NCBI GenBank assembly: GCA_963764925.1
Contig: CAVXUR010000008.1
Span: forward strand, 147,624-211,623
Length of the DNA stretch: 64,000 nucleotides
Reading direction: 5' to 3'
Source of the DNA: an uncultured Acidobacteriota bacterium
Lineage (GTDB): Bacteria; Acidobacteriota; Vicinamibacteria; Vicinamibacterales; 2-12-FULL-66-21
Part shown: positions 1-64,000 of the stretch, one piece after another
Numbering within the stretch: position 1 is the first letter of the stretch
Layout of the letters: the number at the start of each line of letters is the position of its first letter
Notes under the pieces: generated by a model
The model's input: the letters and a program-made list of their open reading frames with translations, nothing else
Databases searched by the model: none
What the model was told of the DNA's origin: nothing
Position numbers and translations under genes: made by a program

Positions 1-954
1 GATCAGCAGGTGGAGACCGTGCTCGGCCTTGAGCCGCCGCGCCTTCGCGCGCATCTCGAGAACGCCGATTGACGCGGTGTCGTCGATGAAGACGCGCGCC
101 TCGGCCAGCGTTCCGAGCGCGTGAGACAGGCGGCCGTAATCCTTCTCGCTCAGGAACCCACTCCTGAACCGGTGCGCGTCGATGCGAGCCTCGGAGGTGA
201 GCATGCGCATGAATAGCTGCTCTTTCGACATCTCGAGGCTGAACAGGCCGACCGTCATGTCGGTCGACGTGCCGACGTGGAGTCCGACGTTGAGCACGAA
301 GCTCGTCTTCCCCATCGACGGCCGCGCCGCGACCAGCACGAGATCGGACGGCTGGAGACCGGAGGTCATTTCATCGAGGTCGACAAAACCGGTCGGGACC
401 CCCGTGACCAGGCCCTTGTGCTGTTGCAGCTTCTCGATGGTTGCGAAGCTGCTCTGCACGAGATCGCGCAACGGGACGAAGCCGGCGCGGATGCGATCTT
501 CGGCAATGGCAAAGATCGCGCGCTCGGCCTCGTCGAGCAGCAGGTCGGGTTCCTGTTCTGCTTCGTAGGCCTCGGTGAGAATCTTGTTGGCCGAGTGAAT
601 CAGGCTTCTGAGCGTCGACTTCTCTTTGACGATCCGCGCGTAGTACTCGACGTTGGTCGAGCGCGGCACGCCGTCGGCCAATGACGCGATGTACGCCGGG
701 CCGCCGACCTCGTCGAGCTGGCCGGTACGGGACAGCTCTTCTCGCAACGTGACGAAATCGATTGGGTCGTTGCGCTCGCTGAGCGCCACCATGCTGTTGA
801 AGATGCGGCGGTGGGCGTCGCGAAAGAAATCACGCGCGTCGATGAGCTCGGCGGCGTGGTTGAAGGCTTCGTTGTGGATCAGGACCGCGCCGAGCACCGA
901 CTTCTCGGCATCAAGACTGTGGGGAAGCGTGCGCTCGGCGGCAACGTCTGGCAT
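1..954 (-). CDS. dnaB: replicative DNA helicase DnaB (N-terminal ~318 codons; 3' end lies beyond the window start)
   Basis: Hand translation of the minus strand from ATG at 954-952 gives MPDVAAERTLPHSLDAEKSVLGAVLIHNEAF...GVPTGFVDLDEMTSGLQPSDLVLVAARPSMGKTSF (Walker A)...SLEMSKEQL. It is absent from the ORF track because it is open at the window edge. It sits downstream of rplI, as in the classical rpsF-rpsR-rplI-dnaB arrangement. Confidence 0.93.
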   Translation of the reverse strand, partial: MPDVAAERTLPHSLDAEKSVLGAVLIHNEAFNHAAELIDARDFFRDAHRRIFNSMVALSERNDPIDFVTLREELSRTGQLDEVGGPAYIASLADGVPRSTNVEYYARIVKEKSTLRSLIHSANKILTEAYEAEQEPDLLLDEAERAIFAIAEDRIRAGFVPLRDLVQSSFATIEKLQQHKGLVTGVPTGFVDLDEMTSGLQPSDLVLVAARPSMGKTSFVLNVGLHVGTSTDMTVGLFSLEMSKEQLFMRMLTSEARIDAHRFRSGFLSEKDYGRLSHALGTLAEARVFIDDTASIGVLEMRAKARRLKAEHGLHLLI

Positions 955-1052
955 CTGAGGGGTCGGCGCAAGAATACCAGATCCGTCGCGCCGGGTGATC
1001 GACCAACCACTCGGTCGATCACCCGATTCGATTCGTTCGAGTTGGAAGCGCG

Positions 1053-1502
1053 TCAGCGCTGCGCGGCGACGATGGTCACCTTCACCTGCGAGGTCACCTC
1101 GCGATGCACCTTCACCGGTACCGTGACCTCACCCAGAGCCTTCAGCGGCTCCGGCAGATGAATCTTGCGCTTCTCGACCTCGAAACCTTTCGCGGCGAGC
1201 GCCTGCGCGATATCGGCCGAAGTGACCGAGCCATAGAGCGTGTTGTTCTCGCCGACGCGCCGGGCGATCTCGACTTCGGTCTGCGACAGGCGCTGCCCGA
1301 AGGCCTCGGCCTGGGACTTCTCCTCGAGCTCGCGCGCTTCGGCCGCCGCTCGTTCGCGTTCGATCTGCTTCTTGTTCGCCTCGTTGACGACGAGCGCTAT
1401 TTTTCGCGGCAGCAGATAGTTGCGCGCGTAGCCGTTCGCGACCTTCACGACCTCGCCGCGCCGGCCGAGGTTATCGACGTGTTCTCTGAGAATGACTTCC
1501 AT
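1053..1502 (-). CDS. rplI: 50S ribosomal protein L9
   Basis: ORF 1053..1502 reads MEVILREHVDNLGRRGEVVKVANGYARNYLLPRKIA..., a typical L9 N-terminus. It lies in ribosomal synteny. Confidence 0.95.
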   Translation of the reverse strand: MEVILREHVDNLGRRGEVVKVANGYARNYLLPRKIALVVNEANKKQIERERAAAEARELEEKSQAEAFGQRLSQTEVEIARRVGENNTLYGSVTSADIAQALAAKGFEVEKRKIHLPEPLKALGEVTVPVKVHREVTSQVKVTIVAAQR

Positions 1503-1517
1503 TGTGCGTCCTCTGTG

Positions 1518-1622
1518 CAGCTCTCAGCTATCAGCTCTCAGCTATCAGCTCAGAGCATTCAGAGCCTAGCCGCTCGGCTGCGTGGTGAGAGGTTTAGCTG
1601 ACAGCTGAAAGCTGTCAGCTGA
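1518..1622. repeat. heptamer-periodic inverted repeat (AGCTNTC)n ... (GCTGANA)n, copy 1
   Basis: The left arm is cagctctcagctatcagctctcagctatcagctcagagc (1518-1556) and the right arm is agctgacagctgaaagctgtcagctga (1596-1622). It lies between the rpsR stop and the rplI start. Confidence 0.85.
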
Positions 1623-1625
1623 TTG

Positions 1626-1931
1626 TCAATCTGTCACATACGGTACGAGCGCCAGCTGCCGCGCGCGCTTGATCGCGGTCTGGAGCTTGCGCTGGTGCAG
1701 GGCGCACGTTCCGGAAATCCGGCGCGGCTGAATCTTGCCTCGTTCAGGCAGGAACGGCGCCAGCAGCCGGACGTCCTTGTAGTTGATGTAGTCGATCTTC
1801 TCCGCGCAGAACTTGCACACCCGCCGGCGCCGGAAGAATCCGCCGCCACGGCGCGGGCCGTCCTTGTTCTTGTCCTTGTCGCCGCCTTTGCCGCCGCGAC
1901 CGCGTCCGCCTCCGCCACGTTCTTCGCTCAT
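1626..1931 (-). CDS. rpsR: 30S ribosomal protein S18
   Basis: ORF contains ...[60 protein letters not shown]. It overlaps the rpsF stop by 4 nt. Confidence 0.95.
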
Positions 1932-2389
1932 CGCTGGACCTCCATGCCGTCGCGATCGTCATCCATGTCCTGGTCGCCGCGCTTCTCACCCGGTGCCGGC
2001 TCCGGCGGCAGCCCGCGCGCAACCCGGCGCCGCGCCTGGTTGGCCTTGCGCGCGTCGCGCGTCCGATCGGCCACGCGAATCTCCTCGTCGACGCGGACGA
2101 CCAGATGCCGGATGACCTGGTCGGTCACGCGCAGCCGGCGATCGATCTCCTTCATCACGTCGCCTGACGTGCTGCTGATCGTCTCGACGACGTAGGTGGC
2201 TTCACGGTGATGCCCGATCTCGTAGGCAAGCTTCCGCCGGCCCCAGTTCTCGGTCTTGTCGAGGACGGCATTGGTGCTGCCAAACCGCTGGACGATCTGC
2301 TCGATCTGCGTGTGCAGATCGGCGACCTCCTGGTCCGACGCATCGGGTGTGATGAGGTAGACGAGCTCGTACTGTCTGCTTGCGCTCAT
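1928..2389 (-). CDS. rpsF: 30S ribosomal protein S6 (with an acidic/basic C-terminal extension)
   Basis: ORF reads [37 protein letters not shown]...[10 protein letters not shown]. It sits directly upstream of rpsR. Confidence 0.92.
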
Positions 2390-2422
2390 TGACTCTCCTT
2401 GTGGACTGATGGCTACCTTCGT

Positions 2423-2484
2423 AGCTATCAGCTCTCAGCGATCAGCTCTCAGCGGTTGCTGAAAGCTGACAGCTGAAAGCTGAC
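2423..2484. repeat. heptamer-periodic inverted repeat (AGCTNTC)n, copy 2, a tight hairpin
   Basis: The sequence is agctatcagctctcagcgatcagctctcagc, then a ggtt loop, then gctgaaagctgacagctgaaagctgac. It lies 40 nt downstream of the pth stop and upstream of the rpsF start. Confidence 0.88.
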
Positions 2485-2524
2485 GCTTCGGTAGCAAGGA
2501 GAAAACGAATGGTCTTCGTAGCTT

Positions 2525-3127
2525 CTAGCTTCTGTCTTCTTCCTTCTGACTTCTGTCTTCTTCCCTGTCTTCCCGCCGATTGAACCGATTCATCATCGGT
2601 TCGATGCCCTCGCTGACGAACACTTCGGCGGCATCAGCCGCCCGCGAAATCGCCTCGGACACGACCGCCTGCTCGTCGCGGTCGAACGTCGCGAGCACGT
2701 GATCGGCCAGGTCCCGTCGCCCGTCACCCCGGCCGACGCCGAACCGCAGCCGCGGGAACTGGTCGGTCCCCAGCTGCTCGATAAGCGACCTCAGCCCGTT
2801 GTGCCCCCCAGCCGACCCACTGCCTCGGGTCCGGAGGCGTCCCAACTCGAGCTGCACTTCGTCGACGATCACCAGCAGGTCGGCGATCTCGACCTTGAAG
2901 TACCGGAGCAGGTCGCCGACCGCAAAGCCGCTGAGGTTCATGAACGTCAGCGGCTTGACCACGAGCGTGCCAGCGCTTCGCCACTTGGCCATCAGCGCCT
3001 CGGCCGGTGCCGATTCCCACTGCAGCCCGTGCCGCTCGGCCAGAACATCGACAACGTCGAATCCGACGTTGTGCCGGGTGCCCGCGTACTTCCGACCCGG
3101 GTTCCCCAGTCCAACGACGAGCTTCAT
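2525..3127 (-). CDS. pth: peptidyl-tRNA hydrolase
   Basis: The conserved start MKLVVGLGNPGRKYAGTRHNVGF begins at ATG 3127. The 58 upstream codons of ORF 2525..3301 are Arg/Gly-rich shadow overlapping rplY, so they were trimmed. The C-terminal tail REEDRSQKEEDRS is encoded by a short tandem repeat. Confidence 0.9.
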   Translation of the reverse strand: MKLVVGLGNPGRKYAGTRHNVGFDVVDVLAERHGLQWESAPAEALMAKWRSAGTLVVKPLTFMNLSGFAVGDLLRYFKVEIADLLVIVDEVQLELGRLRTRGSGSAGGHNGLRSLIEQLGTDQFPRLRFGVGRGDGRRDLADHVLATFDRDEQAVVSEAISRAADAAEVFVSEGIEPMMNRFNRREDREEDRSQKEEDRS

Positions 3128-3132
3128 CGTTG

Positions 3133-3816
3133 CTATTCCGCGTCCTTCTCCTTGTCCGCCTTGCCCTTCTTGATGACTTCGGGCTCGGCGGGCGCCGCAC
3201 CTGGGGCCGCCGCAACCGCGTCGGCCGCCGGCGCCTCTTCCTCGACCTTCAGCGTCACGACGTGCACGATCATCATGTCGGCGTCGCTGACCGCGGTCCA
3301 CTTCACGCCTTCGGTGGGAAGGTCCCTGACCCGCACGCCCTGATTGAGCATCAGCTCGCTGACGTCGACGGTGATGTTCTCGGGAATGTCGCCCGGCAGC
3401 ACTTCGATCTCGACCTCGCGATTCACGAAGTCGACGATGCCACCCTGCTGCTTGACGCCCTTGGCCTCGCCCTTGAGGACGACCGGAACCGTGACGGTCA
3501 GCATCTTGTCCATCGCGACCTGATAGAAGTCGGCATGGAGCAGCTTGTGGTCGATCGGGTCGAGCTGATACTCCTTGACCAGCACCCGCGTGTCGCGGCC
3601 GGCGTCGGATAACCCCTCGAGACCGATGAGCGTGTTGACGCCCGATTCCGAGTGCAGGATCTTCAGCAGCGCCTTCGGATCGACAGCGATCTCGAACGCC
3701 TTCCCTTTCTCGGCGCCGTAGAGCACGGCCGGGATGCGTCCGCTCGCGCGCAGGCGGCGCGCCTCGTTCTTGCCTCGGGTCTCACGCTTCTCGAACTTCA
3801 GTGTTGCAGCGGCCAT
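3133..3816 (-). CDS. rplY: 50S ribosomal protein L25 / general stress protein Ctc
   Basis: ORF reads MAAATLKFEKRETRGKNEARRLRASGRIPAVLYG..., a long Ctc-type form with an Ala/Pro/Lys tail. It shows the pth-ctc-prs synteny. Confidence 0.9.
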   Translation of the reverse strand: MAAATLKFEKRETRGKNEARRLRASGRIPAVLYGAEKGKAFEIAVDPKALLKILHSESGVNTLIGLEGLSDAGRDTRVLVKEYQLDPIDHKLLHADFYQVAMDKMLTVTVPVVLKGEAKGVKQQGGIVDFVNREVEIEVLPGDIPENITVDVSELMLNQGVRVRDLPTEGVKWTAVSDADMMIVHVVTLKVEEEAPAADAVAAAPGAAPAEPEVIKKGKADKEKDAE

Positions 3817-3820
3817 AAAC

Positions 3821-3943
3821 CAGCTCTCAGCTTTCAGCTATCAGCTTTCAGCTCTCAACGAGCCCAAAGCCTACGTTGTTTCAGAACCCGCCATCCTGCC
3901 CGTGCGCTTCAGGCTGACAGCTGAGAGCTGACAGCTGAGAGCT
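3821..3943. repeat. heptamer-periodic inverted repeat (AGCTNTC)n, copy 3
   Basis: The left arm is cagctctcagctttcagctatcagctttcagctctca (3821-3857) and the right arm is gctgacagctgagagctgacagctgagagct (3913-3943). It lies between the prs stop (3948) and the rplY start (3816). Confidence 0.85.
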
Positions 3944-3947
3944 TCTG

Positions 3948-4895
3948 TTACACGAACAGCGAAGAAACCGACGTCTCCTCGTTGATACTCCGAATCGCCT
4001 GCCCCAGCAGGCGCGCCACCGACAGCTGGCGGATCTTCGAGCAGCTGCGCGCGCGATCCGAATGCAGCGGGATCGTGTTCGTGATCACCACCTGCTCGAT
4101 CGGCGCCGACTCCAGCCGCTCGACGGCCGGCCCGGAGAGCACGCCGTGCACGGCGCACGCGATCACCCGCTCGGCGCCATTCGCCTTGAGCGCGTTCGCC
4201 GCCTTGACGATCGTCCCCGCAGTGTCGATGATGTCGTCCTGGATGATGCAGGTCCGACCGGCCACATCACCGATCACGTTCATCACTTCTGCCGTCCCAT
4301 CGTCGCTACGGCGCTTGTCGATGATGGCGAGTTCCGCATCAAGACGCTTCGCGTAGGCACGGGCGCGCTCGGCGCCCCCGGCATCCGGCGAGACGATCGT
4401 GAGGTCGGGCATCCCGAGCCTCGCGCAGTACTCGATGATCACCGGCGCGGCAAAGAGGTGATCGACCGGAATATCGAAAAAGCCCTGGATCTGCGCCTTG
4501 TGCAGATCCATCGTCAGCACGCGGTTCGCGCCGGCGGCGCTCAGCAGATTCGCGACCAGCTTGGCCGAAATCGGCACCCGCGGCTTGTCCTTCCGATCCT
4601 GACGCGCGTAGCCGTAATACGGGATGACTGCCGTGATCCGCGACGCCGACGAGCGCCGGAACGCGTCCATCATCACGCACAATTCGACCAGGTGCTCGTC
4701 AACCGGCGCACAGGTCGGCTGCACGACGAAGACATCGGTGCCTCGAATGTTCTCGTCGATCTGGAACGAGACTTCCGTGTCCGGAAAACGCAGCAGCCTG
4801 GCCTGCCCCAGCTGGACGCCGAGGAACTCGCCAATCTCGGCGGCGAGCGCCCGGTGCGCGCTGCCCGAAAACAGTTTCAGCTGCCCGCGACTCAT
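3948..4895 (-). CDS. prs: ribose-phosphate pyrophosphokinase
   Basis: The protein MSRGQLKLFSGSAHRALAAEIGEFLG...DLHKAQIQGFFDIPVDHL...ends SVSSLFV. The start was set at ATG 4895 because the upstream part of ORF 3948..5012 runs antisense through the tRNA-Gln gene. Confidence 0.93.
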   Translation of the reverse strand: MSRGQLKLFSGSAHRALAAEIGEFLGVQLGQARLLRFPDTEVSFQIDENIRGTDVFVVQPTCAPVDEHLVELCVMMDAFRRSSASRITAVIPYYGYARQDRKDKPRVPISAKLVANLLSAAGANRVLTMDLHKAQIQGFFDIPVDHLFAAPVIIEYCARLGMPDLTIVSPDAGGAERARAYAKRLDAELAIIDKRRSDDGTAEVMNVIGDVAGRTCIIQDDIIDTAGTIVKAANALKANGAERVIACAVHGVLSGPAVERLESAPIEQVVITNTIPLHSDRARSCSKIRQLSVARLLGQAIRSINEETSVSSLFV

Positions 4896-4921
4896 ACCGT
4901 CGGCCTCGCGTGACTCAGGAC

Positions 4922-4996
4922 TGGTTGGGGCGGGAGGATTCGAACCTCCGAATACGGGATCCAAAGTCCCGCGCCTTACCGCTTGGCCACGCCCCA
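4922..4996 (-). tRNA. tRNA-Gln (anticodon UUG)
   Basis: The minus-strand sequence is TGGGGCGTGGCCAAGCGGTAAGGCGCGGGACTTTGGATCCCGTATTCGGAGGTTCGAATCCTCCCGCCCCAACCA. It has a 7-bp acceptor stem and an anticodon stem CGGGA/TCCCG with loop CTTTGGA. The T-arm is GGAGG-TTCGAAT-CCTCC and the CCA is encoded. The overall sequence resembles enterobacterial tRNA-Gln. Confidence 0.9.
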
Positions 4997-5147
4997 TCGG
5001 CCGGACGTCCACGGGAACTCCACAGTTGCTTTGCTTGCGACGGGCGCCGCCGAAGGCGCTCGCGTGCTTCAGCCTGGGCCTTGGGCGGGCGCTCGTGACA
5101 CGCCGCTCCTCAGGCGCGTCCCGCAGCCTGTCCGCAAAGGGCTAAGT

Positions 5148-6053
5148 TTATACTGAACGCGATTTAGTGGCAACCGGACGAGCCCGGCGCTCGTGCTCGG
5201 CGTGGCTCAGCGTGCGGGTCAACCGCGCTCTGGCCCCGGAACGCGACACGGGCTTGAGCGCTCGGGACGCCGCGGCCTGCGTGCGAAACAGCCCAAAGAC
5301 GGCCGAGCCGCTACCCGACATCGCAGCGGCCACGGCGCCAGCTTCTCTCAGCACCGTTTTGAGCGCGCCAATCTCGGGGTGCCGCCGGACGACCGGCGGT
5401 TCGAGGTCGTTGATCATCTGAGCCGCTCGAGTCGGCCACGGCACTGGCAACATCTGCGGCTCGCGCGGCTCGCGCAGGCCCGCGGCCCGGTCCTCGTCGT
5501 ACCACGCGTACACCTCGGCGGTGGAAATGCCGTAGCGCGGCTGCACAATCACAATCCAGTGGGTCGGCAAGTCGACGAGGGGATAGATTTCCTCACCACG
5601 CCCCAGCCCGAGCGCCGTGCCACCCGACAGAAAGTACGGCACGTCCGCACCGATGGTGCCGGCGACGTCGCGGAGGAGCGGCAGCGGCACCCCACCCCAG
5701 ACACGCGACAGGCCCAGCAGTGCTGCCGCGGCATCCGCGCTGCCGCCGCCGAGCCCGGCTTGCATCGGTATCTCTTTCCGGAGAGAGATCGAAAGATCCG
5801 TTGGCGTGCCGGCACGGCCAATAGCGGTCCACAATGCAGACGCGGCCCGCCAGACGAGGTTCGATTCGTCGAGCGGAACGCCCGACTTCCGGCACTTCAG
5901 CGCGAAGGGCCCGGGTCTCGCGATACAGAGCAATGTGTCGTGCAGCGCGATCGACTGAAAGACCGTGCGCAGCTCGTGATAGCCGTCGGCCCTGGTTCCA
6001 AGCACCCGAAGATCGAGGTTGACCTTGGCGTGCGCCCGAGCGAGCACGCGCAT
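5148..6053 (-). CDS. ispE: 4-diphosphocytidyl-2-C-methyl-D-erythritol kinase
   Basis: The protein reads MRVLARAHAKVNLDLRVLGTRADGYHEL...IPMQAGLGGGSADAAAALLGL (GHMP kinase motif). An alternative upstream start at 6125 is less likely. It shows the lolB-ispE-prs synteny. Confidence 0.9.
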   Translation of the reverse strand: MRVLARAHAKVNLDLRVLGTRADGYHELRTVFQSIALHDTLLCIARPGPFALKCRKSGVPLDESNLVWRAASALWTAIGRAGTPTDLSISLRKEIPMQAGLGGGSADAAAALLGLSRVWGGVPLPLLRDVAGTIGADVPYFLSGGTALGLGRGEEIYPLVDLPTHWIVIVQPRYGISTAEVYAWYDEDRAAGLREPREPQMLPVPWPTRAAQMINDLEPPVVRRHPEIGALKTVLREAGAVAAAMSGSGSAVFGLFRTQAAASRALKPVSRSGARARLTRTLSHAEHERRARPVATKSRSV

Positions 6054-6069
6054 GCGTTTGAAGGAGGCG

Positions 6070-6906
6070 TTACCGGCCAAGAGGCCCCGCGCGTCGCAGC
6101 TCGTCGAGCGTGATGGGAACCGCATCCGCCGGGATGTCGACGGCGAACGCCGCAGGATCGATCGGCTGATTGACCTCCACCTGCGACAGTCGAATCGTCA
6201 GATCGGTGTTTGCCTGAGCCTGCCCGCCGCGAGTGACGTCGGCGAGCGCACGCAGGCGGATCGTTGCCGGACGGCCAGCGACAAAATCGCTGTATCGCAC
6301 CTCGAGCGGACCTGCCGCACTCGTCGTGGTAGCGCGCGTGGCCACTGTCAGGCGCCATTCACCTTCGATTTGCTGCAACCACATCGTGCCACGATCGGCA
6401 TAGATCGCCGCCCAGCCACCTGAGAACATCCGCGCGCGTGTGACCGTCCCCATCGTCAAACCGCAGCCGGCGACGATGGTCCGCAAGTCATCCGGACCGA
6501 CGGACACGCCGGCGAGCGCTTCGAGCGTCTCGGCGGGTGGCGCATCCCTCAGGACTCGCCCGTCGCGCGGCAGAAGGAGCGTGGCTGCCGTGCCGTTAGC
6601 CACGAGCGTGAAGAACGGTTTGCCCGGCGCGGGAAGCTCGAGACGAACGCGCGAGGGCGCCTCGAAGCCGGCGTCGAGCTTGGCCCGCAGACGCTGACGG
6701 AAGGCGTTGCCGGAAATCGACAGGATCGCCACAAGGCTGCGCACCGACGAGCAGGCAGCAGTCGCGCCCTCGTAGGCGGGCGCGTAATCGGGAAACTCCG
6801 TGCCGTCCCCGGACGGGAGCGCGACGATTCGTGGCGCGCAGGAAGCCCCGGAAGAAACAATGACGAGGCTGAGGACTGCAGGGAGCAGGCGGATGCCGCG
6901 ACTCAC
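6070..6906 (-). CDS. LolB-like / DUF4292-like outer-membrane lipoprotein (function inferred mainly from synteny)
   Basis: The in-frame GTG at 6906 gives (M)SRGIRLLPAVLSLVIVSSGASC, a lipoprotein-type signal ending in Cys. The gene sits immediately upstream of ispE-prs, as lolB does in E. coli. The GTGA overlaps the TPR gene stop. Confidence 0.55.
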   Translation of the reverse strand: MSRGIRLLPAVLSLVIVSSGASCAPRIVALPSGDGTEFPDYAPAYEGATAACSSVRSLVAILSISGNAFRQRLRAKLDAGFEAPSRVRLELPAPGKPFFTLVANGTAATLLLPRDGRVLRDAPPAETLEALAGVSVGPDDLRTIVAGCGLTMGTVTRARMFSGGWAAIYADRGTMWLQQIEGEWRLTVATRATTTSAAGPLEVRYSDFVAGRPATIRLRALADVTRGGQAQANTDLTIRLSQVEVNQPIDPAAFAVDIPADAVPITLDELRRAGPLGR

Positions 6907-8337
6907 ATCCGGCCTCGGGCCTCGCGAATCTTGCCCTCGATTTTTGCGCGATCGATTGACTGACCGTCCCCGACGAGCGCCCGCTCCCAGGCCGCGGCGG
7001 CGTCGGCAAACCGGCGCTGCTTGAATCGCAGGTCGCCCAGGTGGTCCTGCACGACTGAACTGTCTTTCAGTTTGTCGGCCGCTTCTGTCAGCGCCGGGTC
7101 GGCCAGATCGATCTGGCCCTGCTGGAAATAGGCCCAACCCAGGCTGTCGAGATACGAGGGGTTGCCCGGCTCGATCTTGAGGGCGCGCTGCACGAGCGTG
7201 ATCGCTTCATCGAGACGCTCGCCACGCTCAGCAAACATGTAACCGAGCGAATTGAGCGCGTTGGCATCGAGAGGATCGCGGGCGATCAGGTCCCTGAGCG
7301 TCTTCTCGGCGCCCTTGACGTCGCCCTTGTCCTGAAGGATGAGCGACAGCACATGAAGCCCGCGAACGTCCTCGGGGTCGGCCGCGATGAGCTTTTCAGC
7401 CGTGGCCTTCGCCGCATCGAGATCCTTGGTCACTCGCTGACTCTCGGCGAGCAGGTACAGCAGAATCGGGTCCTTGCTGTCGGCCCGGCCCGAGGTAATC
7501 GTCGCCAGCAGGAGGTCGCGCGACTCCGCCGCTCGTCCGGCAGACAAGAGCGCAACCGCTCGGCGCCTGGCGACCATCGGCGCGCGAGGATTCAACTCCT
7601 GCGCCCGGGCAAGCGCGTTGGCCGCTTCGTTCCACTGCTCGTCCTGCTCGTAGACTTCGGCCAGGCGCATCTGGGCCCTGAACGACTCGGGATTCTCCTG
7701 AAGCGCGCGCTCCAGCGTCTCGACGGCCTGCGCTGACTGACCCGCTCCTTGCTGAGCCGTCGCCAGCAGGATGGCGGCGTCGACGAGCGCGGGCTGACGC
7801 TCGACGACCCGGGCGAGGACCGGCACAGCCTTGTCGAAGGCTCCCGTTTGCAGAGTACAAGCGGCCGAGGACGAGGTCGAGTCCGATATCGAATCCGTCG
7901 CCCCTGGCTTTCTCGAGGGCGGCAATCGCGCGGGCCGGATACGTGGCCGGATCCTCACCCTTGCGCATCGCGAGGCGACGCTCGGCATAAGCGGCGTAGA
8001 CGGTCCCGAGAATCCGGTTCGCCTCTTGATTAGCCGGATCACGCGCGAGTGCGGCCTCGGCATTCGCGACCGCCTCGAGGGCATTGTCCTGCCGGGCGTA
8101 CAGCCCGGCGAGCTCGGCGCGAAGTTCGGCCGACCCCGAGTCGAGGGCGATCGCTCGCTCGTAGGCCTTGATCGCCTCGTCGACGCGCCCGATACTCTCG
8201 AGGTGCCTGGCCAGCAGGAACTGATAACCGGCGCTGTCGCGCTCGGCGGGGGTCTGGCCGGACTGCGCCGCACGCGCGGGAGCGACTGTCGACACGAGCA
8301 ACGCCCAGAACAGAACCAAGAGCACTAAAGGCCGCAT
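6903..8337 (-). CDS. tetratricopeptide-repeat protein with signal peptide (one frame disruption near 7855)
   Basis: ORF 7396..8337 (MRPLVLLVLFWALLVSTVAPARAAQ...GLDLVLGRLY) and ORF 6903..8273 (LQTGAFDKAVPVLARVVERQ...) join if one extra T in cgcttgtacTctgcaa is ignored. TPR-like repeats run throughout. Confidence 0.8.
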
Positions 8338-8458
8338 CTACATGACTATAATGACGTCAGCCGGCCCGGTGACGCAAACGGCTTCTGGTATAGTGCAACC
8401 GCGACGACGCACGGCGAAAGCGCGGGCCCGCGAGCACGCGAGCAATTGAGAGAGGTTT

Positions 8459-8629
8459 ATGCCCGTCGATCCCGAACTGCTCGAAATACTGGCCTGCCCC
8501 AACTGCAAGACGAAGGTAGAACTCGTCAAGAACGGCACCGCGCTCAAGTGCGGCGAGTGCAAGCGCGTCTACCCGATCAAGGACGATATTCCGGTCATGC
8601 TGCTGGACGAAGCGACCGTCGAACCCTGA
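8459..8629 (+). CDS. Trm112/YcaR-family small zinc-ribbon protein (56 aa)
   Basis: Hand translation gives MPVDPELLEILACPNCKTKVELVKNGTALKCGECKRVYPIKDDIPVMLLDEATVEP, with a CPxC...CxxC ribbon plus the DIPVML motif. A GAGAGG Shine-Dalgarno lies 5 nt upstream. It is too short for the ORF track. Confidence 0.78.
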   Translation: MPVDPELLEILACPNCKTKVELVKNGTALKCGECKRVYPIKDDIPVMLLDEATVEP

Positions 8630-8660
8630 CCCGAGCCGACGCCAGGCGCGCGGCAGACCC

Positions 8661-9760
8661 GTGAAGATACTGTTCATCCGCCTGCGGCTCATCGGCGACG
8701 TGGTCTTCACGACGCCGCTCGTCGGCGCCCTCAAGCGGACGTTCCCGGAAGTTCGCCTGACGTACCTCGTCGAACGCGATGCGGCGCCAGTCGTGACCGG
8801 CAACCCGCATCTCGCGGACGTCATTGTCGTGCCACGCACGCGGGGGTGGAGACGGCTGCGCGACGACCTGCGACTGGCTCGCCGGCTTCGCGCCGAACGG
8901 TTCGACATCGTGATCGATCTCCACGGCGGACCTCGGAGCTCGTGGCTGACGTGGACGACCGGCGCGTCCGAGCGAATCGGCTACGACATCGAGGGACGGA
9001 GCTGGCAATACACGCGAACCGTGCACCGGCCTCGGGAGCTGCAGCCACGGCACTCGGTCATGAATCAATGGGCGCTGCTGACGGCGCTCGCCGGATGGCC
9101 TGGCACCGAACCCGACCCGTCGCTCCATCCGGCAGAGATGGTGCTCGACGGCTGAGACCGATGCGCGGATTGCCGCGCGTCTGCGCGCAGCGGGTGTGGA
9201 GACTCGGCACGAGATCATCGTGATTCACGTGAGCGCCGGCAACCCGTTTCGGCGATGGCCCGAGGCGGCATTCGCCGCGCTCGTCAGGGCGCTGGCGCTC
9301 AATGACGGACGCCGGCGAATCATCCTCAGTTCGGGCCCCTCGGATCGGGCCGCGGCCGATCGAATCGGCGGCGCCGCGCGGCGCGAGTTGGGGCCAGGGC
9401 GAGGCGACCAGGTGCTCGAATTCGGCGACGTCGATCTCGTGGAGTTGCGCGCGTTGATCGAGCGGAGCGCGCTCTTCATCGGCGGTGACAGCGGCCCCCT
9501 GCACATTGCCTCGACGACGAGCGACACCGGTTGTGGGCATTTACGGGCCGACGCTCTCGGCGCGATCCGCGCCATGGCGGAGTCCTGACGTCCCGACCGA
9601 ATCGGTGGAGATTGACGCGCTGCCCTGCCGCCCGTGCGATCAGCGGACCTGCGCGCCAGGTGACTTTCGCTGCCTCACGCGAATCGAACCGCAGGCGGTC
9701 ATCGCCGCCGCGGAGCGCGCGATCGCTCGGGCCCACTTCGAGGTGAGGACGCACGCATGA
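8661..9760 (+). CDS. glycosyltransferase family 9 (LPS heptosyltransferase-like), two frame disruptions (~9150, ~9525)
   Basis: Three fragments join. They are MKILFIRLRLIGDVVFTTPLVGALKRTFP...HGGPRSS, then AETDARIAARLRAAGVETRHEIIVIHVSAGNPFRRWP...GGDSGPLHIAS, then TPVVGIYGPT...CRPC. Each join needs one nucleotide to be skipped. Confidence 0.82.
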
Positions 9761-11008
9761 ACTTCGCCGCACGACTTCCGGCTGAATTTCCGCCCGACCG
9801 CATGTCGGGCCTGGAACGGGCCGCCTATGTATCGATGCTGGGATTTGCCGCGGCGCCGCAATTCTCGATCGCCGCCTCGGGAATCCTGCTCGGCCTATCA
9901 GCCCTTCTGTGGCTCGCCGTCGTCATCGTCAACCGCGAGCGCATCGAGGTGCCGCGGATGTTCTGGCCGCTCGCGGCCTACGCCGGTGTGACGCTCGTCG
10001 CGTCGCTCTTCTCGACCAACCGGGCAGTCAGCTTCGCGGACTGCAAGCAACTCCTCCTCTTTGCCATCGTCCCGATCACTTATCGGCTGTTTCGGGGAGA
10101 GCGCAGCCTGACCGTCGTCGACGTCGTGATCACCGTCGGCGCGCTCAATGCCGTGTACGGGATCGTGCAGTACGGAATCCTGGACTACGACAACGTCGCG
10201 AGGCGCGTCCAGGGCAACCTCGGGCACTACATGACCTACTCAGGAGTCATCATGCTCGTGGCGTGCATCGCCGTCGCGCGCGTCATGTTCCGGCGCCGGG
10301 AGCGGATCTGGGCGGCGCTCGTCCTCCCGGCGGTCCTCGTCGCCCTCGGTACTGACCCTCAGCCGGAACGCCTGGGTCGGCGCGTGCGCCGGTATCGGCA
10401 CGCTGTTTCTTCTCAGGGATCTCCGATCCGTGTTCCGGATGGCCGCGTTGCTGCTGGTCGTGATGGGCTTGCTCATCGCCTTCGCACCTGCGTCAGTCTC
10501 CGATCGGTTCTCTTCGATGCTGTCGCTCAAGGACATGTACGGCGATAGCGCAACGAACACGTCGACGGTGCAGTCGAACCGCGACCGGCTGGCAATGATC
10601 AAGAGCGGGTTCAGGATCATCAGGGACTATCCTCTCACCGGCGTCGGTCCTGACATGGTGATTCAGGTCTATCCGGGGTACCTGGAACCCACGGCCGTCA
10701 GTCAACGCAACTCGCATCTCCACAACGTGCCCTTGCAGATCGCCGCGGAGCGGGGGCTTCCGGCGCTGGCCATCTGGTGCTGGTTCGTTGCCACTTTGCT
10801 CGCCGACTTCTTCCGCCTGCGCCGGACGTCGCCGCTGCCATCTCTCGCAGCGGGCGGCATTGCCTGCGTCGTCGCCATGCTGGCTGCGGGCATGTTCGAA
10901 TACAATTTCGGCGACTCCGAGTTCCTGATGCTGTTTCTGGTGATTGTGACGCTGCCATACGCCGCCGAACGCGTTCCGGCGCCCGTCGCCGAACGGAGGG
11001 CAGCCTAA
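9757..11008 (+). CDS. O-antigen ligase / Wzy_C-family membrane protein (frame disruption ~10349)
   Basis: ORF 9757..10548 joins ORF 10430..11008 at ...AVLVAL/VLTLSRNAWVGACAGIG.... The protein is polytopic and hydrophobic, with the motif NSHLHNVPLQIAAERGLPALAIW. Confidence 0.75.
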
Positions 11009-11013
11009 TCACG

Positions 11014-12003
11014 ATGCCGACGTTTCCCACCCTCGACAAGTTACTCGACCGCATCGGGGGACGTTCGATCCTCGTGATCGGCGACCTGATGGTCGATCAA
11101 TTCGTCATTGGCACCGTCGATCGCATATCGCCTGAGGCGCCGGTCCCGATTGTTCGGTTCGACCACGAGACCTGGCGACTCGGTGGCGCGGCCAATGTGG
11201 CCCACAACGTGGTGGCTCTCGGCGGACGCGTGGACGCCATCGGCGTTGTCGGCAGCGATCCCGACGGTGCGCGGCTGCTCGCCGATCTCGCCGGACGTTC
11301 GATCGGCACTGCGGGCATCATCAGCGATGCCTCACGATGCACGACCCGCAAGCTGCGAGTCGTGACGACCCGGAACCAGCAGGTGGCGCGAATCGATTAC
11401 GAGGGCGACAGCGACATCGATGCCTCGATCGAGGCGACCGTCGTGAGACGCATTGGCGAGCTGGCGGCTTCGGCGCAGGCAATCGTCATCTCCGATTACC
11501 TGAAGGGAGTCGTGACCTTGCAGGTCGCGTCGGCCGCTGCCGACGCGGCGCGGGCCCACCGAATTCCACTGCTCGTCGATCCCAAGGTTCCGCATATCGA
11601 TCGATATGCGGGCGCCACCGTGATTACGCCCAATCACCACGAGGCCGAGTCGGTGACGCACATGCGGATCCGGTCGGCGGCCGATGCGCGGGAGGCGGCG
11701 CGCCGGTTTCGGGAACGCGCGAACAGCGCCGCTGTGCTGATTACCCGCGGCGAGCACGGGATGTGGTTGCTCGGACCGGATGGCAAGAATGGTCCGGACG
11801 TCGAAATCGAGCTGCCGGCCGAAGCCCGGGAGGTCGCCGACGTGACCGGCGCCGGAGACACGGTCATCAGCGCCCTGGCGCTCGCAGCCGCCGCCGGGGC
11901 CTCGCTCGCCGACGCCGCACGGCTCGCCAACCGCGCCGCCGGGATCGTCGTCGGCAAGTTCGGGCCGGCGACCGTAACGGCGGACGAACTCAGACAGACT
12001 TGA
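11014..12003 (+). CDS. hldA: D-glycero-beta-D-manno-heptose-7-phosphate kinase (RfaE domain I, PfkB family)
   Basis: From ATG 11014 the protein reads MPTFPTLDKLLDRIGGRSILVIGDLMVDQFVIGTVDRISPEAPVPIV...DVTGAGDTVISALALAAAAG...AAGIVVGKFGPATV. No adenylyltransferase domain follows. Confidence 0.8.
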   Translation: MPTFPTLDKLLDRIGGRSILVIGDLMVDQFVIGTVDRISPEAPVPIVRFDHETWRLGGAANVAHNVVALGGRVDAIGVVGSDPDGARLLADLAGRSIGTAGIISDASRCTTRKLRVVTTRNQQVARIDYEGDSDIDASIEATVVRRIGELAASAQAIVISDYLKGVVTLQVASAAADAARAHRIPLLVDPKVPHIDRYAGATVITPNHHEAESVTHMRIRSAADAREAARRFRERANSAAVLITRGEHGMWLLGPDGKNGPDVEIELPAEAREVADVTGAGDTVISALALAAAAGASLADAARLANRAAGIVVGKFGPATVTADELRQT

Positions 12004-12108
12004 CCCAGGGATCAGGGATCGGGGATCGGGGGCATTAGCCTCGTCCTAACTCCCTGATCGTCAGACCTTGCCCCGGGCCCCTGATCCCCGCCCCCTGATC
12101 CCTGGGTC
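12003..12108. repeat. heptamer-periodic inverted repeat (GGGATCR)n / (YGATCCC)n
   Basis: The arms are acccagggatcagggatcggggatcggggg ... cccctgatccccgccccctgatccctgggt. It fills the gap between the convergent hldA and ArnT-like genes. Confidence 0.88.
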
Positions 12109-12112
12109 GGTC

Positions 12113-13810
12113 TCACGGCCCGCACTTGTTCGTCAGCAGCAGGATCTCCGGCAGCCGCTGGCGCGACAGCACGTTTCTCAGCTTCACGTCGAAGGTCGGT
12201 TGCGAGCGCACGCGGCAGAGCGGCGCCGATTCGGCTGGCTTGATCGCGCGCTCGTAGTCGTCTCTGGAAGCCATCAGGTACAGGGGGCGGCCGGTGCGCA
12301 GCAGCTCGATGACCGGGCCGTGATCGTAGAACACGTCGATGTGTCGACGGAGGTAGTAGACGAGGCTCGGCAGCGCGACGTTGTAGGTGACGATGATGTC
12401 GTCGGGCGTCGCGCGCTCCTTGAGGAGCGCGGCAAGCCCTGGCGCCGGCTTGTATGCTTCGAAGCTTGGCAGCACTTTCAGCACGAAAATCCAGTTGACC
12501 GCGATGAGCGCGCACGCGACGGTGACGAGTGCGGCGCCGATGCGCTGTCGAAGCGCAAGCACGATCGCAGCAGACCCGCCAGCGATCGCGATCGCTCCGA
12601 CGAACAGGGAGCCAGCCAGCACATACACGGCGAGCTCGCTGTTGAACAGGATCAGGAACCCTGCTCCGGCCACGATCAGCACGCCGCCGACGACGGCGGT
12701 GACGAGCTTGGTTCGCGCGTCAGCGGACCGTGATGCCGCGGCGCCCGCAATCACTACCGCTGCGAGCGCCACAATCGCCGGGGCGATTGGGTAGATGTAC
12801 AGGTCCTGTTTACCAGCCGAGAGCGAGAAGAATCCGACGATCCCCAGAATCCAGAGCCACAGCAGCGTCCGGATTCGACTCGCACCGTCAGTTGCCGTCG
12901 TCGCCTGGCGTCGTTCGCGGATCCAGAGCGCTGCCGCGGGAAAGAGAAAGAACGACCATGGGAACGAGTCGCTGAAGACGACCGGGAGGTACCACCAGAC
13001 CGGCCGGTCGGCGTTGACGCCAACGCCGTCCACATAGCGAGCGAAATTCTCACCGAAGACGAAGGACTTGATCGGGCCCCACCCCCACTGCTGATAGAGG
13101 GCGGCATACCACGGCACGACGATCGCCAGCACGATGACCGTTCCGAGCGGCACCAGCATGTCGCGGGCACGCCCCAGCTCGCGGTGGACCATCAGGTAGA
13201 TCGCAAACACCAGGCCCGGAAGCAAGGCGGCAATCGGGCCCTTCGTCAGGACACCGAGCCCGACGCAGACGTACATCAGGATCAGATACAGACGGCGTCT
13301 TGCGGGATACCGCTCCGCGAGCGCGAAAAACAGCAGCGTCAGCGCCATGAACATCGTAATGTAGATGTCGATGAAGATGCGACGGGCGAACATCAGCAAA
13401 CGCGGCGACACCGCAAGCCCGATCGCGGACCACCATGCCGCGGCCGCCTCTCGCCCCGCTGGCGCCGCCGCTCGAGCGAGAAAGAACGCCGTGACGATCA
13501 ACACCATCCCGCCAAGCGCGATCGGGACGCGCTGCACGCCAACCGACACGCCAAACAGGTGATAGAAGCCAGCAACGATCCAGTAGCTCAACACGGGCTT
13601 GTTGACGCGCGGCTCGTAGTTGAACATCGGATTGACGTAGTCGCCGCGCTCCATCATTTCGCGCGGCGTCTCGACATAGAACGCCTCGTTCGCGTCCCAG
13701 ATGGACGAACCGCCGAGATCGATGAAATACGGACAGACGGCGAGAAGAAGCAGCAGGCAATGCTGAATGCTGAGTGCTGAATGCTGAAGTGAAGGGCGAA
13801 GTGGCGTCAC
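12113..13810 (-). CDS. ArnT/PMT-family (GT-C fold) membrane glycosyltransferase
   Basis: This 565-aa polytopic ORF contains ...SSIWDANEAFYVETPREMMERGDYVNPMFNYEPRVNKPVLSYWIVAG.... The first ~17 codons (SLQHSALSIQHC) are encoded by the GCTGAAT repeat, so the true start is probably somewhat downstream. Confidence 0.78.
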   Translation of the reverse strand: MTPLRPSLQHSALSIQHCLLLLLAVCPYFIDLGGSSIWDANEAFYVETPREMMERGDYVNPMFNYEPRVNKPVLSYWIVAGFYHLFGVSVGVQRVPIALGGMVLIVTAFFLARAAAPAGREAAAAWWSAIGLAVSPRLLMFARRIFIDIYITMFMALTLLFFALAERYPARRRLYLILMYVCVGLGVLTKGPIAALLPGLVFAIYLMVHRELGRARDMLVPLGTVIVLAIVVPWYAALYQQWGWGPIKSFVFGENFARYVDGVGVNADRPVWWYLPVVFSDSFPWSFFLFPAAALWIRERRQATTATDGASRIRTLLWLWILGIVGFFSLSAGKQDLYIYPIAPAIVALAAVVIAGAAASRSADARTKLVTAVVGGVLIVAGAGFLILFNSELAVYVLAGSLFVGAIAIAGGSAAIVLALRQRIGAALVTVACALIAVNWIFVLKVLPSFEAYKPAPGLAALLKERATPDDIIVTYNVALPSLVYYLRRHIDVFYDHGPVIELLRTGRPLYLMASRDDYERAIKPAESAPLCRVRSQPTFDVKLRNVLSRQRLPEILLLTNKCGP

Positions 13811-13900
13811 TAATTCGCCATTGCCTCATTCGTCATTTCAATTCCCGATTCACCATTCTTCATTCACTTCAGCATTCAGCATTCAGCATTCAGAATTGAG
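13759..13900. repeat. heptamer-periodic inverted repeat (GCTGAAT)n / (ATTCAGC)n
   Basis: The left arm is aatgctgaatgctgagtgctgaatgctgaagtgaag and the right arm is cttcattcacttcagcattcagcattcagcattcagaattgag. The spacer is also 7-nt periodic (ATTCNNN). A lone half-site gctgaatgctgaag recurs at 37833-37846. Confidence 0.88.
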
Positions 13901-13911
13901 AAGTGCAGGCC

Positions 13912-15505
13912 TTAGTGCCTGAAGTGTCGCCTTCCTGTAAAGACCATCGTCAGGCCGCGCTCGTCCGCGGCTGCGATGACTTCGGCGTCGCGGACCGATC
14001 CGCCGGGCTGCACGATGGCGGTCGCGCCGGCCTCGGCCACCGCGTCGAGACCGTCGCGGAATGGAAAGAACGCGTCGGAAGCAGCGACTGAGCCCGAGAG
14101 CGCCCCGGCGGCAGCTTTCATGACTGCGACCTTGACCGCGTCGACGCGGCTCATCTGTCCCGCGCCGACGGCCAGCGTTCTGTCAGTGCTGGTAAAAATC
14201 ACGGCGTTCGACTTGACGTGACCGCAGACGCGCCACGCGAAGCGAAGCGCCATCCACTCTTCGGGAGTCGGCGCGCGGTTGGTCACGACCTTCGGGAAAT
14301 CATCGTGCGGCCACGCCGTACGCGCCTCCGTCACGACATCGCGGTCCTGCATCAGCATGCCGCCAAGGAAGCTCCGCGCATCCCGGGCGAACTCGTTGTC
14401 GAGTGCGGCCAGCTTGGCGAAATCTACGGTCGCCACGCGGAGATTCGCTTTCGTCGCCAGGATCGGCTTGGCGTCCTCGTCCACGGCGGGCGCGATCACG
14501 GCCTCGATGAACGTGGACGTCAACGCACGCGCGGTCTCGCCGTCGAGCGTGCGGTTGAGGCCGACGATGCCGCCAAACGCCGACAGGGGATCGGCCTCGC
14601 GCGCTCGCACGTACGCCTCGGCAATCGTCGCCCCCAGGGCCACGCCGCACGGGTTGGTGTGCTTGATGACGACACCGACCGGCTCGGGAAATTCGAGCGC
14701 AATCCGGAGCGCGGCGTCGAGATCGAGCAGGTTGGTATACGACAGCTCCTTGCCTTGATGAATCTCCCAGCCTGGCAGCGACGGCCCCACAGTATTGGCG
14801 GGGGGCACCCATTGCGCCTTCTGATGCGGATTCTCGCCGTATCGCAAATCCTTCGGCGCCGGATGCGACGTCGGAAGCGCGGACCGCGTCATCGCTCCCC
14901 CGGCAAAGTCGACGCTGTGTAGCGTGACCGCGATCATCCCGTCGTACATGCCGGTGTGGTCGAACGCCTTCTGCATCAGCTTGAATCGAAACGCCGGCTC
15001 CGGTCCGCCGGCCTGCGCCAACTGCTCGAGCACTTGCGAATAGTCCGCACGGATCGACGACGACGAGCACGTCGCGGAAATTCTTGGCCGCTGCCCGCAC
15101 CAGGCTCGGGCCGCCGATGTCGATCTCTTCAACGAGCGCATCGAATGGCGTGTCGGGGTTCTGAGCGGCCTTGGCAAAGGGGTATAGGTTCACCACAACG
15201 AGGTCGACCGGAGTAATCCCGTGGCGGCCGATCGCCTCGAGGTCGTCCGGGCGGGATCGGCGCGCCAGGATGCCGGCGTGGATGGCCGGGTGCAGGGTCT
15301 TGACTCGCCCGTCCATCATCTCGGGAAAGCCAGTCACGTCGGAGACGCCAACGACCGGGAGACCGGCCGCCGCGAGGGCCGTCGCGGTGCCACCGGTCGA
15401 GACGAGTTCGACCCCGAGGGCAGCCAGGCCCCGGCCAAGCTCAGCCAGTCCGGTCTTGTCCGAAACACTCAAAATTGCTCGCATATTTGTCGATTTACTT
15501 GACAT
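13912..15505 (-). CDS. purH: bifunctional AICAR transformylase / IMP cyclohydrolase (frame disruption ~15058)
   Basis: ORF 14300..15505 ([33 protein letters not shown]...[22 protein letters not shown]) joins ORF 13912..15177 ([10 protein letters not shown]...TGRRHFRH) when one extra base in gatccgTgcggac is skipped. Confidence 0.93.
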
Positions 15506-15528
15506 TTACAGGCAAATCCCCTTACCAT
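15499..15528 (+). promoter_or_regulatory. candidate sigma-70-type promoter for cspA
   Basis: TTGACA (15499-15504), an 18-nt spacer, then TACCAT (15523-15528), about 155 nt upstream of the cspA ATG. This is a motif match only. Confidence 0.3.
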
Positions 15529-15563
15529 ATCGGCTGGCTGGGAGGCCAGCTATCGTAAGTCGA

Positions 15564-15588
15564 GGCCGCGCACTCGCGGTCTTTTTTT
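15564..15588 (+). promoter_or_regulatory. intrinsic-terminator-like hairpin plus U-tract inside the cspA leader
   Basis: The sequence ggccgcg-cact-cgcggtc is followed by ttttttt. No plus-strand gene lies upstream that it could terminate. A second 10-bp hairpin, cggccactgc...gcagtggccg, follows at 15596-15633. Confidence 0.45.
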
Positions 15589-15682
15589 GTGTCCACGGCC
15601 ACTGCTATGTCAAACATGCGCAGTGGCCGGGGATGGGTATGCGGCGCCATGCGCCGCGGCTTCGCAAGGCAGGAAATGGACG

Positions 15683-15889
15683 ATGCGTATCACAGGTAAG
15701 GTCAAGTGGTTCAACAACGCGAAGGGTTACGGTTTCATTGAACGCGAAGGCGGGGCGGACGTGTTCGTCCACTTCTCGGCCGTCCAGGGCAATGGCTTCC
15801 GGACGCTCGAGGAAGGACAGGCGGTCGAGTTCGAGATCGTCGATGGCCCCAAGGGCCAGCAGGCTGGCAACGTAACGAAGCCCAGCTAA
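15683..15889 (+). CDS. cspA: cold-shock protein (CSD)
   Basis: The protein reads [66 protein letters not shown], with RNP1 KGYGFI and RNP2 VFVHF. Confidence 0.95.
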
Positions 15890-15899
15890 ATTCCCGCAC

Positions 15900-15931
15900 G
15901 AGACCGGAATGCCGCAAGGCGTTCCGGTCTC
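15900..15931. terminator. 10-bp stem hairpin between convergent cspA and the 15946..16560 gene
   Basis: The stem is gagaccggaa / ttccggtctc with a 12-nt loop. There is no clear U-tract. Confidence 0.45.
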
Positions 15932-15945
15932 CAGTTCCCCCGCCA

Positions 15946-16560
15946 TCACTCCTTCGACTCTTTCGAATCTTTCGCTTCCTTCGTTTCTTTCCTGGGTCGC
16001 ACAGTAAACGCGACCTTACCGTCCTTGACCGCGACGCGGAACGCGACCTCCGGTGTCCCCTGGTCGCGCAGCTTCGATACCTGATTCTTCACGAGCGCCG
16101 CGAACTTGTGAAACGGCACGACGTCCTCGCCGTGCTGCCGCCGCGCATCCATCAGCGAATCGTAGAGCGAGTGCAGCTTGTCCATCTCGCGCACCGGATC
16201 GGTAAAAGCGGTGACGCTGACGACCTTGCCCCCAGCCGGCTTGGCCGCTTTCGGCACGGCCTTCGGCAGCGGCTGCGCGAAGGGGCCGGCACGCCCTTCT
16301 TCGCGCGAACGGATCCCGCGATCCCACAGCTCGACGAGTGACTGGAAACGCGACTGCAGCATCTCGAAGCGGAAGCGATCGCCGGTGCCCATGCTCACGC
16401 CGCGATCGTAGCGCTTGACCATCGCTTCGACCCGGCCGCGCGTCTCCCATGGCGGACGCGGCAGCCGGCCCGAAAAAAACATGTTGTACTCGCCTTCGAG
16501 GCGCTTCAGATCGGCGGCCAGGAGCTGAAGGTCCTTCTGGATGTCTGTCTGTTCGGCCAT
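15946..16560 (-). CDS. conserved hypothetical protein (resembles the MXAN_5187-type family; Lys/Glu-rich tail)
   Basis: This 204-aa ORF reads MAEQTDIQKDLQLLAADLKRLEGEYNMFFSGRLPRPPWETRGRVEAMVKRYDRG.... The family assignment is from memory and has not been checked. Confidence 0.6.
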   Translation of the reverse strand: MAEQTDIQKDLQLLAADLKRLEGEYNMFFSGRLPRPPWETRGRVEAMVKRYDRGVSMGTGDRFRFEMLQSRFQSLVELWDRGIRSREEGRAGPFAQPLPKAVPKAAKPAGGKVVSVTAFTDPVREMDKLHSLYDSLMDARRQHGEDVVPFHKFAALVKNQVSKLRDQGTPEVAFRVAVKDGKVAFTVRPRKETKEAKDSKESKE

Positions 16561-16590
16561 GCGGATGCTATCGAGGATCGACCATTGGCG

Positions 16591-17046
16591 TCAGGAGATC
16601 AGGAACCACATCAGCGGCAGCCAGAGTTCTCTGGCGTACGGCAGCGGCCGATCGTCGATGAGGACGTCGCAGGCGTCCAGGCGTCCGACGATCTCGAACA
16701 GGGTTCTCAGGCGCAGCGCATCGGACGGATAGAAGCGCGCGCGATGACGGCGAGCAGCGCCTTCGCCGATCTCTCGGTACTCGGCTGACCCTCGCGCCAG
16801 TTCGAGCGCGCGCGCATAGTCGGGCCCTTCGAACACCGGAAACTGGAGCGTCACGGAGAACGGCCGCCGCGGCGTTCCGAAGAGCGCTTCCGACAGCGCC
16901 GGATCCAGATTCGCCAGCTCCTCGTCGGTCGGCTGTTCAGGCAGATCGAGATACGGCCAGAACCGTTCGATCGGCCGGTAGTCCGGCACCTCCACCGACG
17001 GAGGGGCGCTGTCGTTCGCGGGCGTGCCGGATTCGGCCGGTTTCAT
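16591..17046 (-). CDS. hypothetical protein
   Basis: This is ORF 16591..17211 trimmed to MKPAESGTP... at 17046. No motif was recognised. Codon usage is consistent with its neighbours. Confidence 0.45.
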   Translation of the reverse strand: MKPAESGTPANDSAPPSVEVPDYRPIERFWPYLDLPEQPTDEELANLDPALSEALFGTPRRPFSVTLQFPVFEGPDYARALELARGSAEYREIGEGAARRHRARFYPSDALRLRTLFEIVGRLDACDVLIDDRPLPYARELWLPLMWFLIS

Positions 17047-17219
17047 GAGCGCCTCTATTCTACAAGGCTTCGATCCAACCTTCGCTCTCGATTCGCGCGA
17101 AGGCTTGCCCTCCGCAGCTCGCGAAGCGAGCGAAGGAGGGCTTATCCGGATTCTGCCGAGAGCTTCGGCTGGCAAGCCAACGCTTCTCGCGTTTGCCGGT
17201 TCGTGATTCAATCATCGCG

Positions 17220-18593
17220 ATGTCCCGCCGGAGCATTCCTTCGATCGAGCAGCTGCGCCAGCGCCAGGCGATGCGGGAGCTGGAAGCGATCTACGGACGC
17301 GACGCGGTCGTCGACGCGCTTCGCGCCGAGGCGTCGGTCATCCGCACGCGGCTGGCCGATTCGGACGGCCTCGATCTGGTGATGGAGACCATGGAGGCGG
17401 CGGTCCGCGCCCGGCTCGACGCCGACCACGCGCCCTCGCTCGTGGCCGTCATCAACGCAACGGGCGTCATCGTCCACACGAATCTCGGCCGGGCGCCGCT
17501 CGCCGCGGTCGCCACGGCGCGGGTCGCTGCCCTCGCGTCCGGCTACACGAACCTTGAATACGACCTGGCCAAGGGCGGCCGTGGGCGGCGTGACACGCAC
17601 GCCGAGCGCCTGATCTGCCGGCTGTCCGGCGCCGAGGCAGCGATAATCGTCAACAACAATGCGGCGGCGACGCTCGTCTCGCTGGCCGCCCTCGGTGTCG
17701 GACGCGAGGTGATCATTTCCCGCGGCGAGCTCGTCGAGATCGGCGGTGGGTTCCGAGTGCCCGACGTCATGAGGCAGTCCGGCGCGATCTTGCGTGAGGT
17801 CGGCACGACCAATCGGACGCGCGTCGCCGACTACGCGGCGGCGATCTCCAATCGAACGGCGCTGCTGCTCCGCGTGCACCCCTCCAACTTCACCATCGAA
17901 GGATTCACGGAGCGTCCGTCTCTCGCCGAGCTGACCGCCCTCGCGAAGCGCTTCAACCTCCCCGTGGTCGAGGATCTCGGCAGTGGATTCCTGGGCGTCC
18001 CGACCGGGCTCGAGGCCCTCAGGAATGAGCCCTCGGTCGCCGACAGCGTCGCCGCCGGCGTGAGCCTCGTGATGTTCAGCGGCGACAAACTTCTCGGTGG
18101 ACCACAGGCGGGAGTGATTGCGGGCACCGAGGAGGCCGTGGGCCTCGTCCGTCGCCACCCGCTGATGCGAGCAGTCAGGGCGGACAAGATGACCTACGCC
18201 GCGCTCGAGGCGACCCTCGAGGAGTACGTGAGCGGCCGCGCAGCTCACACGGTCCCAGTTGCGCGGATGATGTCGATGGCGCTCGACGAGATTGAGCGAC
18301 GTGCCACGGCGCTCGCCGCGGCCCTCTCGAGCGCGGGCCTGCAGACGGAAATCATCGACGGCTTCTCGACGATCGGCGGCGGCAGCGCCCCCGGCTCCCA
18401 GCTACCGACGCGGCTGGTGGCCTTGACGCTGCCGGCTGGACGGCTCGACGCGGCGCTACGCACCGCCCGACCGCCAGTCATCGCGCGCATCGAGGACGGT
18501 CGCGTCGTGGTCGATCTGCGGACGGTCGCACCTGAAGACGATGAGCGGCTCCCGGGGTTGATCGCAGGCACCGCGGCGATGCTCTTTCCGTAA
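17220..18593 (+). CDS. selA: L-seryl-tRNA(Sec) selenium transferase
   Basis: The protein reads MSRRSIPSIEQLRQRQAM...VINATGVIVHTNLGRAPL...VMFSGDKLLGGPQAGVIAG (PLP lysine motif). Confidence 0.9.
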   Translation: MSRRSIPSIEQLRQRQAMRELEAIYGRDAVVDALRAEASVIRTRLADSDGLDLVMETMEAAVRARLDADHAPSLVAVINATGVIVHTNLGRAPLAAVATARVAALASGYTNLEYDLAKGGRGRRDTHAERLICRLSGAEAAIIVNNNAAATLVSLAALGVGREVIISRGELVEIGGGFRVPDVMRQSGAILREVGTTNRTRVADYAAAISNRTALLLRVHPSNFTIEGFTERPSLAELTALAKRFNLPVVEDLGSGFLGVPTGLEALRNEPSVADSVAAGVSLVMFSGDKLLGGPQAGVIAGTEEAVGLVRRHPLMRAVRADKMTYAALEATLEEYVSGRAAHTVPVARMMSMALDEIERRATALAAALSSAGLQTEIIDGFSTIGGGSAPGSQLPTRLVALTLPAGRLDAALRTARPPVIARIEDGRVVVDLRTVAPEDDERLPGLIAGTAAMLFP

Positions 18594-18645
18594 GAACTTC
18601 TACGCGCTGGCCCAGCCCTCACAACCCGACACTGTCCAAAAGCTT

Positions 18646-18813
18646 CTCACCGCCGAGGGCGCTGAGCCCGCCGAGAAAGACTAGCGAATATCTCATGACT
18701 CGTAGTGTTCACCCTTCGGCGGACCCCTAACAGGTCCGGCTGAAGCCGGACACTACGCCTGAGAGACTGCAAAACTCTCTGCGTTCTCGGCGATCCGCGG
18801 TGAAAGGCTTTTG
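18646..18813. repeat. nested composite palindrome made of two REP-like families
   Basis: The outer arms are ccaaaagcttctcaccgccgagggcgctgagcccgccgagaaag and ctctctgcgttctcggcgatccgcggtgaaaggcttttg. The inner arms are cgtagtgttcacccttcggcggac and gtccggctgaagccggacactacg. It lies between the convergent selA and nuoN genes. Confidence 0.85.
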
Positions 18814-18844
18814 CCGCAGGAGGGCTTCCGGAGGGAGGCGCAGA

Positions 18845-20279
18845 TCAGAAGATCGTCGAGATCGAATCGAGCGCCAGCGCGATGATTCTCGCTGGCAGCA
18901 CGCCAAGGTAAATCACTGCCAGAGTGGCGAGTGCCAGGCCGGCGGCCGCCGGGAGCGGCACTCGAGGACGCACGATATCGCTGCCGTCGGTCATGTACAT
19001 CATGACGACGATACGCAGGTAGAAGAAGACCGACACGACGCTCGTCAGGACACCGATGATCGCCAGCCAGTAGTGGCCGCGTTCGACCGCAGCGCTGAAG
19101 ATGTACCACTTGCCGATGAAGCCGGCCATCGGCGGGAAACCTCCCAGCGACAGCAGGAACACCGTCATCAGGGCGGCGAGCCCCGGCCGCGATTTGGACA
19201 ACCCGGCGAAGTCTCTGAGCTCGTCGTGCTCGTGCTGGGCAGTGCCGAGCAACGCGACGATTCCCAGCGCGCCGAGATTCGACACGGCATAGGCCAGCAG
19301 GTAGAAGAGCACCGCCGCCTTGCCCGTGCTCGTCGTCGAAATCAAGCCGAGGAGCAGGTAGCCGGCGTGCGCAATGCTCGAATAAGCCAGCATCCGCTTG
19401 ATGTTGCTCTGCACGACGCCGACGACAGTCCCGAGAATCATGGTCGCGGCGGCAATGACCACCAGAACCGGAATCCACTGATCCTGCATTGGCTCGAGCG
19501 GCGACAGGAACACGCGGACAAAGGCGGCAAACGCCGCCGCTTTCACTCCAGTGGACATGAACGCCGTCACGATCGTCGGCGCCCCTTCGTACGCGTCGGG
19601 CGTCCACATGTGGAACGGCACCGCAGAAACCTTGAAGGCGAAGCCGACGACGAGAAGGCCTACCGCCAACAGGGACATGATCGACGGCTGCGCGGCGCCC
19701 TGCGAGGAGAGGACGGCGCCGAGCTCGTCGAGTCGAGTCGAGCCCGACAACGCAAAGGCGAAGGCGACGCCGTAGAGAAAGAACGCGCTCGAGAACGCCC
19801 CGAGCAGAAAGTACCTTGAAAGCGGCTTCCGCGCCCGCCGCGCTCGATCGACGGATGCCGGTCAAGACGTAGACCGAGAGCGACAGGATCTCGAGTGCCA
19901 GAAAAATCACCAGCAAGTCGGTCGCCGCCGCCATCAGCATCATGCCGCTGATAGAAAAGAGCGTCAGCGCGTAGTACTCGCCAGGGGGCAGCCGCTCGCG
20001 CTCGACAATCTCGTCCGAGAAGAGCATCGTCAACACACCGACGACACAGAGGACGAGGTTGATGAAGAGAGCGAAGTTGTCGGATCGGACGACGCCGAAG
20101 CTCTGGGCGTCGCTGCCCCAGAGGACCACCGACGCGACCGCTGCGCCGACCAGCCCGATGAGGCCGAATCCGGCAATCGGCATCCGCTCGCCGCGCTGTC
20201 GGAACGCCTCGGCAATCATGGCGGCGCAGCCCGCCAGGACAACGATGACGATCGGGATGATGGCAGCGTAGTCGCTCAT
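18845..20279 (-). CDS. nuoN: NADH-quinone oxidoreductase subunit N (frame disruption ~19815)
   Basis: The fragment MSDYAAIIPIVIVVLAGCAAMIAEAF...GAEAAFK joins YFLLGAFSSAFFLYGVAFAFALSGSTRLDEL...FHMWTPDAYEGAPT... when one extra C in ttcaagGtacttt (minus sense) is skipped. Confidence 0.92.
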
Positions 20280-20290
20280 GGTCTCTGTTC

Positions 20291-20708
20291 GGCCTGCCGC
20301 GCCGGAGCGCGGCTGTTCTCTGCGCGCGAAGGTGCGCTCGCGGTTCGCGGCTCGCGGTTCGCAATGGGCGGTTCAACGGTCTGAGCTCGCGGTTCGACCT
20401 GCCGCGCCGTAGCGCGGTTGGTCTCTCCGCGCGAAGGCGGGGCCTGCCGCGCCATAGCGCGGTTGCTCTCCGCGCGAAGGCGGGGCCTGCCGCGCCGTAG
20501 CGCGGTTGGTCTCTCCGCGCGAAGGCGGGGCCTGCCGCGCCGTAGCGCGGTTGGTCTCTCCGCGCGAAGGCGGGGCCTGCCGCGCCGTAGCGCGGTTGGT
20601 CTCTCCGCGCGAAGGCGGGGCCTGCCGCGCCGTAGCGCGGTTGATCTCTCCGCGCGAAGGCGGGGCCTGCCGCGCCGTAGCGCGGTTGGTCTCTCCGCGC
20701 GAAGGCGG
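20291..20708. repeat. tandem array of a 45-bp unit GGCCTGCCGCGCCGTAGCGCGGTTGGTCTCTCCGCGCGAAGGCGG
   Basis: Five near-identical 45-bp copies lie at 20484-20708. A 43-bp copy (20441-20483), a 44-bp copy (20397-20440) and a degenerate copy (20291-20334) are also present. A GCTCGCGGTTCG x3 stretch lies between the last two. Each unit contains the palindrome CCGCGC-cgta-GCGCGG. Confidence 0.9.
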
Positions 20709-22229
20709 GCGATCGTCGATGCGTACGCGAACCGGCTGATTGGCTGTGACCCGCTCGATCAGCCGCGTCACCGACGGTTCCATCGGTCGAAGGAAAATGC
20801 CAGGGACAACACCCATCAGGATCGCCATCGCGATCGTCGGCACGACGAGCGCCCATTCGCGCGGCGTCAGGTCTGGCAAGGTGCGGTTCTTCTCGTTGGT
20901 GATCGGCCCGTAGTTCACGCGCTGGAACATCCACAGCATGTAAACGGCCGAGAGGATGACGCCGGTCGCGGCCAGCGCGGCGAGGGTCGGACTCCAGCGG
21001 AACGCGCCGACGAGAATCAGGAATTCGCCGACGAACCCATTCAGCCCCGGCAGCGCGATCGAGGACAGGGTCACGATGAGGAAGGCGGCGACGAGCCGAG
21101 GCGTCACCGATTTGAGACCGCCGAACTCGGAGATGAGCCTCGTGTGCCGCCGGTCCGAGAGCATACCGACGATCATGAACAGCCCGCCGGTGCTGACGCC
21201 GTGGTTCAGCATCTGGTAGAGCGAACCCTGGACACCCTGCAAGTTCATCGCGCAGAGCCCGAGGACGACGAAGCCGAGGTGGCTGACGCTCGAGTACGCC
21301 ACCAGCTTCTTCATATCGGGCTGCACCATGGCCACCAGAGCGCCATAGATGATACCGATCACGGCAAGCAACGCGATGATCGGGGCCATGGCCAGGGCTG
21401 CGCCCGGAAAGAGCGGAAACGCAAAGCGCAGCAGGCCGTAGGTGCCCATCTTCAGCAGCACGCCGGCAAGGATGACCGACCCGGCCGTGGGCGCCTCGAC
21501 GTGCGCGTCCGGCAGCCAGGTGTGAAACGGAAAGAGCGGCACTTTGATGGCAAAGGCGACGGCGAACGCCAGGAAGAACCAGCTTTCCATCCGGTCCGAG
21601 AGCGCCAGGCCGTAGAGATCGAGCAGGTTGAAACTCGGCGTCCCGGTGCCGCTGGCCTCGGCGTGCGCCCAGGCGAGGCCGATGATCGCGATGAGCATCA
21701 GCACGCTGCCGGCCATGGTGTAGAGGATGAACTTGATCGCCGCGTAGATGCGCCGCTCGTATCCCCAGATCCCGATCAGGAAGTACATCGGGATGAGCAT
21801 CGCGTCCCAGAAGATGTAGAAGAGAAAGAGATCGATCGAAACGAAGACGCCGAGCATCGCCGTCTCGAGCGCGAGCACGAAGAACGAAAACAGCTTCACG
21901 CTCTTGTGCACCGACTCCCACGAGGAGAGCAGCGCCAGCGGCGTCAGGAAGCCGGTCAGCACGAGCAGAAACAGGCTGATCCCGTCGACACCGATCAGAT
22001 ATTGAATCCCGAACATCGGCATCCAGGCGTGCGTCTCGACGAACTGGTAGTCGGCGCTGGTCGGGTCGAAGCGCCACCACAGGACGAGCGTCGCGGCAAA
22101 CGTCAGGAGCGACGTCGCCAGCGCGATGTTGCGCACCAGCGGTTCGCGCTCGGGTCGGTCGCCGCGGCCGCCGGCCAGAAGCGCCACAATCGCGCCCACG
22201 AGAGGAAGAAAGACGATTAGCGAGAGCAT
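20373..22229 (-). CDS. nuoM: NADH-quinone oxidoreductase subunit M, with a ~113-aa C-terminal tail encoded by the 45-bp array
   Basis: The protein MLSLIVFLPLVGAIVALLAGG...FHTWLPDAHVEAPTAGSVILAGVLLKMGTYG... has its conserved part ending near ...VRVRIDDR (about 20709). It then continues as (PPSRGETNRATARQA)x5. No stop occurs in any minus frame before 20373. Confidence 0.9.
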   Translation of the reverse strand: MLSLIVFLPLVGAIVALLAGGRGDRPEREPLVRNIALATSLLTFAATLVLWWRFDPTSADYQFVETHAWMPMFGIQYLIGVDGISLFLLVLTGFLTPLALLSSWESVHKSVKLFSFFVLALETAMLGVFVSIDLFLFYIFWDAMLIPMYFLIGIWGYERRIYAAIKFILYTMAGSVLMLIAIIGLAWAHAEASGTGTPSFNLLDLYGLALSDRMESWFFLAFAVAFAIKVPLFPFHTWLPDAHVEAPTAGSVILAGVLLKMGTYGLLRFAFPLFPGAALAMAPIIALLAVIGIIYGALVAMVQPDMKKLVAYSSVSHLGFVVLGLCAMNLQGVQGSLYQMLNHGVSTGGLFMIVGMLSDRRHTRLISEFGGLKSVTPRLVAAFLIVTLSSIALPGLNGFVGEFLILVGAFRWSPTLAALAATGVILSAVYMLWMFQRVNYGPITNEKNRTLPDLTPREWALVVPTIAMAILMGVVPGIFLRPMEPSVTRLIERVTANQPVRVRIDDRPPSRGETNRATARQAPPSRGEINRATARQAPPSRGETNRATARQAPPSRGETNRATARQAPPSRGETNRATARQAPPSRGEQPRYGAAGPAFARRDQPRYGAAGRTASSDR

Positions 22230-22305
22230 GTCTGTTGTCGTGAACCGAACACGGGGCGCGCTGACAGTCCGCGCTGGGGAAGAAGGCGCGCGGCGACGCC
22301 GAACG

Positions 22306-24366
22306 TCAGTTCCACAGGTACCACCCCAGAATCAGCACGGCGCCGCCGAAGAGCGACGCGGCGTAAGTCCGCACCGAACCGGTCTGCAGGCGGCGAAGTG
22401 ACGTGCTGAAGCTCTCGACGCCGGTGCCGACGCCGTTGACCGTGCCGTCGATCAACCCGGCATCCACACCTTTCCAGAGCGCGCCGGCCGACAGCTGCTT
22501 GATCGGCTGGACGATGACGGCGTTGTAGATTTCGTCGAGGTAGTACTTGTTCAGGAGCAGCCGATGGACGCCGCTGAACTGCCGCTCGAGCGCCGCCGCG
22601 GCGTCAGGCCTCCGCAGCCAGAAGAACATCGCGATGCCGATACCGGCTACGGCGATGCCGGTCGAAATCGCCATCAACATCCGCTCGGTTGCGACGTCAC
22701 CTGGAACGCTGGCCTCGTGTGCCGCCTCGCCCTGACCTGTGAGCGCCACGGCCTCGGCTTCAGCGCCCACTACAGCGGCCGGGGTCTCTGCCGCGCCGAC
22801 CGTCTGATGCGCCTCGAAGGCGGGTTCCAGAAACCCCTCGATCAGGTTGTGCCCTCCGAGAGCGTGAGGAACGCCTACATACCCTGCCAGCACCGACCCG
22901 ATCGCCAGGACGACGAGCGGCATCGCCATCGATGTCGGCGCGTCGTGGGGCGCGCCATGACCATGGCCGGCGTGCGCAGCGTGGCCGTGCCCGTGGTGCG
23001 CGTCGTGTCCCGCGGCGGCGGTCCGGCGCTCACCATGGAAAGTCAGGAACACGAGCCGGAACATGTAGATCGCCGTCAGGAGCGAGGTCACCGCGCCAAT
23101 CGCCCAGAGCAGCGCGCTGCCGTGGTGGTACTGCGTCCCGACAAATGTCTTGTAGAGGATTTCGTCCTTCGAGAAGAACCCCGAGAGGAGAGGGACGCCG
23201 GCGATCGCCAGCGCGCCGATCAGGAACGTCCAATACGTGATCGGCAGGTACTTCTTCAGGCCGCCCATGTTCCGCAAATCCTGCTCGCCGGCCAGCGCGT
23301 GGATGACCGCGCCGGATCCAAGAAACAGCAGCGCCTTGAAGAACGCGTGCGTGTAGAGGTGGAAGATACCGGCGGCGTAGGCCCCCATACCCATCGCCAG
23401 GAACATGTAGCCGAGCTGCGACACCGTCGAGTAGGCCAGCACGCGCTTGATGTCGTTCTGGACGAGGCCGATCGTTCCGGCCATGAGCGCGGTCGCGACG
23501 CCGATCCCGGCGACGATCTCGAGCGTCATCGGCGCGTGCGAGAAGATGACGGCGTTGCGGCCAATCATGTACACGCCCGCGGTGACCATCGTCGCCGCAT
23601 GGATCAGTGCGGACACCGGCGTTGGCCCCTCCATGGCGTCCGGGAGCCACACATGCAACGGCAGCTGCGCCGACTTGCCAGTGGCGCCGACGAACAGGAG
23701 GAGCGTCGCGATCGTCATCACGCCCATGCCGAGCGTCTCGGGCGCCCGCAGCGCCGCCGCCGCGGCCACGGCCTGGAAGTCCAGGCTGTCGAAGGTCACG
23801 AAAATCAGGAGCATCCCGAGGATGAACCCGAAATCGCCGATGCGGTTGACGACAAACGCCTTCTTCCCGGCGTCCGACGCCGACTGCTTCGTGTGGTAGA
23901 AGCCGATGAGCAGGTACGAGCAGAGGCCGACGCCCTCCCACCCGACGAACATGACCGGGAAGTTGGCGCCGAGTACGAGCACGAGCATGAACGACGCGAA
24001 CAGGTTCAGGTACGAGAAATAGCGCGCGTACTCGCTGTCGGTCTCCTCGTGCATGTAGCCAGTCGAGTAGATGTGGATGAGCGACCCGATGCCGGTGACG
24101 ACGAGGATCATCAGCGCCGAGAGCTGATCGAGCCTGAGCGCGAACGGCACCTGCAGCGTCCCCGACGAGAGCCAGGTGAACACGACCTGCTCGACGGGGT
24201 GGCCGCCATGCCCGAGGAGCGGCCACGCCGACGCCACCGAGACGAGGAAGGCCGCGATCATCACCAGGCAGGCAATGCCGCCGGAAACGGACTTCGAGAG
24301 CCGCCGCCCCAGGAAGGCGTTCACGACGAAGCCCATGAAGGGCAGGAGCGGAATCAGCAGCAGCAT
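22306..24366 (-). CDS. nuoL: NADH-quinone oxidoreductase subunit L
   Basis: This 686-aa ORF reads MLLLIPLLPFMGFVVNAFLGRRL...SQLGYMFLAMGMGAYAAGIFHLYTHAFFKALLFLGSGAVIH.... It is intact. Confidence 0.95.
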   Translation of the reverse strand: MLLLIPLLPFMGFVVNAFLGRRLSKSVSGGIACLVMIAAFLVSVASAWPLLGHGGHPVEQVVFTWLSSGTLQVPFALRLDQLSALMILVVTGIGSLIHIYSTGYMHEETDSEYARYFSYLNLFASFMLVLVLGANFPVMFVGWEGVGLCSYLLIGFYHTKQSASDAGKKAFVVNRIGDFGFILGMLLIFVTFDSLDFQAVAAAAALRAPETLGMGVMTIATLLLFVGATGKSAQLPLHVWLPDAMEGPTPVSALIHAATMVTAGVYMIGRNAVIFSHAPMTLEIVAGIGVATALMAGTIGLVQNDIKRVLAYSTVSQLGYMFLAMGMGAYAAGIFHLYTHAFFKALLFLGSGAVIHALAGEQDLRNMGGLKKYLPITYWTFLIGALAIAGVPLLSGFFSKDEILYKTFVGTQYHHGSALLWAIGAVTSLLTAIYMFRLVFLTFHGERRTAAAGHDAHHGHGHAAHAGHGHGAPHDAPTSMAMPLVVLAIGSVLAGYVGVPHALGGHNLIEGFLEPAFEAHQTVGAAETPAAVVGAEAEAVALTGQGEAAHEASVPGDVATERMLMAISTGIAVAGIGIAMFFWLRRPDAAAALERQFSGVHRLLLNKYYLDEIYNAVIVQPIKQLSAGALWKGVDAGLIDGTVNGVGTGVESFSTSLRRLQTGSVRTYAASLFGGAVLILGWYLWN

Positions 24367-24367
24367 G

Positions 24368-24670
24368 TCACCACTTGAGCGACGTAAAGGCGTCCGGGCT
24401 GAGGGTCTCGCGATGGCGGAAGAGCGCGATCACGATTGCCAGACCCACCGCAGCCTCGGCCGCCGCGACGGTCATCACGAAAAAGGTAATGATCTGGCCG
24501 TCGACAGTCCCTTGCGCGCGTCCCACCGCTACGAACATCAGGTTCACGGCATTGAGCATGATTTCGATCGACAGGAGGACCGTAATCAGGTTGCGGCGCA
24601 AAAATACGCCGGCCGTGCCGATCGAGAAGAGGATGCCGGACAGAAGAAGGTAGTGGCTCAGCGGCACCAT
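24368..24670 (-). CDS. nuoK: NADH-quinone oxidoreductase subunit K
   Basis: This 100-aa ORF reads MVPLSHYLLLSGILFSIGTAGVFLRRNLITVLLSIEIMLNAVNL.... Confidence 0.95.
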   Translation of the reverse strand: MVPLSHYLLLSGILFSIGTAGVFLRRNLITVLLSIEIMLNAVNLMFVAVGRAQGTVDGQIITFFVMTVAAAEAAVGLAIVIALFRHRETLSPDAFTSLKW

Positions 24671-24673
24671 CGC

Positions 24674-25210
24674 TCAGTGCTCCTTCCGCGCCAGAACGAC
24701 TGCGCCGACCATCGCGACCAGAATCAGCACCGACGTGACCTCGAAGGCGAACGCATGGTCAGTGAAGAGCGCGCGGCCGATATTGGCCACCGAGCTCACC
24801 GCTTCGGCGTCGGCCGGATTGAAATCGTTCGACAGGACATCGCCCGGGCCGCCAAACGCGATGCGCGAGATCGCCCACGCCACTTCGGCGCCGAGCAGGA
24901 TCGATAACACGGCCCCGAACCGCATGCCTGCCGGACCGATCATGCCGACAACTGCGGTCGGGAGCGGCTCTTCGCGCGGCACGTTGAGCAGCATCACGAC
25001 GAACAGGAACAGCACCATGATCGCGCCGGCGTAGATGATGATCTGCGTAACGGCCGTGAACGGCGCGTCAAGCAGCACGTAGAGGCCCGCCAGCGCGCCG
25101 AACGACGTGATCAGCAGCATCACGCTGTACATCGGGTTGCGCTGTGCGACAACCAGCAGCGACGCCAGGACGGCGATGACGGCGAAGGCGTAAAAAGCAG
25201 CGGTCTCCAT
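24674..25210 (-). CDS. nuoJ: NADH-quinone oxidoreductase subunit J
   Basis: This 178-aa ORF reads METAAFYAFAVIAVLASLLVVAQRNPMYSVMLLI...QIIIYAGAIMVLFLFVVMLL. Confidence 0.93.
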   Translation of the reverse strand: METAAFYAFAVIAVLASLLVVAQRNPMYSVMLLITSFGALAGLYVLLDAPFTAVTQIIIYAGAIMVLFLFVVMLLNVPREEPLPTAVVGMIGPAGMRFGAVLSILLGAEVAWAISRIAFGGPGDVLSNDFNPADAEAVSSVANIGRALFTDHAFAFEVTSVLILVAMVGAVVLARKEH

Positions 25211-25214
25211 GTCC

Positions 25215-26255
25215 CTATTCCAACCAGAGAATCATCGCGGCCGTTGCCAGGAGGTTGAGCACTGCCGCGGGCAAGAGCCACTTCCACCCGAACTCCATCA
25301 GCTGGTCGTACCGGTAGCGGGGCAACGTCCACCGCATCCAGACATAAAAGAAGAGCAGCAGGAAGACCTTGACGAGGAACCAGATCCATCCGAGCCAGTC
25401 GGGCAGGAACGGACCGAGCCAGCCGCCGAGATACAGGCTGGTCGCGACTGCCGACACCGTCACCATGTTCACGTACTCGGCGAGGAAGAACAGCGCGAAG
25501 CTCATCGAGCTGTACTCGGTGTGGTAGCCGGCGACGAGCTCCTGTTCCGCCTCCGGAAAGTCGAACGGCGCGCGGTTGGTCTCGGCCACGCCCGCGCACA
25601 TGTAGATGAAGAACCCGAACGGCTGGAGGAAGAGGTACCACTTGGGAATGAAACCCCACCAGTAGCCCGACTGCCCCAGCACGATCTCGCGCAGCGATAG
25701 CGACCCGGCCAGCATGATGACCGCGGCCAGCGCCAGCGCGTAGGACAGCTCGTAACTGATCATCTGCGCCGACGAGCGCAGGCCGCCAAGGAGCGAGTAT
25801 TTGCTGTTCGAGCTCCAGCCGGCGAGCACGAGGCCGTAGACGCCCATCGAGGTGATGGCGAAGAGCACCAGCACGCCGACATTGACGTCGGTCACCTGCA
25901 GCGGAACCGGCTCGGGAAGAAAGCCCCACAACGTTGTTTCCGTGCCAAAGGGGACGACCGAGAACGCCGCGAAGGCCGTCGCCGCGGAGAGGACCGGGGC
26001 GATCGAGAACAAGATCGCGTCGGCGGCTTTGGGACGGAGCTCTTCCTTCGTGATGAGCTTGATGACGTCGGCAAATGGCTGCAGCCAGCCGGCGTAGCCA
26101 ACGCGATTCGGCCCGAGGCGGTCCTGGATGTAGGCGCAGACCTTCCGTTCCATCCAGACCATGAAGGCTGCCGACAGGACCAGCATCTGGAAGATGACGA
26201 AAATCAGAGCGAGGTGCACGCTCAGGGGCGTGACCCAGCTCAGGAGCCAAGCCAT
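25215..26255 (-). CDS. nuoH: NADH-quinone oxidoreductase subunit H
   Basis: This 346-aa ORF contains ...MERKVCAYIQDRLGPNRVGYAGWLQPFADVIKL...PFDFPEAEQELVAGYHTEYS.... Its start overlaps the nuoF stop, and its stop lies 4 nt before the nuoJ start. Confidence 0.95.
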   Translation of the reverse strand: MAWLLSWVTPLSVHLALIFVIFQMLVLSAAFMVWMERKVCAYIQDRLGPNRVGYAGWLQPFADVIKLITKEELRPKAADAILFSIAPVLSAATAFAAFSVVPFGTETTLWGFLPEPVPLQVTDVNVGVLVLFAITSMGVYGLVLAGWSSNSKYSLLGGLRSSAQMISYELSYALALAAVIMLAGSLSLREIVLGQSGYWWGFIPKWYLFLQPFGFFIYMCAGVAETNRAPFDFPEAEQELVAGYHTEYSSMSFALFFLAEYVNMVTVSAVATSLYLGGWLGPFLPDWLGWIWFLVKVFLLLFFYVWMRWTLPRYRYDQLMEFGWKWLLPAAVLNLLATAAMILWLE

Positions 26256-27553
26256 CAGTGCGCACCCACCGGTGTCTTCGAGGCACGCCAGGCCGACGGC
26301 ACCGTGCAGCGGCCTTCGCGGACGTGGGCCTCGAACTCGGCGCGGAAATGCTTCACTGTCGTCAACGCCGGTGTCGCCGCCGCGTCGCCGAACGCGCAGA
26401 GCGTCTTGCCGACGATGTTGTTCCCGATGCTGACGAGCAGGTCGATGTCACGCATCTCGCCCTCGCCGTTGTCGATGCGCGTCAGGATCTTGTAGAGCCA
26501 GTCGCCGCCCTCGCGGCACGGCGTGCACTTGCCGCACGATTCGTGCTTGTAGAAATAGAGCAGGTTCTTCGCCGCCCAGACCATGCAGGTCGTGTCGTCC
26601 ATCACGATGATCCCGGCCGAGCCAAGCATCGATCCGGCCTTGGCGACATCGTCGAAGCTCGCCGGGATGTCGAGCTGATCGTCGAGGAGGATCGGGACCG
26701 ACGATCCTCCCGGGATGACCGCCTTGATCTTCCGGCCATCGAACGGCCCGCCAGCGTAGTCATAGATCAGCTCGCGCAGTGTCGTCTTCATCGACGTTTC
26801 GAAGACACCAGGCTTCTTGACGTGGCCGCTGACGCAGAACAACTTCGGACCGCCGTTCTTTTCCGGCCCGAGCGAGACAAACCACTCGGCACCGTTCAGG
26901 AGAATCGGCGGCAGGTTGCAGAGCGTTTCGACGTTGTTGACGGCAGTCGGGCAATTGTAGAGTCCCGAGGCCGCAGGGAACGGCGGCTTGATCCGAGGCT
27001 GTGCGCGCTTCCCTTCGAGCGACTCGATGAGCGCGGTTTCCTCGCCAGCCTCGTAGGCGCCGGCGCCGCGGTGAATCACGATGTCGCAATCGAAACCCGT
27101 GCCCAGGATGTTCTTTCCGACGTAGCCCTGCGCGTAGGCCTTGGCGAGCTCGGCCTCGAGCACCCGCTGGACGTGATAGAACTCGCCGCGAATGTAGATG
27201 TAGGCGACCTTGGCGCCGATGGCCCAGCACCCGATCAGGCAGCCCTCGAAGAGCGAGTGCGGGTTGCGCTCCATCAGGACGTGGTCCTTGAAGGTCCCGG
27301 GCTCGCTTTCGTCGGCGTTACAGCAGATGTACTTCGGGAGTGGCGTGTCCTTCGTGACGAACTGCCACTTGAGGCCGGTCGGAAAGCCTGCGCCGCCCCG
27401 GCCGCGCAGCCCTGACGCTTTGACCAGGTCGATGACCTCGGCCGGCTTCATCGCGAGCGCCTTGCGCAGGCCCTCGTACGCCTGGTGCTTCAGCGAGAAC
27501 TCGAGCGTGTAGCTGTTTGGCTCGCGAACGTATGTGGTGAGGATCGGATCCAT
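26255..27553 (-). CDS. nuoF: NADH-quinone oxidoreductase subunit F
   Basis: This 432-aa ORF contains ...GLRGRGGAGFPTGLKWQF...ESCGKCTPCREG... (FMN/NADH and N3 cluster motifs). Confidence 0.95.
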   Translation of the reverse strand: MDPILTTYVREPNSYTLEFSLKHQAYEGLRKALAMKPAEVIDLVKASGLRGRGGAGFPTGLKWQFVTKDTPLPKYICCNADESEPGTFKDHVLMERNPHSLFEGCLIGCWAIGAKVAYIYIRGEFYHVQRVLEAELAKAYAQGYVGKNILGTGFDCDIVIHRGAGAYEAGEETALIESLEGKRAQPRIKPPFPAASGLYNCPTAVNNVETLCNLPPILLNGAEWFVSLGPEKNGGPKLFCVSGHVKKPGVFETSMKTTLRELIYDYAGGPFDGRKIKAVIPGGSSVPILLDDQLDIPASFDDVAKAGSMLGSAGIIVMDDTTCMVWAAKNLLYFYKHESCGKCTPCREGGDWLYKILTRIDNGEGEMRDIDLLVSIGNNIVGKTLCAFGDAAATPALTTVKHFRAEFEAHVREGRCTVPSAWRASKTPVGAH

Positions 27554-27576
27554 TGTTTACACAATCACGCTGCATC

Positions 27577-27676
27577 CGTGATCACGACGCTCGTCACGAA
27601 GAGCACGATCGCACGATGAGCACGAAGAAACCGAGTTAGGCATCGTGTCCTTCGTGTCATCGAGGCCTTCGTGATC
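27577..27676. repeat. imperfect inverted repeat built from CACGA / TCGTG short periodic units
   Basis: The arms are gtgatcacgacgctcgtcacgaagagcacgatcgcacgatgagcacgaag ... catcgtgtccttcgtgtcatcgaggccttcgtgatca. It lies between the nuoE stop and the nuoF start, and is less regular than the TCAG heptamer family. Confidence 0.55.
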
Positions 27677-27684
27677 AAGCCGTG

Positions 27685-28287
27685 TCACCGTTCGACGTCC
27701 AGATGACATCCGCTGAACACCTTGTCGCCCTTCGCGCGGATCTCGTCAACCAGCGTCGCCGCGTCCTCGGGCCGCACCTTCTCGTGCCAGTGCTCGTTGT
27801 TCACCATCACGATCGGCGCGCGATCGCAGGCGCCGAGGCACTCGAATTCCATGAGCGTAAAGAGCCCCGACGCGTCCGTCTCGCCGACCTTGATCCCGAG
27901 CTTGTCGGAAAGCGCTTCGGTCACGCGTTCGGCGCCCATCAGCGCGCACGACAGCGTCCGGCACACCTGGAGCACGTACTTGCCGACTGGCTCCCGGTAG
28001 AACATCACGTAGTAGGTCGCGACGTCCTCGACTTCGGCGGGTGTCATGTCGAGGATGCCGGCCACGTGGCGCATGCCGTTGGCCGTGAGGTAGCCCTGCT
28101 GTTCCTGGACCAGATACAACGCGCCGAGAATCGCCGAGCGCTTCTGGTCGGACGGATACTTCGTCAGCATCTCGTCGAGCGCCGCGCGGCGCTCGGGTGT
28201 GAAGGTGAACGCCGGACCCTCGTCGACGACCTTGCGCTCCGACTTCTGAAAGCGCTGGTCGTAGACCATCAGCGGATGAAAGCTCAT
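27685..28287 (-). CDS. nuoE: NADH-quinone oxidoreductase subunit E
   Basis: This 200-aa ORF contains ...VCRTLSCALMGAERV...EFECLGACDRAPIVMVN (2Fe-2S cysteines). Confidence 0.93.
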   Translation of the reverse strand: MSFHPLMVYDQRFQKSERKVVDEGPAFTFTPERRAALDEMLTKYPSDQKRSAILGALYLVQEQQGYLTANGMRHVAGILDMTPAEVEDVATYYVMFYREPVGKYVLQVCRTLSCALMGAERVTEALSDKLGIKVGETDASGLFTLMEFECLGACDRAPIVMVNNEHWHEKVRPEDAATLVDEIRAKGDKVFSGCHLDVER

Positions 28288-29468
28288 CGATCCACGTCTC
28301 CCATGACGACGTCGGTCGAGCCGATGACGGCGATGACGTCGGCGATCATGCCGCCGACCAGCATCTTCGGCAGCCCCTGACAGGCATAGAACGAGGGCGC
28401 GCGCAGCTTGATGCGATAGGGCCGGTTCGTGCCGTCAGAAACGATGCTGAATCCGTGCTCGCCGCGGGGGCCCTCAATCGGCACGTACGCTTCGCCGGCG
28501 GGCACGTTGAATCCTTGCGAATAGATCAGGAAGTGCTGAATCAGCCCTTCCATCTCGCTGTAGACCTTGTCCTTGGGCGGCGGCACGATCTTGTAGTCCT
28601 GGATATCGAACACGCCGCGCGGCGTGATCCGGGCGAGGGCCTGCTGCGCGATCTTCGTGCTCTCCCGCATCTCGTCGATCCGAACCTGGTAGCGCGCGAA
28701 CACGTCGCCGGCGGTCCGGGTGGGCACCGAAAAGTCGTAGGTTTCGTAACCGTGATATGGAAACGCCTTGCGCACGTCGTAGGCCACACCCGTGGCCCGC
28801 GCCATCGGCCCGACCAGCCCGTAGGTCATCGCGTCGTCTTTGGTGATGACGCCGACGTTCTGCGTGCGCTTCAGCCAGATCTGGTTCTTGGTGAGCAAGT
28901 CCTCGTACTCGCTCAAGTGGCCGGGGAAGGCATCGAGCCATTTCTTGACGGCCTGATGGAATCCCATCGGCAGGTCCTCGCGTAGGCCGCCGACCCGGAT
29001 GTAGCTCGGAAACATCCGGAAGCCGGCCAGCATCTCGTTGACGTTGAGCAGCTGCTCCCGCTCGCGGAAGCAATACATCATGACCGAGACGGCACCGATT
29101 TCGAGCGCGTGGGTGGCCAGCCACACGAGATGGCTCGCCAGCCGCTGCAGCTCGGCGATGAGCACGCGGATGTTCTGGACGCGCTCGGGCATTGTGACGT
29201 CGAGCAGCCGCTCGACCGACATGCAGAACGCGAGGCTGTTTGACTGCGCGCCGAGATAGTCCATCCGCTCGACGAGCGGGATGACCTGCTGCCACTTCTT
29301 CTGCTCGGCAGTCTTCTCGATGCCGGTGTGCAGGTAGCCGACCGTCGTGTCCGCCGAGACAACCGTCTCGCCGGACAACTCCAGCACCAGCCGCAGCACG
29401 CCGTGCGTGCTGGGATGCTGGGGTCCCATGTTGACGGTCATCGTTTCGGTGCGAAGTTCAGTGGGCAC
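28284..29468 (-). CDS. nuoD: NADH-quinone oxidoreductase subunit D
   Basis: This 394-aa ORF reads ...MGPQHPSTHGVLRLVLELSGE...GYLHTGIEK...ends DVVMGDVDR. Confidence 0.95.
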   Translation of the reverse strand: MPTELRTETMTVNMGPQHPSTHGVLRLVLELSGETVVSADTTVGYLHTGIEKTAEQKKWQQVIPLVERMDYLGAQSNSLAFCMSVERLLDVTMPERVQNIRVLIAELQRLASHLVWLATHALEIGAVSVMMYCFREREQLLNVNEMLAGFRMFPSYIRVGGLREDLPMGFHQAVKKWLDAFPGHLSEYEDLLTKNQIWLKRTQNVGVITKDDAMTYGLVGPMARATGVAYDVRKAFPYHGYETYDFSVPTRTAGDVFARYQVRIDEMRESTKIAQQALARITPRGVFDIQDYKIVPPPKDKVYSEMEGLIQHFLIYSQGFNVPAGEAYVPIEGPRGEHGFSIVSDGTNRPYRIKLRAPSFYACQGLPKMLVGGMIADVIAVIGSTDVVMGDVDR

Positions 29469-29471
29469 TCG

Positions 29472-30056
29472 TCACACCATCTCTACAATTTCGCAAATCG
29501 CATGAATCAGCGTGATGTGGACTTCCTGCACGCGCGCCGTGCAGTCGTCCGGCACGTTGATGTGGACCTCGGCCAGGCGCCCGGCTTCCCCGCCGTCACG
29601 ACCGGTCAACGCGATGGTCCGCAGCCCGCGCGCCCGTGCCGCTTCAAGCGCGGCAAGCACGTTCGGCGACGCGCCGCTCGTCGAAATTGCAAATGCGACG
29701 TCGCCGGCCACACCGAGCGCATTCACCTGACGCGCGAATACCTGCTCGAAGCCGTAGTCGTTGGCCACGCTGGTCAGCAGGCTCGTGTCCGCCGTCAGCG
29801 CCACTGCCGCCAACCCCGGCCGCTCCTTCTGAAAACGTCCGACGAGCTCGGCGACGAGATGCTGCGCATCCCCGGCGCTTCCTCCGTTGCCGAACGCCAG
29901 CAGCTTGCGACCGGAGCGAAGCGCGCTGGTGATGGTCGAGGCCGCCGTGGCCACTGCCGTCAGATCGAGGCCTCGCACGCGACGGTGCGCATCGATGGCT
30001 GCGTCGAGCGTGCGCCCCACAATCGAAACCGCGCCGCCGATATCGCTCGACGGCAT
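29472..30056 (-). CDS. gmhA: SIS-domain D-sedoheptulose-7-phosphate isomerase (GmhA-like)
   Basis: From ATG 30056 the protein reads [24 protein letters not shown]...KLLAFGNGGSAGDAQHLVAELVGRF...AISTSGASPNVLAALEAARARGLRTIALTGRDGG...QEVHITLIHAICEIVE. The ATGA overlaps the nuoC stop, and its own stop lies 3 nt from the nuoD start. Confidence 0.8.
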   Translation of the reverse strand: MPSSDIGGAVSIVGRTLDAAIDAHRRVRGLDLTAVATAASTITSALRSGRKLLAFGNGGSAGDAQHLVAELVGRFQKERPGLAAVALTADTSLLTSVANDYGFEQVFARQVNALGVAGDVAFAISTSGASPNVLAALEAARARGLRTIALTGRDGGEAGRLAEVHINVPDDCTARVQEVHITLIHAICEIVEMV

Positions 30057-30629
30057 CAGTCCGGCCGTGCCCGCCGCCGCGCCGCCTCCATGTTGGCGAC
30101 GAACTCGTCCTCCGAGACCTGCAGCGGTTCGTAGGTCTTCACCCGCTGATTGATCTGCACCGGGTAGTCTTTCCGCATCGGGAAGCCTTCCCAGTCCTCG
30201 GGCATCAGGATGCGGCGCATGTCCGGATGTCCCTCGAAATGCAGGCCAAAGAAGTCGTAGACCTCGCGCTCGCCCCAGTTCGCTGCCTGCCAGACGCTCG
30301 ACGACCGACGGCACGCTTGCCGCCTCGGCGACTCGCACTTTCAGCCGCAACCGCTTGGGAGTCTCGCCGTAACCCGCGACGCCCGGACACGCCAGAATGT
30401 ACAGGACCTCGTACCGCGGGTCGCGCGGATGATAGTCGACCGCCGTCACATCCGCGAGGAAGACGAAGCGCAGCTCGGGCGCGTCGCGCAGAACCCGACA
30501 GGCGTCGATCAGCAGGTCGAGCGGGGCATAAAACGTCGGCATGCCGTCGCGCGATTCCACGACTTCGAACCTCGTGGCATCCGCCGGCAGGGCGCGTGAC
30601 AGGACCTCGATGATGGCCGTCGCTTGCAT
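30056..30629 (-). CDS. nuoC: NADH-quinone oxidoreductase subunit C (frame disruption ~30300)
   Basis: The fragment [36 protein letters not shown]...[18 protein letters not shown] joins [46 protein letters not shown]... in the next frame. In the ORF track the N-terminal half is fused to gmhA as a single ORF, 29472..30629. Confidence 0.9.
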
Positions 30630-30661
30630 GGAACGTAGTGTTATCCCTGGCTAGCCGTATT

Positions 30662-30716
30662 CGTAGTGTCCGGCTTCAGCCGGACTCGCGATGGTCCGCC
30701 TAAAGGCGGACACTAC
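30662..30716. repeat. inverted pair of the GTAGTGTCCGSC-loop-GSCGGAC REP-like hairpin
   Basis: The two copies are cgtagtgtccggcttcagccggac (30662-30685) and gtccgcctaaaggcggacactacg (30693-30716). A partial cgtagtgtt lies at 30634-30642. The element sits between the nuoB stop and the nuoC start, and the same family occurs at 18701-18757. Confidence 0.85.
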
Positions 30717-30735
30717 GGAGTTGATGAGATAGCCT

Positions 30736-31215
30736 CTAAACGAACGACCTCTGCTTGTCGATTTTCCGCTGGAGTTGGACGATGCCGTAGATGAGCGCCT
30801 CGGGACGGGGCGGGCAGCCGGGCACGAAGACGTCGACGGGCACGACCTGATCGACACCCTGCACAATCGCGTAGTTGTCGAAGACTCCGCCAACCGACGC
30901 ACACGCTCCCATCGAGATGACGTATTTCGGCTCGGGCATCTGATCGTAGATGCGGCGCAGCACCGGGGCCATCTTGCGCGACAGACGTCCGGCCACAATC
31001 ATCAGGTCGGACTGGCGCGGGGATCCGCGGAAGACCTCGGCGCCGAAGCGCGCGATGTCGTAGCGGCCGGCGCTCATCGCCATCATCTCGATCGCGCAGC
31101 ATGCGAGGCCGAAGGTGACCGGCCAGACCGACGAACGCCGCGCCCACTGGACGATTTTCTCGACGCTCGTGGTCAGGAAGGGCAGATCGTTGGGAATTTC
31201 GATGTCGTCGCTCAT
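30736..31215 (-). CDS. nuoB: NADH-quinone oxidoreductase subunit B
   Basis: This 159-aa ORF contains ...[15 protein letters not shown]...[10 protein letters not shown]...[10 protein letters not shown] (N2 cluster cysteines). Confidence 0.95.
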
Positions 31216-31230
31216 AAAGTATTCGAAAAA

Positions 31231-31597
31231 CTACGCGCGCTCGTGTCCCCAATCGAGCACGCCCTTGCGCCAGACGTACACGTTACCCCGTCAGCAGGAT
31301 CGCGAAGAACACCAGAATCTGCACGAATCCGGTCCAGCCGAGCGACCGCAGCGCCATGGCGAACGGATAGAGGAACGCTACCTCGATGTCGAAGAGCAGA
31401 AAAATCATCGCCACGAGGTAGAACTTGACCGGATGCCGTTCGCGGGCATCGCCGACCGGTGGCATGCCACATTCGTAAGGGGCGAGCTTTTCTGGGGTCG
31501 GCTTGCTGGGACCGATGAGATGCGAGGCGAGGATGTTGAACGCCCCGAACCCGGCCCCGAGCCCGATCATGATGAGGATAGGTACCCAGCCGTGCAT
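31231..31597 (-). CDS. nuoA: NADH-quinone oxidoreductase subunit A (frame disruption ~31285 near the 3' end)
   Basis: ORF 31283..31597 (MHGWVPILIMIGLGAGF...PYECGMPPVGDARERHPVKFYLVAMIFLLFDIEVAFLYP...) stops at ILLTG. The conserved C-terminus VYVWRKGVLDWGHERA then continues one base out of frame to the TAG at 31233-31231. Confidence 0.88.
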
Positions 31598-31740
31598 GTT
31601 TTTAGGTCAATCAGCAGCGGCTTGTGAATGTTTTCTCAAGCCGGTCGCAAAAAAAGCGCGTCGCCACCCGACGCGTCTCCAAGGCCCAGGCGCCTCCGTC
31701 CGCGCCATTCTGAGCACCGAAATGCTATCACAGCGGACGC

Positions 31741-31849
31741 GGGTTCAGGGTTCAAGGTTCAGGGTTCAGGGTTCAGAATTCACGGTCGAAGGCCCGGGTT
31801 TGAACCTTGAACCATGAACCCTGAACCATGAACCCTGAACCCTGAACCA
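31741..31849. repeat. heptamer-periodic inverted repeat (GGGTTCA)n / (TGAACCC)n
   Basis: The arms are gggttcagggttcaaggttcagggttcagggttcagaattca ... gtttgaaccttgaaccatgaaccctgaaccatgaaccctgaaccctgaacc. It lies in the divergent region between the nuoA and GT4 starts. Confidence 0.88.
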
Positions 31850-31860
31850 TTTAGAATGCA

Positions 31861-33240
31861 GTGATGAACCGTCTAGCTTGGTTCAGCCCGATGCCTCCGG
31901 TGCCGACGGGCGTCGCGGCGTGCAGCGCCGACCTCGTGGCGGCCCTCTCGACCGATCACCAGATCGACGTCTTCGTCGACGAGGCGGTGGCGCGCGTCGC
32001 GCCGGGGACGCGCTCGGCGCACGATTTCGTGTGGCGGCATCGGCAAGAGCCGTACGACCTTACGGTCTTTCAGGTCGGTAACTCGTCGCACCATGACTAC
32101 CTGTGGCCTTACCTCTTCAGGTACCCGGGCCTGACCGTCCTGCACGACGCGCATCTGCATCATGCGCGGGCGGCAGCTCTGCTCCGGACGCTACGCGCCG
32201 ACGATTACCGCGCTGAGTTTGCCTCGAACCACCCGGAAGCGAACGCGGACATCGCTGAGCTGGCGGTGGCGGGATTCGATACTCACCTGCTCTACGACTG
32301 GCCGATGACGCGCCTCGTCGCGCGCGCTTCGAGGCTCGTCGCGGTCCATAGCCCCGTGCTCGCCGATCAGATGATCGCCTCCATTCCCGACGCCCGGGTG
32401 ACGGCGATTCACCTTGGTCATGGGGTCCCGTTGTCGACCGCAGAGGTACGCGCCGCCGGCCTCCGCGCGCGCGAACGTCACGGCCTCTCGGCTGATACGG
32501 TCGTCTTCGGCTGCTACGGAGGGCTCTCCCCCGACAAGCGGCTTCCCCAGATTCTCGCCGCGTTCGCGGCCACGCGCCCCTACGTTCCAGCCGCCCACCT
32601 GCTCCTGGCCGGCACGGTACCGGAACACTATGACCTTCGCGACGACATCCAGCGCCACGGTCTCGACGGTGCCGTCACGCTCACCGGCTATCTCCCCACC
32701 GACGAGGCCTTCACCGAGAACGTCGCCGCCTGCGACGTCGCGCTCAACCTCCGCTGGCCGACTGCACGTGAAATGTCAGGGCCGTGGTTGCGCTGCCTTG
32801 CCGCCGGCAAGCCCACGGTGATCGTCGACCTGGCGCATCTGACGAATGTGCCGACGCTCGACCCCCGGACGTGGCAGCCGAACGCAGGCTCGGCGTCGTC
32901 GGCTGCGCCGTGTGCGGTCGCGATCGACATTCTCGATGAGGACCACTCCCTTCGGCTGGCGATGCGACGCCTTGGCACCGATCCGCTCCTTCGGGCAACG
33001 CTCGGCCGGACGGCCGTCTCGTATTGGCAGCGCGAGCACTCCGTCGACAGAATGGTGGCCGATTACCGTCACCTGATAGAGGACGCCGTTCGACGCCCGG
33101 TTCCGCACGTCTCGTTGCCACCTCATCTGCTCGATGAGGGCCGCGCCACGCTCGATCGGTTGATGGCGCCGTTCGGCCGGCTGTCCCCCTTCGCCGGAGG
33201 CGACGGACGCGGCCGAGTCATTCCCCCATATGATCAATGA
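31861..33240 (+). CDS. glycosyltransferase, GT4/GT1-like (GT-B fold)
   Basis: This 459-aa ORF starts at GTG 31861 or ATG 31864: MNRLAWFSPMPPVPTGVAACSADLV...VVFGCYGGLSPDKRLPQILAAF...ACDVALNLRWPTAREMSGPWLRCLAAGKPTV. Confidence 0.7.
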   Translation: MMNRLAWFSPMPPVPTGVAACSADLVAALSTDHQIDVFVDEAVARVAPGTRSAHDFVWRHRQEPYDLTVFQVGNSSHHDYLWPYLFRYPGLTVLHDAHLHHARAAALLRTLRADDYRAEFASNHPEANADIAELAVAGFDTHLLYDWPMTRLVARASRLVAVHSPVLADQMIASIPDARVTAIHLGHGVPLSTAEVRAAGLRARERHGLSADTVVFGCYGGLSPDKRLPQILAAFAATRPYVPAAHLLLAGTVPEHYDLRDDIQRHGLDGAVTLTGYLPTDEAFTENVAACDVALNLRWPTAREMSGPWLRCLAAGKPTVIVDLAHLTNVPTLDPRTWQPNAGSASSAAPCAVAIDILDEDHSLRLAMRRLGTDPLLRATLGRTAVSYWQREHSVDRMVADYRHLIEDAVRRPVPHVSLPPHLLDEGRATLDRLMAPFGRLSPFAGGDGRGRVIPPYDQ

Positions 33241-33449
33241 GGTATCCTGTGACGATTCGAGTGAACGGTGAACCTCTCGAGATCGCCGGCCCTGTCACCA
33301 TCGGCGGCCTGCTCGCTGACCTGACGATCGACTCCCGGCTCGTGGCGGTCGAACACAACCTCATCGTCGTCAAGCGCGACAAGTACGAAGCCGTCGTGGT
33401 GAAGGATGGCGATGAGATCGAGATCGTGAATTTCGTCGGCGGCGGTTAG
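33237..33449 (+). CDS. thiS: sulfur-carrier protein ThiS
   Basis: This 70-aa ORF ends ...DGDEIEIVNFVGGG (C-terminal GG). Its start overlaps the GT4 stop by 4 nt. Confidence 0.88.
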   Translation: MRYPVTIRVNGEPLEIAGPVTIGGLLADLTIDSRLVAVEHNLIVVKRDKYEAVVVKDGDEIEIVNFVGGG

Positions 33450-33465
33450 CAAGCGGAGTCTCGCG

Positions 33466-33559
33466 CCAAAAGCCTTTCACCGCTGAGGCCGCAGGGACCG
33501 CAGAGCAAGATGAATGGCGTTCTCTGCGCACTCAGCGCTCTCCGCGGTAAAAGCTTTGG
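33466..33559. repeat. inverted pair of the AAAGCYTTYCACCGC...GCAGAGAA REP-like element
   Basis: The two copies are ccaaaagcctttcaccgctgaggccgcagggaccgcagagcaag and gcgttctctgcgcactcagcgctctccgcggtaaaagctttgg. It lies between thiS and thiG and belongs to the same family as the outer arms at 18646-18813. Confidence 0.85.
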
Positions 33560-33605
33560 ACGGCCGCCTGGGCGGGCATCTGACTGAATAGCAAAGCACG
33601 GACAA

Positions 33606-34410
33606 ATGAGCACAGACCTTCTCACCATCGCCGACAAGACCTTCCGCTCGCGATTGATCGTCGGCACGGGCAAGTATCCGTCCCATCCAGTGATGGCTGA
33701 CGCGCACCGGGCGTCGGGCGCCGAGATGGTGACGGTCGCGGTGAGGCGCGTCAACCTGTCGGACCGGAGCGCCGAATCGCTGCTCGGCTACATCGATCAG
33801 AGCAAGATCTTCATCCTGCCCAACACGGCCGGCTGCTATACGGCAGAAGACGCGATTCGAACGGCGCGGCTCGCGCGGGAAGTCGGCCTGTCGAACTGGG
33901 TGAAGCTCGAGGTCATCGGCGACGAGCGCACGCTCTTTCCGGACAACGTCGCCCTGCTCGAAGCCACGCGTGTCCTGGTGCGCGAAGGCTTCGTGGTCCT
34001 GCCTTACACGAGCGACGATCCAGTCATCTGCCGGAAGCTCGAGGAAGCTGGCGCCGCGGCGGTGATGCCGCTCGGTGCTCCGATCGGGTCGGGCCTGGGC
34101 ATCCAGAATCCGAACAACATCCTGATCATCCGCGAGCAGTCCCGGGTGCCGGTCATCGTCGATGCCGGCGTCGGGACGGCGTCGGACGCCGCCATCGCGA
34201 TGGAACTCGGCGCGGACGGCGTGTTGATGAACACGGCGATCGCGCTCGCGGGGGATCCGGTCGCGATGGCGGCCGCCATGAAACTCGCGGTCGAAGCCGG
34301 TCGCCTCGCGTTCGGTGCCGGCCGCATCGCCCGCCGCATCCCACGCCGCGGCCAGTAGTCCGACCGACGGCAAGATCGCGGCGCTCGCCGGAACCGCTCG
34401 CGGCGTCTGA
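33606..34410 (+). CDS. thiG: thiazole synthase ThiG (frame disruption ~34350 near the 3' end)
   Basis: ORF 33606..34358 reads [26 protein letters not shown]...[14 protein letters not shown].... The conserved C-terminal ASSPTDGKI motif lies one base out of frame and runs to the TGA at 34408-34410. Confidence 0.9.
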
Positions 34411-34422
34411 GTCGCGGAATCG

Positions 34423-35922
34423 ATGGAATCGCTCGAACAGACGCTCCGACGCCTCGACCGTGAACGCGAGGAGGCCGATCGGCGCTACAACGACGCGTTG
34501 ACGGCGCTCGATCGCGCCCTGCCTCGGCCAGCCGAATGGCCGTCACCCGGCCGACCGTCGACGACTCCCAGCTTCCGTCGATTAACGACGCCTGGAACAT
34601 CGCTGCCGCGGCGCCGCCGCCCAGCCGGGCTGGCGTGGGCGCCTCTGCCGGTTTCATCTGGCGCACGGTGGCACCGTATCTGCAGCAGCAGGCCACCTTC
34701 AACGCCGCGACTCGTCGATCACCTGAATCGCAATGCGGCTGCCGCCAGCGAGAGCGCATCGCGCGCGCCGAGGAACACGACCGCGCGCCTTCGCGATGAG
34801 TTCGCGCAGGCTGGCGGAATTCCACGCCCGGACTGATCGAGTATCTGCAGCAGATGACCGCCTACGTCGATACTCGCGACCGGCGGGCGGCCGGCGGGGC
34901 CTTAGTCCTGAATGCGTCGCTCAGCGCGCTGGCCGAGAATGTCGACAAGCGATGGGAATCGCTGAGCGTGCGCGACGAGCGCGCCGACGCGCGCGCGCGC
35001 GCGCTCACTGCCGGTCAGGACGAGCTCGCGCGACACTCGGTGTCGTCAGCAGCATCGCTGCGCTGAAGCGGGAGGTCGAACATCGTCGTTCAGGCGGCGA
35101 GGTTCGAGCGGCTGCGGCCCGAGCGCGGCGAAGGCGTCGCCAGCGCGAGAGCGAGCGGGGGTGGGGCCCCGCGAGCGCTGAGAAAAGCAGACAGGACGCT
35201 CAGGCCGACGCGCGGCGTATTTCGATCGCTCGACAGCTACAAGTACGTCGGCTTCGAAGATCAGTTTCGCGGCTCGCGCGACGCGATCCGGGCGCGGCTC
35301 GAGAGCTACCTGCCGTTCTTTGCCGGCGCGGCGGACGTGCTCGACATCGGCTGCGGGCGCGGCGAGTTTCTCGAGCTCCTTGCCGGCGCCGGCGTCAAGG
35401 CGAGAGGCATCGACTTGAACCATGAGATGGCCGAGCTCTGCCGCAGCCGCGGCCTCGACGTCACGGAAGCCGATGCCGTCGGCTACCTGTCGACGCTGCC
35501 CGATGCGTCGCTCGGCGGCATCTTCGCCGCGCAAGTCGTCGAGCACCTGCAACCTGACTACCTCCTGCAGTTCCTCGAGCTCGCCTGTCACAAGGTCCGT
35601 CCCGGCGGCCGGATCGTCCTCGAGACGCTGAACCCCGCGTGCTGGGTCGCGTTCTTCGACAGCTACATCCGCGACATCACGCACGTGTGGCCGCTGCATC
35701 CCGAGACGCTGAAGTACCTGGTACTGGCGAGCGGTTTCACGCGCGCCGATCTCGAGTTCCGATCGCCGGTCGCTGCTCACGATCGTCTGCAGGCGAGTGG
35801 CGCTTCCAGACGGCGCAGACACGTCGCTCGCCGACCTGATCGAGGCGTTCAACGCCAACGTCGAAAAGCTCAATTCGCGCCTGTTCACGCACCTCGACTA
35901 CGCCGTGATCGGGGCACGCTGA
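34423..35922 (+). pseudogene. class I SAM-dependent methyltransferase with N-terminal coiled-coil region, about 7 frame changes
   Basis: The following pieces lie in alternating frames: MESLEQTLRRLDREREEADRRYNDALTALDRA, INDAWNI, GFIWRTVAPYLQQQATFNAA, LVDHLNRN, LRDEFA, RLAEFHAR, LIEYLQQMTAYVDTRDR, ATLGVVSSIAALKREVE, SYKYVGFEDQFRGSRDAIRARLESYLPFFAGAADVLDIGCGRGEFLELL...RPGGRIVLETLNP, and ALPDGADTSLADLIEAFNANVEKLNSRLFTHLDYAVIGAR. Approximate switch points are 34540, 34705, 34808, 34828, 35030, 35080 and 35795. Confidence 0.72.
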
Positions 35923-35933
35923 TCGCTCGTTCG

Positions 35934-37826
35934 ATGACGTCGTTGCGCGATTGGGGGGCAAGAGGCTGTGCGGCGTTGGCGGCCGCCGTCTTTGTCACGC
36001 TCCTCCTCTCCCTTCTTCGCGTCGAGCCCATCCCGCGAGCCATCCTCGTCGCGATCGCGGCGGTCGTTCCGCTCTCCGCGCTGGCTCCTCGCTCCGGGCT
36101 GCTGGTCCTGATCGCGCTGGCACCCTTCGCGGCGTGGGTGGGACGTCACTGGAACGGTGCGGTCTCCTGGCCCGAGGCGCTCGTCGTCGCCTTCTGCGCC
36201 GGCTACTGCGTGCGGCGCGTGGTGCGGGTGCCTGGCCCGCGCGACGCCCTCGACGCCCCATGGCTGCTGGCCTTGTCAGTGGTTGTCGCGTCGCTCGCGG
36301 TGCATTTCGCCATCGAATCGTGGCGTTTCGGTGGCCCGCCGACGCGAGCGGAGCTGTGGCGGCTCGTCGCCTACGGATACTTCATCTCTGATACGAGTTC
36401 AGATCCGGTCAACGCCGCGATGCGGCTGATTGAGTCGCTGCTGCTCTTCCGGGCGGCTGCCACGGCGACTCGAGAAGCGCCGGCGTTCGCCTCGCGACTC
36501 GCCTCGTGGGCAGTCTGCGGAGCATCGGTGGCCGCAGGCCTCAACCTGCTGCGCTTGTGGGAGAGTGCCGAGCGTTTCGGCAGCCCGGCCGGCGCTTTCG
36601 TGCGGCTGTTTCTGACCGAGCGCGTGAACGTGCATTACGGCGACCTCAACGCCGCTGGCTCGTACTTCGTCATGGCCCTGTTCGTTGCCATCGGCCTGAC
36701 GATCCGGCCGAAGGGCCTGCCGTGGCTGATCTCAGTGTTGCTGATCGGGTGCTCGGTCTGGGTGGCCGGATCGCGGATGGCGGTCATGGCGGGCACGCTC
36801 GCAATGGTGTTGCCCGCCGGGGCGCGGACGTGGCGCATGCGCCGTGGCAGCGTGCGCCGGACGACGCTGGCGGCCGCCGCGCTCTTGCTGGCGCTTCTCG
36901 CCGCGGTTGCCGCGTACGCGATCCCCGAACGCGGCAACCAGCAGTCTGCAGCGACGGCGGCGCAGGTTCGCTGGGAGCTCGCCAGGACCAGCGTGCGAAT
37001 GACCGCGGCCAACCCGGCCTTTGGTATCGGAATTGGCCGCTTCTATTCGAGGTCCGGCGAATTCAGCTCGCCCGAGCTGCTCGCAACCTTCCCCCCGGCC
37101 GTCCACGAAAACGCGCACAACAACTTCCTGCAGATCCTCGCCGAACTGGGCATCGTCGGATTCGGCGTCCTGATGTGGCTGCTATGGTCTGCCGCTCGCT
37201 ACGGCCGCTGGCTGCTGGCGGCCGACCTGCACGATTCGTTGCGGTGGGGTCTCATGACGGGACTCCTGGCCTTCGTGCTCTCGTGGCTGGGTGGGCATCC
37301 GCTGCTCCTCGACGAGCCCGCGGTCACGTTTTGGCTCCTCCTCGGCGCCGCTGCCGGCTGGGGCTCCTCGCTCGAGCCGGCCGAGCGCCCGCGGTTGCGG
37401 CCGTGGGTCGTCACGACAGCGGTAATCGCAATCGCCGTTTCGATACCGGTCCGGGTTGATCGTCAGAAAGCCGACTTCAACCTCGAGCACCGCGGCGTCG
37501 GTCTCTCCGCCTGGCACGACGCCGTCGACGGCGTCCGCTACCGCACGTCTGGGCCTTTTGGTAGCGTCTTTCTGCCCGCCGACGCGCAGATGGTTGTCGT
37601 TCCACTTCGCGCCGCTGGCCCGGCGACAGATATCAGACTCGAGCTCGGTCTCGATGGCCGCCCCGCCGATATCCTCACGGTGCCCGCGGATCGATGGCAC
37701 TTCCTGCGCCTGGCGCTGCCGCAGGACAGAAATGGCCCGCGATTCCGGCGCCTCGACCTAAGAGTGGCCAACGCCCCTCCCGGCGCGGCTGCTCTCGTCA
37801 TGATTGGAAAGGTTGAACCCAAGTAA
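35934..37826 (+). CDS. O-antigen ligase / Wzy_C-like polytopic membrane protein with ~130-aa C-terminal soluble domain
   Basis: From ATG 35934 (in frame within ORF 35337..37826) the protein reads MTSLRDWGARGCAALAAAVFVTLLL...ENAHNNFLQILAELGIVGFGVLMWLLW.... Confidence 0.72.
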   Translation: MTSLRDWGARGCAALAAAVFVTLLLSLLRVEPIPRAILVAIAAVVPLSALAPRSGLLVLIALAPFAAWVGRHWNGAVSWPEALVVAFCAGYCVRRVVRVPGPRDALDAPWLLALSVVVASLAVHFAIESWRFGGPPTRAELWRLVAYGYFISDTSSDPVNAAMRLIESLLLFRAAATATREAPAFASRLASWAVCGASVAAGLNLLRLWESAERFGSPAGAFVRLFLTERVNVHYGDLNAAGSYFVMALFVAIGLTIRPKGLPWLISVLLIGCSVWVAGSRMAVMAGTLAMVLPAGARTWRMRRGSVRRTTLAAAALLLALLAAVAAYAIPERGNQQSAATAAQVRWELARTSVRMTAANPAFGIGIGRFYSRSGEFSSPELLATFPPAVHENAHNNFLQILAELGIVGFGVLMWLLWSAARYGRWLLAADLHDSLRWGLMTGLLAFVLSWLGGHPLLLDEPAVTFWLLLGAAAGWGSSLEPAERPRLRPWVVTTAVIAIAVSIPVRVDRQKADFNLEHRGVGLSAWHDAVDGVRYRTSGPFGSVFLPADAQMVVVPLRAAGPATDIRLELGLDGRPADILTVPADRWHFLRLALPQDRNGPRFRRLDLRVANAPPGAAALVMIGKVEPK

Positions 37827-37858
37827 GGCGATGCTGAATGCTGAAGTAAAGACGGCAG

Positions 37859-38852
37859 TCAACGGGCGTGGCGCGAACGGGCTTTCTCGGAAAGCTTGAG
37901 GGCGATCCACCTGCGTGCCAGGTGCGCCTCGATTGAAACGACGTCGACGCGGCGCGTGCGCTGCACGTCCCGCCGCTTTCTCATCAGACGCGGCAGACCA
38001 ACGAGCGCCGCGACCTTGCCTCGGAGTGCCGCGACGCCACGGCCGCGTCCGAGGTAGTGCGCCACGCCGGCAAGCGAATACGCCAGGTGAGCCGGCAGCG
38101 TCCGCAGCAGAAGTCCCGTGGGCGTGTTCTTGATCCACGTCCATTCCAGGTTTCGCTGACCGTAGTACACGGCGCCGGCGCTCACCCGACCGAGCGTGGC
38201 GCTCCCGGCATGCCGAACGATCGCGTCGGCTGCATACCAGCAGCGATACCCGGCGAGACGCGCGCGATATGACAGATCGACATCTTCATAAACCATGAAG
38301 AAGTCTTCATCGAAGCCCCCCAGGCTGATCAAACAGACTCCGGTCGATCGCGAAGGCGGCCCCGCACGCGCCAAAGACCTCGCGGGATGTCACAAAATCC
38401 GGCGCGGCGGCGCCGTGTCCGTGCTTGAAGGCGCCGCCGGCGCGGAGGTATCCGTCGCCGGCGCTGTCGATAATGTCTGGCCGATCGATCAGCACGATCC
38501 TGGAGGTGACAAGCCGTCGTTCCGAGCTGTCTTTAGTGGCCGCATCCAGTCGCGACAGCCAGTCAGGCGCAGGAATCGTGTCGTTGTTCAGGAACGCCAG
38601 CAGCTCGCCCGCTGCCGCTCGCGCGCCGGCGTTGTTGCCGCCGGCGAAGCCAAGGTTGCAGCCGTTGTCGACGATTCGAACGGACGGAAATCGTGCAGCG
38701 GCAAAGCCGATCGATCCGTCAGTCGACCCGTTGTCGACGAGCAGGACTTCAAATGACGGGGCACCGGATTGCGTCGTGAGCGCGCCGAGGCACGGCTCGA
38801 GCCATGCCCGGCCGTTGTAGTTCAAGACGATGACCGAGAAGCGCGGCGTCAC
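37859..38852 (-). CDS. glycosyltransferase family 2 (frame disruption ~38325)
   Basis: From GTG 38852 the protein reads TPRFSVIVLNYNGRAWLEPCLGALTTQ...LLVDNGSTDGS...LGFAGGNNAG...SLFDQ, which joins LGGFDEDFFMVYEDVDLSYRARLAGY.... The GTGA overlaps the upstream GT4 stop. Confidence 0.85.
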
Positions 38853-39994
38853 GTCGCGCGATCGACGAGATCGCGGTAGACGCGAGCCGTCTCCTCCGCC
38901 GTGCGCTGCCAGGAGAACTCCGCCGCGCGTCTGAGCCCCTGATCGCGCAACCGGCCACGGTGAGGCGGATCCTCGAGCACGCGTTCGATCGCGCCAATCC
39001 AGCCGGCCTCGTCGTCGGGATCGATGAGCACACCAGCATCGCCGACAACTTCCGGGATGGACGAAGTTCGAGCGGCGATGACCGGCGTGCCACACGCCAT
39101 CGCTTCGAGCAGCGGCAGCCCGAAACCCTCATAACGCGACGGGTACACGAGCGCCGTAGCTGCCCGGTAGAGGGCGAGGAGCTGCGCCTCTGCGGTCGCG
39201 CCGGCGAAAGTGACGAGCGGCGTGCTGCCAGGGCTTCCGTCGCTCAGCGCCTGGAGCTCGGCCCCCATTCCGCGATCGACACCGGCCATCACGAGACCAA
39301 GGTTCGCCCACGACGGACGCCTCGACCGCACTGCTGTCACGGCTCGAGTCACCATCGGAAGATTCCTGCGTGCGTGCAGGTCGCCAACGTGTAACATGAA
39401 TTGTCGTGGCCACGCAGATGGCAGCGGGAGGAGTGGCCCCGGCGAAAAGGTGCGAGACGCCGCCAGTGGGACGACCTGAATCGACTCGGGGTGAAGTGAA
39501 TATACCTCGACGATCTCCTGTTTCGAGAACTCCGAATCGGTGATGACCCGGTCAGCGGTCCGGGCGCTGTAGCGATAAAACGCCCTGCGCAACGGGTCGC
39601 GCTTGTACGGATACCACTCCGGATTTCGTTCATAGCTAACATCGTGGATGGTCAGGACAAGGGGCCGAGGCCCGCCGATCGGGGCGGTGTACGACGGGGC
39701 GTGCAAGAGATCAACGCGGGCCCGTCGCGCGGCTCTGGGCAACCCGGTAAGCATCCATCCCAGGTTGGTTGGCAGCGACGGCGCTCCGCCAGCGAGTTCG
39801 ATGCCAGCAGGAACCGTCAGTCCGGCCGGAACGCCGACAGCCACGATAGAAAGCAACGGATCCAGCTGGGCCAGCGCGCCAAAGAGCTCGTTTGTATAGC
39901 GGCGCATGCCGGCCGCCGGCGACGCGAGGGCGCGGCCGTCGAACCCGATGCGGATCACGGCGCTATGGTAGCAGCGGCCGGCAAGCTCGACCAT
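38849..39994 (-). CDS. glycosyltransferase family 4 (GT-B)
   Basis: This 381-aa ORF contains ...IRIGFDGRALASPAAGMRRYTNELF...ALVYPSRYEGFGLPLLEAMACGTPVIAARTSSIPEVVGDAG.... The start may be the internal GTG near 39958. Confidence 0.85.
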   Translation of the reverse strand: MVELAGRCYHSAVIRIGFDGRALASPAAGMRRYTNELFGALAQLDPLLSIVAVGVPAGLTVPAGIELAGGAPSLPTNLGWMLTGLPRAARRARVDLLHAPSYTAPIGGPRPLVLTIHDVSYERNPEWYPYKRDPLRRAFYRYSARTADRVITDSEFSKQEIVEVYSLHPESIQVVPLAASRTFSPGPLLPLPSAWPRQFMLHVGDLHARRNLPMVTRAVTAVRSRRPSWANLGLVMAGVDRGMGAELQALSDGSPGSTPLVTFAGATAEAQLLALYRAATALVYPSRYEGFGLPLLEAMACGTPVIAARTSSIPEVVGDAGVLIDPDDEAGWIGAIERVLEDPPHRGRLRDQGLRRAAEFSWQRTAEETARVYRDLVDRAT

Positions 39995-40095
39995 GTGATC
40001 ACCATGGCCGTGGCCAAAAATCTGCGTGGCTCTGCAGTTCTCACCCAGATTGACCGAAAGATGTATCGAATGCCTCTGCCTGCGGTCTAAAACTC

Positions 40096-42006
40096 ATGCA
40101 TTTTGTGAGAGCGTCGAAATGTGCGGTTTCCGCACTCGGTCTGTTTCTGCTTCTCGCGTCTCCCGCCAACGCGCAGTTTCGCGGCCAGGTCTACGTCTCT
40201 GGCCTGACACGCCCGGTGGCGTTCGTGCAGGATCCGTCGAACGCCAGCGTCCAATTCGTCGTCGAGTTGGGGGGGACGATCCGGGTCATTCAGGGCGGCA
40301 CGCTCCTGTCCGCCCCGTTTCTCGACCTGAGTGGCGCAGTTGGCAGCGGCGGCGAACGCGGGATGCTGTCGCTCGCGTTTCCGCCCGGGGCGGCCGAGTC
40401 GGGCCGTTTCTTCGTCACTTTCGTGAACCCTGCCGGCAATACCGTCGTCGCGCGGTTCTATCGCTCGGCGAATCCGCTCGTCGCTGACGCGTCGACCCGT
40501 TTCGACCTCCAGTGGTCGACCGGCGAGCGATTCATCGCGCACCCCGAGACCCTGCACTACGGCGGCAACCTCGTGTTCGGCGCCGAGGGCTACCTTTACA
40601 TTGGCACGGGCGACGGTGGCGAGCCCGACGACGCCTCACATCAGGCCCAGAGCCTCTCGAAGCTGCACGGCAAGCTCCTGCGGATCAACGTCAATGTCGG
40701 TGATGGCGATCCCGAAGGCCTCGACATTCCGCCGGACAATCCGTTCGCCGGTGGACCCGTGCCTGAAATCTGGTCGATCGGGCTGCGCAACCCCTGGCGG
40801 TTCACCCTCGACGATCCTCTGCGCGGCGGCTCCGGCGCGCTCCTCATCGCCGACGTGGGCGAAAACGCGGTGGAAGAGATCAACTACGAACCGGCCGGTC
40901 GCGGCGGGCGCAACTACGGCTGGCGAAATCGGGAAGGCGCCAACCTGCACAACAACTCGGTGCCGCCGGCCTTCGGCCCCCTCACCGACCCGATCTACGA
41001 GTACGGACATAGCGTCGGACGCTCGGTCACGGGTGGGTACGTCTACCGCGGGTCCGCCATCCCATCGATGATCGGTCGGTACGTGTTTGGCGACTTCATC
41101 CGGGGACAGGTCTGGTCGATCGCCTTGACGCGCGACCCGAACACTGGCGAGGCGACCGCCTCAGACCTCCGCGACCACACGGCGGCGATCAATGCAGGCG
41201 CCGAAGTGCGGCAGATTAGCTCCTTCGGTGTGGACTCGGCGGGAGAGCTCTACGCCGTGAACTTCGGCAGCGGCACCATCGTCGCGCTCAGGGCCGGCGC
41301 GGCCGGACCGGCTCCGGTCGTTCGGATCGAGGGGCCGGGCGCGGGGGCCACAGTTCGTCAGCCGTTCGTGCTCTCGGGATGGTCGCTCGATGCGACCGCG
41401 ACGAACAATGGGATTGCGACCCTGCATGTCTGGGCATTCCCCGCGACTGGTGCAGCCCCGCAGTTCCTGGGTGTCGCCAACTACGGGTCGAACCGTCCCG
41501 ATGTCGCCGCCATCTACGGTTCCCAGTTCGGACCAACCGGCTATCACCTCGACGTCAAAGGTCTGGCCCCAGGCAGCTGGCTGATCGCTGTGTATGGGTG
41601 GGTCTACGCTTCGCAAGGCTTCAGCGTTGTTGCGACGGTGCCGGTGGTCATTCAACCGGCAGGCCTTGTCGCGATCGACATCCCCGGGAACTTCTCGACC
41701 GTCAACACACCGTTCGTAATCAGCGGGTGGGCAATCGATCCCGCGGCACCTTCGGGCACAGGGATCAACACGATCCACATCTGGGCGTTTTCCGCCGACG
41801 GCTCAGCGCCAGTCTTTCTGGGAGTGCCGGCGTTTGGGGATCGACCTGACGTAACGGCAGCCTTCGGATCTCAATTCGCCGGAGCCGGTTACGGACTGGC
41901 CGTGACCAACCTGGCACGGGGCTCGTGGTATCTCGTGGTGTATGCCCAGAGCAGCGTCAGTGGGCAGTTTGACGCGGTCGGCGTTGTGTTTGTGACGATA
42001 CCATAG
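40096..42006 (+). CDS. PQQ-dependent sugar dehydrogenase-like beta-propeller (GSDH/sorbosone dehydrogenase family) fused to two C-terminal GWA...RPDV modules (GSDH-1)
   Basis: The signal peptide is MHFVRASKCAVSALGLFLLLASPANAQ. Propeller motifs are GERGMLSLAFPP, HYGGNLVFGAEGYLYIGTGDGG, GLRNPWRF and NYGWRNREG. Two modules follow, containing ...QPFVLSGWSLDATATNNGIATLHVWAF...SNRPDVAAIYG... and ...TPFVISGWAIDPAAPSGTGINTIHIWAF...GDRPDVTAAFG.... Confidence 0.82.
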   Translation: MHFVRASKCAVSALGLFLLLASPANAQFRGQVYVSGLTRPVAFVQDPSNASVQFVVELGGTIRVIQGGTLLSAPFLDLSGAVGSGGERGMLSLAFPPGAAESGRFFVTFVNPAGNTVVARFYRSANPLVADASTRFDLQWSTGERFIAHPETLHYGGNLVFGAEGYLYIGTGDGGEPDDASHQAQSLSKLHGKLLRINVNVGDGDPEGLDIPPDNPFAGGPVPEIWSIGLRNPWRFTLDDPLRGGSGALLIADVGENAVEEINYEPAGRGGRNYGWRNREGANLHNNSVPPAFGPLTDPIYEYGHSVGRSVTGGYVYRGSAIPSMIGRYVFGDFIRGQVWSIALTRDPNTGEATASDLRDHTAAINAGAEVRQISSFGVDSAGELYAVNFGSGTIVALRAGAAGPAPVVRIEGPGAGATVRQPFVLSGWSLDATATNNGIATLHVWAFPATGAAPQFLGVANYGSNRPDVAAIYGSQFGPTGYHLDVKGLAPGSWLIAVYGWVYASQGFSVVATVPVVIQPAGLVAIDIPGNFSTVNTPFVISGWAIDPAAPSGTGINTIHIWAFSADGSAPVFLGVPAFGDRPDVTAAFGSQFAGAGYGLAVTNLARGSWYLVVYAQSSVSGQFDAVGVVFVTIP

Positions 42007-42023
42007 GCGACTGCCGGACGATC

Positions 42024-45000
42024 CTATCGCACGGTAACGCGCACCATCTTTGGCGGAGCGAAGGCGCCGCTGACCGCGCTCCAGGGAAACACGGCGACAT
42101 CGTAGTTGCCGTGTGGCAACCCCTGGACGACGAACCCGAACCCCGTGTCGCGGAACTGGTCGCCGAGCACCGCCGCGACATCCGGCCGGACGCCGCCGTA
42201 AGCAGGCACGCCAAGAAAGACCGGCGGTCCGCCGGCGAGCGGGTACGCCCACGCGTGGAGCGTATCGATACCAGTCCCCGCGGCCGCATCAAGGTCGGCA
42301 GCCCATCCGACGACGTTGAATGGCTGCGCAACGTCCTGTTGGGCGCGTGGGCTGTCGATCTCCACCTGCGTGCCGACGTAGCCGAACGACTTCGGTCGAA
42401 GGATGACGCGAACGCTCTGCTGGCTCACGGCACGGTCGCCGGACCAGCGGACGAACACCAGATCGTAGGTGCCGACGAAGCCCAGCCCCGGCGACCATGT
42501 GAACGCACCGCTCGTCGAATCGAGCTTCGAGCCGACAGGCAGTGCGGTCAGCATGCTTCCGAAGCGCAAGCTTCCGGTGTAGCGTACGCCTTCAGCGGAG
42601 CCGAGCTGAAGTTCGAAGCGATCGAGCTCCTCACCCCTGACAACGGCCCGTCCCGAAGGGCCAACCGGATACGCACGCCACGGTGCATCGGGATCCCAGC
42701 CACGTCTGCCGACAATCGGCGCCGCATCGAACGCGGCGGTCATGACGGCGTCCGACACCAGGCTCTCTTCGGTGAGGATGACCGGTGCCGTCGTTCCGTT
42801 CGACACTCGGAAGTAGCGGCTGCCAAGGCCCGCAGTGGCGCCGCCGCTGTCGGTGACCGTCCATACGATCGTGTGCAGGCCATTCGAAAGCGTCGTCGTG
42901 TCGATGATGCGGAACCCGAGCGGGTCCGTCGGTATTCGCGAGCCCCGGGAAGTAGCCCGCAATGTCAGATCGATAGTAGTTGTAGGAGGCCGGTCCGACG
43001 GGTGCGCCGTCGACGAACACCGTGATAGTGGAACCGTTGAACGGGATGACTTTCCCTGCCTGCGTCAGCGCCCACGCATAGTTGACGTACGACTGCCCCC
43101 GAGACGGTTTCACCCTGCGCCGGCGTATCGATGGTGCCAAACGGCGTCGACGCAAAGCTGTTGTTACAGGTGATATTCCTCGAGCCCAACGACAGCGAGT
43201 GGCCCTCACGATCGACTGCGTGCGCGGAGATGGTGAAGGGGCCGTTGCCCTGATTCGGCAACATGTTGGTCAGGACCATGAATCCCCAACCGCCACGATA
43301 GTTGCGCGGGAGGGTCGGATACGCCGCCTGGACGTCCGGCCGCGCGTCCTCGATGAACACGGCCTCTCCCAGGAATATCTGCGGCAGACCACCGCATCGT
43401 CCATTCGCCGGAGCGCTCTCTCCCGTCACAGGCGCCCGGCACAAATACAGGTTCGCGACGTCGACGTCGTCAAGAGCCCAGCCCGTCACGGGAATCGCGC
43501 CGGTCACGCCGGTCGTGTTGTTCACCGGAGTATCGATCACGCCGACAGGATTGGCTGAAGTGCCGGTGGGCCTCGTGACCAGCGTCACGTTGATTGGTCC
43601 GACCGTGTTGCCTGCGCCTCCGAGCGAGACGGTTATGGCACCAGTCGACGTCGCCGACATGGCCAGGCCGGTCGGGTTGACCGTGATCGTCAGCTCGCGT
43701 CCGCCGCTACCAGAACCCGGGCTCACCTGGAGCCATGGTTGATTGGACGTCGCCGTCCACGTCACCGCCGGTCCGCTGCTTTGGGTCAGGCGAACGGTCT
43801 GGGCGCTGGTCTGAGCGGTGACGAGCGCACCGCTGAGCGTTTGCGCCATAGCGAAGCGACGTCCGGTCGAGGTTCACGGTCGGGCCGGTCCCGAACTGAT
43901 TGACCGTTAAGGTCCGTCCGGCGATCGTCAGCGTCCCGGAGCGCGCCGACACGCCGTTGGCGTTGACGTTGTATGTGACCGTTGCGCTACCATTTCCGCT
44001 GACCGGCGACGTGATGCCGATAAAGCCGGCATTGCTCGAGGCCACCCACGCGCAGCCTGTCGTCGCGGTCAGGGCAACCGACGCGCTTCCGCCAGCTGGC
44101 AGGTGCACTCGCGCTCACCGGGCGAGATCGAGTAGCTGCACGCGGCGGCTGCCTGGTTCACGGTGAAGGTCTGACCGGCGATGGTGAGCGCTCCCGATCG
44201 TGGCGAGGCAGCGGGGTTGGCAGCGATCGTGTAACCGACGCTTCCCGACCCGGTCCCCGCACTGCCAGAACTGATGCCCAGGAACGCCGCGCCGCTCGAC
44301 GCGTTCCAACTGCAGCCCGCCTGCGTCGACACGGTGACCGTCCCGCTGCCGCTGCCGCCTGCCACGGAGGCGCTGGTCGGGTTGATCGAATAGGTGCAGG
44401 TTGAAGACGACGGGTAGACGAAGTTCAGACCCGCGAGATCGTCAGGCCCGATCGCCGGCGGGAGGGGCGTCGCACCACCGCAGCACGAGGGATACATGAT
44501 GTTCGACGTCGCGTTGGCGATGCTCCCGTCAGTCTGCGTGTGTCCGAGCCCAATCGCGTGGCCAATCTCGTGAATCAGCACGCGCGTGAAGTTGGGCGGC
44601 GTTCTGAAACTCGAACTCAGGTTCGCGGCGTTTTGAAAGATGACATAGCCGCGTGAGAAGGCATAGAACGTCGTGCCGTTGACGGTTCCGCCAGATCCGC
44701 CGGCCCATCCTCCGCCGATCGCCAGGACCGATCCGCTGAGTTCGTCGTTCGGATCTTCGAAGGTGATGACACCACTGGCGCCGGCCAGTCCGCTGAACGG
44801 TCCGTCGGCATCGGACTGAAACGTCGTGCCCCCATACTGAAGAATGATCGACGCACGTCGCCGGGGCAGTCCAGGCCGAGAGCGCGATCTGAAGCTCGGT
44901 GGCAGCATCACTACTCGTGAGCGGCGACGCCGCGCTGGTGTTGATGTACCACATGACCGGCGTGCCCGAGTCGGCCTGCACCCATCGGAACGGGTCGCCC

Positions 45001-45608
45001 CGCCGAGCAAGCGTGAACGGTTGCTCGACCGACTGGAGCTCGTCGCCCGCGCGCGCCGAGCGGCTCGGGCGGGACGGACGGCCCGTGGCGCGCGTCGCGA
45101 GCGCTCGAAACTCCGAAAGGAAGGGCGTGCGGGTGACTAGACCGCCGACAACGTTGGTCTCGCGCAGGTTCCGGCGCAGGCTGCGTTCGCCATTGACCGC
45201 GGGCAGCACGTCGAACTTCGAGAACCCCATCGCGACGGTGCGAAGGCCCTGGGGTCCGCGCTCGAGACACACCAGCACTTCCTCGCCCAGTCGGAATTCG
45301 ACCGCTCCGCCGACGTGCATGTACTCGCCGTCGACTGCGCCGCCGAGCTCCCACACCTCCACGGTGTCGCCGTCGACACCGGTCAGGTCCTCGATGATCT
45401 GGAGCGTCGTGACGGTGTAAATCCTGAGACCCTGCGGACCGCCGCGAGTTGTTCGCTTCGCGACCACGCGTCCGTGGACGACGCGCTCAGAGAGTGCGAC
45501 GAGCTGTGCATCCGTGCGGAAGATGACCGTCGACGCCACGGCAGGCCGGGGCATCCAACAGAAACAGGCCAAAAACAGCCACGCCGACAGCTGACGCGAA
45601 AAGCCCAT
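42024..45608 (-). pseudogene. island protein A: secreted matrixin-like zinc protease with BACON-like Ig domains and three GWA...RPDV modules (about 5 frame disruptions)
   Basis: The fragments are ORFs 44529..45701, 44069..45010, 43707..44108, 42965..43849, 42631..43209 and 42024..42962. The signal peptide is MGFSRQLSAWLFLACFCWMPRPAVAS. The catalytic motif is LIHEIGHAIGLGHTQTDGS...SNIMYPSCC. Switch points are ~44855, ~44105, ~43855, ~43098 and ~42928. Confidence 0.8.
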
Positions 45609-45794
45609 AGAGGGCTTTGACAGAGCAAGCGCGACGCCACATGTTAGTTTCGGCCGGTAAAGCCCTTTCGGGCGCACCCCGGGAGGTTCCGTCATTCGCA
45701 CCGCGACCCGATTCTGGACTCTGGATTACAGAATTGAAATGGCTGTCTCGATCTGCGGAGTCCGGCCACGCCCCCGCAGAGTAAACCACGAATC

Positions 45795-48700
45795 CTAGCG
45801 GATCGTCAGGCGAACGACGGTCGGCGCGACGAAACCGCCAGTGACGTTGCTCCAGGGGAATGCCGCCAGATCGTAGTTGCCGTGCGGGAGCCCCTGCACG
45901 ACCAGGCTGAAGCCGGAAGCGATGAACCGGTCGCCGTGCGACGCGCCGATATCCGGCCGCGCGCCACCGTAGATCGGCGTCCCAAGGAATACCGGCGGTC
46001 CACCGGTCAGAGGATACGCCCAGACGTGAATCGTATCGATGCCGGGCCCCGCGTCCGAGTCCAGATCTGCCGCCCAGCCCGTCACAGCGAACGGCTGCGC
46101 GACGTCCTGCTGTAAACGAGGTGCGTCGATGACGAGGTGAGGTCCCGCGAGCGCCGTACTTTTTGGTTGAAGGACGATCCGTACTTCCCGGCGGCCGGTC
46201 GCCGTCCCGTTGGCCCAGCTCACGAACACGAGATCGTAGGTCCCGACAAACCCGGCGCCCGGAGCCCAGGTGAACTCACCGGTGACTTCGTCGAGACCCG
46301 ACCCGCTCGGCAGGGGCGCGAGTTCTGCGCCCGCGCGCAGATAGCCCGTGTAGCGCTCGGTACCAGATTCGCCCAACGAGAGCTCGACGCGATCGACTTC
46401 CTCGGCGCGGACCACGAACCGCCCCGCGCGATTCGGCTCGTACGACTTCCGCGTACCCTGGAGGTTCCATCCGCGACGTCCTCGGATCGCTGTCGGATCG
46501 AGTGGCACAGCCGCAATCGCCTCAGCCGAAGGACGCGCCTCAATCGATGCTTCGGTTGCGGCAGTTACCGCACTGGCGCCATTCGACACCCTGAAGAATC
46601 GACTGCCGATTCCTTCGGTGACACCTCGATCGTCGACCACGACCCAGGAGATGGTGTGCAGCCCGTTCGACAGTGTCGTCGTGTCGATCGTGCGGAACCC
46701 AATCGCGCCGTTGGTGCCAGCGGTGTTGCGAAAACCTGGAAACAGGGACTCGATATCCGGCCGTTCGTGGTTGTAGTCCACTGTGCCGCGGGTCACGCCG
46801 TCCACGAGGACCGTGATCGTCGATCCGTCGATCGGGATGATCTTTCCCGGGAGCGTGGACCCGAGCGGCGTCAACGCCCATCCGAAGTTCACGTAGTTGG
46901 CGCCCGAGACGACGCCACCCTGTTCGGGCGTATCGATCGTGCCGAACGGCTTGGTCGCGTGCGCGTTGTCGCACGTGAGCGTTCGGGTGCCGAGCAGCGT
47001 GAAACGCGCCTCGCGGTCCTGCGCATACATTGAGAACTGGTACGTCCCGTTGCCCTGATTCGGCAACATGTTGGTGAGGACCATGAAGCCCCAACCGGCA
47101 CGGTTGTTCAGGGGATATCCGGGGTAAGCCACTTGAACGTCTGGGCGTGCGCCGTCGATGAAAATCGCCGATCCCACATAGATCTGTGGGATCCCGGGAC
47201 AGAATTCGTTCGGCGGGGCAGACTCCCCGCTGACGGGGGCGCGGCAGATGTTGACGCGCCTCGCCTCGATGTCGTCGAGCGCCCAACCGGTGAACGGCAC
47301 CGCCCCAGTCACGCCGGTGGTGTTGTCGAGGGGCGTATCCACTGTGCCGATCGGCGCAGCCGACAGGCCAAGCAGACTGAGAGTCAGACGCACTGAGACG
47401 GGGCCCGGAGCGTTCGATGCTCCGTTGAAGGTAAAGATGATCGCGCCGTCTACGACGCCGGCCGAGGGCGCCGTCGCGATTTGGTATCACCGACACTGAC
47501 AGCTCGGCCGGTCCCGTACCTGACGCGGGCGTGACGACCAGCCATGGCCGGGTCGAGGTCGCCGTCCACGTCACCGACCCCATGCCGCTCTGCGTGAGGC
47601 GGACCATTTGCGTGGACGTCCGATAGGTGAAGCTCGCGCCTGAGGTGACTGCGCCAAACCGCAGCGACGTCTTGTCGAGTGTCATGGTCGGGCCGCTGGT
47701 CGGGGCAGCCGGATAGACGACATTGAGGCCGACGAGGTCGTCTGGACCGAGCGCTGGAGGGATCGGCGTGTTTCCGAAGCAACAGGTGTAATACATCAGG
47801 TTCGACGTCGGGTTGGGAACGGCACCATCGGTCTGCGTGTGACCAAACCCGATCGTGTGGCCGATTTCATGCGTCAGGACACGGGTGAAGTCGAGCGACT
47901 GCCTGAACGATGGCGGTAGGTCCGCCGTCTTCTGAAACACCACGAACGCAGAATCAAAACCGTCGTAGACCGTTCCGCCAACTGTCCCCCCAGTGCCGAC
48001 GCTCACTCCACCGCCGCCGAATGCGAGCACGGACATGGGAATGTCCTCGTTCGGATCTTCGAACGTGATCAGCGCGCTTCTGGGAGGAATCGTGCTCCAC
48101 ATGCCCTCGACGTTCGACTCGAGCGCGGTTCCGCCGTACTGAAGGATGATCGAAGCCGACGATGGACTCGTCCAGGCGGCGAGCGCGGTGTTGATTTCAG
48201 CGACCGCATCTCCCGAGAGTAGCGGCGGCTGCGCGCTCGTGTTCTTGAAGTAGACCACCGGCACGCCGAGATCGGCCTCCCGCCAGCGCCATCCCGGCTC
48301 TCCGACAATCTTGGTGAAAGGCTGCGCGACACTCGTAGGCCGCTGGCTCGCTGATTCAACGACGCGGGAAGGCCGCCCGAGCACCTCCGCCGCGAGCCGC
48401 CGGAACTCCGAGAGCGATCGTTCGCGCGCTGGTGGCGCGCCGCCGACAATCATCGTGTCGCGGACGTTTCGGACGAGCGCGGCGTCGCCGCCGACGGTTC
48501 TCGCCACGTCGAACTTCGAAAAACCCATCGCGACGCTGCGCAGTCCTTGACGTCCGCGCTCGAGACAGACCAGCACTTCCTCGCCGATGCGATACTCGAC
48601 GCGACCACCGATGTACAGTGACTCGCCATCGAGCGTGCCTCCGAGCTCCCACACTTCGATGACGCTACCCTCGCGATCGGTGAAATCCTCAAGCACCGAC

Positions 48701-48915
48701 AACGTCGTCACGGTGTAGATTCTTCGGTCTGGTGTGGCCGCGCGGGTTGATCGCTGCGCGATGACCCGCGCATGCACGACGCGCTCGGACAACGCGACCA
48801 GCTCGGCGTCGGTGCGAAAGACGATGGTAGACGCCACAGCGGGATGTGGCATTCCTGCCAAACACGCCAGGAGCACGAGAATTGTCAAACTGCGAAAGCA
48901 TGAGTACGGGGACAC
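45795..48915 (-). CDS. island protein B: secreted matrixin-like zinc protease with three GWA...RPDV modules (one frame disruption ~47461)
   Basis: ORF 46540..49083 joins ORF 45795..47393. The likely GTG start at 48915 gives (M)SPYSCFRSLTILVLLACLAGMPHPAVAS. The catalytic motif is LTHEIGHTIGFGHTQTDGA...SNLMYYTCC. The protein ends ...GLPHGNYDLAAFPWSNVTGGFVAPTVVRLTIR. Confidence 0.82.
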
Positions 48916-49022
48916 CACGCAGGCGGTCACAGCAAAATGAGGGCCACTCAAAGACTGGCGAGAAAACACGCAGTCCCGGCTTGGGATGACGGCCGCGGGA
49001 CGCGCGGCGGGTAATCTCTTAC

Positions 49023-52000
49023 CTACCGAACGGTGACATGCACGATCTGCGGTGGAGCGAACGCGCCGGTAACGTTGCTCCACGGGAACACCGCCAGATC
49101 GTAGATCCCGGCGTCAGCCCCTGAACGGGCAGCGTGAAGCCGGCCGCGCGGAACTGGTCCCCGTGAATGGCCGCGACATCCGGACGCGCGCCCCCGAGGA
49201 TCGGCGTGCCCAGAAACACCGGCGCGCCGCCCGCCAGTGGATACGCCCACACGTGCAGCGTGTCGATTCCCGTTCCCGTCGCGGCGTCCAGATCGGCCGC
49301 CCACCCGGCCAGCACGAACGGCTGCCCGACGTCTTGTTGCGAGCGCGGGGTGTCGATCGCCACCTGCACGCCGACGTGCCCGCGGCCCTTCGGCGCGAGA
49401 ATGATCCGCACCTCGTGCCGCGCCACCGGCCGCATCCCGGACCAGCGCACGAACACCAGGTCGTACGGTCCCACGAACCCCACGCCTGGCGCCCAGGTGA
49501 ACCAGCCTGTCGCCGCGTCCAGCTGTGAGCCGACCGGCAGCGGCACGAAGCCGTCGCCCACGCGCAGGTGCCCCGTGTAGTGCGCCTCCGGCTGCGCCCC
49601 CAGCCACACTTCGAAGCGATCGATCTCTTCGCCGCGAATCACCGCGCGCCCACTGCTCCCGACTCCGTACCACCGCCACGGCGCCTCGAGATCCCAGCCG
49701 CGCCGGCCCAGCACCGGCGTTTCGGCGCGCGCGGCCGTCGCGACGTCGGTCGCGACGCGTGGTCGTCACGGGCGCCGCCGTGATCGCAGAGGCGCCGTTC
49801 GACACGGTGAAGAACCGGCTGCCGATCCCCTCGATCGCGCCTTGATTGTCAACAACCGTCCACGAGATCGTGTGCGCCCCGTTTGTCAACGTGGTCGTGT
49901 CGATCACCCGAAACCCGATCGCCCCGTTCGTATTATTGAGCCCGGGGAACAACCCCTGAATGTCCGGCCGGGGGTGGTTGTAGTCAACGGTCCCGATCGA
50001 TGCCCCGTCCACAACGACCGTGATCGTCGAGCCGTTGGTCGGAATCGTCTTCGGCAAGCGGCGTGAGCGCCCACCCAAAATTGACGAAGGTTCGAGCCCG
50101 AGGCGATCCCGCCCTGCGTCGGCGTATCGATCGCGCCAAACGGCTTCGTCGCGTGCGCGTTGTCGCAGGTAATCGTACGCGTACCCAAGAGCTGCCGGTT
50201 CCCTTCTCGGTCCTGCAGCCCAGATGTAGAAGACGAACGTCCCGTTGCCCTGACTCGGTAGCATGTTCGTCAGCACCATGAACCCCCAGCCCGCGCGGGT
50301 GTTCAAAGGGATCTCGGGATAGGCAGCGGCGACATCCGGCCGCGCGAGGTCAATGAACACCGGGAACCCGACAAAGATCTGTGCTTGACCCGCGCAGTTC
50401 GGATCGACGGGCGCGACCTCTGCGCCGACCGCGCCTCGACAGATCATCACGCGCGTCAATTCCACATCGTCGATCGCCCAACCGGTGAAGGGCACGGCGC
50501 CGGTGATCCCGGTGGCACGATCAATGGGGGTGTCGACGAATCCGATGGGTGCTGTCGTCCCACTGAGCATGTTCAGCTTGATCGCGATCGGTCCCGGGCT
50601 GTTGGCGGCGCCACTGAACGTCAACGACACGGCCGCATTGAGCGACCCGGAAGACGGCAGCCCGCTCGTGAACGTCAGCCCGATCGACAGCGTCGCCGAT
50701 CCAGTGCCCGAGGCTGGTGTGACCTGCAGCCACGGCTGATTCGACGTGGCCGTCCAGGTGACGTTGCCGTTCCCGGTCTGCGTCAGCCGCACGGCTTGCG
50801 CCGAGGTTTTGAACAGAAACGTCGTGCCCGATGTGACGGCGCCAAAGACCAAGGCCGTCTTGTCGAGCGCCATCGTCGGGGCGATCGTGAATGGCAGCGC
50901 GTTGGACGTCCCAGTGCCAGGTGCCGGATTGACGACGGTTACGCTGGCGATCCCGGTGGTCGCGATGTCGCTGGCGGGAATGACGGCTTGGAGCTGTCCT
51001 TGATTGACAAAGGTCGTCGGGCGAGCCGCTCCATTCCAGCGAATCTGGGAGCCGTTCACGAAGTGGCTGCCAGTGACCGTGAGGGTGAAGCCCGCGCCAC
51101 CTACCGCAGCGCTGGATGGCGATAGGCTGGTCAGTACCGGCACCGGGTTAGCGCGGTACACGCCCCAACGACCGTCGGCAAGCTGCGCCCAGAAGGCAAT
51201 CTGCCCATAGTTGTTGAGTGACTCCTCCCACAGATACCCGGTCTGGAAGGTCGAGCCGTCGAGCGGGTCGCCAAAACCAATGACTCGTTTGTCGATCGAT
51301 CCGGGTTGGCCGACGTACAGGCCCTCGCCCGCTGCGCTACCTCCCGACGTGTTCTTCCGATACGCGATCGCGCCCGAGTCGTTGATGGCAAGTCGGTCAA
51401 TTGGATTCGTACCGACGAGGGTGACTGACACACCGTCCGACGTGGTGTAGGCGTGCGCTCCGATCCCACCAACACTTCCGACAAACGCGACTGTCCCTGA
51501 ATTGTTGATGACGGGCCGAACGAGAGAAATTCCAACCGTTCCACCTGCAACCACGCTCCCGGTCTCGATCAGAGGCACGGCCGATCCGCGGTAGATGCCA
51601 GACGTTCCGGCGGCCAGCGCGAGAAAGGCGACTGTCAGGCTGTCATTCATGCTGACCGGGGAAATGAGCGTCAACGGAGGATCGGTGGATGGGTTGTAGA
51701 CGATTGGACCCGCAGGTCCGCACTGCAATGCCGTTTCCTTGGGCCGTCATGAACACTGCGCTGCCGCTGTTACTGAGGGAAGGCAGATGGGTCGTGGGGC
51801 CATACAGGAACGGTGTCACGTCCGAACGTGCCAGTGTTGTCAGCGTTCCCACCGCTGTTCTTCACGAGCCTCACACACTGGACCCGGGGCTCAGCGGGGT
51901 GAGATAGGCAGTCTCGTCAGAATCATTGATCGAGGCGCACAGTGCTGGCGAGGCTCGTCTCGACCTGAGTGAACGACTGACCGTTCCCGCGCCAGAGTTG

Positions 52001-52240
52001 GTAGAAACTTGATCCGGCGGGGGCAAAGACCACGATTACAGTGCCCAGACCGCTGATGCCGACGCAATGCACGCCGCCCAGGCCCGCATCGTTGTGCAGG
52101 GTGTCCGCGATCCTGGTGAACGAGTACGGGATCCCTTGAGCGCGCGCGCCGGTCGGCACCACTACGACGAGCGACAAAGCGACCAGTAATTTGGCGCCGA
52201 GCCGCGCGATAGTGCCAGCCCAATTCGATGTGTCACGCAC
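49023..52240 (-). pseudogene. island protein C: NxxGxxAF-repeat region, IPT/TIG domain, BACON-like domain and three GWA...RPDV modules, with 8 or more frame disruptions
   Basis: The fragments are 51923..52240 (signal LLVALSLVVVVPTGARAQG), 51643..51852, 49023..51728, 49904..50188 and 49019..49714. The repeats are INDSDETAY, LSNSGSAVF, MNDSLTVAF, INNSGTVAF, INDSGAIAY and LNNYGQIAF. The IPT-like stretch is PVLTSLSPSSAAVGGAGFTLTVTGSHF. There is no HExxH motif. Confidence 0.72.
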
Positions 52241-52556
52241 GCGACGCCTCCCGAGATGGGCCGACTACTCACGGCGCGACGCAAAGTGGTGGCGCAGGCC
52301 GTGCTGCCACACGCGGCAGTCGCCCGTTAGAACACGTCCGAACCCGATGATGAAACTGGACGACGGAAGGAAAGAGGCGGCAACAATAACACCGACCGCG
52401 TGCGAAAATCGGCCGGTCGATCGAAAGAATAATTTACGGGCCGAGATCGGATCGCGAGGAAAGTCTCCGCATGCTGAACTTCTCGAGGCCAGCGTGCAGC
52501 GAAGTTCACAGCGACGAAGACTTTCTGGCTGATTCAACCCTTCCTGGTGTGAGCCG

Positions 52557-55500
52557 TTACGGCCGGATCGTCACGTGCACGATCTTCGGTGGAGCGAAGG
52601 CGCCCGTGACATTGCTCCACGGGAACACCGCCAGATCGTAGATCCCTGGCGTCAGCCCCTGCACCGCGAGCGTGAACCCCGTGGCGCGGAACTGGTCCCC
52701 ATGAATGGCGGCGACATCCGGACGCGCGCCGCCGAGCGTCGGCGTCCCCAGAAACACCGGCGCGCCGCCCGCCAACGGATACGCCCACGACGTGCAGCGT
52801 GTCGATTCCCGTGCCCGTCGCCGCGTCCAGATCCGCCGCCCACCCGGCCAGCACGAACGGCTGCCCGACATCCTGTTGCGATCGCGGCGTGTCGATCGCC
52901 ACCTGCGCGCCCGACGTGCCCACGCCCCTTCGGCGCGAGGATCGCGCGCACCTCGTGCCGTGACACCGCGCCGCGCCCCGGCCCACCGCACGAACACCAG
53001 GTCGTAGCGTCCGACGAAGCCGACGCCTGGCGCCCACGTGAACCACCCCGTCGCCGCATCGAGCTGTGAGCCGACTGGCAACGGCGCGAATCCGTCGCCC
53101 ACGCGCAGGTGCCCCGTGTAGTGCGCCTCCGGCTGCGCGCCCAGCCACACTTCGAAGCGATCGATCTCTTCGCCACGAATCACGGCCCGCCCGCTGCCGC
53201 CAACCCCGTACCACCGCCACGGCGCCTCGAGATCCCAGCCGCGTCGGCCCAGCACCGGCGTTTCGGCGCGCGCGGCCGTCGCGATCTCGGTCGCACGCGT
53301 GGTCGTCACTGGCGCAGCCGTCAGCGCGCCCGCGCCGTTCGACACGGTGAAGTACCGGCTGCCGATCCCGTCGATCGCCCCCTGATTGTCGACGACTGTC
53401 CACGAGATCGTGTGCAGCCCGTTCGTCAGCGCCGTCGTATCGATAACCCGGAACCCAACGGCGCCGTTCGTTCCGGCGGTATTCTGGAACCCTGGGAACA
53501 GCGTCTCGATGTCCGGGCGTTCGTGGTTGTAGTTCACGGTCCCGATCGACGCCCCATCCACCAGCACGCTGATCGTCGACCCGTTAATCGGAATCAGCTT
53601 CGGCTGCGGCGTCAGTGCCCACCCGAAGTTCACAAAACTCGAGCCGGAGGCGACGCCGCCCTGCGTCGGCGTGTCGATCGCGCCGAACGGTTTCGTCGCG
53701 CTCGCATTTGCGCACGTCATCGTCCGAGTCCCGAGCAACCGGGTGTGCCCATCCCGGTCCTGCGCATACATGAAGAACAAATACGTCCCGTTGCCTTGCG
53801 CGGGCAGCATATTGGTCAGGACCATGAATCCCCACCCGGCCCTGGTGTTCACAGGCATCATGGGATAGGCCGCCTGGACGTCGGGCCGCGCGCCGTCGAT
53901 GAACACGGCGAAGCCCACGAACATCTGCGCGGCCCCTGCGCAGTTCGGATCCACCGGCGCCACTTCCGTCCCGAAGGCCGCCCGGCAGATCATCACCCGC
54001 GATACCTCGATGTCATCGAGCGCCCACCCGGTGAACGGCACGGCGCCAGTCACACCGGTCGCGTTCTCCAATGGCGTGTCTACGACGCCTTCCGGTGGCG
54101 CCGAGGTCCCGTTGAAAAAGAGCGAGAGGGTCACGTTGATCGGGCCTGGCGAGTTGGACGCGCCGACGAGCGTCAGAGTGATCGTCCCCGCCATGACCCC
54201 GCCCGTCGGCAGCCCGCCGACCGATACCACACTGAGCGACAGGTTGGCGGGCCCGCTCCCTGACGAGGGCGTCACCTGGAGCCAGGGGTCACTCGAGGTG
54301 GCCGTCCATGTCACTGTGCCTGCTCCGGCCCTGGTCAGGCGGACAATCTGCGGCGCCGTCTGCGAGAGAAACGCGGCCCCGTTGGTCACCGCCCCGAATC
54401 GAATCGACGTCTTATCGAGCGACATCATCGGGCCCGAGGGGTTCGACGGGTAGATGAAGCCGAGGCCCTCGAGGTCGTCGGGCCCGATCGCCGGTGGGAC
54501 TGGGCTCTGCGGGGCGCAGCACGACGAGTTCATGATGTTCGCTTCGGGATCGGGTTCCGGCGGGACTGAATCGTCAGTGTGATCCAACCCGATCGCGTGC
54601 CCGATCTCGTGCGCCAGCACACGCGTGAAGTTTGGCGGCGTCCTGAAGTCAGGGTCCAGCGTCGCCGCGTTGTCGAAGATCACATACCCGCGAGTGAAGT
54701 TGGTGAAGACGGTGCTGTTGACCGTCGAGTTGGTGCACCCCGGTCACACGCGCCGCCCCCAATCGCCAGGACGGGGTCGTTGATCTCGTTGTTGGGATCT
54801 TCGAAGGTGATGACGCCACCGGTGAAGCCATTCCTGGGATCTGGCTGCGTCGTCGTCCCGGCGAACTGCAGGATAAGCGACGCGCTCGGCGGGTTGGTCC
54901 ACGCGGCGAGAGCGACGCCGATCTCGGTGTCGATGTCGCCGGACGTCAGCGGCGAGGTCGCCGTGAGGTTACGCCGCCACGCTACCGGCGTCGCAGTGTC
55001 GGCCTCCGCCCACCTGAAGTTACTTAGCAACGTGAACGGGGCTTCCACGCTCTGAGGGCGGTCGCCGGCCTCTCGCTGCACTCGGCGCGAGCGGCGCCCC
55101 GTGACTTGCTCGGCGAGCCGGCGGAACTCCGCCAGGCTCCGGTTGGTATTCTGTGCCGGCGCGCCAACGACGAGCGTCTCGCGCAGGTTGCGCACCAGCG
55201 ACTCCTCGCCCGCGCTCGTCCGACGCACATCAAACTTCGAGAACCTCATGGCGACGCTGCGCAGGCCCTGGGTACCTCGTCCGAGGCAGACGATGACCTC
55301 ACGACCGATCTCGTAGGTGACCTGGCCACCTACGTACTCCGCGCTGTCACCGATGACGCCGCCCATTTCCCACACCTCGACACGATCCCCCGCCCGTCCG
55401 GTCAGATCCTCCAGGACCTCGAGCGTCGTCACCGTATAGATGCGGTCGAGATTAGGGCCTCCCCACACCGTTCGTTGCGCGATCACTCGGGCATGCACAA

Positions 55501-55654
55501 CCCGTTCGGACAGAGCGATGAGCTCCGCGTCGGTGCGATAACGAATGGTAGATGCCAGCAGGGGTTGCGCGACGAGCGCGAATGCCAACGCGAGGACGAG
55601 CGTGCAGATCCTGCGTAAGGGCAGATTACTCACCTCACCGCCTTCGGTGCACAT
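52557..55654 (-). pseudogene. island protein D: secreted matrixin-like zinc protease with three GWA...RPDV modules (about 4 frame disruptions)
   Basis: ORFs 54680..55654 and 52557..54683 form the body, with the tail pieces in 52652..53176 and 52534..53403. The signal peptide is MCTEGGEVSNLPLRRICTLVLALAFALVAQPLLAS. The catalytic motif is LAHEIGHAIGLDHTDDS...ANIMNSSCC. Switch points are ~54745, ~52985, ~52915 and ~52795. Its start lies 2 nt after the stop of protein E. Confidence 0.8.
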
Positions 55655-55656
55655 GT

Positions 55657-57852
55657 CTATCTCGGCTCGAGGATCACGCGAAGTGGAATCCGTTCCTCGC
55701 GACCGAGGCAGGATTTGCGGACGAAGGCAAACTGGTACGCTCCCGAAAACTCGATCGGCGGCAGCCAGCGGAACAAACTCTCCTCGCCGTCGAGAGACGC
55801 CCCGGGCGGAAGCGGTCCGGCGACGTCACCGGTCATGAGATACGCGGCGTAAGGTCCGCATCCTTCGGACCACCACCAGGTATCGAGCGCAACCTCCACA
55901 CGCTCGCCGCGTGCCTGACGGATTTCGTGCGTCTCGCCGCCAGCAAATCGAAGCGACCACGAGCCCTCATCCAGCCCATGGCGCTGCCAGAGGAGCGCGG
56001 TCGACTGCGGAATCCTCTGCACCGTCGCGGCGCTGCGCGCCTCGGCCGCCAAAGGCGCTGTGACCTGGCTTGCGGCGCCGTTGTTCACGCGGATGTAGCG
56101 GCTGCCAATCCCCTGGACGACGTTCTGATCGTCGCGCACAACCCAGACAATCGTCCGCATGCCATCGGCAAACTGCGTCGTATCGAGCGTGAACTGCGCC
56201 GCGGGCCCGTTGGCGTTCGGGTAGGTCGGAAACGGAAAGAGCGCCGCGACGTCGGGCCGCGCGAAACCGTAGCCGGCCAGGTTCGAACGTTCCGCGCCGT
56301 CGATGAAAAGACGAATCGTCGAGCCATCGAATGGAATCGATCGACCCGGCTGGGCGAGCACCCAGCCCTGGTTGTTCAGCATGCCGGACACGGTCGCGCC
56401 CTGACCCGGGACGTCAATCGTGCCGAATGGATAGGGCGAGCCGGTGTTGTCGAACGTAACCGTGGTCTGTCCAAGCCGTTGGCGGCCACCCTCGATATCT
56501 TCCGCGTAGGCCGACAGAACAAACGTTCCATTGCCCCCGTTTGGCAGCACGTTGGACAAGACCATCAGTCCCCACCCCGCACTTGTCACGCCAGGGTTGA
56601 ACGCCACGCCAAGGATGTCCGGTCGGGCGCCACGTACCCGGGTGCCTTCCCCGAGTAACACTTCTCCCTGCGGTTCTCCGGCCACCGAGTTGCGATAGAT
56701 CAGCACTCTGGCAATCCCGACATCGTCGATCGCCCAGCCACTCACTGCCACGGCTCCGCTCAATGCCGTCGCGCCTGGACGCGGGATGTCCAGAACGCCG
56801 AGCGGCGCAGTCGTCGTCGACGTGGCGTCGGTGATGCGCAGCTGGACGCGGATCGACATCGGCGTGCTGGGCGCCGCGGACGATGTGATGTTGATCGTGC
56901 CTTCGTATGTCCCCCTGGACAGGACGCCGGCACCAGCGGGGTCGATCGATATCGTCGCCGTTGACGGACTGGTCCCGGCGGCCGGGGACAGCATCAGCCA
57001 TGGCTCGGACGCGCTGGCCGTCCACGTGGCCGCAGGGTTTTCGGTGTTGGTGATGCGGATCGGTTCGGGCGGCGACATGTGGGCAGCTCCCGAACCTGGG
57101 CGATGGATGGCGAACAAATGGCCGTTGAAAGGCGCGTCGGTCGCAACGGGAGACCCGTTCTGGGTGATTGCGACTCCTGGAGCAAAGGAGAAGGTCACGA
57201 AACTCGAAACGTAGATGTTCCGCCCCACTGGCTGCTGCGTCGTATTCGGAACAACGGAGAAGGTCACCGTCGCCGGGAAGGTGCTGCCACTTCCTCCCGA
57301 GGTGACGGTCACGCCGTCGGTCGGAAGCACGTTATAGGAGCAAGGCGAGCCGGTCGTCGAGACTGTAAAGCTCCCCGTGCCGCCGTTGGCAGGGATGAGG
57401 GCTGGAGAGACGGCAGAGAGCGTCAGCGGGCACGGGTTCGGAGCCTGCGACACCGCCAAGGGTTGACCACCGAACCTGAGTATGAAATTTCGAGGTGCGC
57501 TCGCATTGTTCTCGAAAAAAGTCAGCGAAACCGTTACTGGACCTGTGCCGCTCAACGGCGACGGAAGGCCGATCCAAGGCGGAACTTGAGGAATCGGCGC
57601 CATGTTGGAGAAGAAGATCCCCTCAAACGTCCACTGGCAATTGCTCGACGAGGTAAGCACGTTGATCGTGACTGGATTACCGGGAGGTGCACCCGCGGCC
57701 GGAATACTCAGTGTCGCCGGGCTGAACCCTGTGACGCAGCCCGGTTGCGCGATCGCGACGTCACTCGTGAGCGACACCAGCCAGAACGCAGCGACGCCGG
57801 TGAGCGGTATGGCCCGAAGCACTGCGCGCATAACGAGGCTCCTTGACACCAT
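55657..57852 (-). CDS. island protein E: secreted BACON-like/Ig protein with two GWA...RPDV modules (intact)
   Basis: This is ORF 55657..58002 trimmed to MVSRSLVMRAVLRAIPLTGVAAFWLVSLTSDVAIAQ (ATG 57852). It contains ...ALSGAVAVSGWAIDDVGIARVLIY...GARPDILG...AGWGLMVLSNVLPNGGNGTF...PFGTIDVPGQGATVSG...ARPDVAALFP.... Confidence 0.82.
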   Translation of the reverse strand: MVSRSLVMRAVLRAIPLTGVAAFWLVSLTSDVAIAQPGCVTGFSPATLSIPAAGAPPGNPVTINVLTSSSNCQWTFEGIFFSNMAPIPQVPPWIGLPSPLSGTGPVTVSLTFFENNASAPRNFILRFGGQPLAVSQAPNPCPLTLSAVSPALIPANGGTGSFTVSTTGSPCSYNVLPTDGVTVTSGGSGSTFPATVTFSVVPNTTQQPVGRNIYVSSFVTFSFAPGVAITQNGSPVATDAPFNGHLFAIHRPGSGAAHMSPPEPIRITNTENPAATWTASASEPWLMLSPAAGTSPSTATISIDPAGAGVLSRGTYEGTINITSSAAPSTPMSIRVQLRITDATSTTTAPLGVLDIPRPGATALSGAVAVSGWAIDDVGIARVLIYRNSVAGEPQGEVLLGEGTRVRGARPDILGVAFNPGVTSAGWGLMVLSNVLPNGGNGTFVLSAYAEDIEGGRQRLGQTTVTFDNTGSPYPFGTIDVPGQGATVSGMLNNQGWVLAQPGRSIPFDGSTIRLFIDGAERSNLAGYGFARPDVAALFPFPTYPNANGPAAQFTLDTTQFADGMRTIVWVVRDDQNVVQGIGSRYIRVNNGAASQVTAPLAAEARSAATVQRIPQSTALLWQRHGLDEGSWSLRFAGGETHEIRQARGERVEVALDTWWWSEGCGPYAAYLMTGDVAGPLPPGASLDGEESLFRWLPPIEFSGAYQFAFVRKSCLGREERIPLRVILEPR

Positions 57853-57890
57853 CAACGCCCGGCGAACGGGCAGGGCCAAACCGACGGCAA

Positions 57891-60068
57891 TTACTTCGAT
57901 CCTATAACGAGGCGCAGTGGAATTCGTTCTTCCCGGCCGCTGCAGGCCTGCCTGACGAACACAAATTCGTAAGTACCTGAAAACTCCAGCGGCGGCAGCC
58001 ATCGGAAGAGGCCGTGCTCGGCGTCGAGAGACGCCCCGGCTGGCAGTGGGGCCGCGACGTCACCAGTCATCAGATAACCGCCGTACGGTCCACAGCCCTC
58101 GGACCACCACGCCGTATCGAGCGCGACCTCCACCCTCTCGCCGCGCGCCGTCCGGATCTCATGCACCACGCCCTCTGCAAACCGAAGCGACCACGGTCCC
58201 TCGTCGAGGCCCAGACGCTCCCAAACGAGCGCTCGCGCTGGTCGGATCGCCCTGACGTCAGCGGCGCTCCGCGCTTCGAGCGTGACCGATTGAAGGCCCT
58301 GGCTGGCGCTGCCGTTCTGGATGTCGATGTATCGGCTGCCGATGCCCTGGAGAACTCCCAGATCATCGCGGACGGCCCACACGATCGTGTGCAGACCGTC
58401 GGTCCACTGCGCGGTGTCGAAGGTGAACTGCGCCGCAGGCCCGTTCGCGTTCGCATATGTCGGCAGCGGAAAGAGCGCCAAGACATCCGGCCTCGCGAAT
58501 CCGTACGCGGCCGCGTTCGGTTGTTCGACGCCGTCGATGAACAGTCGAATCGTCGAACCGTTGAACGGGATGGAGCGCCCGGGCTGCGCAAGAACCCAGC
58601 CCTGGTTGTTGTAGGTCCCGGCTACCGTAGCGCCTTGACCCGGCAGGTCGATCGTCCCGAACGGAAACGGCGATCCTGTGTTGTCGAAGGTCACGGTCTT
58701 TCGGCCGAGCAGCGAACGACGGCCCTCGACGTCGTCGGCATAGGCCGACAAGGTGAAGGTACCGTTCCCGCCGTTCGGCAGCATGTTGGAGAGGACCATC
58801 AGGCCCCAACCCGCCGACGTTGCGCCTGGTGTGAAGCCGAAGAACTGCGACGCTACGACGTCGGGTCTGGCGCCGCGCACACGCGTGCCGTCCCCGAGAT
58901 AGATTTCGCCGGCGGGCTCGCCCGCCACGGCGTTGCGATAAATCTGCACGCGGGAAATCCCGACGTCGTCGACTGCCCACCCGCTGACTGGCACCGCACC
59001 GCTGAGACCGGTCGCTCCGTTCACCGGAATGTCGACCACTCCGAACGGCGGAGTCGTCACCGACGTCTCGTCGGTCACGTTCAGCGACAGGCGCAGTGTG
59101 AGCGGACTGCTCGGAGCCACCGGGGAGCTGAGGCTGATGGTTGCGGCATAGGTGCCCCGTGCCAGGCCAGCCACAACGGACGGATTCACCGAGATCACAG
59201 CCGTCGAGGGGCTCGTTCCAGTAGCAGGCGTGACGTCCAGCCATGGGTCCGAGGCCGTTGCGGTCCAGGTCGCGGTGGGATTCTCCGCATTCGTGATCCG
59301 TATCGGCTCGGGTGATGAGACGAACGCCGGCCCTGTGGCGGGCCGATGCACCGCAAGCAGGGAACCCAGCCTAGGCGCATCGGTCGCGACTGGAGGACCG
59401 TTCTGCAGAATGCTGACGCCGGGAAACATGACGGGCGTCGGCGAGGGAGAAACCGTGACCGCACGAGTCAGCGGGCCACCACTGGTGTTTGGCGCGACGG
59501 AGAATCCAACGGCGGCTGGAAACGTGCTGCCGGTAGCGCCCGTTGTGATGGTCACGCCATCGCCCGGGAACGCGTAGTACGAACAGCCGGAGCCAGCGGT
59601 GTTCACGGTGAAAGTGCCGGTGCCTCCGTTGGCCGGAATGCGCGCTGGCGAGGGGCCTGAGAACGTGAACTGACAGAGATTCACCGGCTGCGTCAGCGTG
59701 ATCGTCTGGCCTCCGTAGATGAACGTCACATCGCGAGGCGCGGTTCCGGTGTTTGGTGTCACGAACCCGATTGACACCGTTCCCGATCCCGTCCCGGAAA
59801 GTGGCTGAGGGTAGGACATCCAGGGTGGGGGCAGTGGAAACGGGCCGTTCGGTGTTGCGACGCCTTCAAAATTCCACGTGCACGTGTCCGATGACGTGAG
59901 GACAGTGAACGTGAGGGGAGTCGCGGTACCCGCCGGCGGCATGATGATGGAGGTCGGATTGAAGCCAGTTACGCAACCTTGACGCCCGTACGCGACATCG
60001 CTGGTGAGCCACACGACGCTCAGCGCCATCATCGCAGCGATCGCCGCCCTCCGAACTGCCGTCCACAT
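57891..60068 (-). CDS. island protein F: tandem paralogue of E (intact)
   Basis: This is ORF 57891..60149 trimmed to MWTAVRRAAIAAMMALSVVWLTSDVAYG (ATG 60068). It is colinear with E throughout, for example GLSGAVPVSGWAVDDVGISRVQIY, AGWGLMVLSNMLPNGGNGTF and PFGTIDLPGQGATVAG. Confidence 0.82.
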   Translation of the reverse strand: MWTAVRRAAIAAMMALSVVWLTSDVAYGRQGCVTGFNPTSIIMPPAGTATPLTFTVLTSSDTCTWNFEGVATPNGPFPLPPPWMSYPQPLSGTGSGTVSIGFVTPNTGTAPRDVTFIYGGQTITLTQPVNLCQFTFSGPSPARIPANGGTGTFTVNTAGSGCSYYAFPGDGVTITTGATGSTFPAAVGFSVAPNTSGGPLTRAVTVSPSPTPVMFPGVSILQNGPPVATDAPRLGSLLAVHRPATGPAFVSSPEPIRITNAENPTATWTATASDPWLDVTPATGTSPSTAVISVNPSVVAGLARGTYAATISLSSPVAPSSPLTLRLSLNVTDETSVTTPPFGVVDIPVNGATGLSGAVPVSGWAVDDVGISRVQIYRNAVAGEPAGEIYLGDGTRVRGARPDVVASQFFGFTPGATSAGWGLMVLSNMLPNGGNGTFTLSAYADDVEGRRSLLGRKTVTFDNTGSPFPFGTIDLPGQGATVAGTYNNQGWVLAQPGRSIPFNGSTIRLFIDGVEQPNAAAYGFARPDVLALFPLPTYANANGPAAQFTFDTAQWTDGLHTIVWAVRDDLGVLQGIGSRYIDIQNGSASQGLQSVTLEARSAADVRAIRPARALVWERLGLDEGPWSLRFAEGVVHEIRTARGERVEVALDTAWWSEGCGPYGGYLMTGDVAAPLPAGASLDAEHGLFRWLPPLEFSGTYEFVFVRQACSGREERIPLRLVIGSK

Positions 60069-60270
60069 TGCTAACGTCCTCCCTGCGTCGAGACTCGACC
60101 GGACAGACCCGCCGGTATCCTTAACGGCTATACCGTAGTTTCGGCACATTCGTACGTGACTCGCTCGGTCAGGAAGTCACGAGAAGCGGCACCCAACTTG
60201 CACGGAGCCGCTCGACCGAGCACACACGGCAGGCTAATACTTCTAATACTTAAGGTTGGAGCTCAGGAGA

Positions 60271-62211
60271 ATGTCAAATCTGCCAGGCCGTTGGCTAACC
60301 GCAGCGTTCTCTATGGCGGTCATGCTGACCGCGTCACCGACGCACGCGCAACTCACGTCGACGATTTACGTGTCTGGTCTTTCCAATCCGGTCGCGTTCG
60401 TCCAGGATCCGTCGAACGCCGCCGTTCAGTACGTCGTGCAGCAGCGCGGCCTGATCCGGGTCGTGCAGAACGGCACCCTCCTGCCGACGGCCTTCTTGAA
60501 CCTCACCAGCTCACTCGCCCAGGCCAGCGAACAGGGGCTGCTCGGCCTGGCGTTTCCACCCAATTACGGATCGAGTGGACGCTTCTACGTCTGCTTCACG
60601 AACACCGCTGGACATATTGTCGTCGCGAGATTCAACCGATCGAATAGCAACCCGCTCGTTGCCAACACTGCCTCCAGGCTCGACTTCCAATGGCCGAACG
60701 GTGATCGATTCATCTTTCATCCCTTCTCGAATCACAACGGCGGCAACCTCGCGTTCGGACCCGATGGCCTCCTCTACGTCGGTATGGGAGACGGCGGCGA
60801 CAGCAACGATCCCGGTCATCTGGCGCAGACGCCGGGCAGCCTTCTTGGCAAGATGCTGCGACTCGACGTCTCGGTCCCGGACGGCGACCCCAGGGGCTAC
60901 GCCGTGCCGCCATCGAACCCATTCGTCGGGCAGCCGGGCTACCTCGGAGAAATCTGGAGCTTCGGTCTGCGCAACCCCTGGCGCTGGAGTTTTGACGACC
61001 CCGCGCTCGGCGGGAACGGCGCGATGCTCATCGGGGACGTCGGGCAGAGCGCGCGCGAGGAAATCGATTACGAGCCGGCCGGGCGCGGTGGGCGGAACTA
61101 TGGGTGGCGGAACCGTGAAGGCACGCTGCCCAATATCATCGACCCGGCACCGGCGTTTGGACCGCTGATAGATCCCATCTTCGAGTACGGTCGCGGCGAC
61201 GGCACGGTCGTCACCGGCGGGATCGTCTATCGCGGAAGCGCGCTTGGCGCCGCCTACCGCGGGCGCTACTTCTTCGCAGATTTCGGTTCACGCCGCATCT
61301 GGTCGCTGGCGTTGACTATCAATCCCGCGACCGGTGAGGCAACGGCCGCAGGACTCGTCGAGCACACCGCGGAGTTGGGTGGGACCGCGGCCCTGGGAAA
61401 TATCTCGTCGTTCGGCGTCGATCGGTCGGGGGAACTGTATCTCTGCAGCTTCAACGGCGTCATTCACCGCATCGGCCCTGGCGCCCGCGGGCCCAGCCCG
61501 CTGATGAACATCGATCTCCCCGCCCAGGGTGCAGTCGTGGCGCAGCCCTTCGTGCTTGCGGGATGGGCCTTCGACGCCAGCGCACCTAGCGGCACCGGCA
61601 TCAGCACGATCCACGTCTGGGCGTTTCAAAGTCAACCGTGGGACTACTACCTGGCAGTGCCAGCGTTCGTCGGCGTACCAAACTTCGGCAGCCGTCCTGA
61701 TGTCGGCGCGGCATTCGGCACACAATTCACGCCATCGGGTTTCGGGCTAGTCGTTTCAGGCCTGCCGCCAGGCGCCTATCAGCTCGCGTTGTTCGGGTGG
61801 GTCGATGCGATCGGTGGGTTCGGCATCGTTCGGACCGTCGACGTCACGATTGTCTCGAGCACGCAGCTCGCAATCGACCTTCCGCCGAATTTCTCGACGG
61901 TCAATCAGCCGTTCCACGTTGCGGGATGGTCGATCGACACCGCCGCGGCCAGCGGAACAGGCATCGATACGATTCATGTCTGGGCCCATCCAACGACTGG
62001 TGGACCTCCAGTATTCGTCGGTGTACCCGCGCTCGGTGGGATTCGGCCTGATGTCGCCGCAGTCTTCGGAAACGCGCGCTACGGGCCGAGCGGTTACAAC
62101 ATGGCAGCCTCGGGCCTGGCGCCTGGAACCTATGACCTGGTCGTCTACACACACAGCACCGTGACCAACGACTTCTCCGCGGCACAGTCCGTTCGCGTGA
62201 CGGTCCGGTGA
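60271..62211 (+). CDS. PQQ-dependent sugar dehydrogenase-like beta-propeller fused to two C-terminal GWA...RPDV modules (GSDH-2, paralogue of 40096..42006)
   Basis: ATG 60271 is preceded by AGGAGA. The signal peptide is MSNLPGRWLTAAFSMAVMLTASPTHAQ. Propeller motifs are NHNGGNLAFGPDGLLYVGMGDGG, GLRNPWRW and NYGWRNREG. Two C-terminal modules follow, and the protein ends SVRVTVR. Confidence 0.82.
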   Translation: MSNLPGRWLTAAFSMAVMLTASPTHAQLTSTIYVSGLSNPVAFVQDPSNAAVQYVVQQRGLIRVVQNGTLLPTAFLNLTSSLAQASEQGLLGLAFPPNYGSSGRFYVCFTNTAGHIVVARFNRSNSNPLVANTASRLDFQWPNGDRFIFHPFSNHNGGNLAFGPDGLLYVGMGDGGDSNDPGHLAQTPGSLLGKMLRLDVSVPDGDPRGYAVPPSNPFVGQPGYLGEIWSFGLRNPWRWSFDDPALGGNGAMLIGDVGQSAREEIDYEPAGRGGRNYGWRNREGTLPNIIDPAPAFGPLIDPIFEYGRGDGTVVTGGIVYRGSALGAAYRGRYFFADFGSRRIWSLALTINPATGEATAAGLVEHTAELGGTAALGNISSFGVDRSGELYLCSFNGVIHRIGPGARGPSPLMNIDLPAQGAVVAQPFVLAGWAFDASAPSGTGISTIHVWAFQSQPWDYYLAVPAFVGVPNFGSRPDVGAAFGTQFTPSGFGLVVSGLPPGAYQLALFGWVDAIGGFGIVRTVDVTIVSSTQLAIDLPPNFSTVNQPFHVAGWSIDTAAASGTGIDTIHVWAHPTTGGPPVFVGVPALGGIRPDVAAVFGNARYGPSGYNMAASGLAPGTYDLVVYTHSTVTNDFSAAQSVRVTVR

Positions 62212-62213
62212 GC

Positions 62214-64000
62214 CTATCGACTCCGGATCGTGACGATCACAGGAAGGCGCTCCTCCTGCCCGCTGCAATCGGTGCGGACAAAGAGCAACGGAAAGCGCCC
62301 GGCGAAGCCGGGTCCGGGCTGCCAGTAGAACGTGCCTGAGGGATCGAGCGACGCGCCCACGGGGAGGTCGCTCAGTACCTCATCTCTGACCAGGTATCCG
62401 GCCCAGGTGCCGCCGCACCTCTTGGATGGTGTCTCGAGCGCGAGCTCGAGCCGCTCGAGCGGTGCCATCGTCACCGCGCGCGGCAGGTCGCGGGCGGCGC
62501 GGAGCACCCGCCGCGCACCGATGTCCCGCTGCACCGTGACGTCGTCCTCGCTCACGGGAACCGTGTCGAGACTTGCCGCGCGCCGCTGGCTGTGCGGCGC
62601 AGCCGCCACCCCTACGGGCGTCGCCGCGGGCTCCGCCGCCACTGCCACGTCGCTGGACGCGTGCTCGTTCGATATATTCCCGTGTCCCGGCGGCTGGGCG
62701 TCGGCGGAATTGGCCACAGAGAAGTAACGGCTCCCGATTCCCGACGTGGCGAGACGCGTGTCGGTCACGGTCCAGGAGATTGTGTGCAACCCTTCGGCGA
62801 GCCCCGTCGTGTCGATGGCCCGATAGCCGACCGGCCCATTCGTATTCGCCAAACCAGGAAACGCACCAGACACGTCGGGCCTGAACAGGTTGTAAGTAGG
62901 ATTGCCTATGGGTGCACCGTCGACAACGACCTGGATGGTCGAGCCATCAGTGGGAATCATCGCCGGCTGGGGCGTGAACGCCCAGCCCCAGTTCAGATAG
63001 TTCGGCCCGGCGATCGTCTCGCCCTGCGCCGGCGCATCAATCGTCCCGAACGGCTGCGTGGCTGTCGCGTTGAGCCCGAACAGCGTCCGCGACCCCAGCA
63101 ACGTCTGGCGTCCCTCGACATCCTCCGCGACGACATGAATCCGGAATCCGCCCGTCCCTTGGTTCGGGAGCATGTTCGTCAGAATCATGAACCCAAACCC
63201 GGCTCGGTGATTGAGTGGTGTCGTCGGATACGCCTGCTGAACGTCAGGGCGCGCCCCCGGCACGAACACCGCGGTACCCAGAAAGACGACCCCGGCCGGC
63301 TCGGTGCCCTGCGCATCGCGGTAGATCTGCACGCGCGCGACCTCCAGATCGTCGAGCGCCCACCCCCCCACCGCGATCGCGCCGCTGACCTGCGCGCCAT
63401 TCAACGGCAGGTCCAAGGCACCAAACGGTGGCACAGACCCTAGGCCCGCTTGACGTACCGTGAATACGCGGCGGCCGATCGTGAGAGTTGCCGTCCGAGA
63501 CGCGAATCCGGAATTCGTATTCACGAGCAGCGCGATCTGGCCGGGCGTGTTCGACTGGACGTTGACAAACGAGGTGTCGCCCGTGACCGCCTGTGAGCCG
63601 CAGGCATCGGCGATCGAGACGACGACGGTGCCACCTGAAGCGGGGACGGTCGCGCTCGACGGCGAGAGCGTGAACGCGCACTCCTGGACGTCCAGGGTAT
63701 ACGTCCGCGAGGTGGCGCACGCGTTGGCGTCTCTGGCAGCGACCGTGAAGAGATGTCGGCCTGACACATCCAGTGTCCCGGAGAGCACGCCGCTCGCAGC
63801 GTCTAGCGTCAGCCCCGACGGCAAGACGCCGGTAGTCACCTGGAACGCAAACGGCCCCGAACCACCACTCGTCGACAGCACCTGCCGATAGGAACGCCCG
63901 GTAACGCCTGTTGCGAGCAGCGCCGGTGACATCGTCATGGCCGTGCACGACGCCAGCGTGAAGTTGACACCGGCTGTGATCGCGCCATTTGTAATGGCGA
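62214..64000 (-). CDS. island protein G: putative-Ig (LPSGLTLDxxSGxLSGT) and BACON-like domains with two GWA...RPDV modules; the 5' end runs off the window
   Basis: The frame of ORF 62214..63938 stays open upstream of the listed Met to position 64000 (...AITNGAITAGVNFTLASCTA-MTMSP...). It contains GAIAVGGWALDDLEVARVQIY, GARPDVQQAYP, AGFGFMILTNMLPNQGTGGF and PFGTIDAPAQGETIAG. Its stop lies 2 nt from the GSDH-2 stop. Confidence 0.8.
   Translation of the reverse strand, partial: AITNGAITAGVNFTLASCTAMTMSPALLATGVTGRSYRQVLSTSGGSGPFAFQVTTGVLPSGLTLDAASGVLSGTLDVSGRHLFTVAARDANACATSRTYTLDVQECAFTLSPSSATVPASGGTVVVSIADACGSQAVTGDTSFVNVQSNTPGQIALLVNTNSGFASRTATLTIGRRVFTVRQAGLGSVPPFGALDLPLNGAQVSGAIAVGGWALDDLEVARVQIYRDAQGTEPAGVVFLGTAVFVPGARPDVQQAYPTTPLNHRAGFGFMILTNMLPNQGTGGFRIHVVAEDVEGRQTLLGSRTLFGLNATATQPFGTIDAPAQGETIAGPNYLNWGWAFTPQPAMIPTDGSTIQVVVDGAPIGNPTYNLFRPDVSGAFPGLANTNGPVGYRAIDTTGLAEGLHTISWTVTDTRLATSGIGSRYFSVANSADAQPPGHGNISNEHASSDVAVAAEPAATPVGVAAAPHSQRRAASLDTVPVSEDDVTVQRDIGARRVLRAARDLPRAVTMAPLERLELALETPSKRCGGTWAGYLVRDEVLSDLPVGASLDPSGTFYWQPGPGFAGRFPLLFVRTDCSGQEERLPVIVTIRSR

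Follow-up and report, generated by a model that had tools for sequence, protein, structure and literature searches.

The window, meaning the whole 64,000-nucleotide stretch analyzed here, comes from a bacterium of the Vicinamibacterales (Acidobacteriota) and carries six loci between genes at which two arrays of tandem heptanucleotides face each other as inverted arms. All six had been reported in an initial annotation, and Tandem Repeats Finder (TRF) together with reading by eye found each of them where it had been placed. The half-site listed there at 37833-37846 also stood, but two further arrays, at the end of pth (2514-2572) and at 20336-20362, had been overlooked. The features are as follows.

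1518-1622: YCAGYTN-family hairpin; arms 1518-1551 and 1596-1622, loop of about 45 nt; predicted fold -52.2 kcal/mol, z -3.2; flanked by the stop of rpsR (1626) and the start of rplI (1502), both minus-strand genes
2423-2484: YCAGYTN-family hairpin; arms 2423-2454 and 2458-2484, loop of 3-4 nt; -52.4 kcal/mol, z -9.2; flanked by the stop of pth (2525) and the start of rpsF (2389), both minus-strand genes
3821-3943: YCAGYTN-family hairpin; arms 3821-3857 and 3913-3943; -65.5 kcal/mol, z -5.6; flanked by the stop of prs (3948) and the start of ctc (L25; 3816), both minus-strand genes
12004-12106: GGGATCR-unit hairpin; arms 12004-12032 and 12071-12106; -72.6 (plus strand) and -77.4 (minus strand) kcal/mol; takes up the spacer that separates the convergent stops of an hldE-domain-I-like kinase gene (12001-12003) and an ArnT-like gene (12113-12115)
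13759-13902: GCTGAAT/ATTCAGC-unit hairpin; arms 13759-13788 and 13848-13902; -64.9 kcal/mol, z -7.3; flanked by the stop of purH (13912) and the region where the ArnT-like gene starts, both minus-strand genes
31741-31850: GGGTTCA/TGAACCN-unit hairpin; arms 31741-31786 and 31801-31850; -70.9 kcal/mol, z -9.5; between divergent nuoA (31283-31597, minus) and GT4 (31861, plus), its end 10 nt short of the start codon of GT4
37831-37846, plus strand: two-unit remnant (ATGCTGA twice) of the GCTGAAT unit, from TRF; just past the stop of an 829-aa methyltransferase/Wzy_C ORF (35337-37826)
2514-2572, minus strand: unpaired heptamer array GAAGACA/GAAGTCA/GAAGGAA, from TRF at periods 7 and 21
20336-20362: TCGCGGT array

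Period-7 arrays were called by TRF at 1518-1550/1596-1622, 2423-2453/2458-2483, 3821-3857/3913-3943, 12006-12031, 13759-13788/13848-13897, 31741-31776/31801-31848, and 37831-37845; the partner of 12006-12031, at 12071-12106, was found by eye. The window gave 14 period-7 TRF rows with at least 3 copies, compared with 0.5 per dinucleotide shuffle. The array at 2514-2572 encodes the last 17 or so residues of Pth (…RREDREEDRSQKEEDRS) and includes the pth stop codon. In two relatives (L001 and L002), Pth is 200 aa long including this heptamer-encoded tail.

Folding and placement of the hairpins

The arms had been described as tandem heptamers forming a long imperfect hairpin, and both arms indeed consist of 3 to 7 heptamers. 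The two arms are reverse complements of each other. The predicted RNA folds ranged from -52 to -77 kcal/mol over the six loci (z of -3.2 to -9.5), with an equally stable fold in at most 1 of 200 shuffles. Each element is a pair of inverted arrays of about 4 to 7 heptamers, giving a stem of 25 to 40 bp that is broken at about every seventh position. Watson-Crick complementarity between the arms was 86% in 105 pairs. The median arm lengths were 31 and 33 nt, and the lengths of the two arms correlated (rho of 0.40).

The elements fill the spacer: they begin shortly past the stop codon and run almost up to the following RBS or start codon, with a median of 4-5 nt from stop codon to stem and of 10-17 nt from stem to start codon. 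The strictly intergenic position right after stop codons, as described before, holds. Four of the contexts lie on the minus strand (rplI<-rpsR, rpsF<-pth, ctc<-prs, and ArnT-like<-purH), one is convergent, and one is divergent. Stable stems closely 3' of stop codons, one of them between convergent genes (12004-12106), could be Rho-independent terminators or attenuators between housekeeping genes, but we regard this as very unlikely. No element is followed by a U-tract, and no terminator-like site in a terminator scan coincided with any of them; overall, the scan remained at background (11 sites versus 9.7 expected). Furthermore, three elements lie inside a ribosomal-protein gene cluster (rpsF-rpsR-rplI and pth-ctc) whose spacers measure 5-30 nt in many relatives, and the element at 31741-31850, placed between divergent genes, precedes a start codon. 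The elements do not look like terminators, in agreement with the doubt about a pure terminator role that had already been voiced.

Abundance and unit families in Vicinamibacterales

The sample of relatives comprised 82 related loci from Vicinamibacterales (1.45 Mb, 20-64 kb per genome), and some counts add the window. These loci were picked around a cluster already known to carry elements; the density of inverted pairs was about 31 per Mb once the prs..rplI cluster was left out. Short tandem repeats in the 82 loci were dominated by period 7. With the window added, arrays of at least 3 copies numbered 424 for period 7, compared with 103, 62, and 84 for periods 6, 8, and 9, respectively. Inverted pairs accounted for 187 of 435 period-7 arrays (43%) but for only 2 of 129 period-6 arrays, and about half of all period-7 arrays had no partner arm. 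The non-coding share was 82% for period-7 arrays versus 27% for period-6 arrays, and 105 of the 112 inverted pairs were non-coding; the possibility, raised at the outset, that the arrays are as common within genes was not borne out. The class of heptamer hairpins is abundant throughout the soil order Vicinamibacterales, as shown here. The six window loci are confirmed as intergenic heptanucleotide simple-sequence-repeat (SSR) hairpins, a little-understood class already described in Xanthomonas.

The dominant family, YCAGYTN, makes up 37% of arrays and includes three of the window loci (1518-1622, 2423-2484, and 3821-3943), while the other three are separate unit families. The initial annotation had united all six in a single family with a TCAG core. 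This was not upheld, as TCAG occurred in 31% of 339 independent non-coding heptamer arrays from relatives and was absent from 69%, and the true family comprises the three TCAGCTN loci only. At 12003-12108, about half of the units contain it (TCAGGGA, beside TCGGGGA and TCGGGGG). TCAG was nevertheless commoner than chance, about 2.3-fold enriched, with a count among distinct units of 20 of 137 (versus 8.3 expected) and also an excess outside the CAGYT family (15 of 124 versus 6.8 expected, P = 0.003), without being a core that defines the class. It belongs to the dominant YCAGYTN family, not to the class as a whole.

Between the arms of YCAGYTN elements, the mismatch rate was 70% at N but only 1-14% at each of the other six positions. 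The polymorphic Y (C in 90, T in 97) was matched in the opposite arm at 96%. A single variable column was also found in other unit families (0.59 versus 0.48 expected, P = 1e-4). Arm complementarity is shown to be kept at six of the seven unit positions.

Heptanucleotide repeats are over-represented in intergenic DNA according to the summary of Mrazek 2007 in PMC4679880. This general excess of long heptanucleotide SSRs includes the (GGGANTN)n repeats of Xanthomonas (Rehm et al. 2015, PMC4692102), whose inverted pairs are of one kind with the class found here. The Xanthomonas arrays comprise about 4 units each, lie between genes in 89-93% of cases, at a mean of 28 nt from the upstream ORF, and form 70-75 inverted pairs. 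Both share a 7-nt unit in which one or two positions are free and the core is conserved, about 4 units as the typical number, about 90% intergenic placement at a short distance from where the upstream ORF ends, many convergent pairs capable of forming a stem-loop, and a position that is conserved among relatives while length varies. In contrast to Xanthomonas, in which a single family was studied, the phylum here is Acidobacteriota, many unit families occur together within a genome, and the hairpins reach from the stop codon up to the next RBS or start. The earlier statement that no mechanism had been described needs to be qualified: intergenic heptamers and inverted pairs were already published, but in neither paper is a mechanism established.

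G-quadruplexes or i-motifs, which have been proposed for the Xanthomonas GGGAATC repeats, could draw on G3 tracts every 7 nt at 12004-12106 (GGGATCR) and 31741-31850 (GGGTTCA), and similar Xanthomonas oligonucleotides form G-quadruplexes in vitro (PMC4692102). Since the dominant YCAGYTN family has no G tracts, the Xanthomonas reading is not transferable; four of the six loci lack them, and the complementary arm would favor a duplex hairpin. We consider such structures extremely improbable as an explanation of the elements.

Turnover of the arrays among relatives

A near-identical counterpart of 1518-1622, one unit-length indel apart, was present in two 95%-identical relatives (L002 and L018), relative to which 3821-3943 also differs by a 7-nt indel. 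Orthologous elements were found for 2423-2484 in L001 and L002 and for 13759-13902 in L064 and L017. Elements were 97% identical between 95%-identical relatives, and their divergence is therefore no faster than that of the flanks. The spacer at 12004-12106 held wholly different heptamer arrays in 93-95%-identical relatives, and relatives at 94% identity carried entirely different alleles, with arms and loop replaced together. Across species, orthologous spacers were either tiny or filled by hairpins with unrelated units, and boundaries between filled and empty spacers were sharp. Of 76 loci, 34 had an S18-L9 spacer shorter than 45 nt and 36 had one with a hairpin. Most Vicinamibacterales retained the YCAGYTN family at the prs-ctc spacer, down to an L25 identity of 68%. 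These comparisons show that arrays gain and lose whole units, as slippage predicts, and that near relatives swap whole alleles. Orthologous intergenic regions had been singled out earlier as informative, and in them copy number varied by one unit at 95% identity and unit sequence varied between species.

Such turnover is also consistent with neutral or selfish palindromic microsatellites that evolve at the DNA level without a function of their own, a reading that we hold to be possible but doubtful. Heptamer slippage, a general replication bias, would lengthen the two arms of short palindromes that were already there, template switching inside the palindrome would maintain arm complementarity, and the hairpin would be tolerated in spacers because its base holds stop and start codons adjacent. 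Presence or absence at orthologous spacers such as S18-L9 implies that the element is dispensable at that site. The number of distinct units (138), their rapid turnover at one spacer among 93-95%-identical genomes, and the unit-length indels between close relatives point in the same direction, as does the status of heptamers as the commonest long SSR in many bacteria, again according to the summary of Mrazek 2007 in PMC4679880. Counts of sense-strand structure are also compatible with neutrality: the sense fold was the more stable in 100 spacers versus 44 for the antisense fold, which did not beat the coding-segment control (240 versus 143), and the excess of G.T over A.C oppositions (52 versus 27) is confounded by G skew (G.G 26 versus C.C 7). 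However, six positions of the unit stay at 86-99% and N is free to drift; template switching would correct N too. The persistence of YCAGYTN at the prs-ctc spacer and the 97% identity of elements likewise argue against a neutral origin, together with the polarity, arm retention, and arm length reported below.

If the elements were non-autonomous MITE or foldback elements inserting between stop codons and RBSs, their sub-repeat TIRs would be transposase-binding sites. Two elements shared a unit in 63% of cases within one genome versus 18% between genomes (odds ratio of 7.6, P = 1e-13), and the GCTGAAT unit recurred with like polarity at a non-orthologous spacer in L026. The polarity of YCAGYTN, fixed across several non-orthologous spacers, the sharp edges of filled spacers, and the joint replacement of arms and loop also fit. 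Nonetheless, mobility is unlikely, as copies with the same unit have unrelated loops (including that in L026), neither a target-site duplication nor a conserved terminal sequence was found at the elements, more than 100 unit types would each require their own recognition, and about half of the arrays are unpaired. Moreover, unit indels and period-14 super-repeats that are 100% identical indicate growth in place.

Polarity, candidate roles, and comparable systems

The polarity of the YCAGYTN family was fixed with the purine arm 3' (51 versus 1), whereas other unit families showed no bias (16 versus 25); it should be noted that orientation counts are phylogenetically non-independent. Where a single arm was present, it was the purine arm in 25 cases and the pyrimidine arm in 2 (three spacers with known sense strand), and unpaired arrays preceding a gene start read as purine in 9 cases versus 2. 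The 3' arm was the longer in 35 elements and the 5' arm in 14 (P = 0.003). At 3821-3943, the purine arm on the mRNA stops 4 nt short of the L25 ATG, and no separate SD was found between the two. In YCAGYTN, the 3' purine arm (N-A-R-C-T-G-R) probably doubles as an SD-like region at which the following gene is initiated.

The same arm could instead be an array of binding sites for a sequence-specific factor, either an RNA-binding protein (e.g., of the cold-shock or S1 type) or the ribosome. A site would then consist of a hexamer and a single spacer base, with the purine arm (ARCUGR-N)n functional and the other arm a regulatory anti-sequence. The unit architecture of a hexamer and a free N, the purine arm that stays beside the start codon even without the other arm, and the lack of a separate SD before L25 agree with this. 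So do the TAACTGA direct repeats of marine Beggiatoaceae, cyanobacteria, and Bacteroidetes (MacGregor 2015, PMC4679880), which in Beggiatoaceae and cyanobacteria sit just 5' of start codons without canonical ribosome-binding sites and, read as AACTGA-T, fit ARCTGR-N; this similarity may be chance, at about 1 in 70 per published heptamer with several heptamers compared. Those repeats, an exact unit in 169 direct sets and one indirect set, almost always lack a complementary arm, unlike the inverted arms and degenerate unit family found here. Binding sites seem an improbable explanation overall, as they would apply to YCAGYTN only, the units of other families being unrelated and without its polarity, and no candidate factor can be named.

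We think it rather probable that the elements are slippage-evolving, transcribed RNA stem-loops with a function, which we infer. Transcription is suggested by their location inside operons. They would most likely act as RNA stem-loops, either as candidate sites for a double-strand RNase (RNase III) or an exonuclease barrier, or by occluding or coupling the start of translation downstream. Pure slippage leaves unexplained the sharing of units within a genome, the fixed polarity of YCAGYTN, and the N that stays unpaired.

A related arrangement is the heptamer repeat in the hmw 5' UTR of Haemophilus influenzae, which folds at the RNA level into a long hairpin that is a substrate of RNase III and changes repeat number only with transcription and the hairpin (PMC12721329). 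There too, one side of a long RNA hairpin is a heptamer array directly 5' of a gene (transcription being presumed here), and repeat number shifts by whole units. In hmw, however, the repeat is the left arm only and the right arm is a G-rich region, whereas both arms are arrays here. Likewise, hmw is a phase-variable adhesin locus, while the elements described here occupy housekeeping spacers.

REP and BIME sequences resemble the elements in being abundant, short intergenic palindromes just 3' of genes in operons. Reportedly, Liang, Rudd and Deutscher found in 2015 that a REP near a stop codon can affect the upstream gene. REPs are mobilized by RAYT transposases. Transcribed REPs hinder exonucleases as structured obstacles (PMC12320835), and according to PMC3733652 REPs are single palindromes of 20-40 nt with a GTAG or CGTC head. 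In contrast, the arms here are tandem heptamers without a GTAG or CGTC tag. GTAG-tagged REP-like palindromes sit in the S18-L9 spacer of other Vicinamibacterales.

Inverted heptamer arrays in the window

Sequence reading and Tandem Repeats Finder agreed with the initial annotation that each of the six loci (6/6) consists of two inverted arrays of 7-nt units, and a two-unit heptamer remnant was located at 37831-37846. Within the window, 14 period-7 arrays reached 3 copies or more, compared to 0.5 in dinucleotide-preserving shuffles. The long hairpins that had been proposed for the six loci were borne out by RNA folding, with predicted energies of -52 to -77 kcal/mol and z scores of -3.2 to -9.5. 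The gene context, set by protein family scans, is as follows:

1518-1622: hairpin between rplI and rpsR; minus-strand genes, rpsR-rpsF upstream and rplI downstream
2423-2484: hairpin between rpsR-rpsF and pth-ctc; minus-strand genes, pth-ctc upstream and rpsR-rpsF downstream
3821-3943: hairpin between pth-ctc and prs; minus-strand genes, prs upstream and pth-ctc downstream
12004-12106: hairpin between convergent genes, hldE-like (reading rightward) and ArnT-like (reading leftward)
13759-13902: hairpin in minus-strand genes, purH upstream and ArnT-like downstream
31741-31850: hairpin between divergent genes, nuoA (reading leftward) and GT4 (reading rightward)

All arrays with at least 3 copies were intergenic except an unpaired one in pth (2514-2572, minus strand; period 7, super-period 21), which supplies the stop codon of that gene and the final ~17 residues of its product. 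Translation of the array (2528-2572) gives peptidyl-tRNA hydrolase a charged C-terminal tail (…RREDREEDRSQKEEDRS*), which the 94%-identical relatives also have, their Pth being called at 200 amino acids; more distant orthologues showed no alignment over it. At the ArnT-like gene (minus strand, start region 13751-13810), homology starts at the array edge, and one orthologue (in related locus L064) has TTG in place of the CTG of the window and L017. The window offers a single canonical start in frame (GTG, 13810), which sits in the hairpin loop, so the annotated ArnT-like N terminus would be translated from the repeat. Both cases fit the earlier remark that the repeats stay open in several frames and corrupt gene calls, which is of practical concern for high-GC metagenome-assembled genomes. 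The frame listed for prs is overextended: a tRNA gene (4925-4996, minus strand; Rfam, 68.6 bits) is located immediately upstream, so the 354-amino-acid prs open reading frame (3948-5012) runs into it. This tRNA was the only match of Rfam 15 at gathering score in window bases 1-40000, with no match to the elements.

Abundance, unit families, and turnover in related loci

For comparison, 82 related loci were obtained from two look-ups and one scan of species-representative genomes, giving 1.45 Mb together with the window. Close homologues of the L25 protein run into the thousands, and those carrying names belong to Vicinamibacterales. The gene order prs-ctc-pth-rpsF-rpsR-rplI was common to all 82 loci, and four of them (L001, L002, L003, and L018) matched the window at 93 to 95.5% identity across 14 kb. 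A metagenome scan for variants of the prs-ctc element, using the degenerate loop pattern AACGTAGGCTYNNRGCYCG, yielded among the matches listed only one relevant locus (L189), the rest being unrelated. Home-made GC3-based gene calling, intended to distinguish tandem, convergent, and divergent spacers, gave the right strand for only 15/22 and 9/12 reference genes, and because of this unreliability only strand-free coding or noncoding calls were used.

The inverted heptamer arrays are real, nonrandom, and lineage-wide. Arrays with at least 3 copies numbered 424 for period 7, compared to 103, 62, and 84 for periods 6, 8, and 9, respectively. Of 435 period-7 arrays, 187 had a partner array in reverse complement no more than 300 nt away, compared to 24/84, 10/137, and 2/129 arrays of periods 8, 9, and 6, respectively. 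The arrays are not equally common inside genes: 82% of period-7 arrays (and 105 of 112 period-7 inverted pairs) were noncoding, although coding-like open frames cover ~78% of the bases in the compared loci; for period-6 arrays, the noncoding share was 27%. Outside the prs..rplI cluster, each Mb contained approximately 210 period-7 arrays and, by a strict definition of pairing, approximately 31 pairs, the higher density inside the cluster being partly an ascertainment effect.

About 138 distinct heptamer units were distinguished. The dominant family, YCAGYTN, accounts for 131 of the 353 noncoding arrays and includes the window loci 1518-1622, 2423-2484, and 3821-3943, whose unit is TCAGCTN. Across 47 pairs of this family, six of the seven unit positions are kept complementary, mismatching between arms at only 1 to 14%, whereas position N is near random and unmatched in 70% of cells. 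The stems therefore form 6-bp helices split by one usually unpaired position. Even the first Y, which is polymorphic (C, 90; T, 97), is matched by the other arm at 96%. Variation was concentrated in one unit column in other families too (0.59, with 0.48 expected; p=1e-4). The pyrimidine arm (YCAGYTN) was located 5' and the purine arm (its complement, ARCTGR-N) 3' in 51 of 52 pairs, whereas other units showed no bias in polarity (16 versus 25). A rival reading, an array of binding sites for a reader of the ARCUGR heptad, we consider improbable.

The proposal of a single family with a shared TCAG core stood only in part. TCAG is enriched, occurring in 20 of 137 distinct units where 8.3 were expected, and outside the CAGYT family in 15 of 124 (6.8 expected; p=0.003). 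It was present in only 31% of independent arrays, however, and the enrichment arises largely via the main family and its one-step neighbors, so that TCAG does not define the class. Like hairpins are made by AATTGCC, CACGACG, GGTTCCA, CGCGAAG, CAGTCGN, AGGCTCN, and many more units. The left-arm heptamer TCAGCTC is identical to a 16S rRNA segment that we take to be universally conserved, likely a chance 7-mer match.

Comparison of orthologous spacers, which the initial annotation had recommended, revealed that both copy number and unit vary. Whole units are gained and lost: between the window and the 95%-identical L002 and L018, elements were 97% identical and differed by single-unit indels, and perfect 14-nt super-repeats detected by Tandem Repeats Finder point to recent two-unit duplications. 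Two other close relatives, L001 and L003 (93 to 94% identical), carry wholly different alleles in the prs-ctc and S18-L9 (rpsR-rplI) spacers, with both arms CCAGCTT and another loop. The prs-ctc spacer keeps YCAGYTN-type hairpins across the order, down to 68% L25 identity, in lineage-typical unit variants (TCAGCTN, CCAGCTT, and CCAGTTT). The S18-L9 spacer is shorter than 45 nt in 34/76 loci and holds a strong hairpin in 36/76, with units unrelated between species; the element is dispensable at single spacers. The convergent spacer between the hldE-like and ArnT-like genes differs in arrangement in almost every relative:

Window: GGGATCR pair
L003: (GGCGTTC)x10 and (CGACTGN)n
L018: GGGGCTC and GACTGNN
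L008 (1768-2061): hairpin of extreme length, (CAGTCGN)x20-21 / (CGACTGN)x20
L004, L006, L009, and L059: AGGCTCN pairs

Genomes prefer particular units: two spacers shared the same unit in 63% of comparisons within a genome versus 18% between genomes (odds ratio, 7.6; p=1e-13). A mobile foldback or MITE element might spread one unit in this way, an origin to which we give little credence: loops of same-unit copies were unrelated within and between genomes, and comparison of filled with empty S18-L9 spacers showed no flank duplication, although repeat units at the ends could mask short ones.

Some spacers are occupied by other repeats. In L014, L038, and L046, the prs-ctc spacer (about 185 to 240 nt) is filled by inverted arrays of 8-nt units (GACGTGCT / GCACGTAG). 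GTAG-tagged REP-like palindromes replace the heptamer hairpins in the S18-L9 spacer of L014, L046, and L020 (GTAGCGCAGCCCTTCAGGGCTGC) and of L025, L031, and L042 (GGTCCGGCTGAAGCCGGACGCTAC), at about 12.1 to 12.3 kb of each locus; two unrelated hairpin types thus share one niche.

Vicinamibacterales offer a rich natural experiment, with dozens of unit families, spacers filled or empty at one position, whole-allele replacement at 94% identity, and one dominant hexamer-plus-free-base family of fixed polarity. This comparative set makes the role of intergenic heptamer repeats more testable, with handles in spacers that are filled in some species and empty in others, in the hexamer-plus-N unit and its fixed polarity, and in the start-adjacent arm.

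Hairpin anatomy and possible action at the RNA level

Arms had a median length of 31 to 33 nt (interquartile range, 30 to 38), were 86% Watson-Crick complementary, and correlated in length (rho, 0.40), with a median of 33 nt between paired arrays. In the three spacers of known reading direction, the elements extend from stop codon to ribosome-binding site: the stem begins a median of 4 to 5 nt after the stop codon and ends a median of 10 to 17 nt short of the following start codon. The first unit opens with the stop codon TAG itself in several species (TAGCT…). Rho-independent termination was rejected, since neither a T-run directly after the stem in the tails read nor a terminator-scan site was present at any element.

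Spacers were predicted to fold more stably as sense than as antisense RNA (100 versus 44; p=5e-8), a test that does not discriminate because random coding segments were biased likewise (240 versus 143). In hairpins of known sense strand, mismatched arm positions were G.U in 52 cases and A.C in 27, an excess that is confounded with a plain G skew (G.G, 26 versus C.C, 7). A palindromic microsatellite maintained at the DNA level and devoid of function is a rival explanation that we regard as rather unlikely.

We favor, with some confidence, transcribed simple sequence repeat hairpins that evolve by slippage, belong to a known heptamer class, and exert as RNA whatever effect they may have. The elements would be transcribed inside operon mRNAs and would fold into interrupted duplexes of 25 to 40 bp, the type of substrate cut by RNase III and a potential barrier to 3' exonucleases. 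With one arm at a stop codon and the other at an initiation region, they may couple or gate downstream translation.

The purine arm ends within 4 to 10 nt of the L25 start (…GAGAGCTGG TTT ATG; …GCTGGAAGCA ATG), and besides it no Shine-Dalgarno (SD)-like sequence upstream of L25 was seen in the compared prs-ctc spacers. In three counts that are not phylogenetically independent, the three sense-known spacers held, of YCAGYTN-family motifs, only the purine arm, beside the downstream start, 25 times and only the pyrimidine arm twice; where arm lengths differed, the 3' arm was the longer in 35 of 49 pairs (p=0.003), in the YCAGYTN family only; and unpaired arrays at most 30 nt before a coding-like start were purine-reading in 9 cases versus 2 of opposite reading. 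Judged from sequence, this suggests a role of the purine arm in translation initiation. A far bolder conjecture, to which we assign very little probability, is that YCAGYTN hairpins are an order-wide, fixed-polarity element in which the heptads of the 3' purine arm, (A-R-C-U-G-R-N)n, provide a repeat-based signal for initiation or standby that needs no SD. The 5' arm would gate this signal, and ribosomes finishing translation of the gene upstream would open that arm; the same heptad signal would lie behind the TAACTGA arrays of Beggiatoaceae, cyanobacteria, and Bacteroidetes. If true, this would point to a conserved reader, associated with the ribosome, of mRNA motifs with a 7-nt period.

Relation to known repeat classes

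The only heptamer-repeat hairpin dissected experimentally, to our knowledge, is that of the Haemophilus hmw 5' untranslated region, and we know of no accepted function or origin for bacterial heptanucleotide repeats. In hmw, expression rises when RNase III cleaves the hairpin, and change in repeat number requires transcription, the hairpin, and RNase III (PMC12721329). Should the hairpins described here prove to be processed or to gate translation, Acidobacteriota would have in them a counterpart of REP elements and the hmw hairpin. As cited in PMC4679880, Mrazek et al. (2007) reported a general excess of heptanucleotide repeats, which in many bacteria outnumber all other long microsatellites.

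The closest structural likeness is to Xanthomonas (GGGANTN)n, in which arrays of ~4 units are 89 to 93% intergenic, lie on average 28 nt from the upstream open reading frame, and include 70 to 75 inverted pairs; array position is kept between species while length varies (PMC4692102). These repeats are part of the general heptanucleotide excess. Our loci share every structural trait of these pairs, namely, head-to-tail runs of at least 3 to 4 units, intergenic location near the end of the upstream open reading frame, convergent arrays, and conserved position with whole-unit copy change. The G3-tract/G-quadruplex trait specific to the Xanthomonas and Nostoc families does not extend to the class here: of the six window loci, only 12004-12106 and 31741-31850 have G3 tracts, and the TCAGCTN and GCTGAAT units, unlike those families, have none. 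A recurrent purine-arm variant, AAGCGGG or (GGGAAGC)n, was observed in L001, L003, L024, L025, L031, L044, L045, and L059, which places G3 tracts 7 nt apart; the variant differs by a single base from Xanthomonas GGGAATC and accompanies the sense-strand excess of G.G over C.C. No description of heptamer hairpins in Vicinamibacterales was found in the literature searched, and they represent a new phylum and new units for a known yet unexplained kind of repeat.

Other classes were rejected. TAACTGA direct-repeat arrays share the position upstream of start codons, but the units here (AGCTGAN, AGCTGGN, or AACTGGN) are one base off AACTGAT and mostly have a complementary arm. Integron attC sites and CRISPR were set aside, as the flanks are syntenic housekeeping genes in 80 genomes and the arrays lack spacers. 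The six loci were also unlike REP/BIME elements, as their arms are tandem heptamers without the GTAG/CGTC head of a single imperfect palindrome of 20 to 40 nt.

A REP-type array does occur elsewhere in the window. Eight tandem 45-nt units, six of them 99 to 100% identical, occupy 20282-20709, at the junction of the minus-strand genes nuoM (20373-22229) and nuoN (18753-20279), and each unit holds a palindrome headed by GTAG (GTAGCGCGG…CCGCGC). Read in the frame of nuoM, the array stays open and would add ~110 residues of a 15-amino-acid repeat (PPSRGETNRATARQA x6) to the NuoM C terminus; the nuoM open reading frame spans 618 amino acids, and the Pfam domain Proton_antipo_M ends at residue 424. 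Adjoining it toward the nuoN start is a TCGCGGT heptamer array (20336-20362; period 7/14, 100% at period 14).

Follow-up and report, generated by a model that had tools for sequence, protein, structure and literature searches.

Organization of the island

The window (the whole 64,000 nt stretch of DNA that was analysed) contains, at 40096-64000, nine back-to-back genes separated by intergenic gaps of at most 320 bp. This island is a chromosomal cluster of paralogues encoding putatively Sec-exported, all-beta, multidomain proteins in a Vicinamibacterales-like Acidobacteriota host. A preliminary description of this DNA had listed nine consecutive large genes, all of which we found where it had placed them; its remarks that eight N-termini look by eye, on sequence only, like signal peptides and that the island holds no regulator, transporter or mobility gene were likewise borne out. 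The proteins combine differing N-terminal heads with three subtypes (M1, M2 and T) of one repeated module and with a fourth shared domain type, the He_PIG-like Ig domain H, as follows:

GSDH-1, 40096-42006, plus strand: signal peptide, PQQ-type glucose/sorbosone dehydrogenase propeller (Pfam GSDH, E 5.3e-29), two T
GSDH-1 modules, plus strand: T 41311-41655 and T 41659-42000, at the exact C-terminus (tblastn)
Gene A, 42024-45608, minus strand: signal peptide, unknown N-domain, metzincin (HEIGHAIGLGH), BACON-like domains, M1, M2, H, T
Gene A modules, minus strand: M1 43160-43549, M2 42795-43153, H 42390-42716, T 42027-42374
Gene B, 45795 to ~48920, minus strand: domain architecture as in gene A
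Gene B modules, minus strand: M1 46965-47357, M2 46578-46958, H 46161-46490, T 45798-46145
Gene C, 49023-52240, minus strand: signal peptide, NxxGxxAF 'choice-of-anchor' repeats, CoaZ/TIG domain, BACON-like domain, M1, M2, H, T
Gene C modules, minus strand: M1 50159-50552, M2 49794-50152, H 49388-49714, T 49026-49372
Gene D, 52557-55654, minus strand: metzincin type, like A and B
Gene D modules, minus strand: M1 53706-54098, M2 53334-53699, H 52935-53255, T 52563-52911
Gene E, 55657 to ~57831, minus strand: intact; signal peptide, three Cys-containing BACON-like Ig domains, M1, M2, H
Gene E modules, minus strand: M1 56446-56808, M2 56077-56439, H 55660-55995; T absent
Gene F, 57891-60068, minus strand: intact, 725 aa, paralogue of E
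Gene F modules, minus strand: M1 58680-59051, M2 58311-58673, H 57894-58229
GSDH-2, 60256-62211, plus strand: signal peptide, GSDH propeller (Pfam GSDH, E 2.1e-26), two T
GSDH-2 modules, plus strand: T 61495-61851 and T 61867-62208, C-terminal (tblastn)
Gene G, 62214 to beyond 64000, minus strand: He_PIG Ig domain, BACON-like domain, M1, M2, H; 5' end outside the window
Gene G modules, minus strand: M1 63081-63431, M2 62709-63062, H 62217-62504

The full-length orthologue of gene G in the relative L001 is 1343 aa long and carries CarboxypepD_reg-like domains, and the island extends past the right edge of the window, as L001 has at least one further cassette gene beyond G. Gene E is 98.3% identical in nucleotides to its L001 counterpart with zero indels, gene F is 98% identical to P0001, and the 3' halves of genes C and D share 83.6% nucleotide identity. 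The signal peptide of gene C (52240-52150) lies in a frame other than that of its main ORF, and paired Cys are present in the heads. Directly upstream of the island are polysaccharide genes (GT1, GT2, GT4 and methyltransferase-Wzy_C).

One module in three subtypes

Searching with module queries (tblastn, E 1e-18 to 1e-90) recovers 7 copies of M1, 7 of M2 and 8 of T, each ~115-130 aa long, exactly the 22 that had been roughly counted before. Profile-profile alignment (hhalign) relates M1 to M2 (probability 95.6%, E 1.1e-8), M1 to T (95.5%, E 1.4e-8) and M2 to T (85%, E 6e-6), and an alignment of 21 copies has P, W, R, D and G columns without any variation, so the earlier suggestion that the shared peptide blocks are variants of a single homologous module survives. 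Domain H (7 copies in the window) served as a negative control and gave a probability of only 0.4% against the module profile, i.e. no homology, which indicates that the similarity among M1, M2 and T is not generic to beta-sandwiches. In genes A-G, M1 and M2 always form an ordered pair followed by the unrelated H, and T, single or in tandem, comes last in all 6 proteins that bear it (GSDH-1, GSDH-2, A, B, C and D); genes E, F and G lack T.

These sequences are under purifying selection, with dN/dS of 0.17 for E and 0.14 for both F and GSDH-2. Compared with L001, M1 differs by 15 synonymous and 0 nonsynonymous changes, and an alignment of 83 M1-M2 homologues (32-81% identity) retains dozens of invariant or near-invariant columns.

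The module is predicted to be a 7-8-strand Ig-like (E-set) sandwich rather than a new fold. An AlphaFold model of T (pLDDT 97.9) shows 9 strands plus a single short helix that begins at R-P-D; the model of F (pLDDT 91.7, pTM 0.79) is all-beta, and the order of strands in its M1 and M2 is that of T. The layout guessed at in the preliminary description agrees with these models, in which D-x-P lies at strand A, G-W-A ends strand B, R-P-D caps the short helix and the F strand is aromatic. Foldseek neighbours of T are Ig/E-set sandwiches (TM 0.55-0.60), weak matches among which no close solved structure was found, and a sequence search of the PDB matches the C-terminal half of the module to BIg domains of the SiiE adhesin (E 6e-7).

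Unrelated heads

The heads are mutually unrelated, as had been proposed, the protease, GSDH, repeat and BACON types all being confirmed by HMM or motif. Both dehydrogenase heads exceed the 25-bit cut-off of GSDH (PF07995), at 102 bits in GSDH-1 and 93.4 bits in GSDH-2, an assignment to be read at family level only because both fall far below the cut-off of TIGR03606. Genes A, B and D carry the metzincin motif HExxHxxGxxH (HEIGHAIGLGH, HEIGHTIGFGH and HEIGHAIGLDH, respectively) with a Met-turn downstream (NIMYP, NLMYY and NIMNS); Peptidase_M10 (PF00413) scores 26.5 bits in A, above its cut-off of 24, and 21-22 bits in B and D. The head of gene C matches the NxxGxxAF repeat model TIGR05002 (60.6 bits, cut-off 50) and the CoaZ repeat model NF058597 (118.3 bits, cut-off 30) as well as TIG, and Pfam finds BACON_2 matches in the island proteins.

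Frame changes in genes A-D

Four of the nine genes are broken in this assembly, A by 5 frame changes, B by 1 (near 47477), C by at least 4 plus more in its 5' part, and D by 4, at least 14 in total; the earlier reading of the sequence had overlooked them. Sites of single-base insertion include 47477, 52789 and 52910. We consider these frameshifts probably to be consensus errors of long-read metagenome assembly rather than gene decay, because purH and nuoN are also frameshifted and because different genes are intact in each sister MAG: intact orthologues of A, B and D occur in L003, L002 and L006, respectively, and E is broken in one sister MAG. The sister MAGs are Nanopore-only assemblies made with Flye plus Medaka (PMC12313526). 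Gene A has 7 extra single bases relative to L003, single-base events make up 64-90% of indels over four comparisons, and the inspected indel sites lie outside homopolymers.

Uniform random error fails to explain the pattern: the 13.6 kb of A-D contain at least 14 frameshifts, against 0 in the ~10 kb of E, F, G and both GSDH genes. It is unlikely, all the same, that A-D are real pseudogenes forming a decaying part of the paralogue family. Such decay would fit the restriction of frame changes within the island to A-D, and it would fit the comparison with L001, in which C and D show 77-96% nucleotide identity per 500-bp bin (77-79% only at 50000-51000) and 45 indels, compared with mostly 97-99% and no indels for E, F, G and GSDH-2. 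It accords poorly with each MAG breaking different genes while every one of A, B and D has an intact version in some sister, with the predominance of 1 bp indels, with the splitting between frames of the upstream housekeeping genes purH and nuoN (and of a TPR gene likewise upstream), and with the translated fragments, which align at 50-60% to intact homologues and keep every motif.

A divergent branch of Big_7 and an acidobacterial cassette

No Pfam or NCBIfam model captures the window copies, in agreement with the earlier impression that no curated family names the module. The HMM of Big_7 (PF17957) weakly matches only 6 of 21 copies at E<1 (best E 4e-5, profile positions 1-35); the first copy scores 19.9 bits against a gathering score of 24.1 bits, and whole-protein scans reach 17-18.6 bits. 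A profile of the window modules, on the other hand, retrieves 10,649 protein clusters (50% identity, E <= 1e-3). Among 47 sampled matches Big_7 also hits 17 strongly (best E 2.1e-72), and 30 have no Big_7 match at E <= 1e-5. In the three proteins checked (P0241, P0244 and P0250) the best Big_7 stretch falls inside a module match, with 8 module matches and 8 Big_7 stretches in P0244 and 6 of each in P0250. Judged by profile comparison, the module is a divergent, under-annotated branch of Big_7 lying mostly below the Pfam threshold, because the same residues match both profiles in these intermediates. Both are Ig-like and share an 'I-D-x-P ... G ... V-x-G' start and a 'G-x-Y/H-x-I/L ... D-x-x-G' F-G hairpin; the window copies differ in length (~115-130 aa versus a 70-position model) and in having an inserted C'-helix segment, which bears the invariant R-P-D, and a strand that ends in G-W-A. 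To our knowledge Big_7 has no assigned function, and we know of no ligand for it or for the window branch.

The module itself is therefore not a lineage-specific expansion as had been thought, given the 10,649 clusters. The ordered M1-M2-H(-T) cassette is concentrated in Acidobacteriota: 61 of its 66 best genome loci are acidobacterial, often as multi-gene islands. H follows M1-M2 in 58 of 67 loci, behind unrelated heads (M10, S8, FG-GAP, Kelch, FN3, TIG and TIGR03803), and apart from paralogues no neighbouring gene (for example a sortase-like or secretion gene) is conserved across the 67, each a locus of 20 kb. A GT4-like cluster is present in 14 of the 67, no more often than chance would allow. 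Across the sampled superfamily the module sits at the extreme C-terminus in 37 of 47 members, is elsewhere also internal and in arrays of up to 12, and follows enzyme heads that include S8 peptidases, Amidase_3 and Glucosaminidase.

A possible tether for exported heads

Our best guess is that this C-terminal tail serves the exported heads as a tether or as a binding element. The heads would perform chemistry or primary recognition (metzincin, PQQ-dependent sugar dehydrogenase, NxxGxxAF/CoaZ repeats, BACON-like or CarboxypepD_reg-like Ig arrays), and the M1-M2-H(-T) tail, a rigid stalk plus attachment module, would retain them at the cell envelope or extracellular matrix via a common, probably glycan, ligand. 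The preliminary description had likewise suggested delivery of different activities to a common target such as a glycan. Pointing in this direction, on positional and circumstantial grounds, are the terminal position of T here and of the module in most sampled superfamily members, the recurrence of M1-M2 then H behind many unrelated heads, the polysaccharide genes directly upstream, and the head of gene C, which belongs to the NCBIfam 'choice-of-anchor' families, so named for alternative C-terminal anchors in other lineages. Against it, a catalytic head is missing from E and F, whose function may thus reside in the cassette itself rather than in tethering; the loci share no conserved non-paralogue neighbour; a glycosyltransferase neighbourhood is no commoner than chance; and Ig-like domains at the C-terminus of secreted enzymes often do no more than assist folding or secretion before being removed. 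Taken as a whole, exported heads on such a tail together with consensus errors in A-D make up an explanation to which we give somewhat less than an even chance.

It is somewhat unlikely that the modules are passive accessory domains (spacers, or folding and secretion aids like the PPC or PKD tails of secreted proteases) with no ligand of their own, perhaps removed on maturation. Their generic Ig-like fold with weak PDB neighbours, their C-terminal position and their occurrence behind so many unrelated enzymes all suit that role; conservation among the M1-M2 homologues, with zero nonsynonymous changes in M1, is nevertheless unusually high for a spacer, the order M1-M2-H is fixed, E and F consist of Ig-like domains plus cassette and nothing else, and Pfam finds no PPC match. 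Substrate targeting by CBM-like domains, directed at an external polymer (plant, fungal or microbial cell wall) and not at the producer's own surface, strikes us as quite unlikely: the host is a soil bacterium, a protease and a sugar dehydrogenase are among the heads, other members of the superfamily have peptidoglycan hydrolases as heads and BACON-like domains, historically proposed glycan binders, accompany the cassette, yet no CBM family matches in Pfam at E up to 1, CBMs are not among the best Foldseek matches and the island has no CAZyme genes.

Reading T or the whole cassette as a C-terminal sorting signal for dedicated machinery, analogous to the T9SS CTD or PEP-CTERM/exosortase, draws on the strictly C-terminal T, whose Ig-like sandwich is close in size to the T9SS CTD, and on the 'choice-of-anchor' heads. 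We regard it as very improbable, as neither Por_Secre_tail nor any known sorting-domain model matches (Pfam, NCBIfam), internal copies and long arrays would be unexpected of a signal, none of the 67 loci has a linked machinery gene, and E, F and G do without T. A broader proposal, improbable in our estimation, is that M1-M2-H(-T) constitutes an unrecognised surface-attachment or sorting system of Acidobacteriota, a counterpart of the T9SS CTD or PEP-CTERM that would fix dozens of heads per genome to the envelope or EPS via a ligand site that is specific and conserved (the GWGFMVLTNMLPxxGNG, RPD and GIGSRYF surfaces).

Acidobacteriota count among the most abundant bacteria of soils, and the topic bears on how they display or retain extracellular enzymes. 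If the cassette is an anchor, it would explain the positioning of a whole class of acidobacterial exoproteins; if it is a spacer only, the result amounts to better annotation. Two things come out of the analysis: a large family of domains, mostly missed by current annotation and lacking an NCBIfam model, and a conserved cassette of three domains that stands behind many enzyme heads. Together with the high-confidence structural models they suffice for seeding a new domain model and for planning experiments on binding and localisation.

Comparison with known systems

The SiiE domains of Salmonella that match the C-terminal half of the module (PDB 2yn3/2yn5) belong to the BIg repeats of giant adhesins, and the multi-Ig, rod-like architecture of F matches the repeats of RTX adhesins (6xi1, Foldseek). 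The window proteins differ in not being giant and in having no tens of identical repeats; unlike giant adhesins they are not T1SS substrates, because they have N-terminal signal peptides. T resembles the T9SS CTD/Por_Secre_tail and PPC domains in being an Ig-like sandwich of ~100 aa at the extreme C-terminus of diverse secreted heads, and differs in that the window modules are also internal and tandem and show no sequence similarity to them; the T9SS CTD models PF18962 and TIGR04183 gave no match (Pfam E up to 1, NCBIfam E up to 0.01), and no T9SS is known from Acidobacteriota. NCBIfam 'choice-of-anchor' proteins are represented by the head of gene C, above the cut-offs of both TIGR05002 and NF058597, with the difference that BACON, M1, M2, H and T here take the place of the PEP-CTERM, LPXTG or T9SS CTD anchor.

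Genomic setting of the island

The nine genes have the order and orientation given in the preliminary description, as gene calls in the window bear out: GSDH-1 (+), A to F (-), GSDH-2 (+) and G (-), together taking up window 40096-64000 almost entirely. The 40 kb upstream consists of ordinary chromosomal genes (dnaB, prs, a GHMP kinase, a PMT-type glycosyltransferase, purH, selA, the nuo operon and thiG), and genes for GT1, a methyltransferase-Wzy_C fusion, GT2 and GT4 directly adjoin the island. Transfer as a mobile element was considered and rejected, because G+C is flat over the whole window (63-67%), sister genomes keep synteny with the left flank of the island, the one credible tRNA of the window (tRNA-Gln, 4922-4996) lies 35 kb from the island, and no integrase was seen in the window, nor any transposase. 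The island is a resident chromosomal paralogue cluster. A tblastn search of 72,556 plasmids with its cassette, the ordered tail of module subtypes M1 and M2, Ig domain H and module subtype T, gave zero matches, and for GSDH-1 no exact match is on record in the assembly collection.

The island is larger than the window shows, since further genes of the cassette type lie beyond G in L001, a locus of a 95%-identical relative. There (L001 1-7854, past the window's right edge) the product of G is 1343 aa long and has CarboxypepD_reg-like and He_PIG domains. Ahead of G come a gene for a 943-aa protein of similar type, likewise with M1-M2-H, and a third gene, truncated where the locus ends, that encodes CarboxypepD_reg-like domains. 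Three other features of the upstream region are recorded here.

13467-13558 (-): 92-nt ARAGORN call of tRNA-Arg(CCG) within the PMT-type glycosyltransferase ORF, unsupported by Rfam at the gathering threshold and probably a false positive
29472-30629 (-): single ORF joining a partial Complex1_30kDa (NuoC) match and a SIS_2 domain, which would be an unusual fusion at the start of the nuo operon or a further frame artefact
35337-37826 (+): 829-aa fusion of a class I methyltransferase domain and a Wzy_C / O-antigen-ligase-like membrane domain, just upstream of the island and with GT1, GT2 and GT4 genes on its flanks; in 8 related loci the cassette genes have a comparable Wzy_C-like protein as neighbour

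Gene models and frame changes

GSDH-1, GSDH-2, E, F and the visible part of G are intact ORFs; A, B, C and D are not intact in this assembly. Their frame paths were traced with P0092, an intact homologue of 1197 aa that was mapped to the window. C has more local shifts within M1 and M2 and in its 5' end, and its signal peptide is found in a separate 105-aa ORF (51923-52240).

Table. Reading-frame paths from the mapping of P0092.
A: -3, -1, -3, -1, -2, -3
B: -2, -3
C, 3' part: -3, -1, -3
D: -1, -3, -1, -2, -3

Housekeeping genes upstream of the island are split in the same way: the MGS and AICARFT domains of purH (window 13912-15505) are in different frames, as are Proton_antipo_M profile positions 1-39 and 60-293 in nuoN (18753-20279), and a TPR gene (6903-8337) is likewise divided between two frames, which points to indel errors in the assembly. 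The broken genes differ among four loci with conserved synteny, drawn from three related assemblies (90-95% nucleotide identity): sister locus L003 has A intact, L002 has B and L006 has D, the cassette region of C aligns in a single frame in L001, and E is broken in L006. Single-base indels make up 64-90% of indels between assemblies, the sites inspected lie outside homopolymers and repeats, and the window usually carries one extra base where the sister orthologue is intact. Single-base insertions of the window include those at 42919, 43090, 43840, 44097, 44118, 44857, 47477, 52789, 52910, 52969 and 54741-54745. The sister MAGs (L002, L003, L006) bear MFD names in GenBank, and MAGs of the MFD project come from Nanopore reads only, assembled with Flye and given one round of Medaka polishing (PMC12313526). 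Because of the split housekeeping genes, the differing breakage among sisters, the mostly single-base indels and the Nanopore-only origin of the sister MAGs, we think that the frame changes of A-D are mostly assembly errors.

True decay of A-D, which we consider unlikely, would draw on the striking clustering of the frame changes (at least 14 in A-D versus none in ~10 kb of E, F, G and both GSDH genes) and on the greater divergence of C and D from L001 (91-96% identity in most 500-bp bins and 77-79% between 50000 and 51000, versus mostly 97-99% for E-G); the splitting of upstream genes and the breakage of different genes in sister assemblies speak against it. Both the clustering and the divergence would follow if strains were heterogeneous in a hypervariable stretch. 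Phase variation by simple-sequence repeats was rejected given that the indel contexts are neither homopolymers nor repeats, and collapse of repeats during assembly given that the paralogues are only 70-84% identical at the nucleotide level.

The 3' halves of C and D (M1-M2-H-T; 49033-50501 and 52570-54047) are 83.6% identical in nucleotides, well above the 70-76% of other paralogue pairs, which suggests recent duplication or gene conversion between them. A, B and D also have in common a conserved N-terminal region of ~250-300 aa between signal peptide and metzincin domain, with motifs ...FRTDAEL.ALSERVVH.RV... and ...SVAMGFSKFDV.... It had no Pfam match (the regions of A and D were scanned separately; for B, none was found upstream of the metzincin in a whole-ORF scan) and may be a propeptide or inhibitor domain.

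44854-45608 (-): N-terminal region of A
47480-48897 (-): N-terminal region of B
54737-55618 (-): N-terminal region of D

The repeated module and its fold

Searches by tblastn with module queries find M1 seven times, M2 seven times and T eight times, in agreement with the ~22 copies counted by eye. Mean column identity inside each subtype is 65-67%. M1 and M2 already match marginally by BLAST (E about 3e-4); profile-profile comparison clearly relates all three subtypes (M1-M2, E 1.1e-8; M1-T, 1.4e-8; M2-T, 6e-6), and a joint alignment of 21 copies has as invariant residues the P of D-x-P, the W of G-W-A, the R and D of R-P-D and one G; the homology first proposed by eye thus withstands proper alignment. 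H, seventh of the shared blocks and weakly He_PIG-like, scores 0.4% probability against the module profile (hhalign); it was accordingly rejected as a 23rd-29th copy and serves as a negative control for the comparison. M1 of A-D (e.g. window 46965-47357) has an insertion of 9 residues that includes a Cys, and a further Cys in the 'I-C-R' strand before it; M1 of E, F and G has neither, with 'I-Y-R' instead; this covariation suggests a disulfide-closed loop, which would fit an extracytoplasmic location.

Structure prediction and Foldseek, as proposed in the preliminary description, indicate a beta-sandwich of generic Ig/E-set type. AlphaFold2 models F as an all-beta chain (83-sequence alignment, pLDDT 91.7, pTM 0.79) and the T of gene B with pLDDT 97.9 (122 sequences). 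In the latter, strand A ends with D-x-P and strand B with G-W-A, strand C is H-V-W-A-Y-P, the single helix is capped by R-P-D, and strand F consists of the aromatic stretch Y-D-L-x-x-F-P-W-S; M1 and M2 in the F model have the same order of elements. Against the PDB, Foldseek gave T no close solved structure, only generic Ig/E-set sandwiches (E about 1e-4, TM 0.55-0.60) such as CopC, antibody V domains, the sulfite-oxidase E-set domain and the Deinococcus HPI S-layer domain. With the whole of F it gave generic multi-Ig proteins only (hydin-like, cadherin, complement C3), uninformative at the domain level.

Distribution and architecture

For protein F alone, 485 or more homologues are known, almost all of them from metagenomes, with heads that include M10, S8, FG-GAP/VCBS, Kelch, FN3, TIG and TIGR03803 repeats; the wider superfamily adds Amidase_3, Glucosaminidase, RHS, Sortilin/BNR and Vgb_lyase-like propellers. 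When a single genome of each GTDB species was scanned with two peptide patterns specific to the cassette, 493 stretches were confirmed. The label Acidobacteriota (Vicinamibacterales, Aminicenantes, Paludibaculum) applies to 61 of the 66 best loci, and a MAG often contributes several. In these 66 loci plus L001, H follows M1-M2 in 58 of 67, T is present in 42 of 67, and as many as six cassette genes fall within 20 kb. No non-paralogue family neighbours the cassette in more than 14 of the 67 loci; a GT4-like neighbour cluster is as frequent as expected by chance, and the second largest looks like antisense shadow ORFs of cassette genes, judged from an example ORF only. In six loci (L046, L052, L057, L058, L061, L064) an M1-M2 gene is followed immediately downstream by a DUF1800/DUF1501 gene pair (6/6; Pfam E 2.6e-105 and 6e-34); in all of these except L058 the M1-M2 gene has no H domain, and the region concerned lies at about 10.6-13.4 kb.

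Putative role of the tail

The island products are putatively exported, all-beta, multidomain proteins under purifying selection, in which unrelated heads are joined to a conserved, ordered C-terminal Ig-like tail. Relative to L001, dN/dS is 0.17 for E and 0.14 for both F and GSDH-2, and M1 has 15 synonymous and 0 nonsynonymous changes over three genes, though these counts are small. The module stands exactly at the C-terminus in 37 of 47 sampled superfamily proteins, and all six T-bearing proteins of the island end in it.

We tentatively regard the tail as a putative stalk and attachment module that would keep the heads at the envelope or matrix, a reading drawn from the bias towards the C-terminus, the domains' fixed order and their high conservation, the head of C, which is of the 'choice-of-anchor' type, and the existence of E and F as cassette proteins without an enzyme head. 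That the tail is a passive accessory domain seems to us somewhat unlikely, and that it is a binding module targeting the heads to a substrate rather more so. A dedicated sorting signal is improbable; no linked machinery or conserved partner gene was found in the 67 loci, and this weakens that reading more than the others.

Relation to known families

No Pfam family scores above threshold for the module copies of the window; 6 of 21 weakly match the first half of Big_7 (PF17957), a bacterial Ig-like family. NCBIfam has no model for the module. A PDB sequence search matched the BIg domains of the Salmonella giant adhesin SiiE over the C-terminal half (E 6e-7); PDB searches with the T profile and the M1-M2 profile gave nothing significant. 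A word-indexed search with the T profile returned mostly 100-206-aa fragments, uninformative on architecture.

Decisive for placing the module was an exhaustive search with a 17-copy profile. At E <= 1e-3 the search recovered 10,649 clusters (at 50% identity), and at E <= 1e-30 it recovered 2,460; as many as 12 copies occur in some proteins. Of 47 proteins spread over its top 150, 17 have strong Big_7 matches (best 2.1e-72); module and Big_7 stretches number 8 and 8 in protein P0244 and 6 and 6 in P0250, and in P0241, P0244 and P0250 the best Big_7 stretch falls inside the module match. Others, among them P0301, P0304, P0322, P0340 and P0361, each have three C-terminal modules that Pfam does not detect. 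This breadth is at odds with a lineage-specific invention. The island as originally observed stands, with the caveat of the frameshifts, and the interpretation first offered for it finds support in part. Its module is genuine and repeated and lacks an annotation, but it is a member of an established Ig-like superfamily, Big_7. Neither a new fold nor a lineage invention, the module forms a divergent branch of that superfamily, made longer by a C'-helix insertion and under-annotated.
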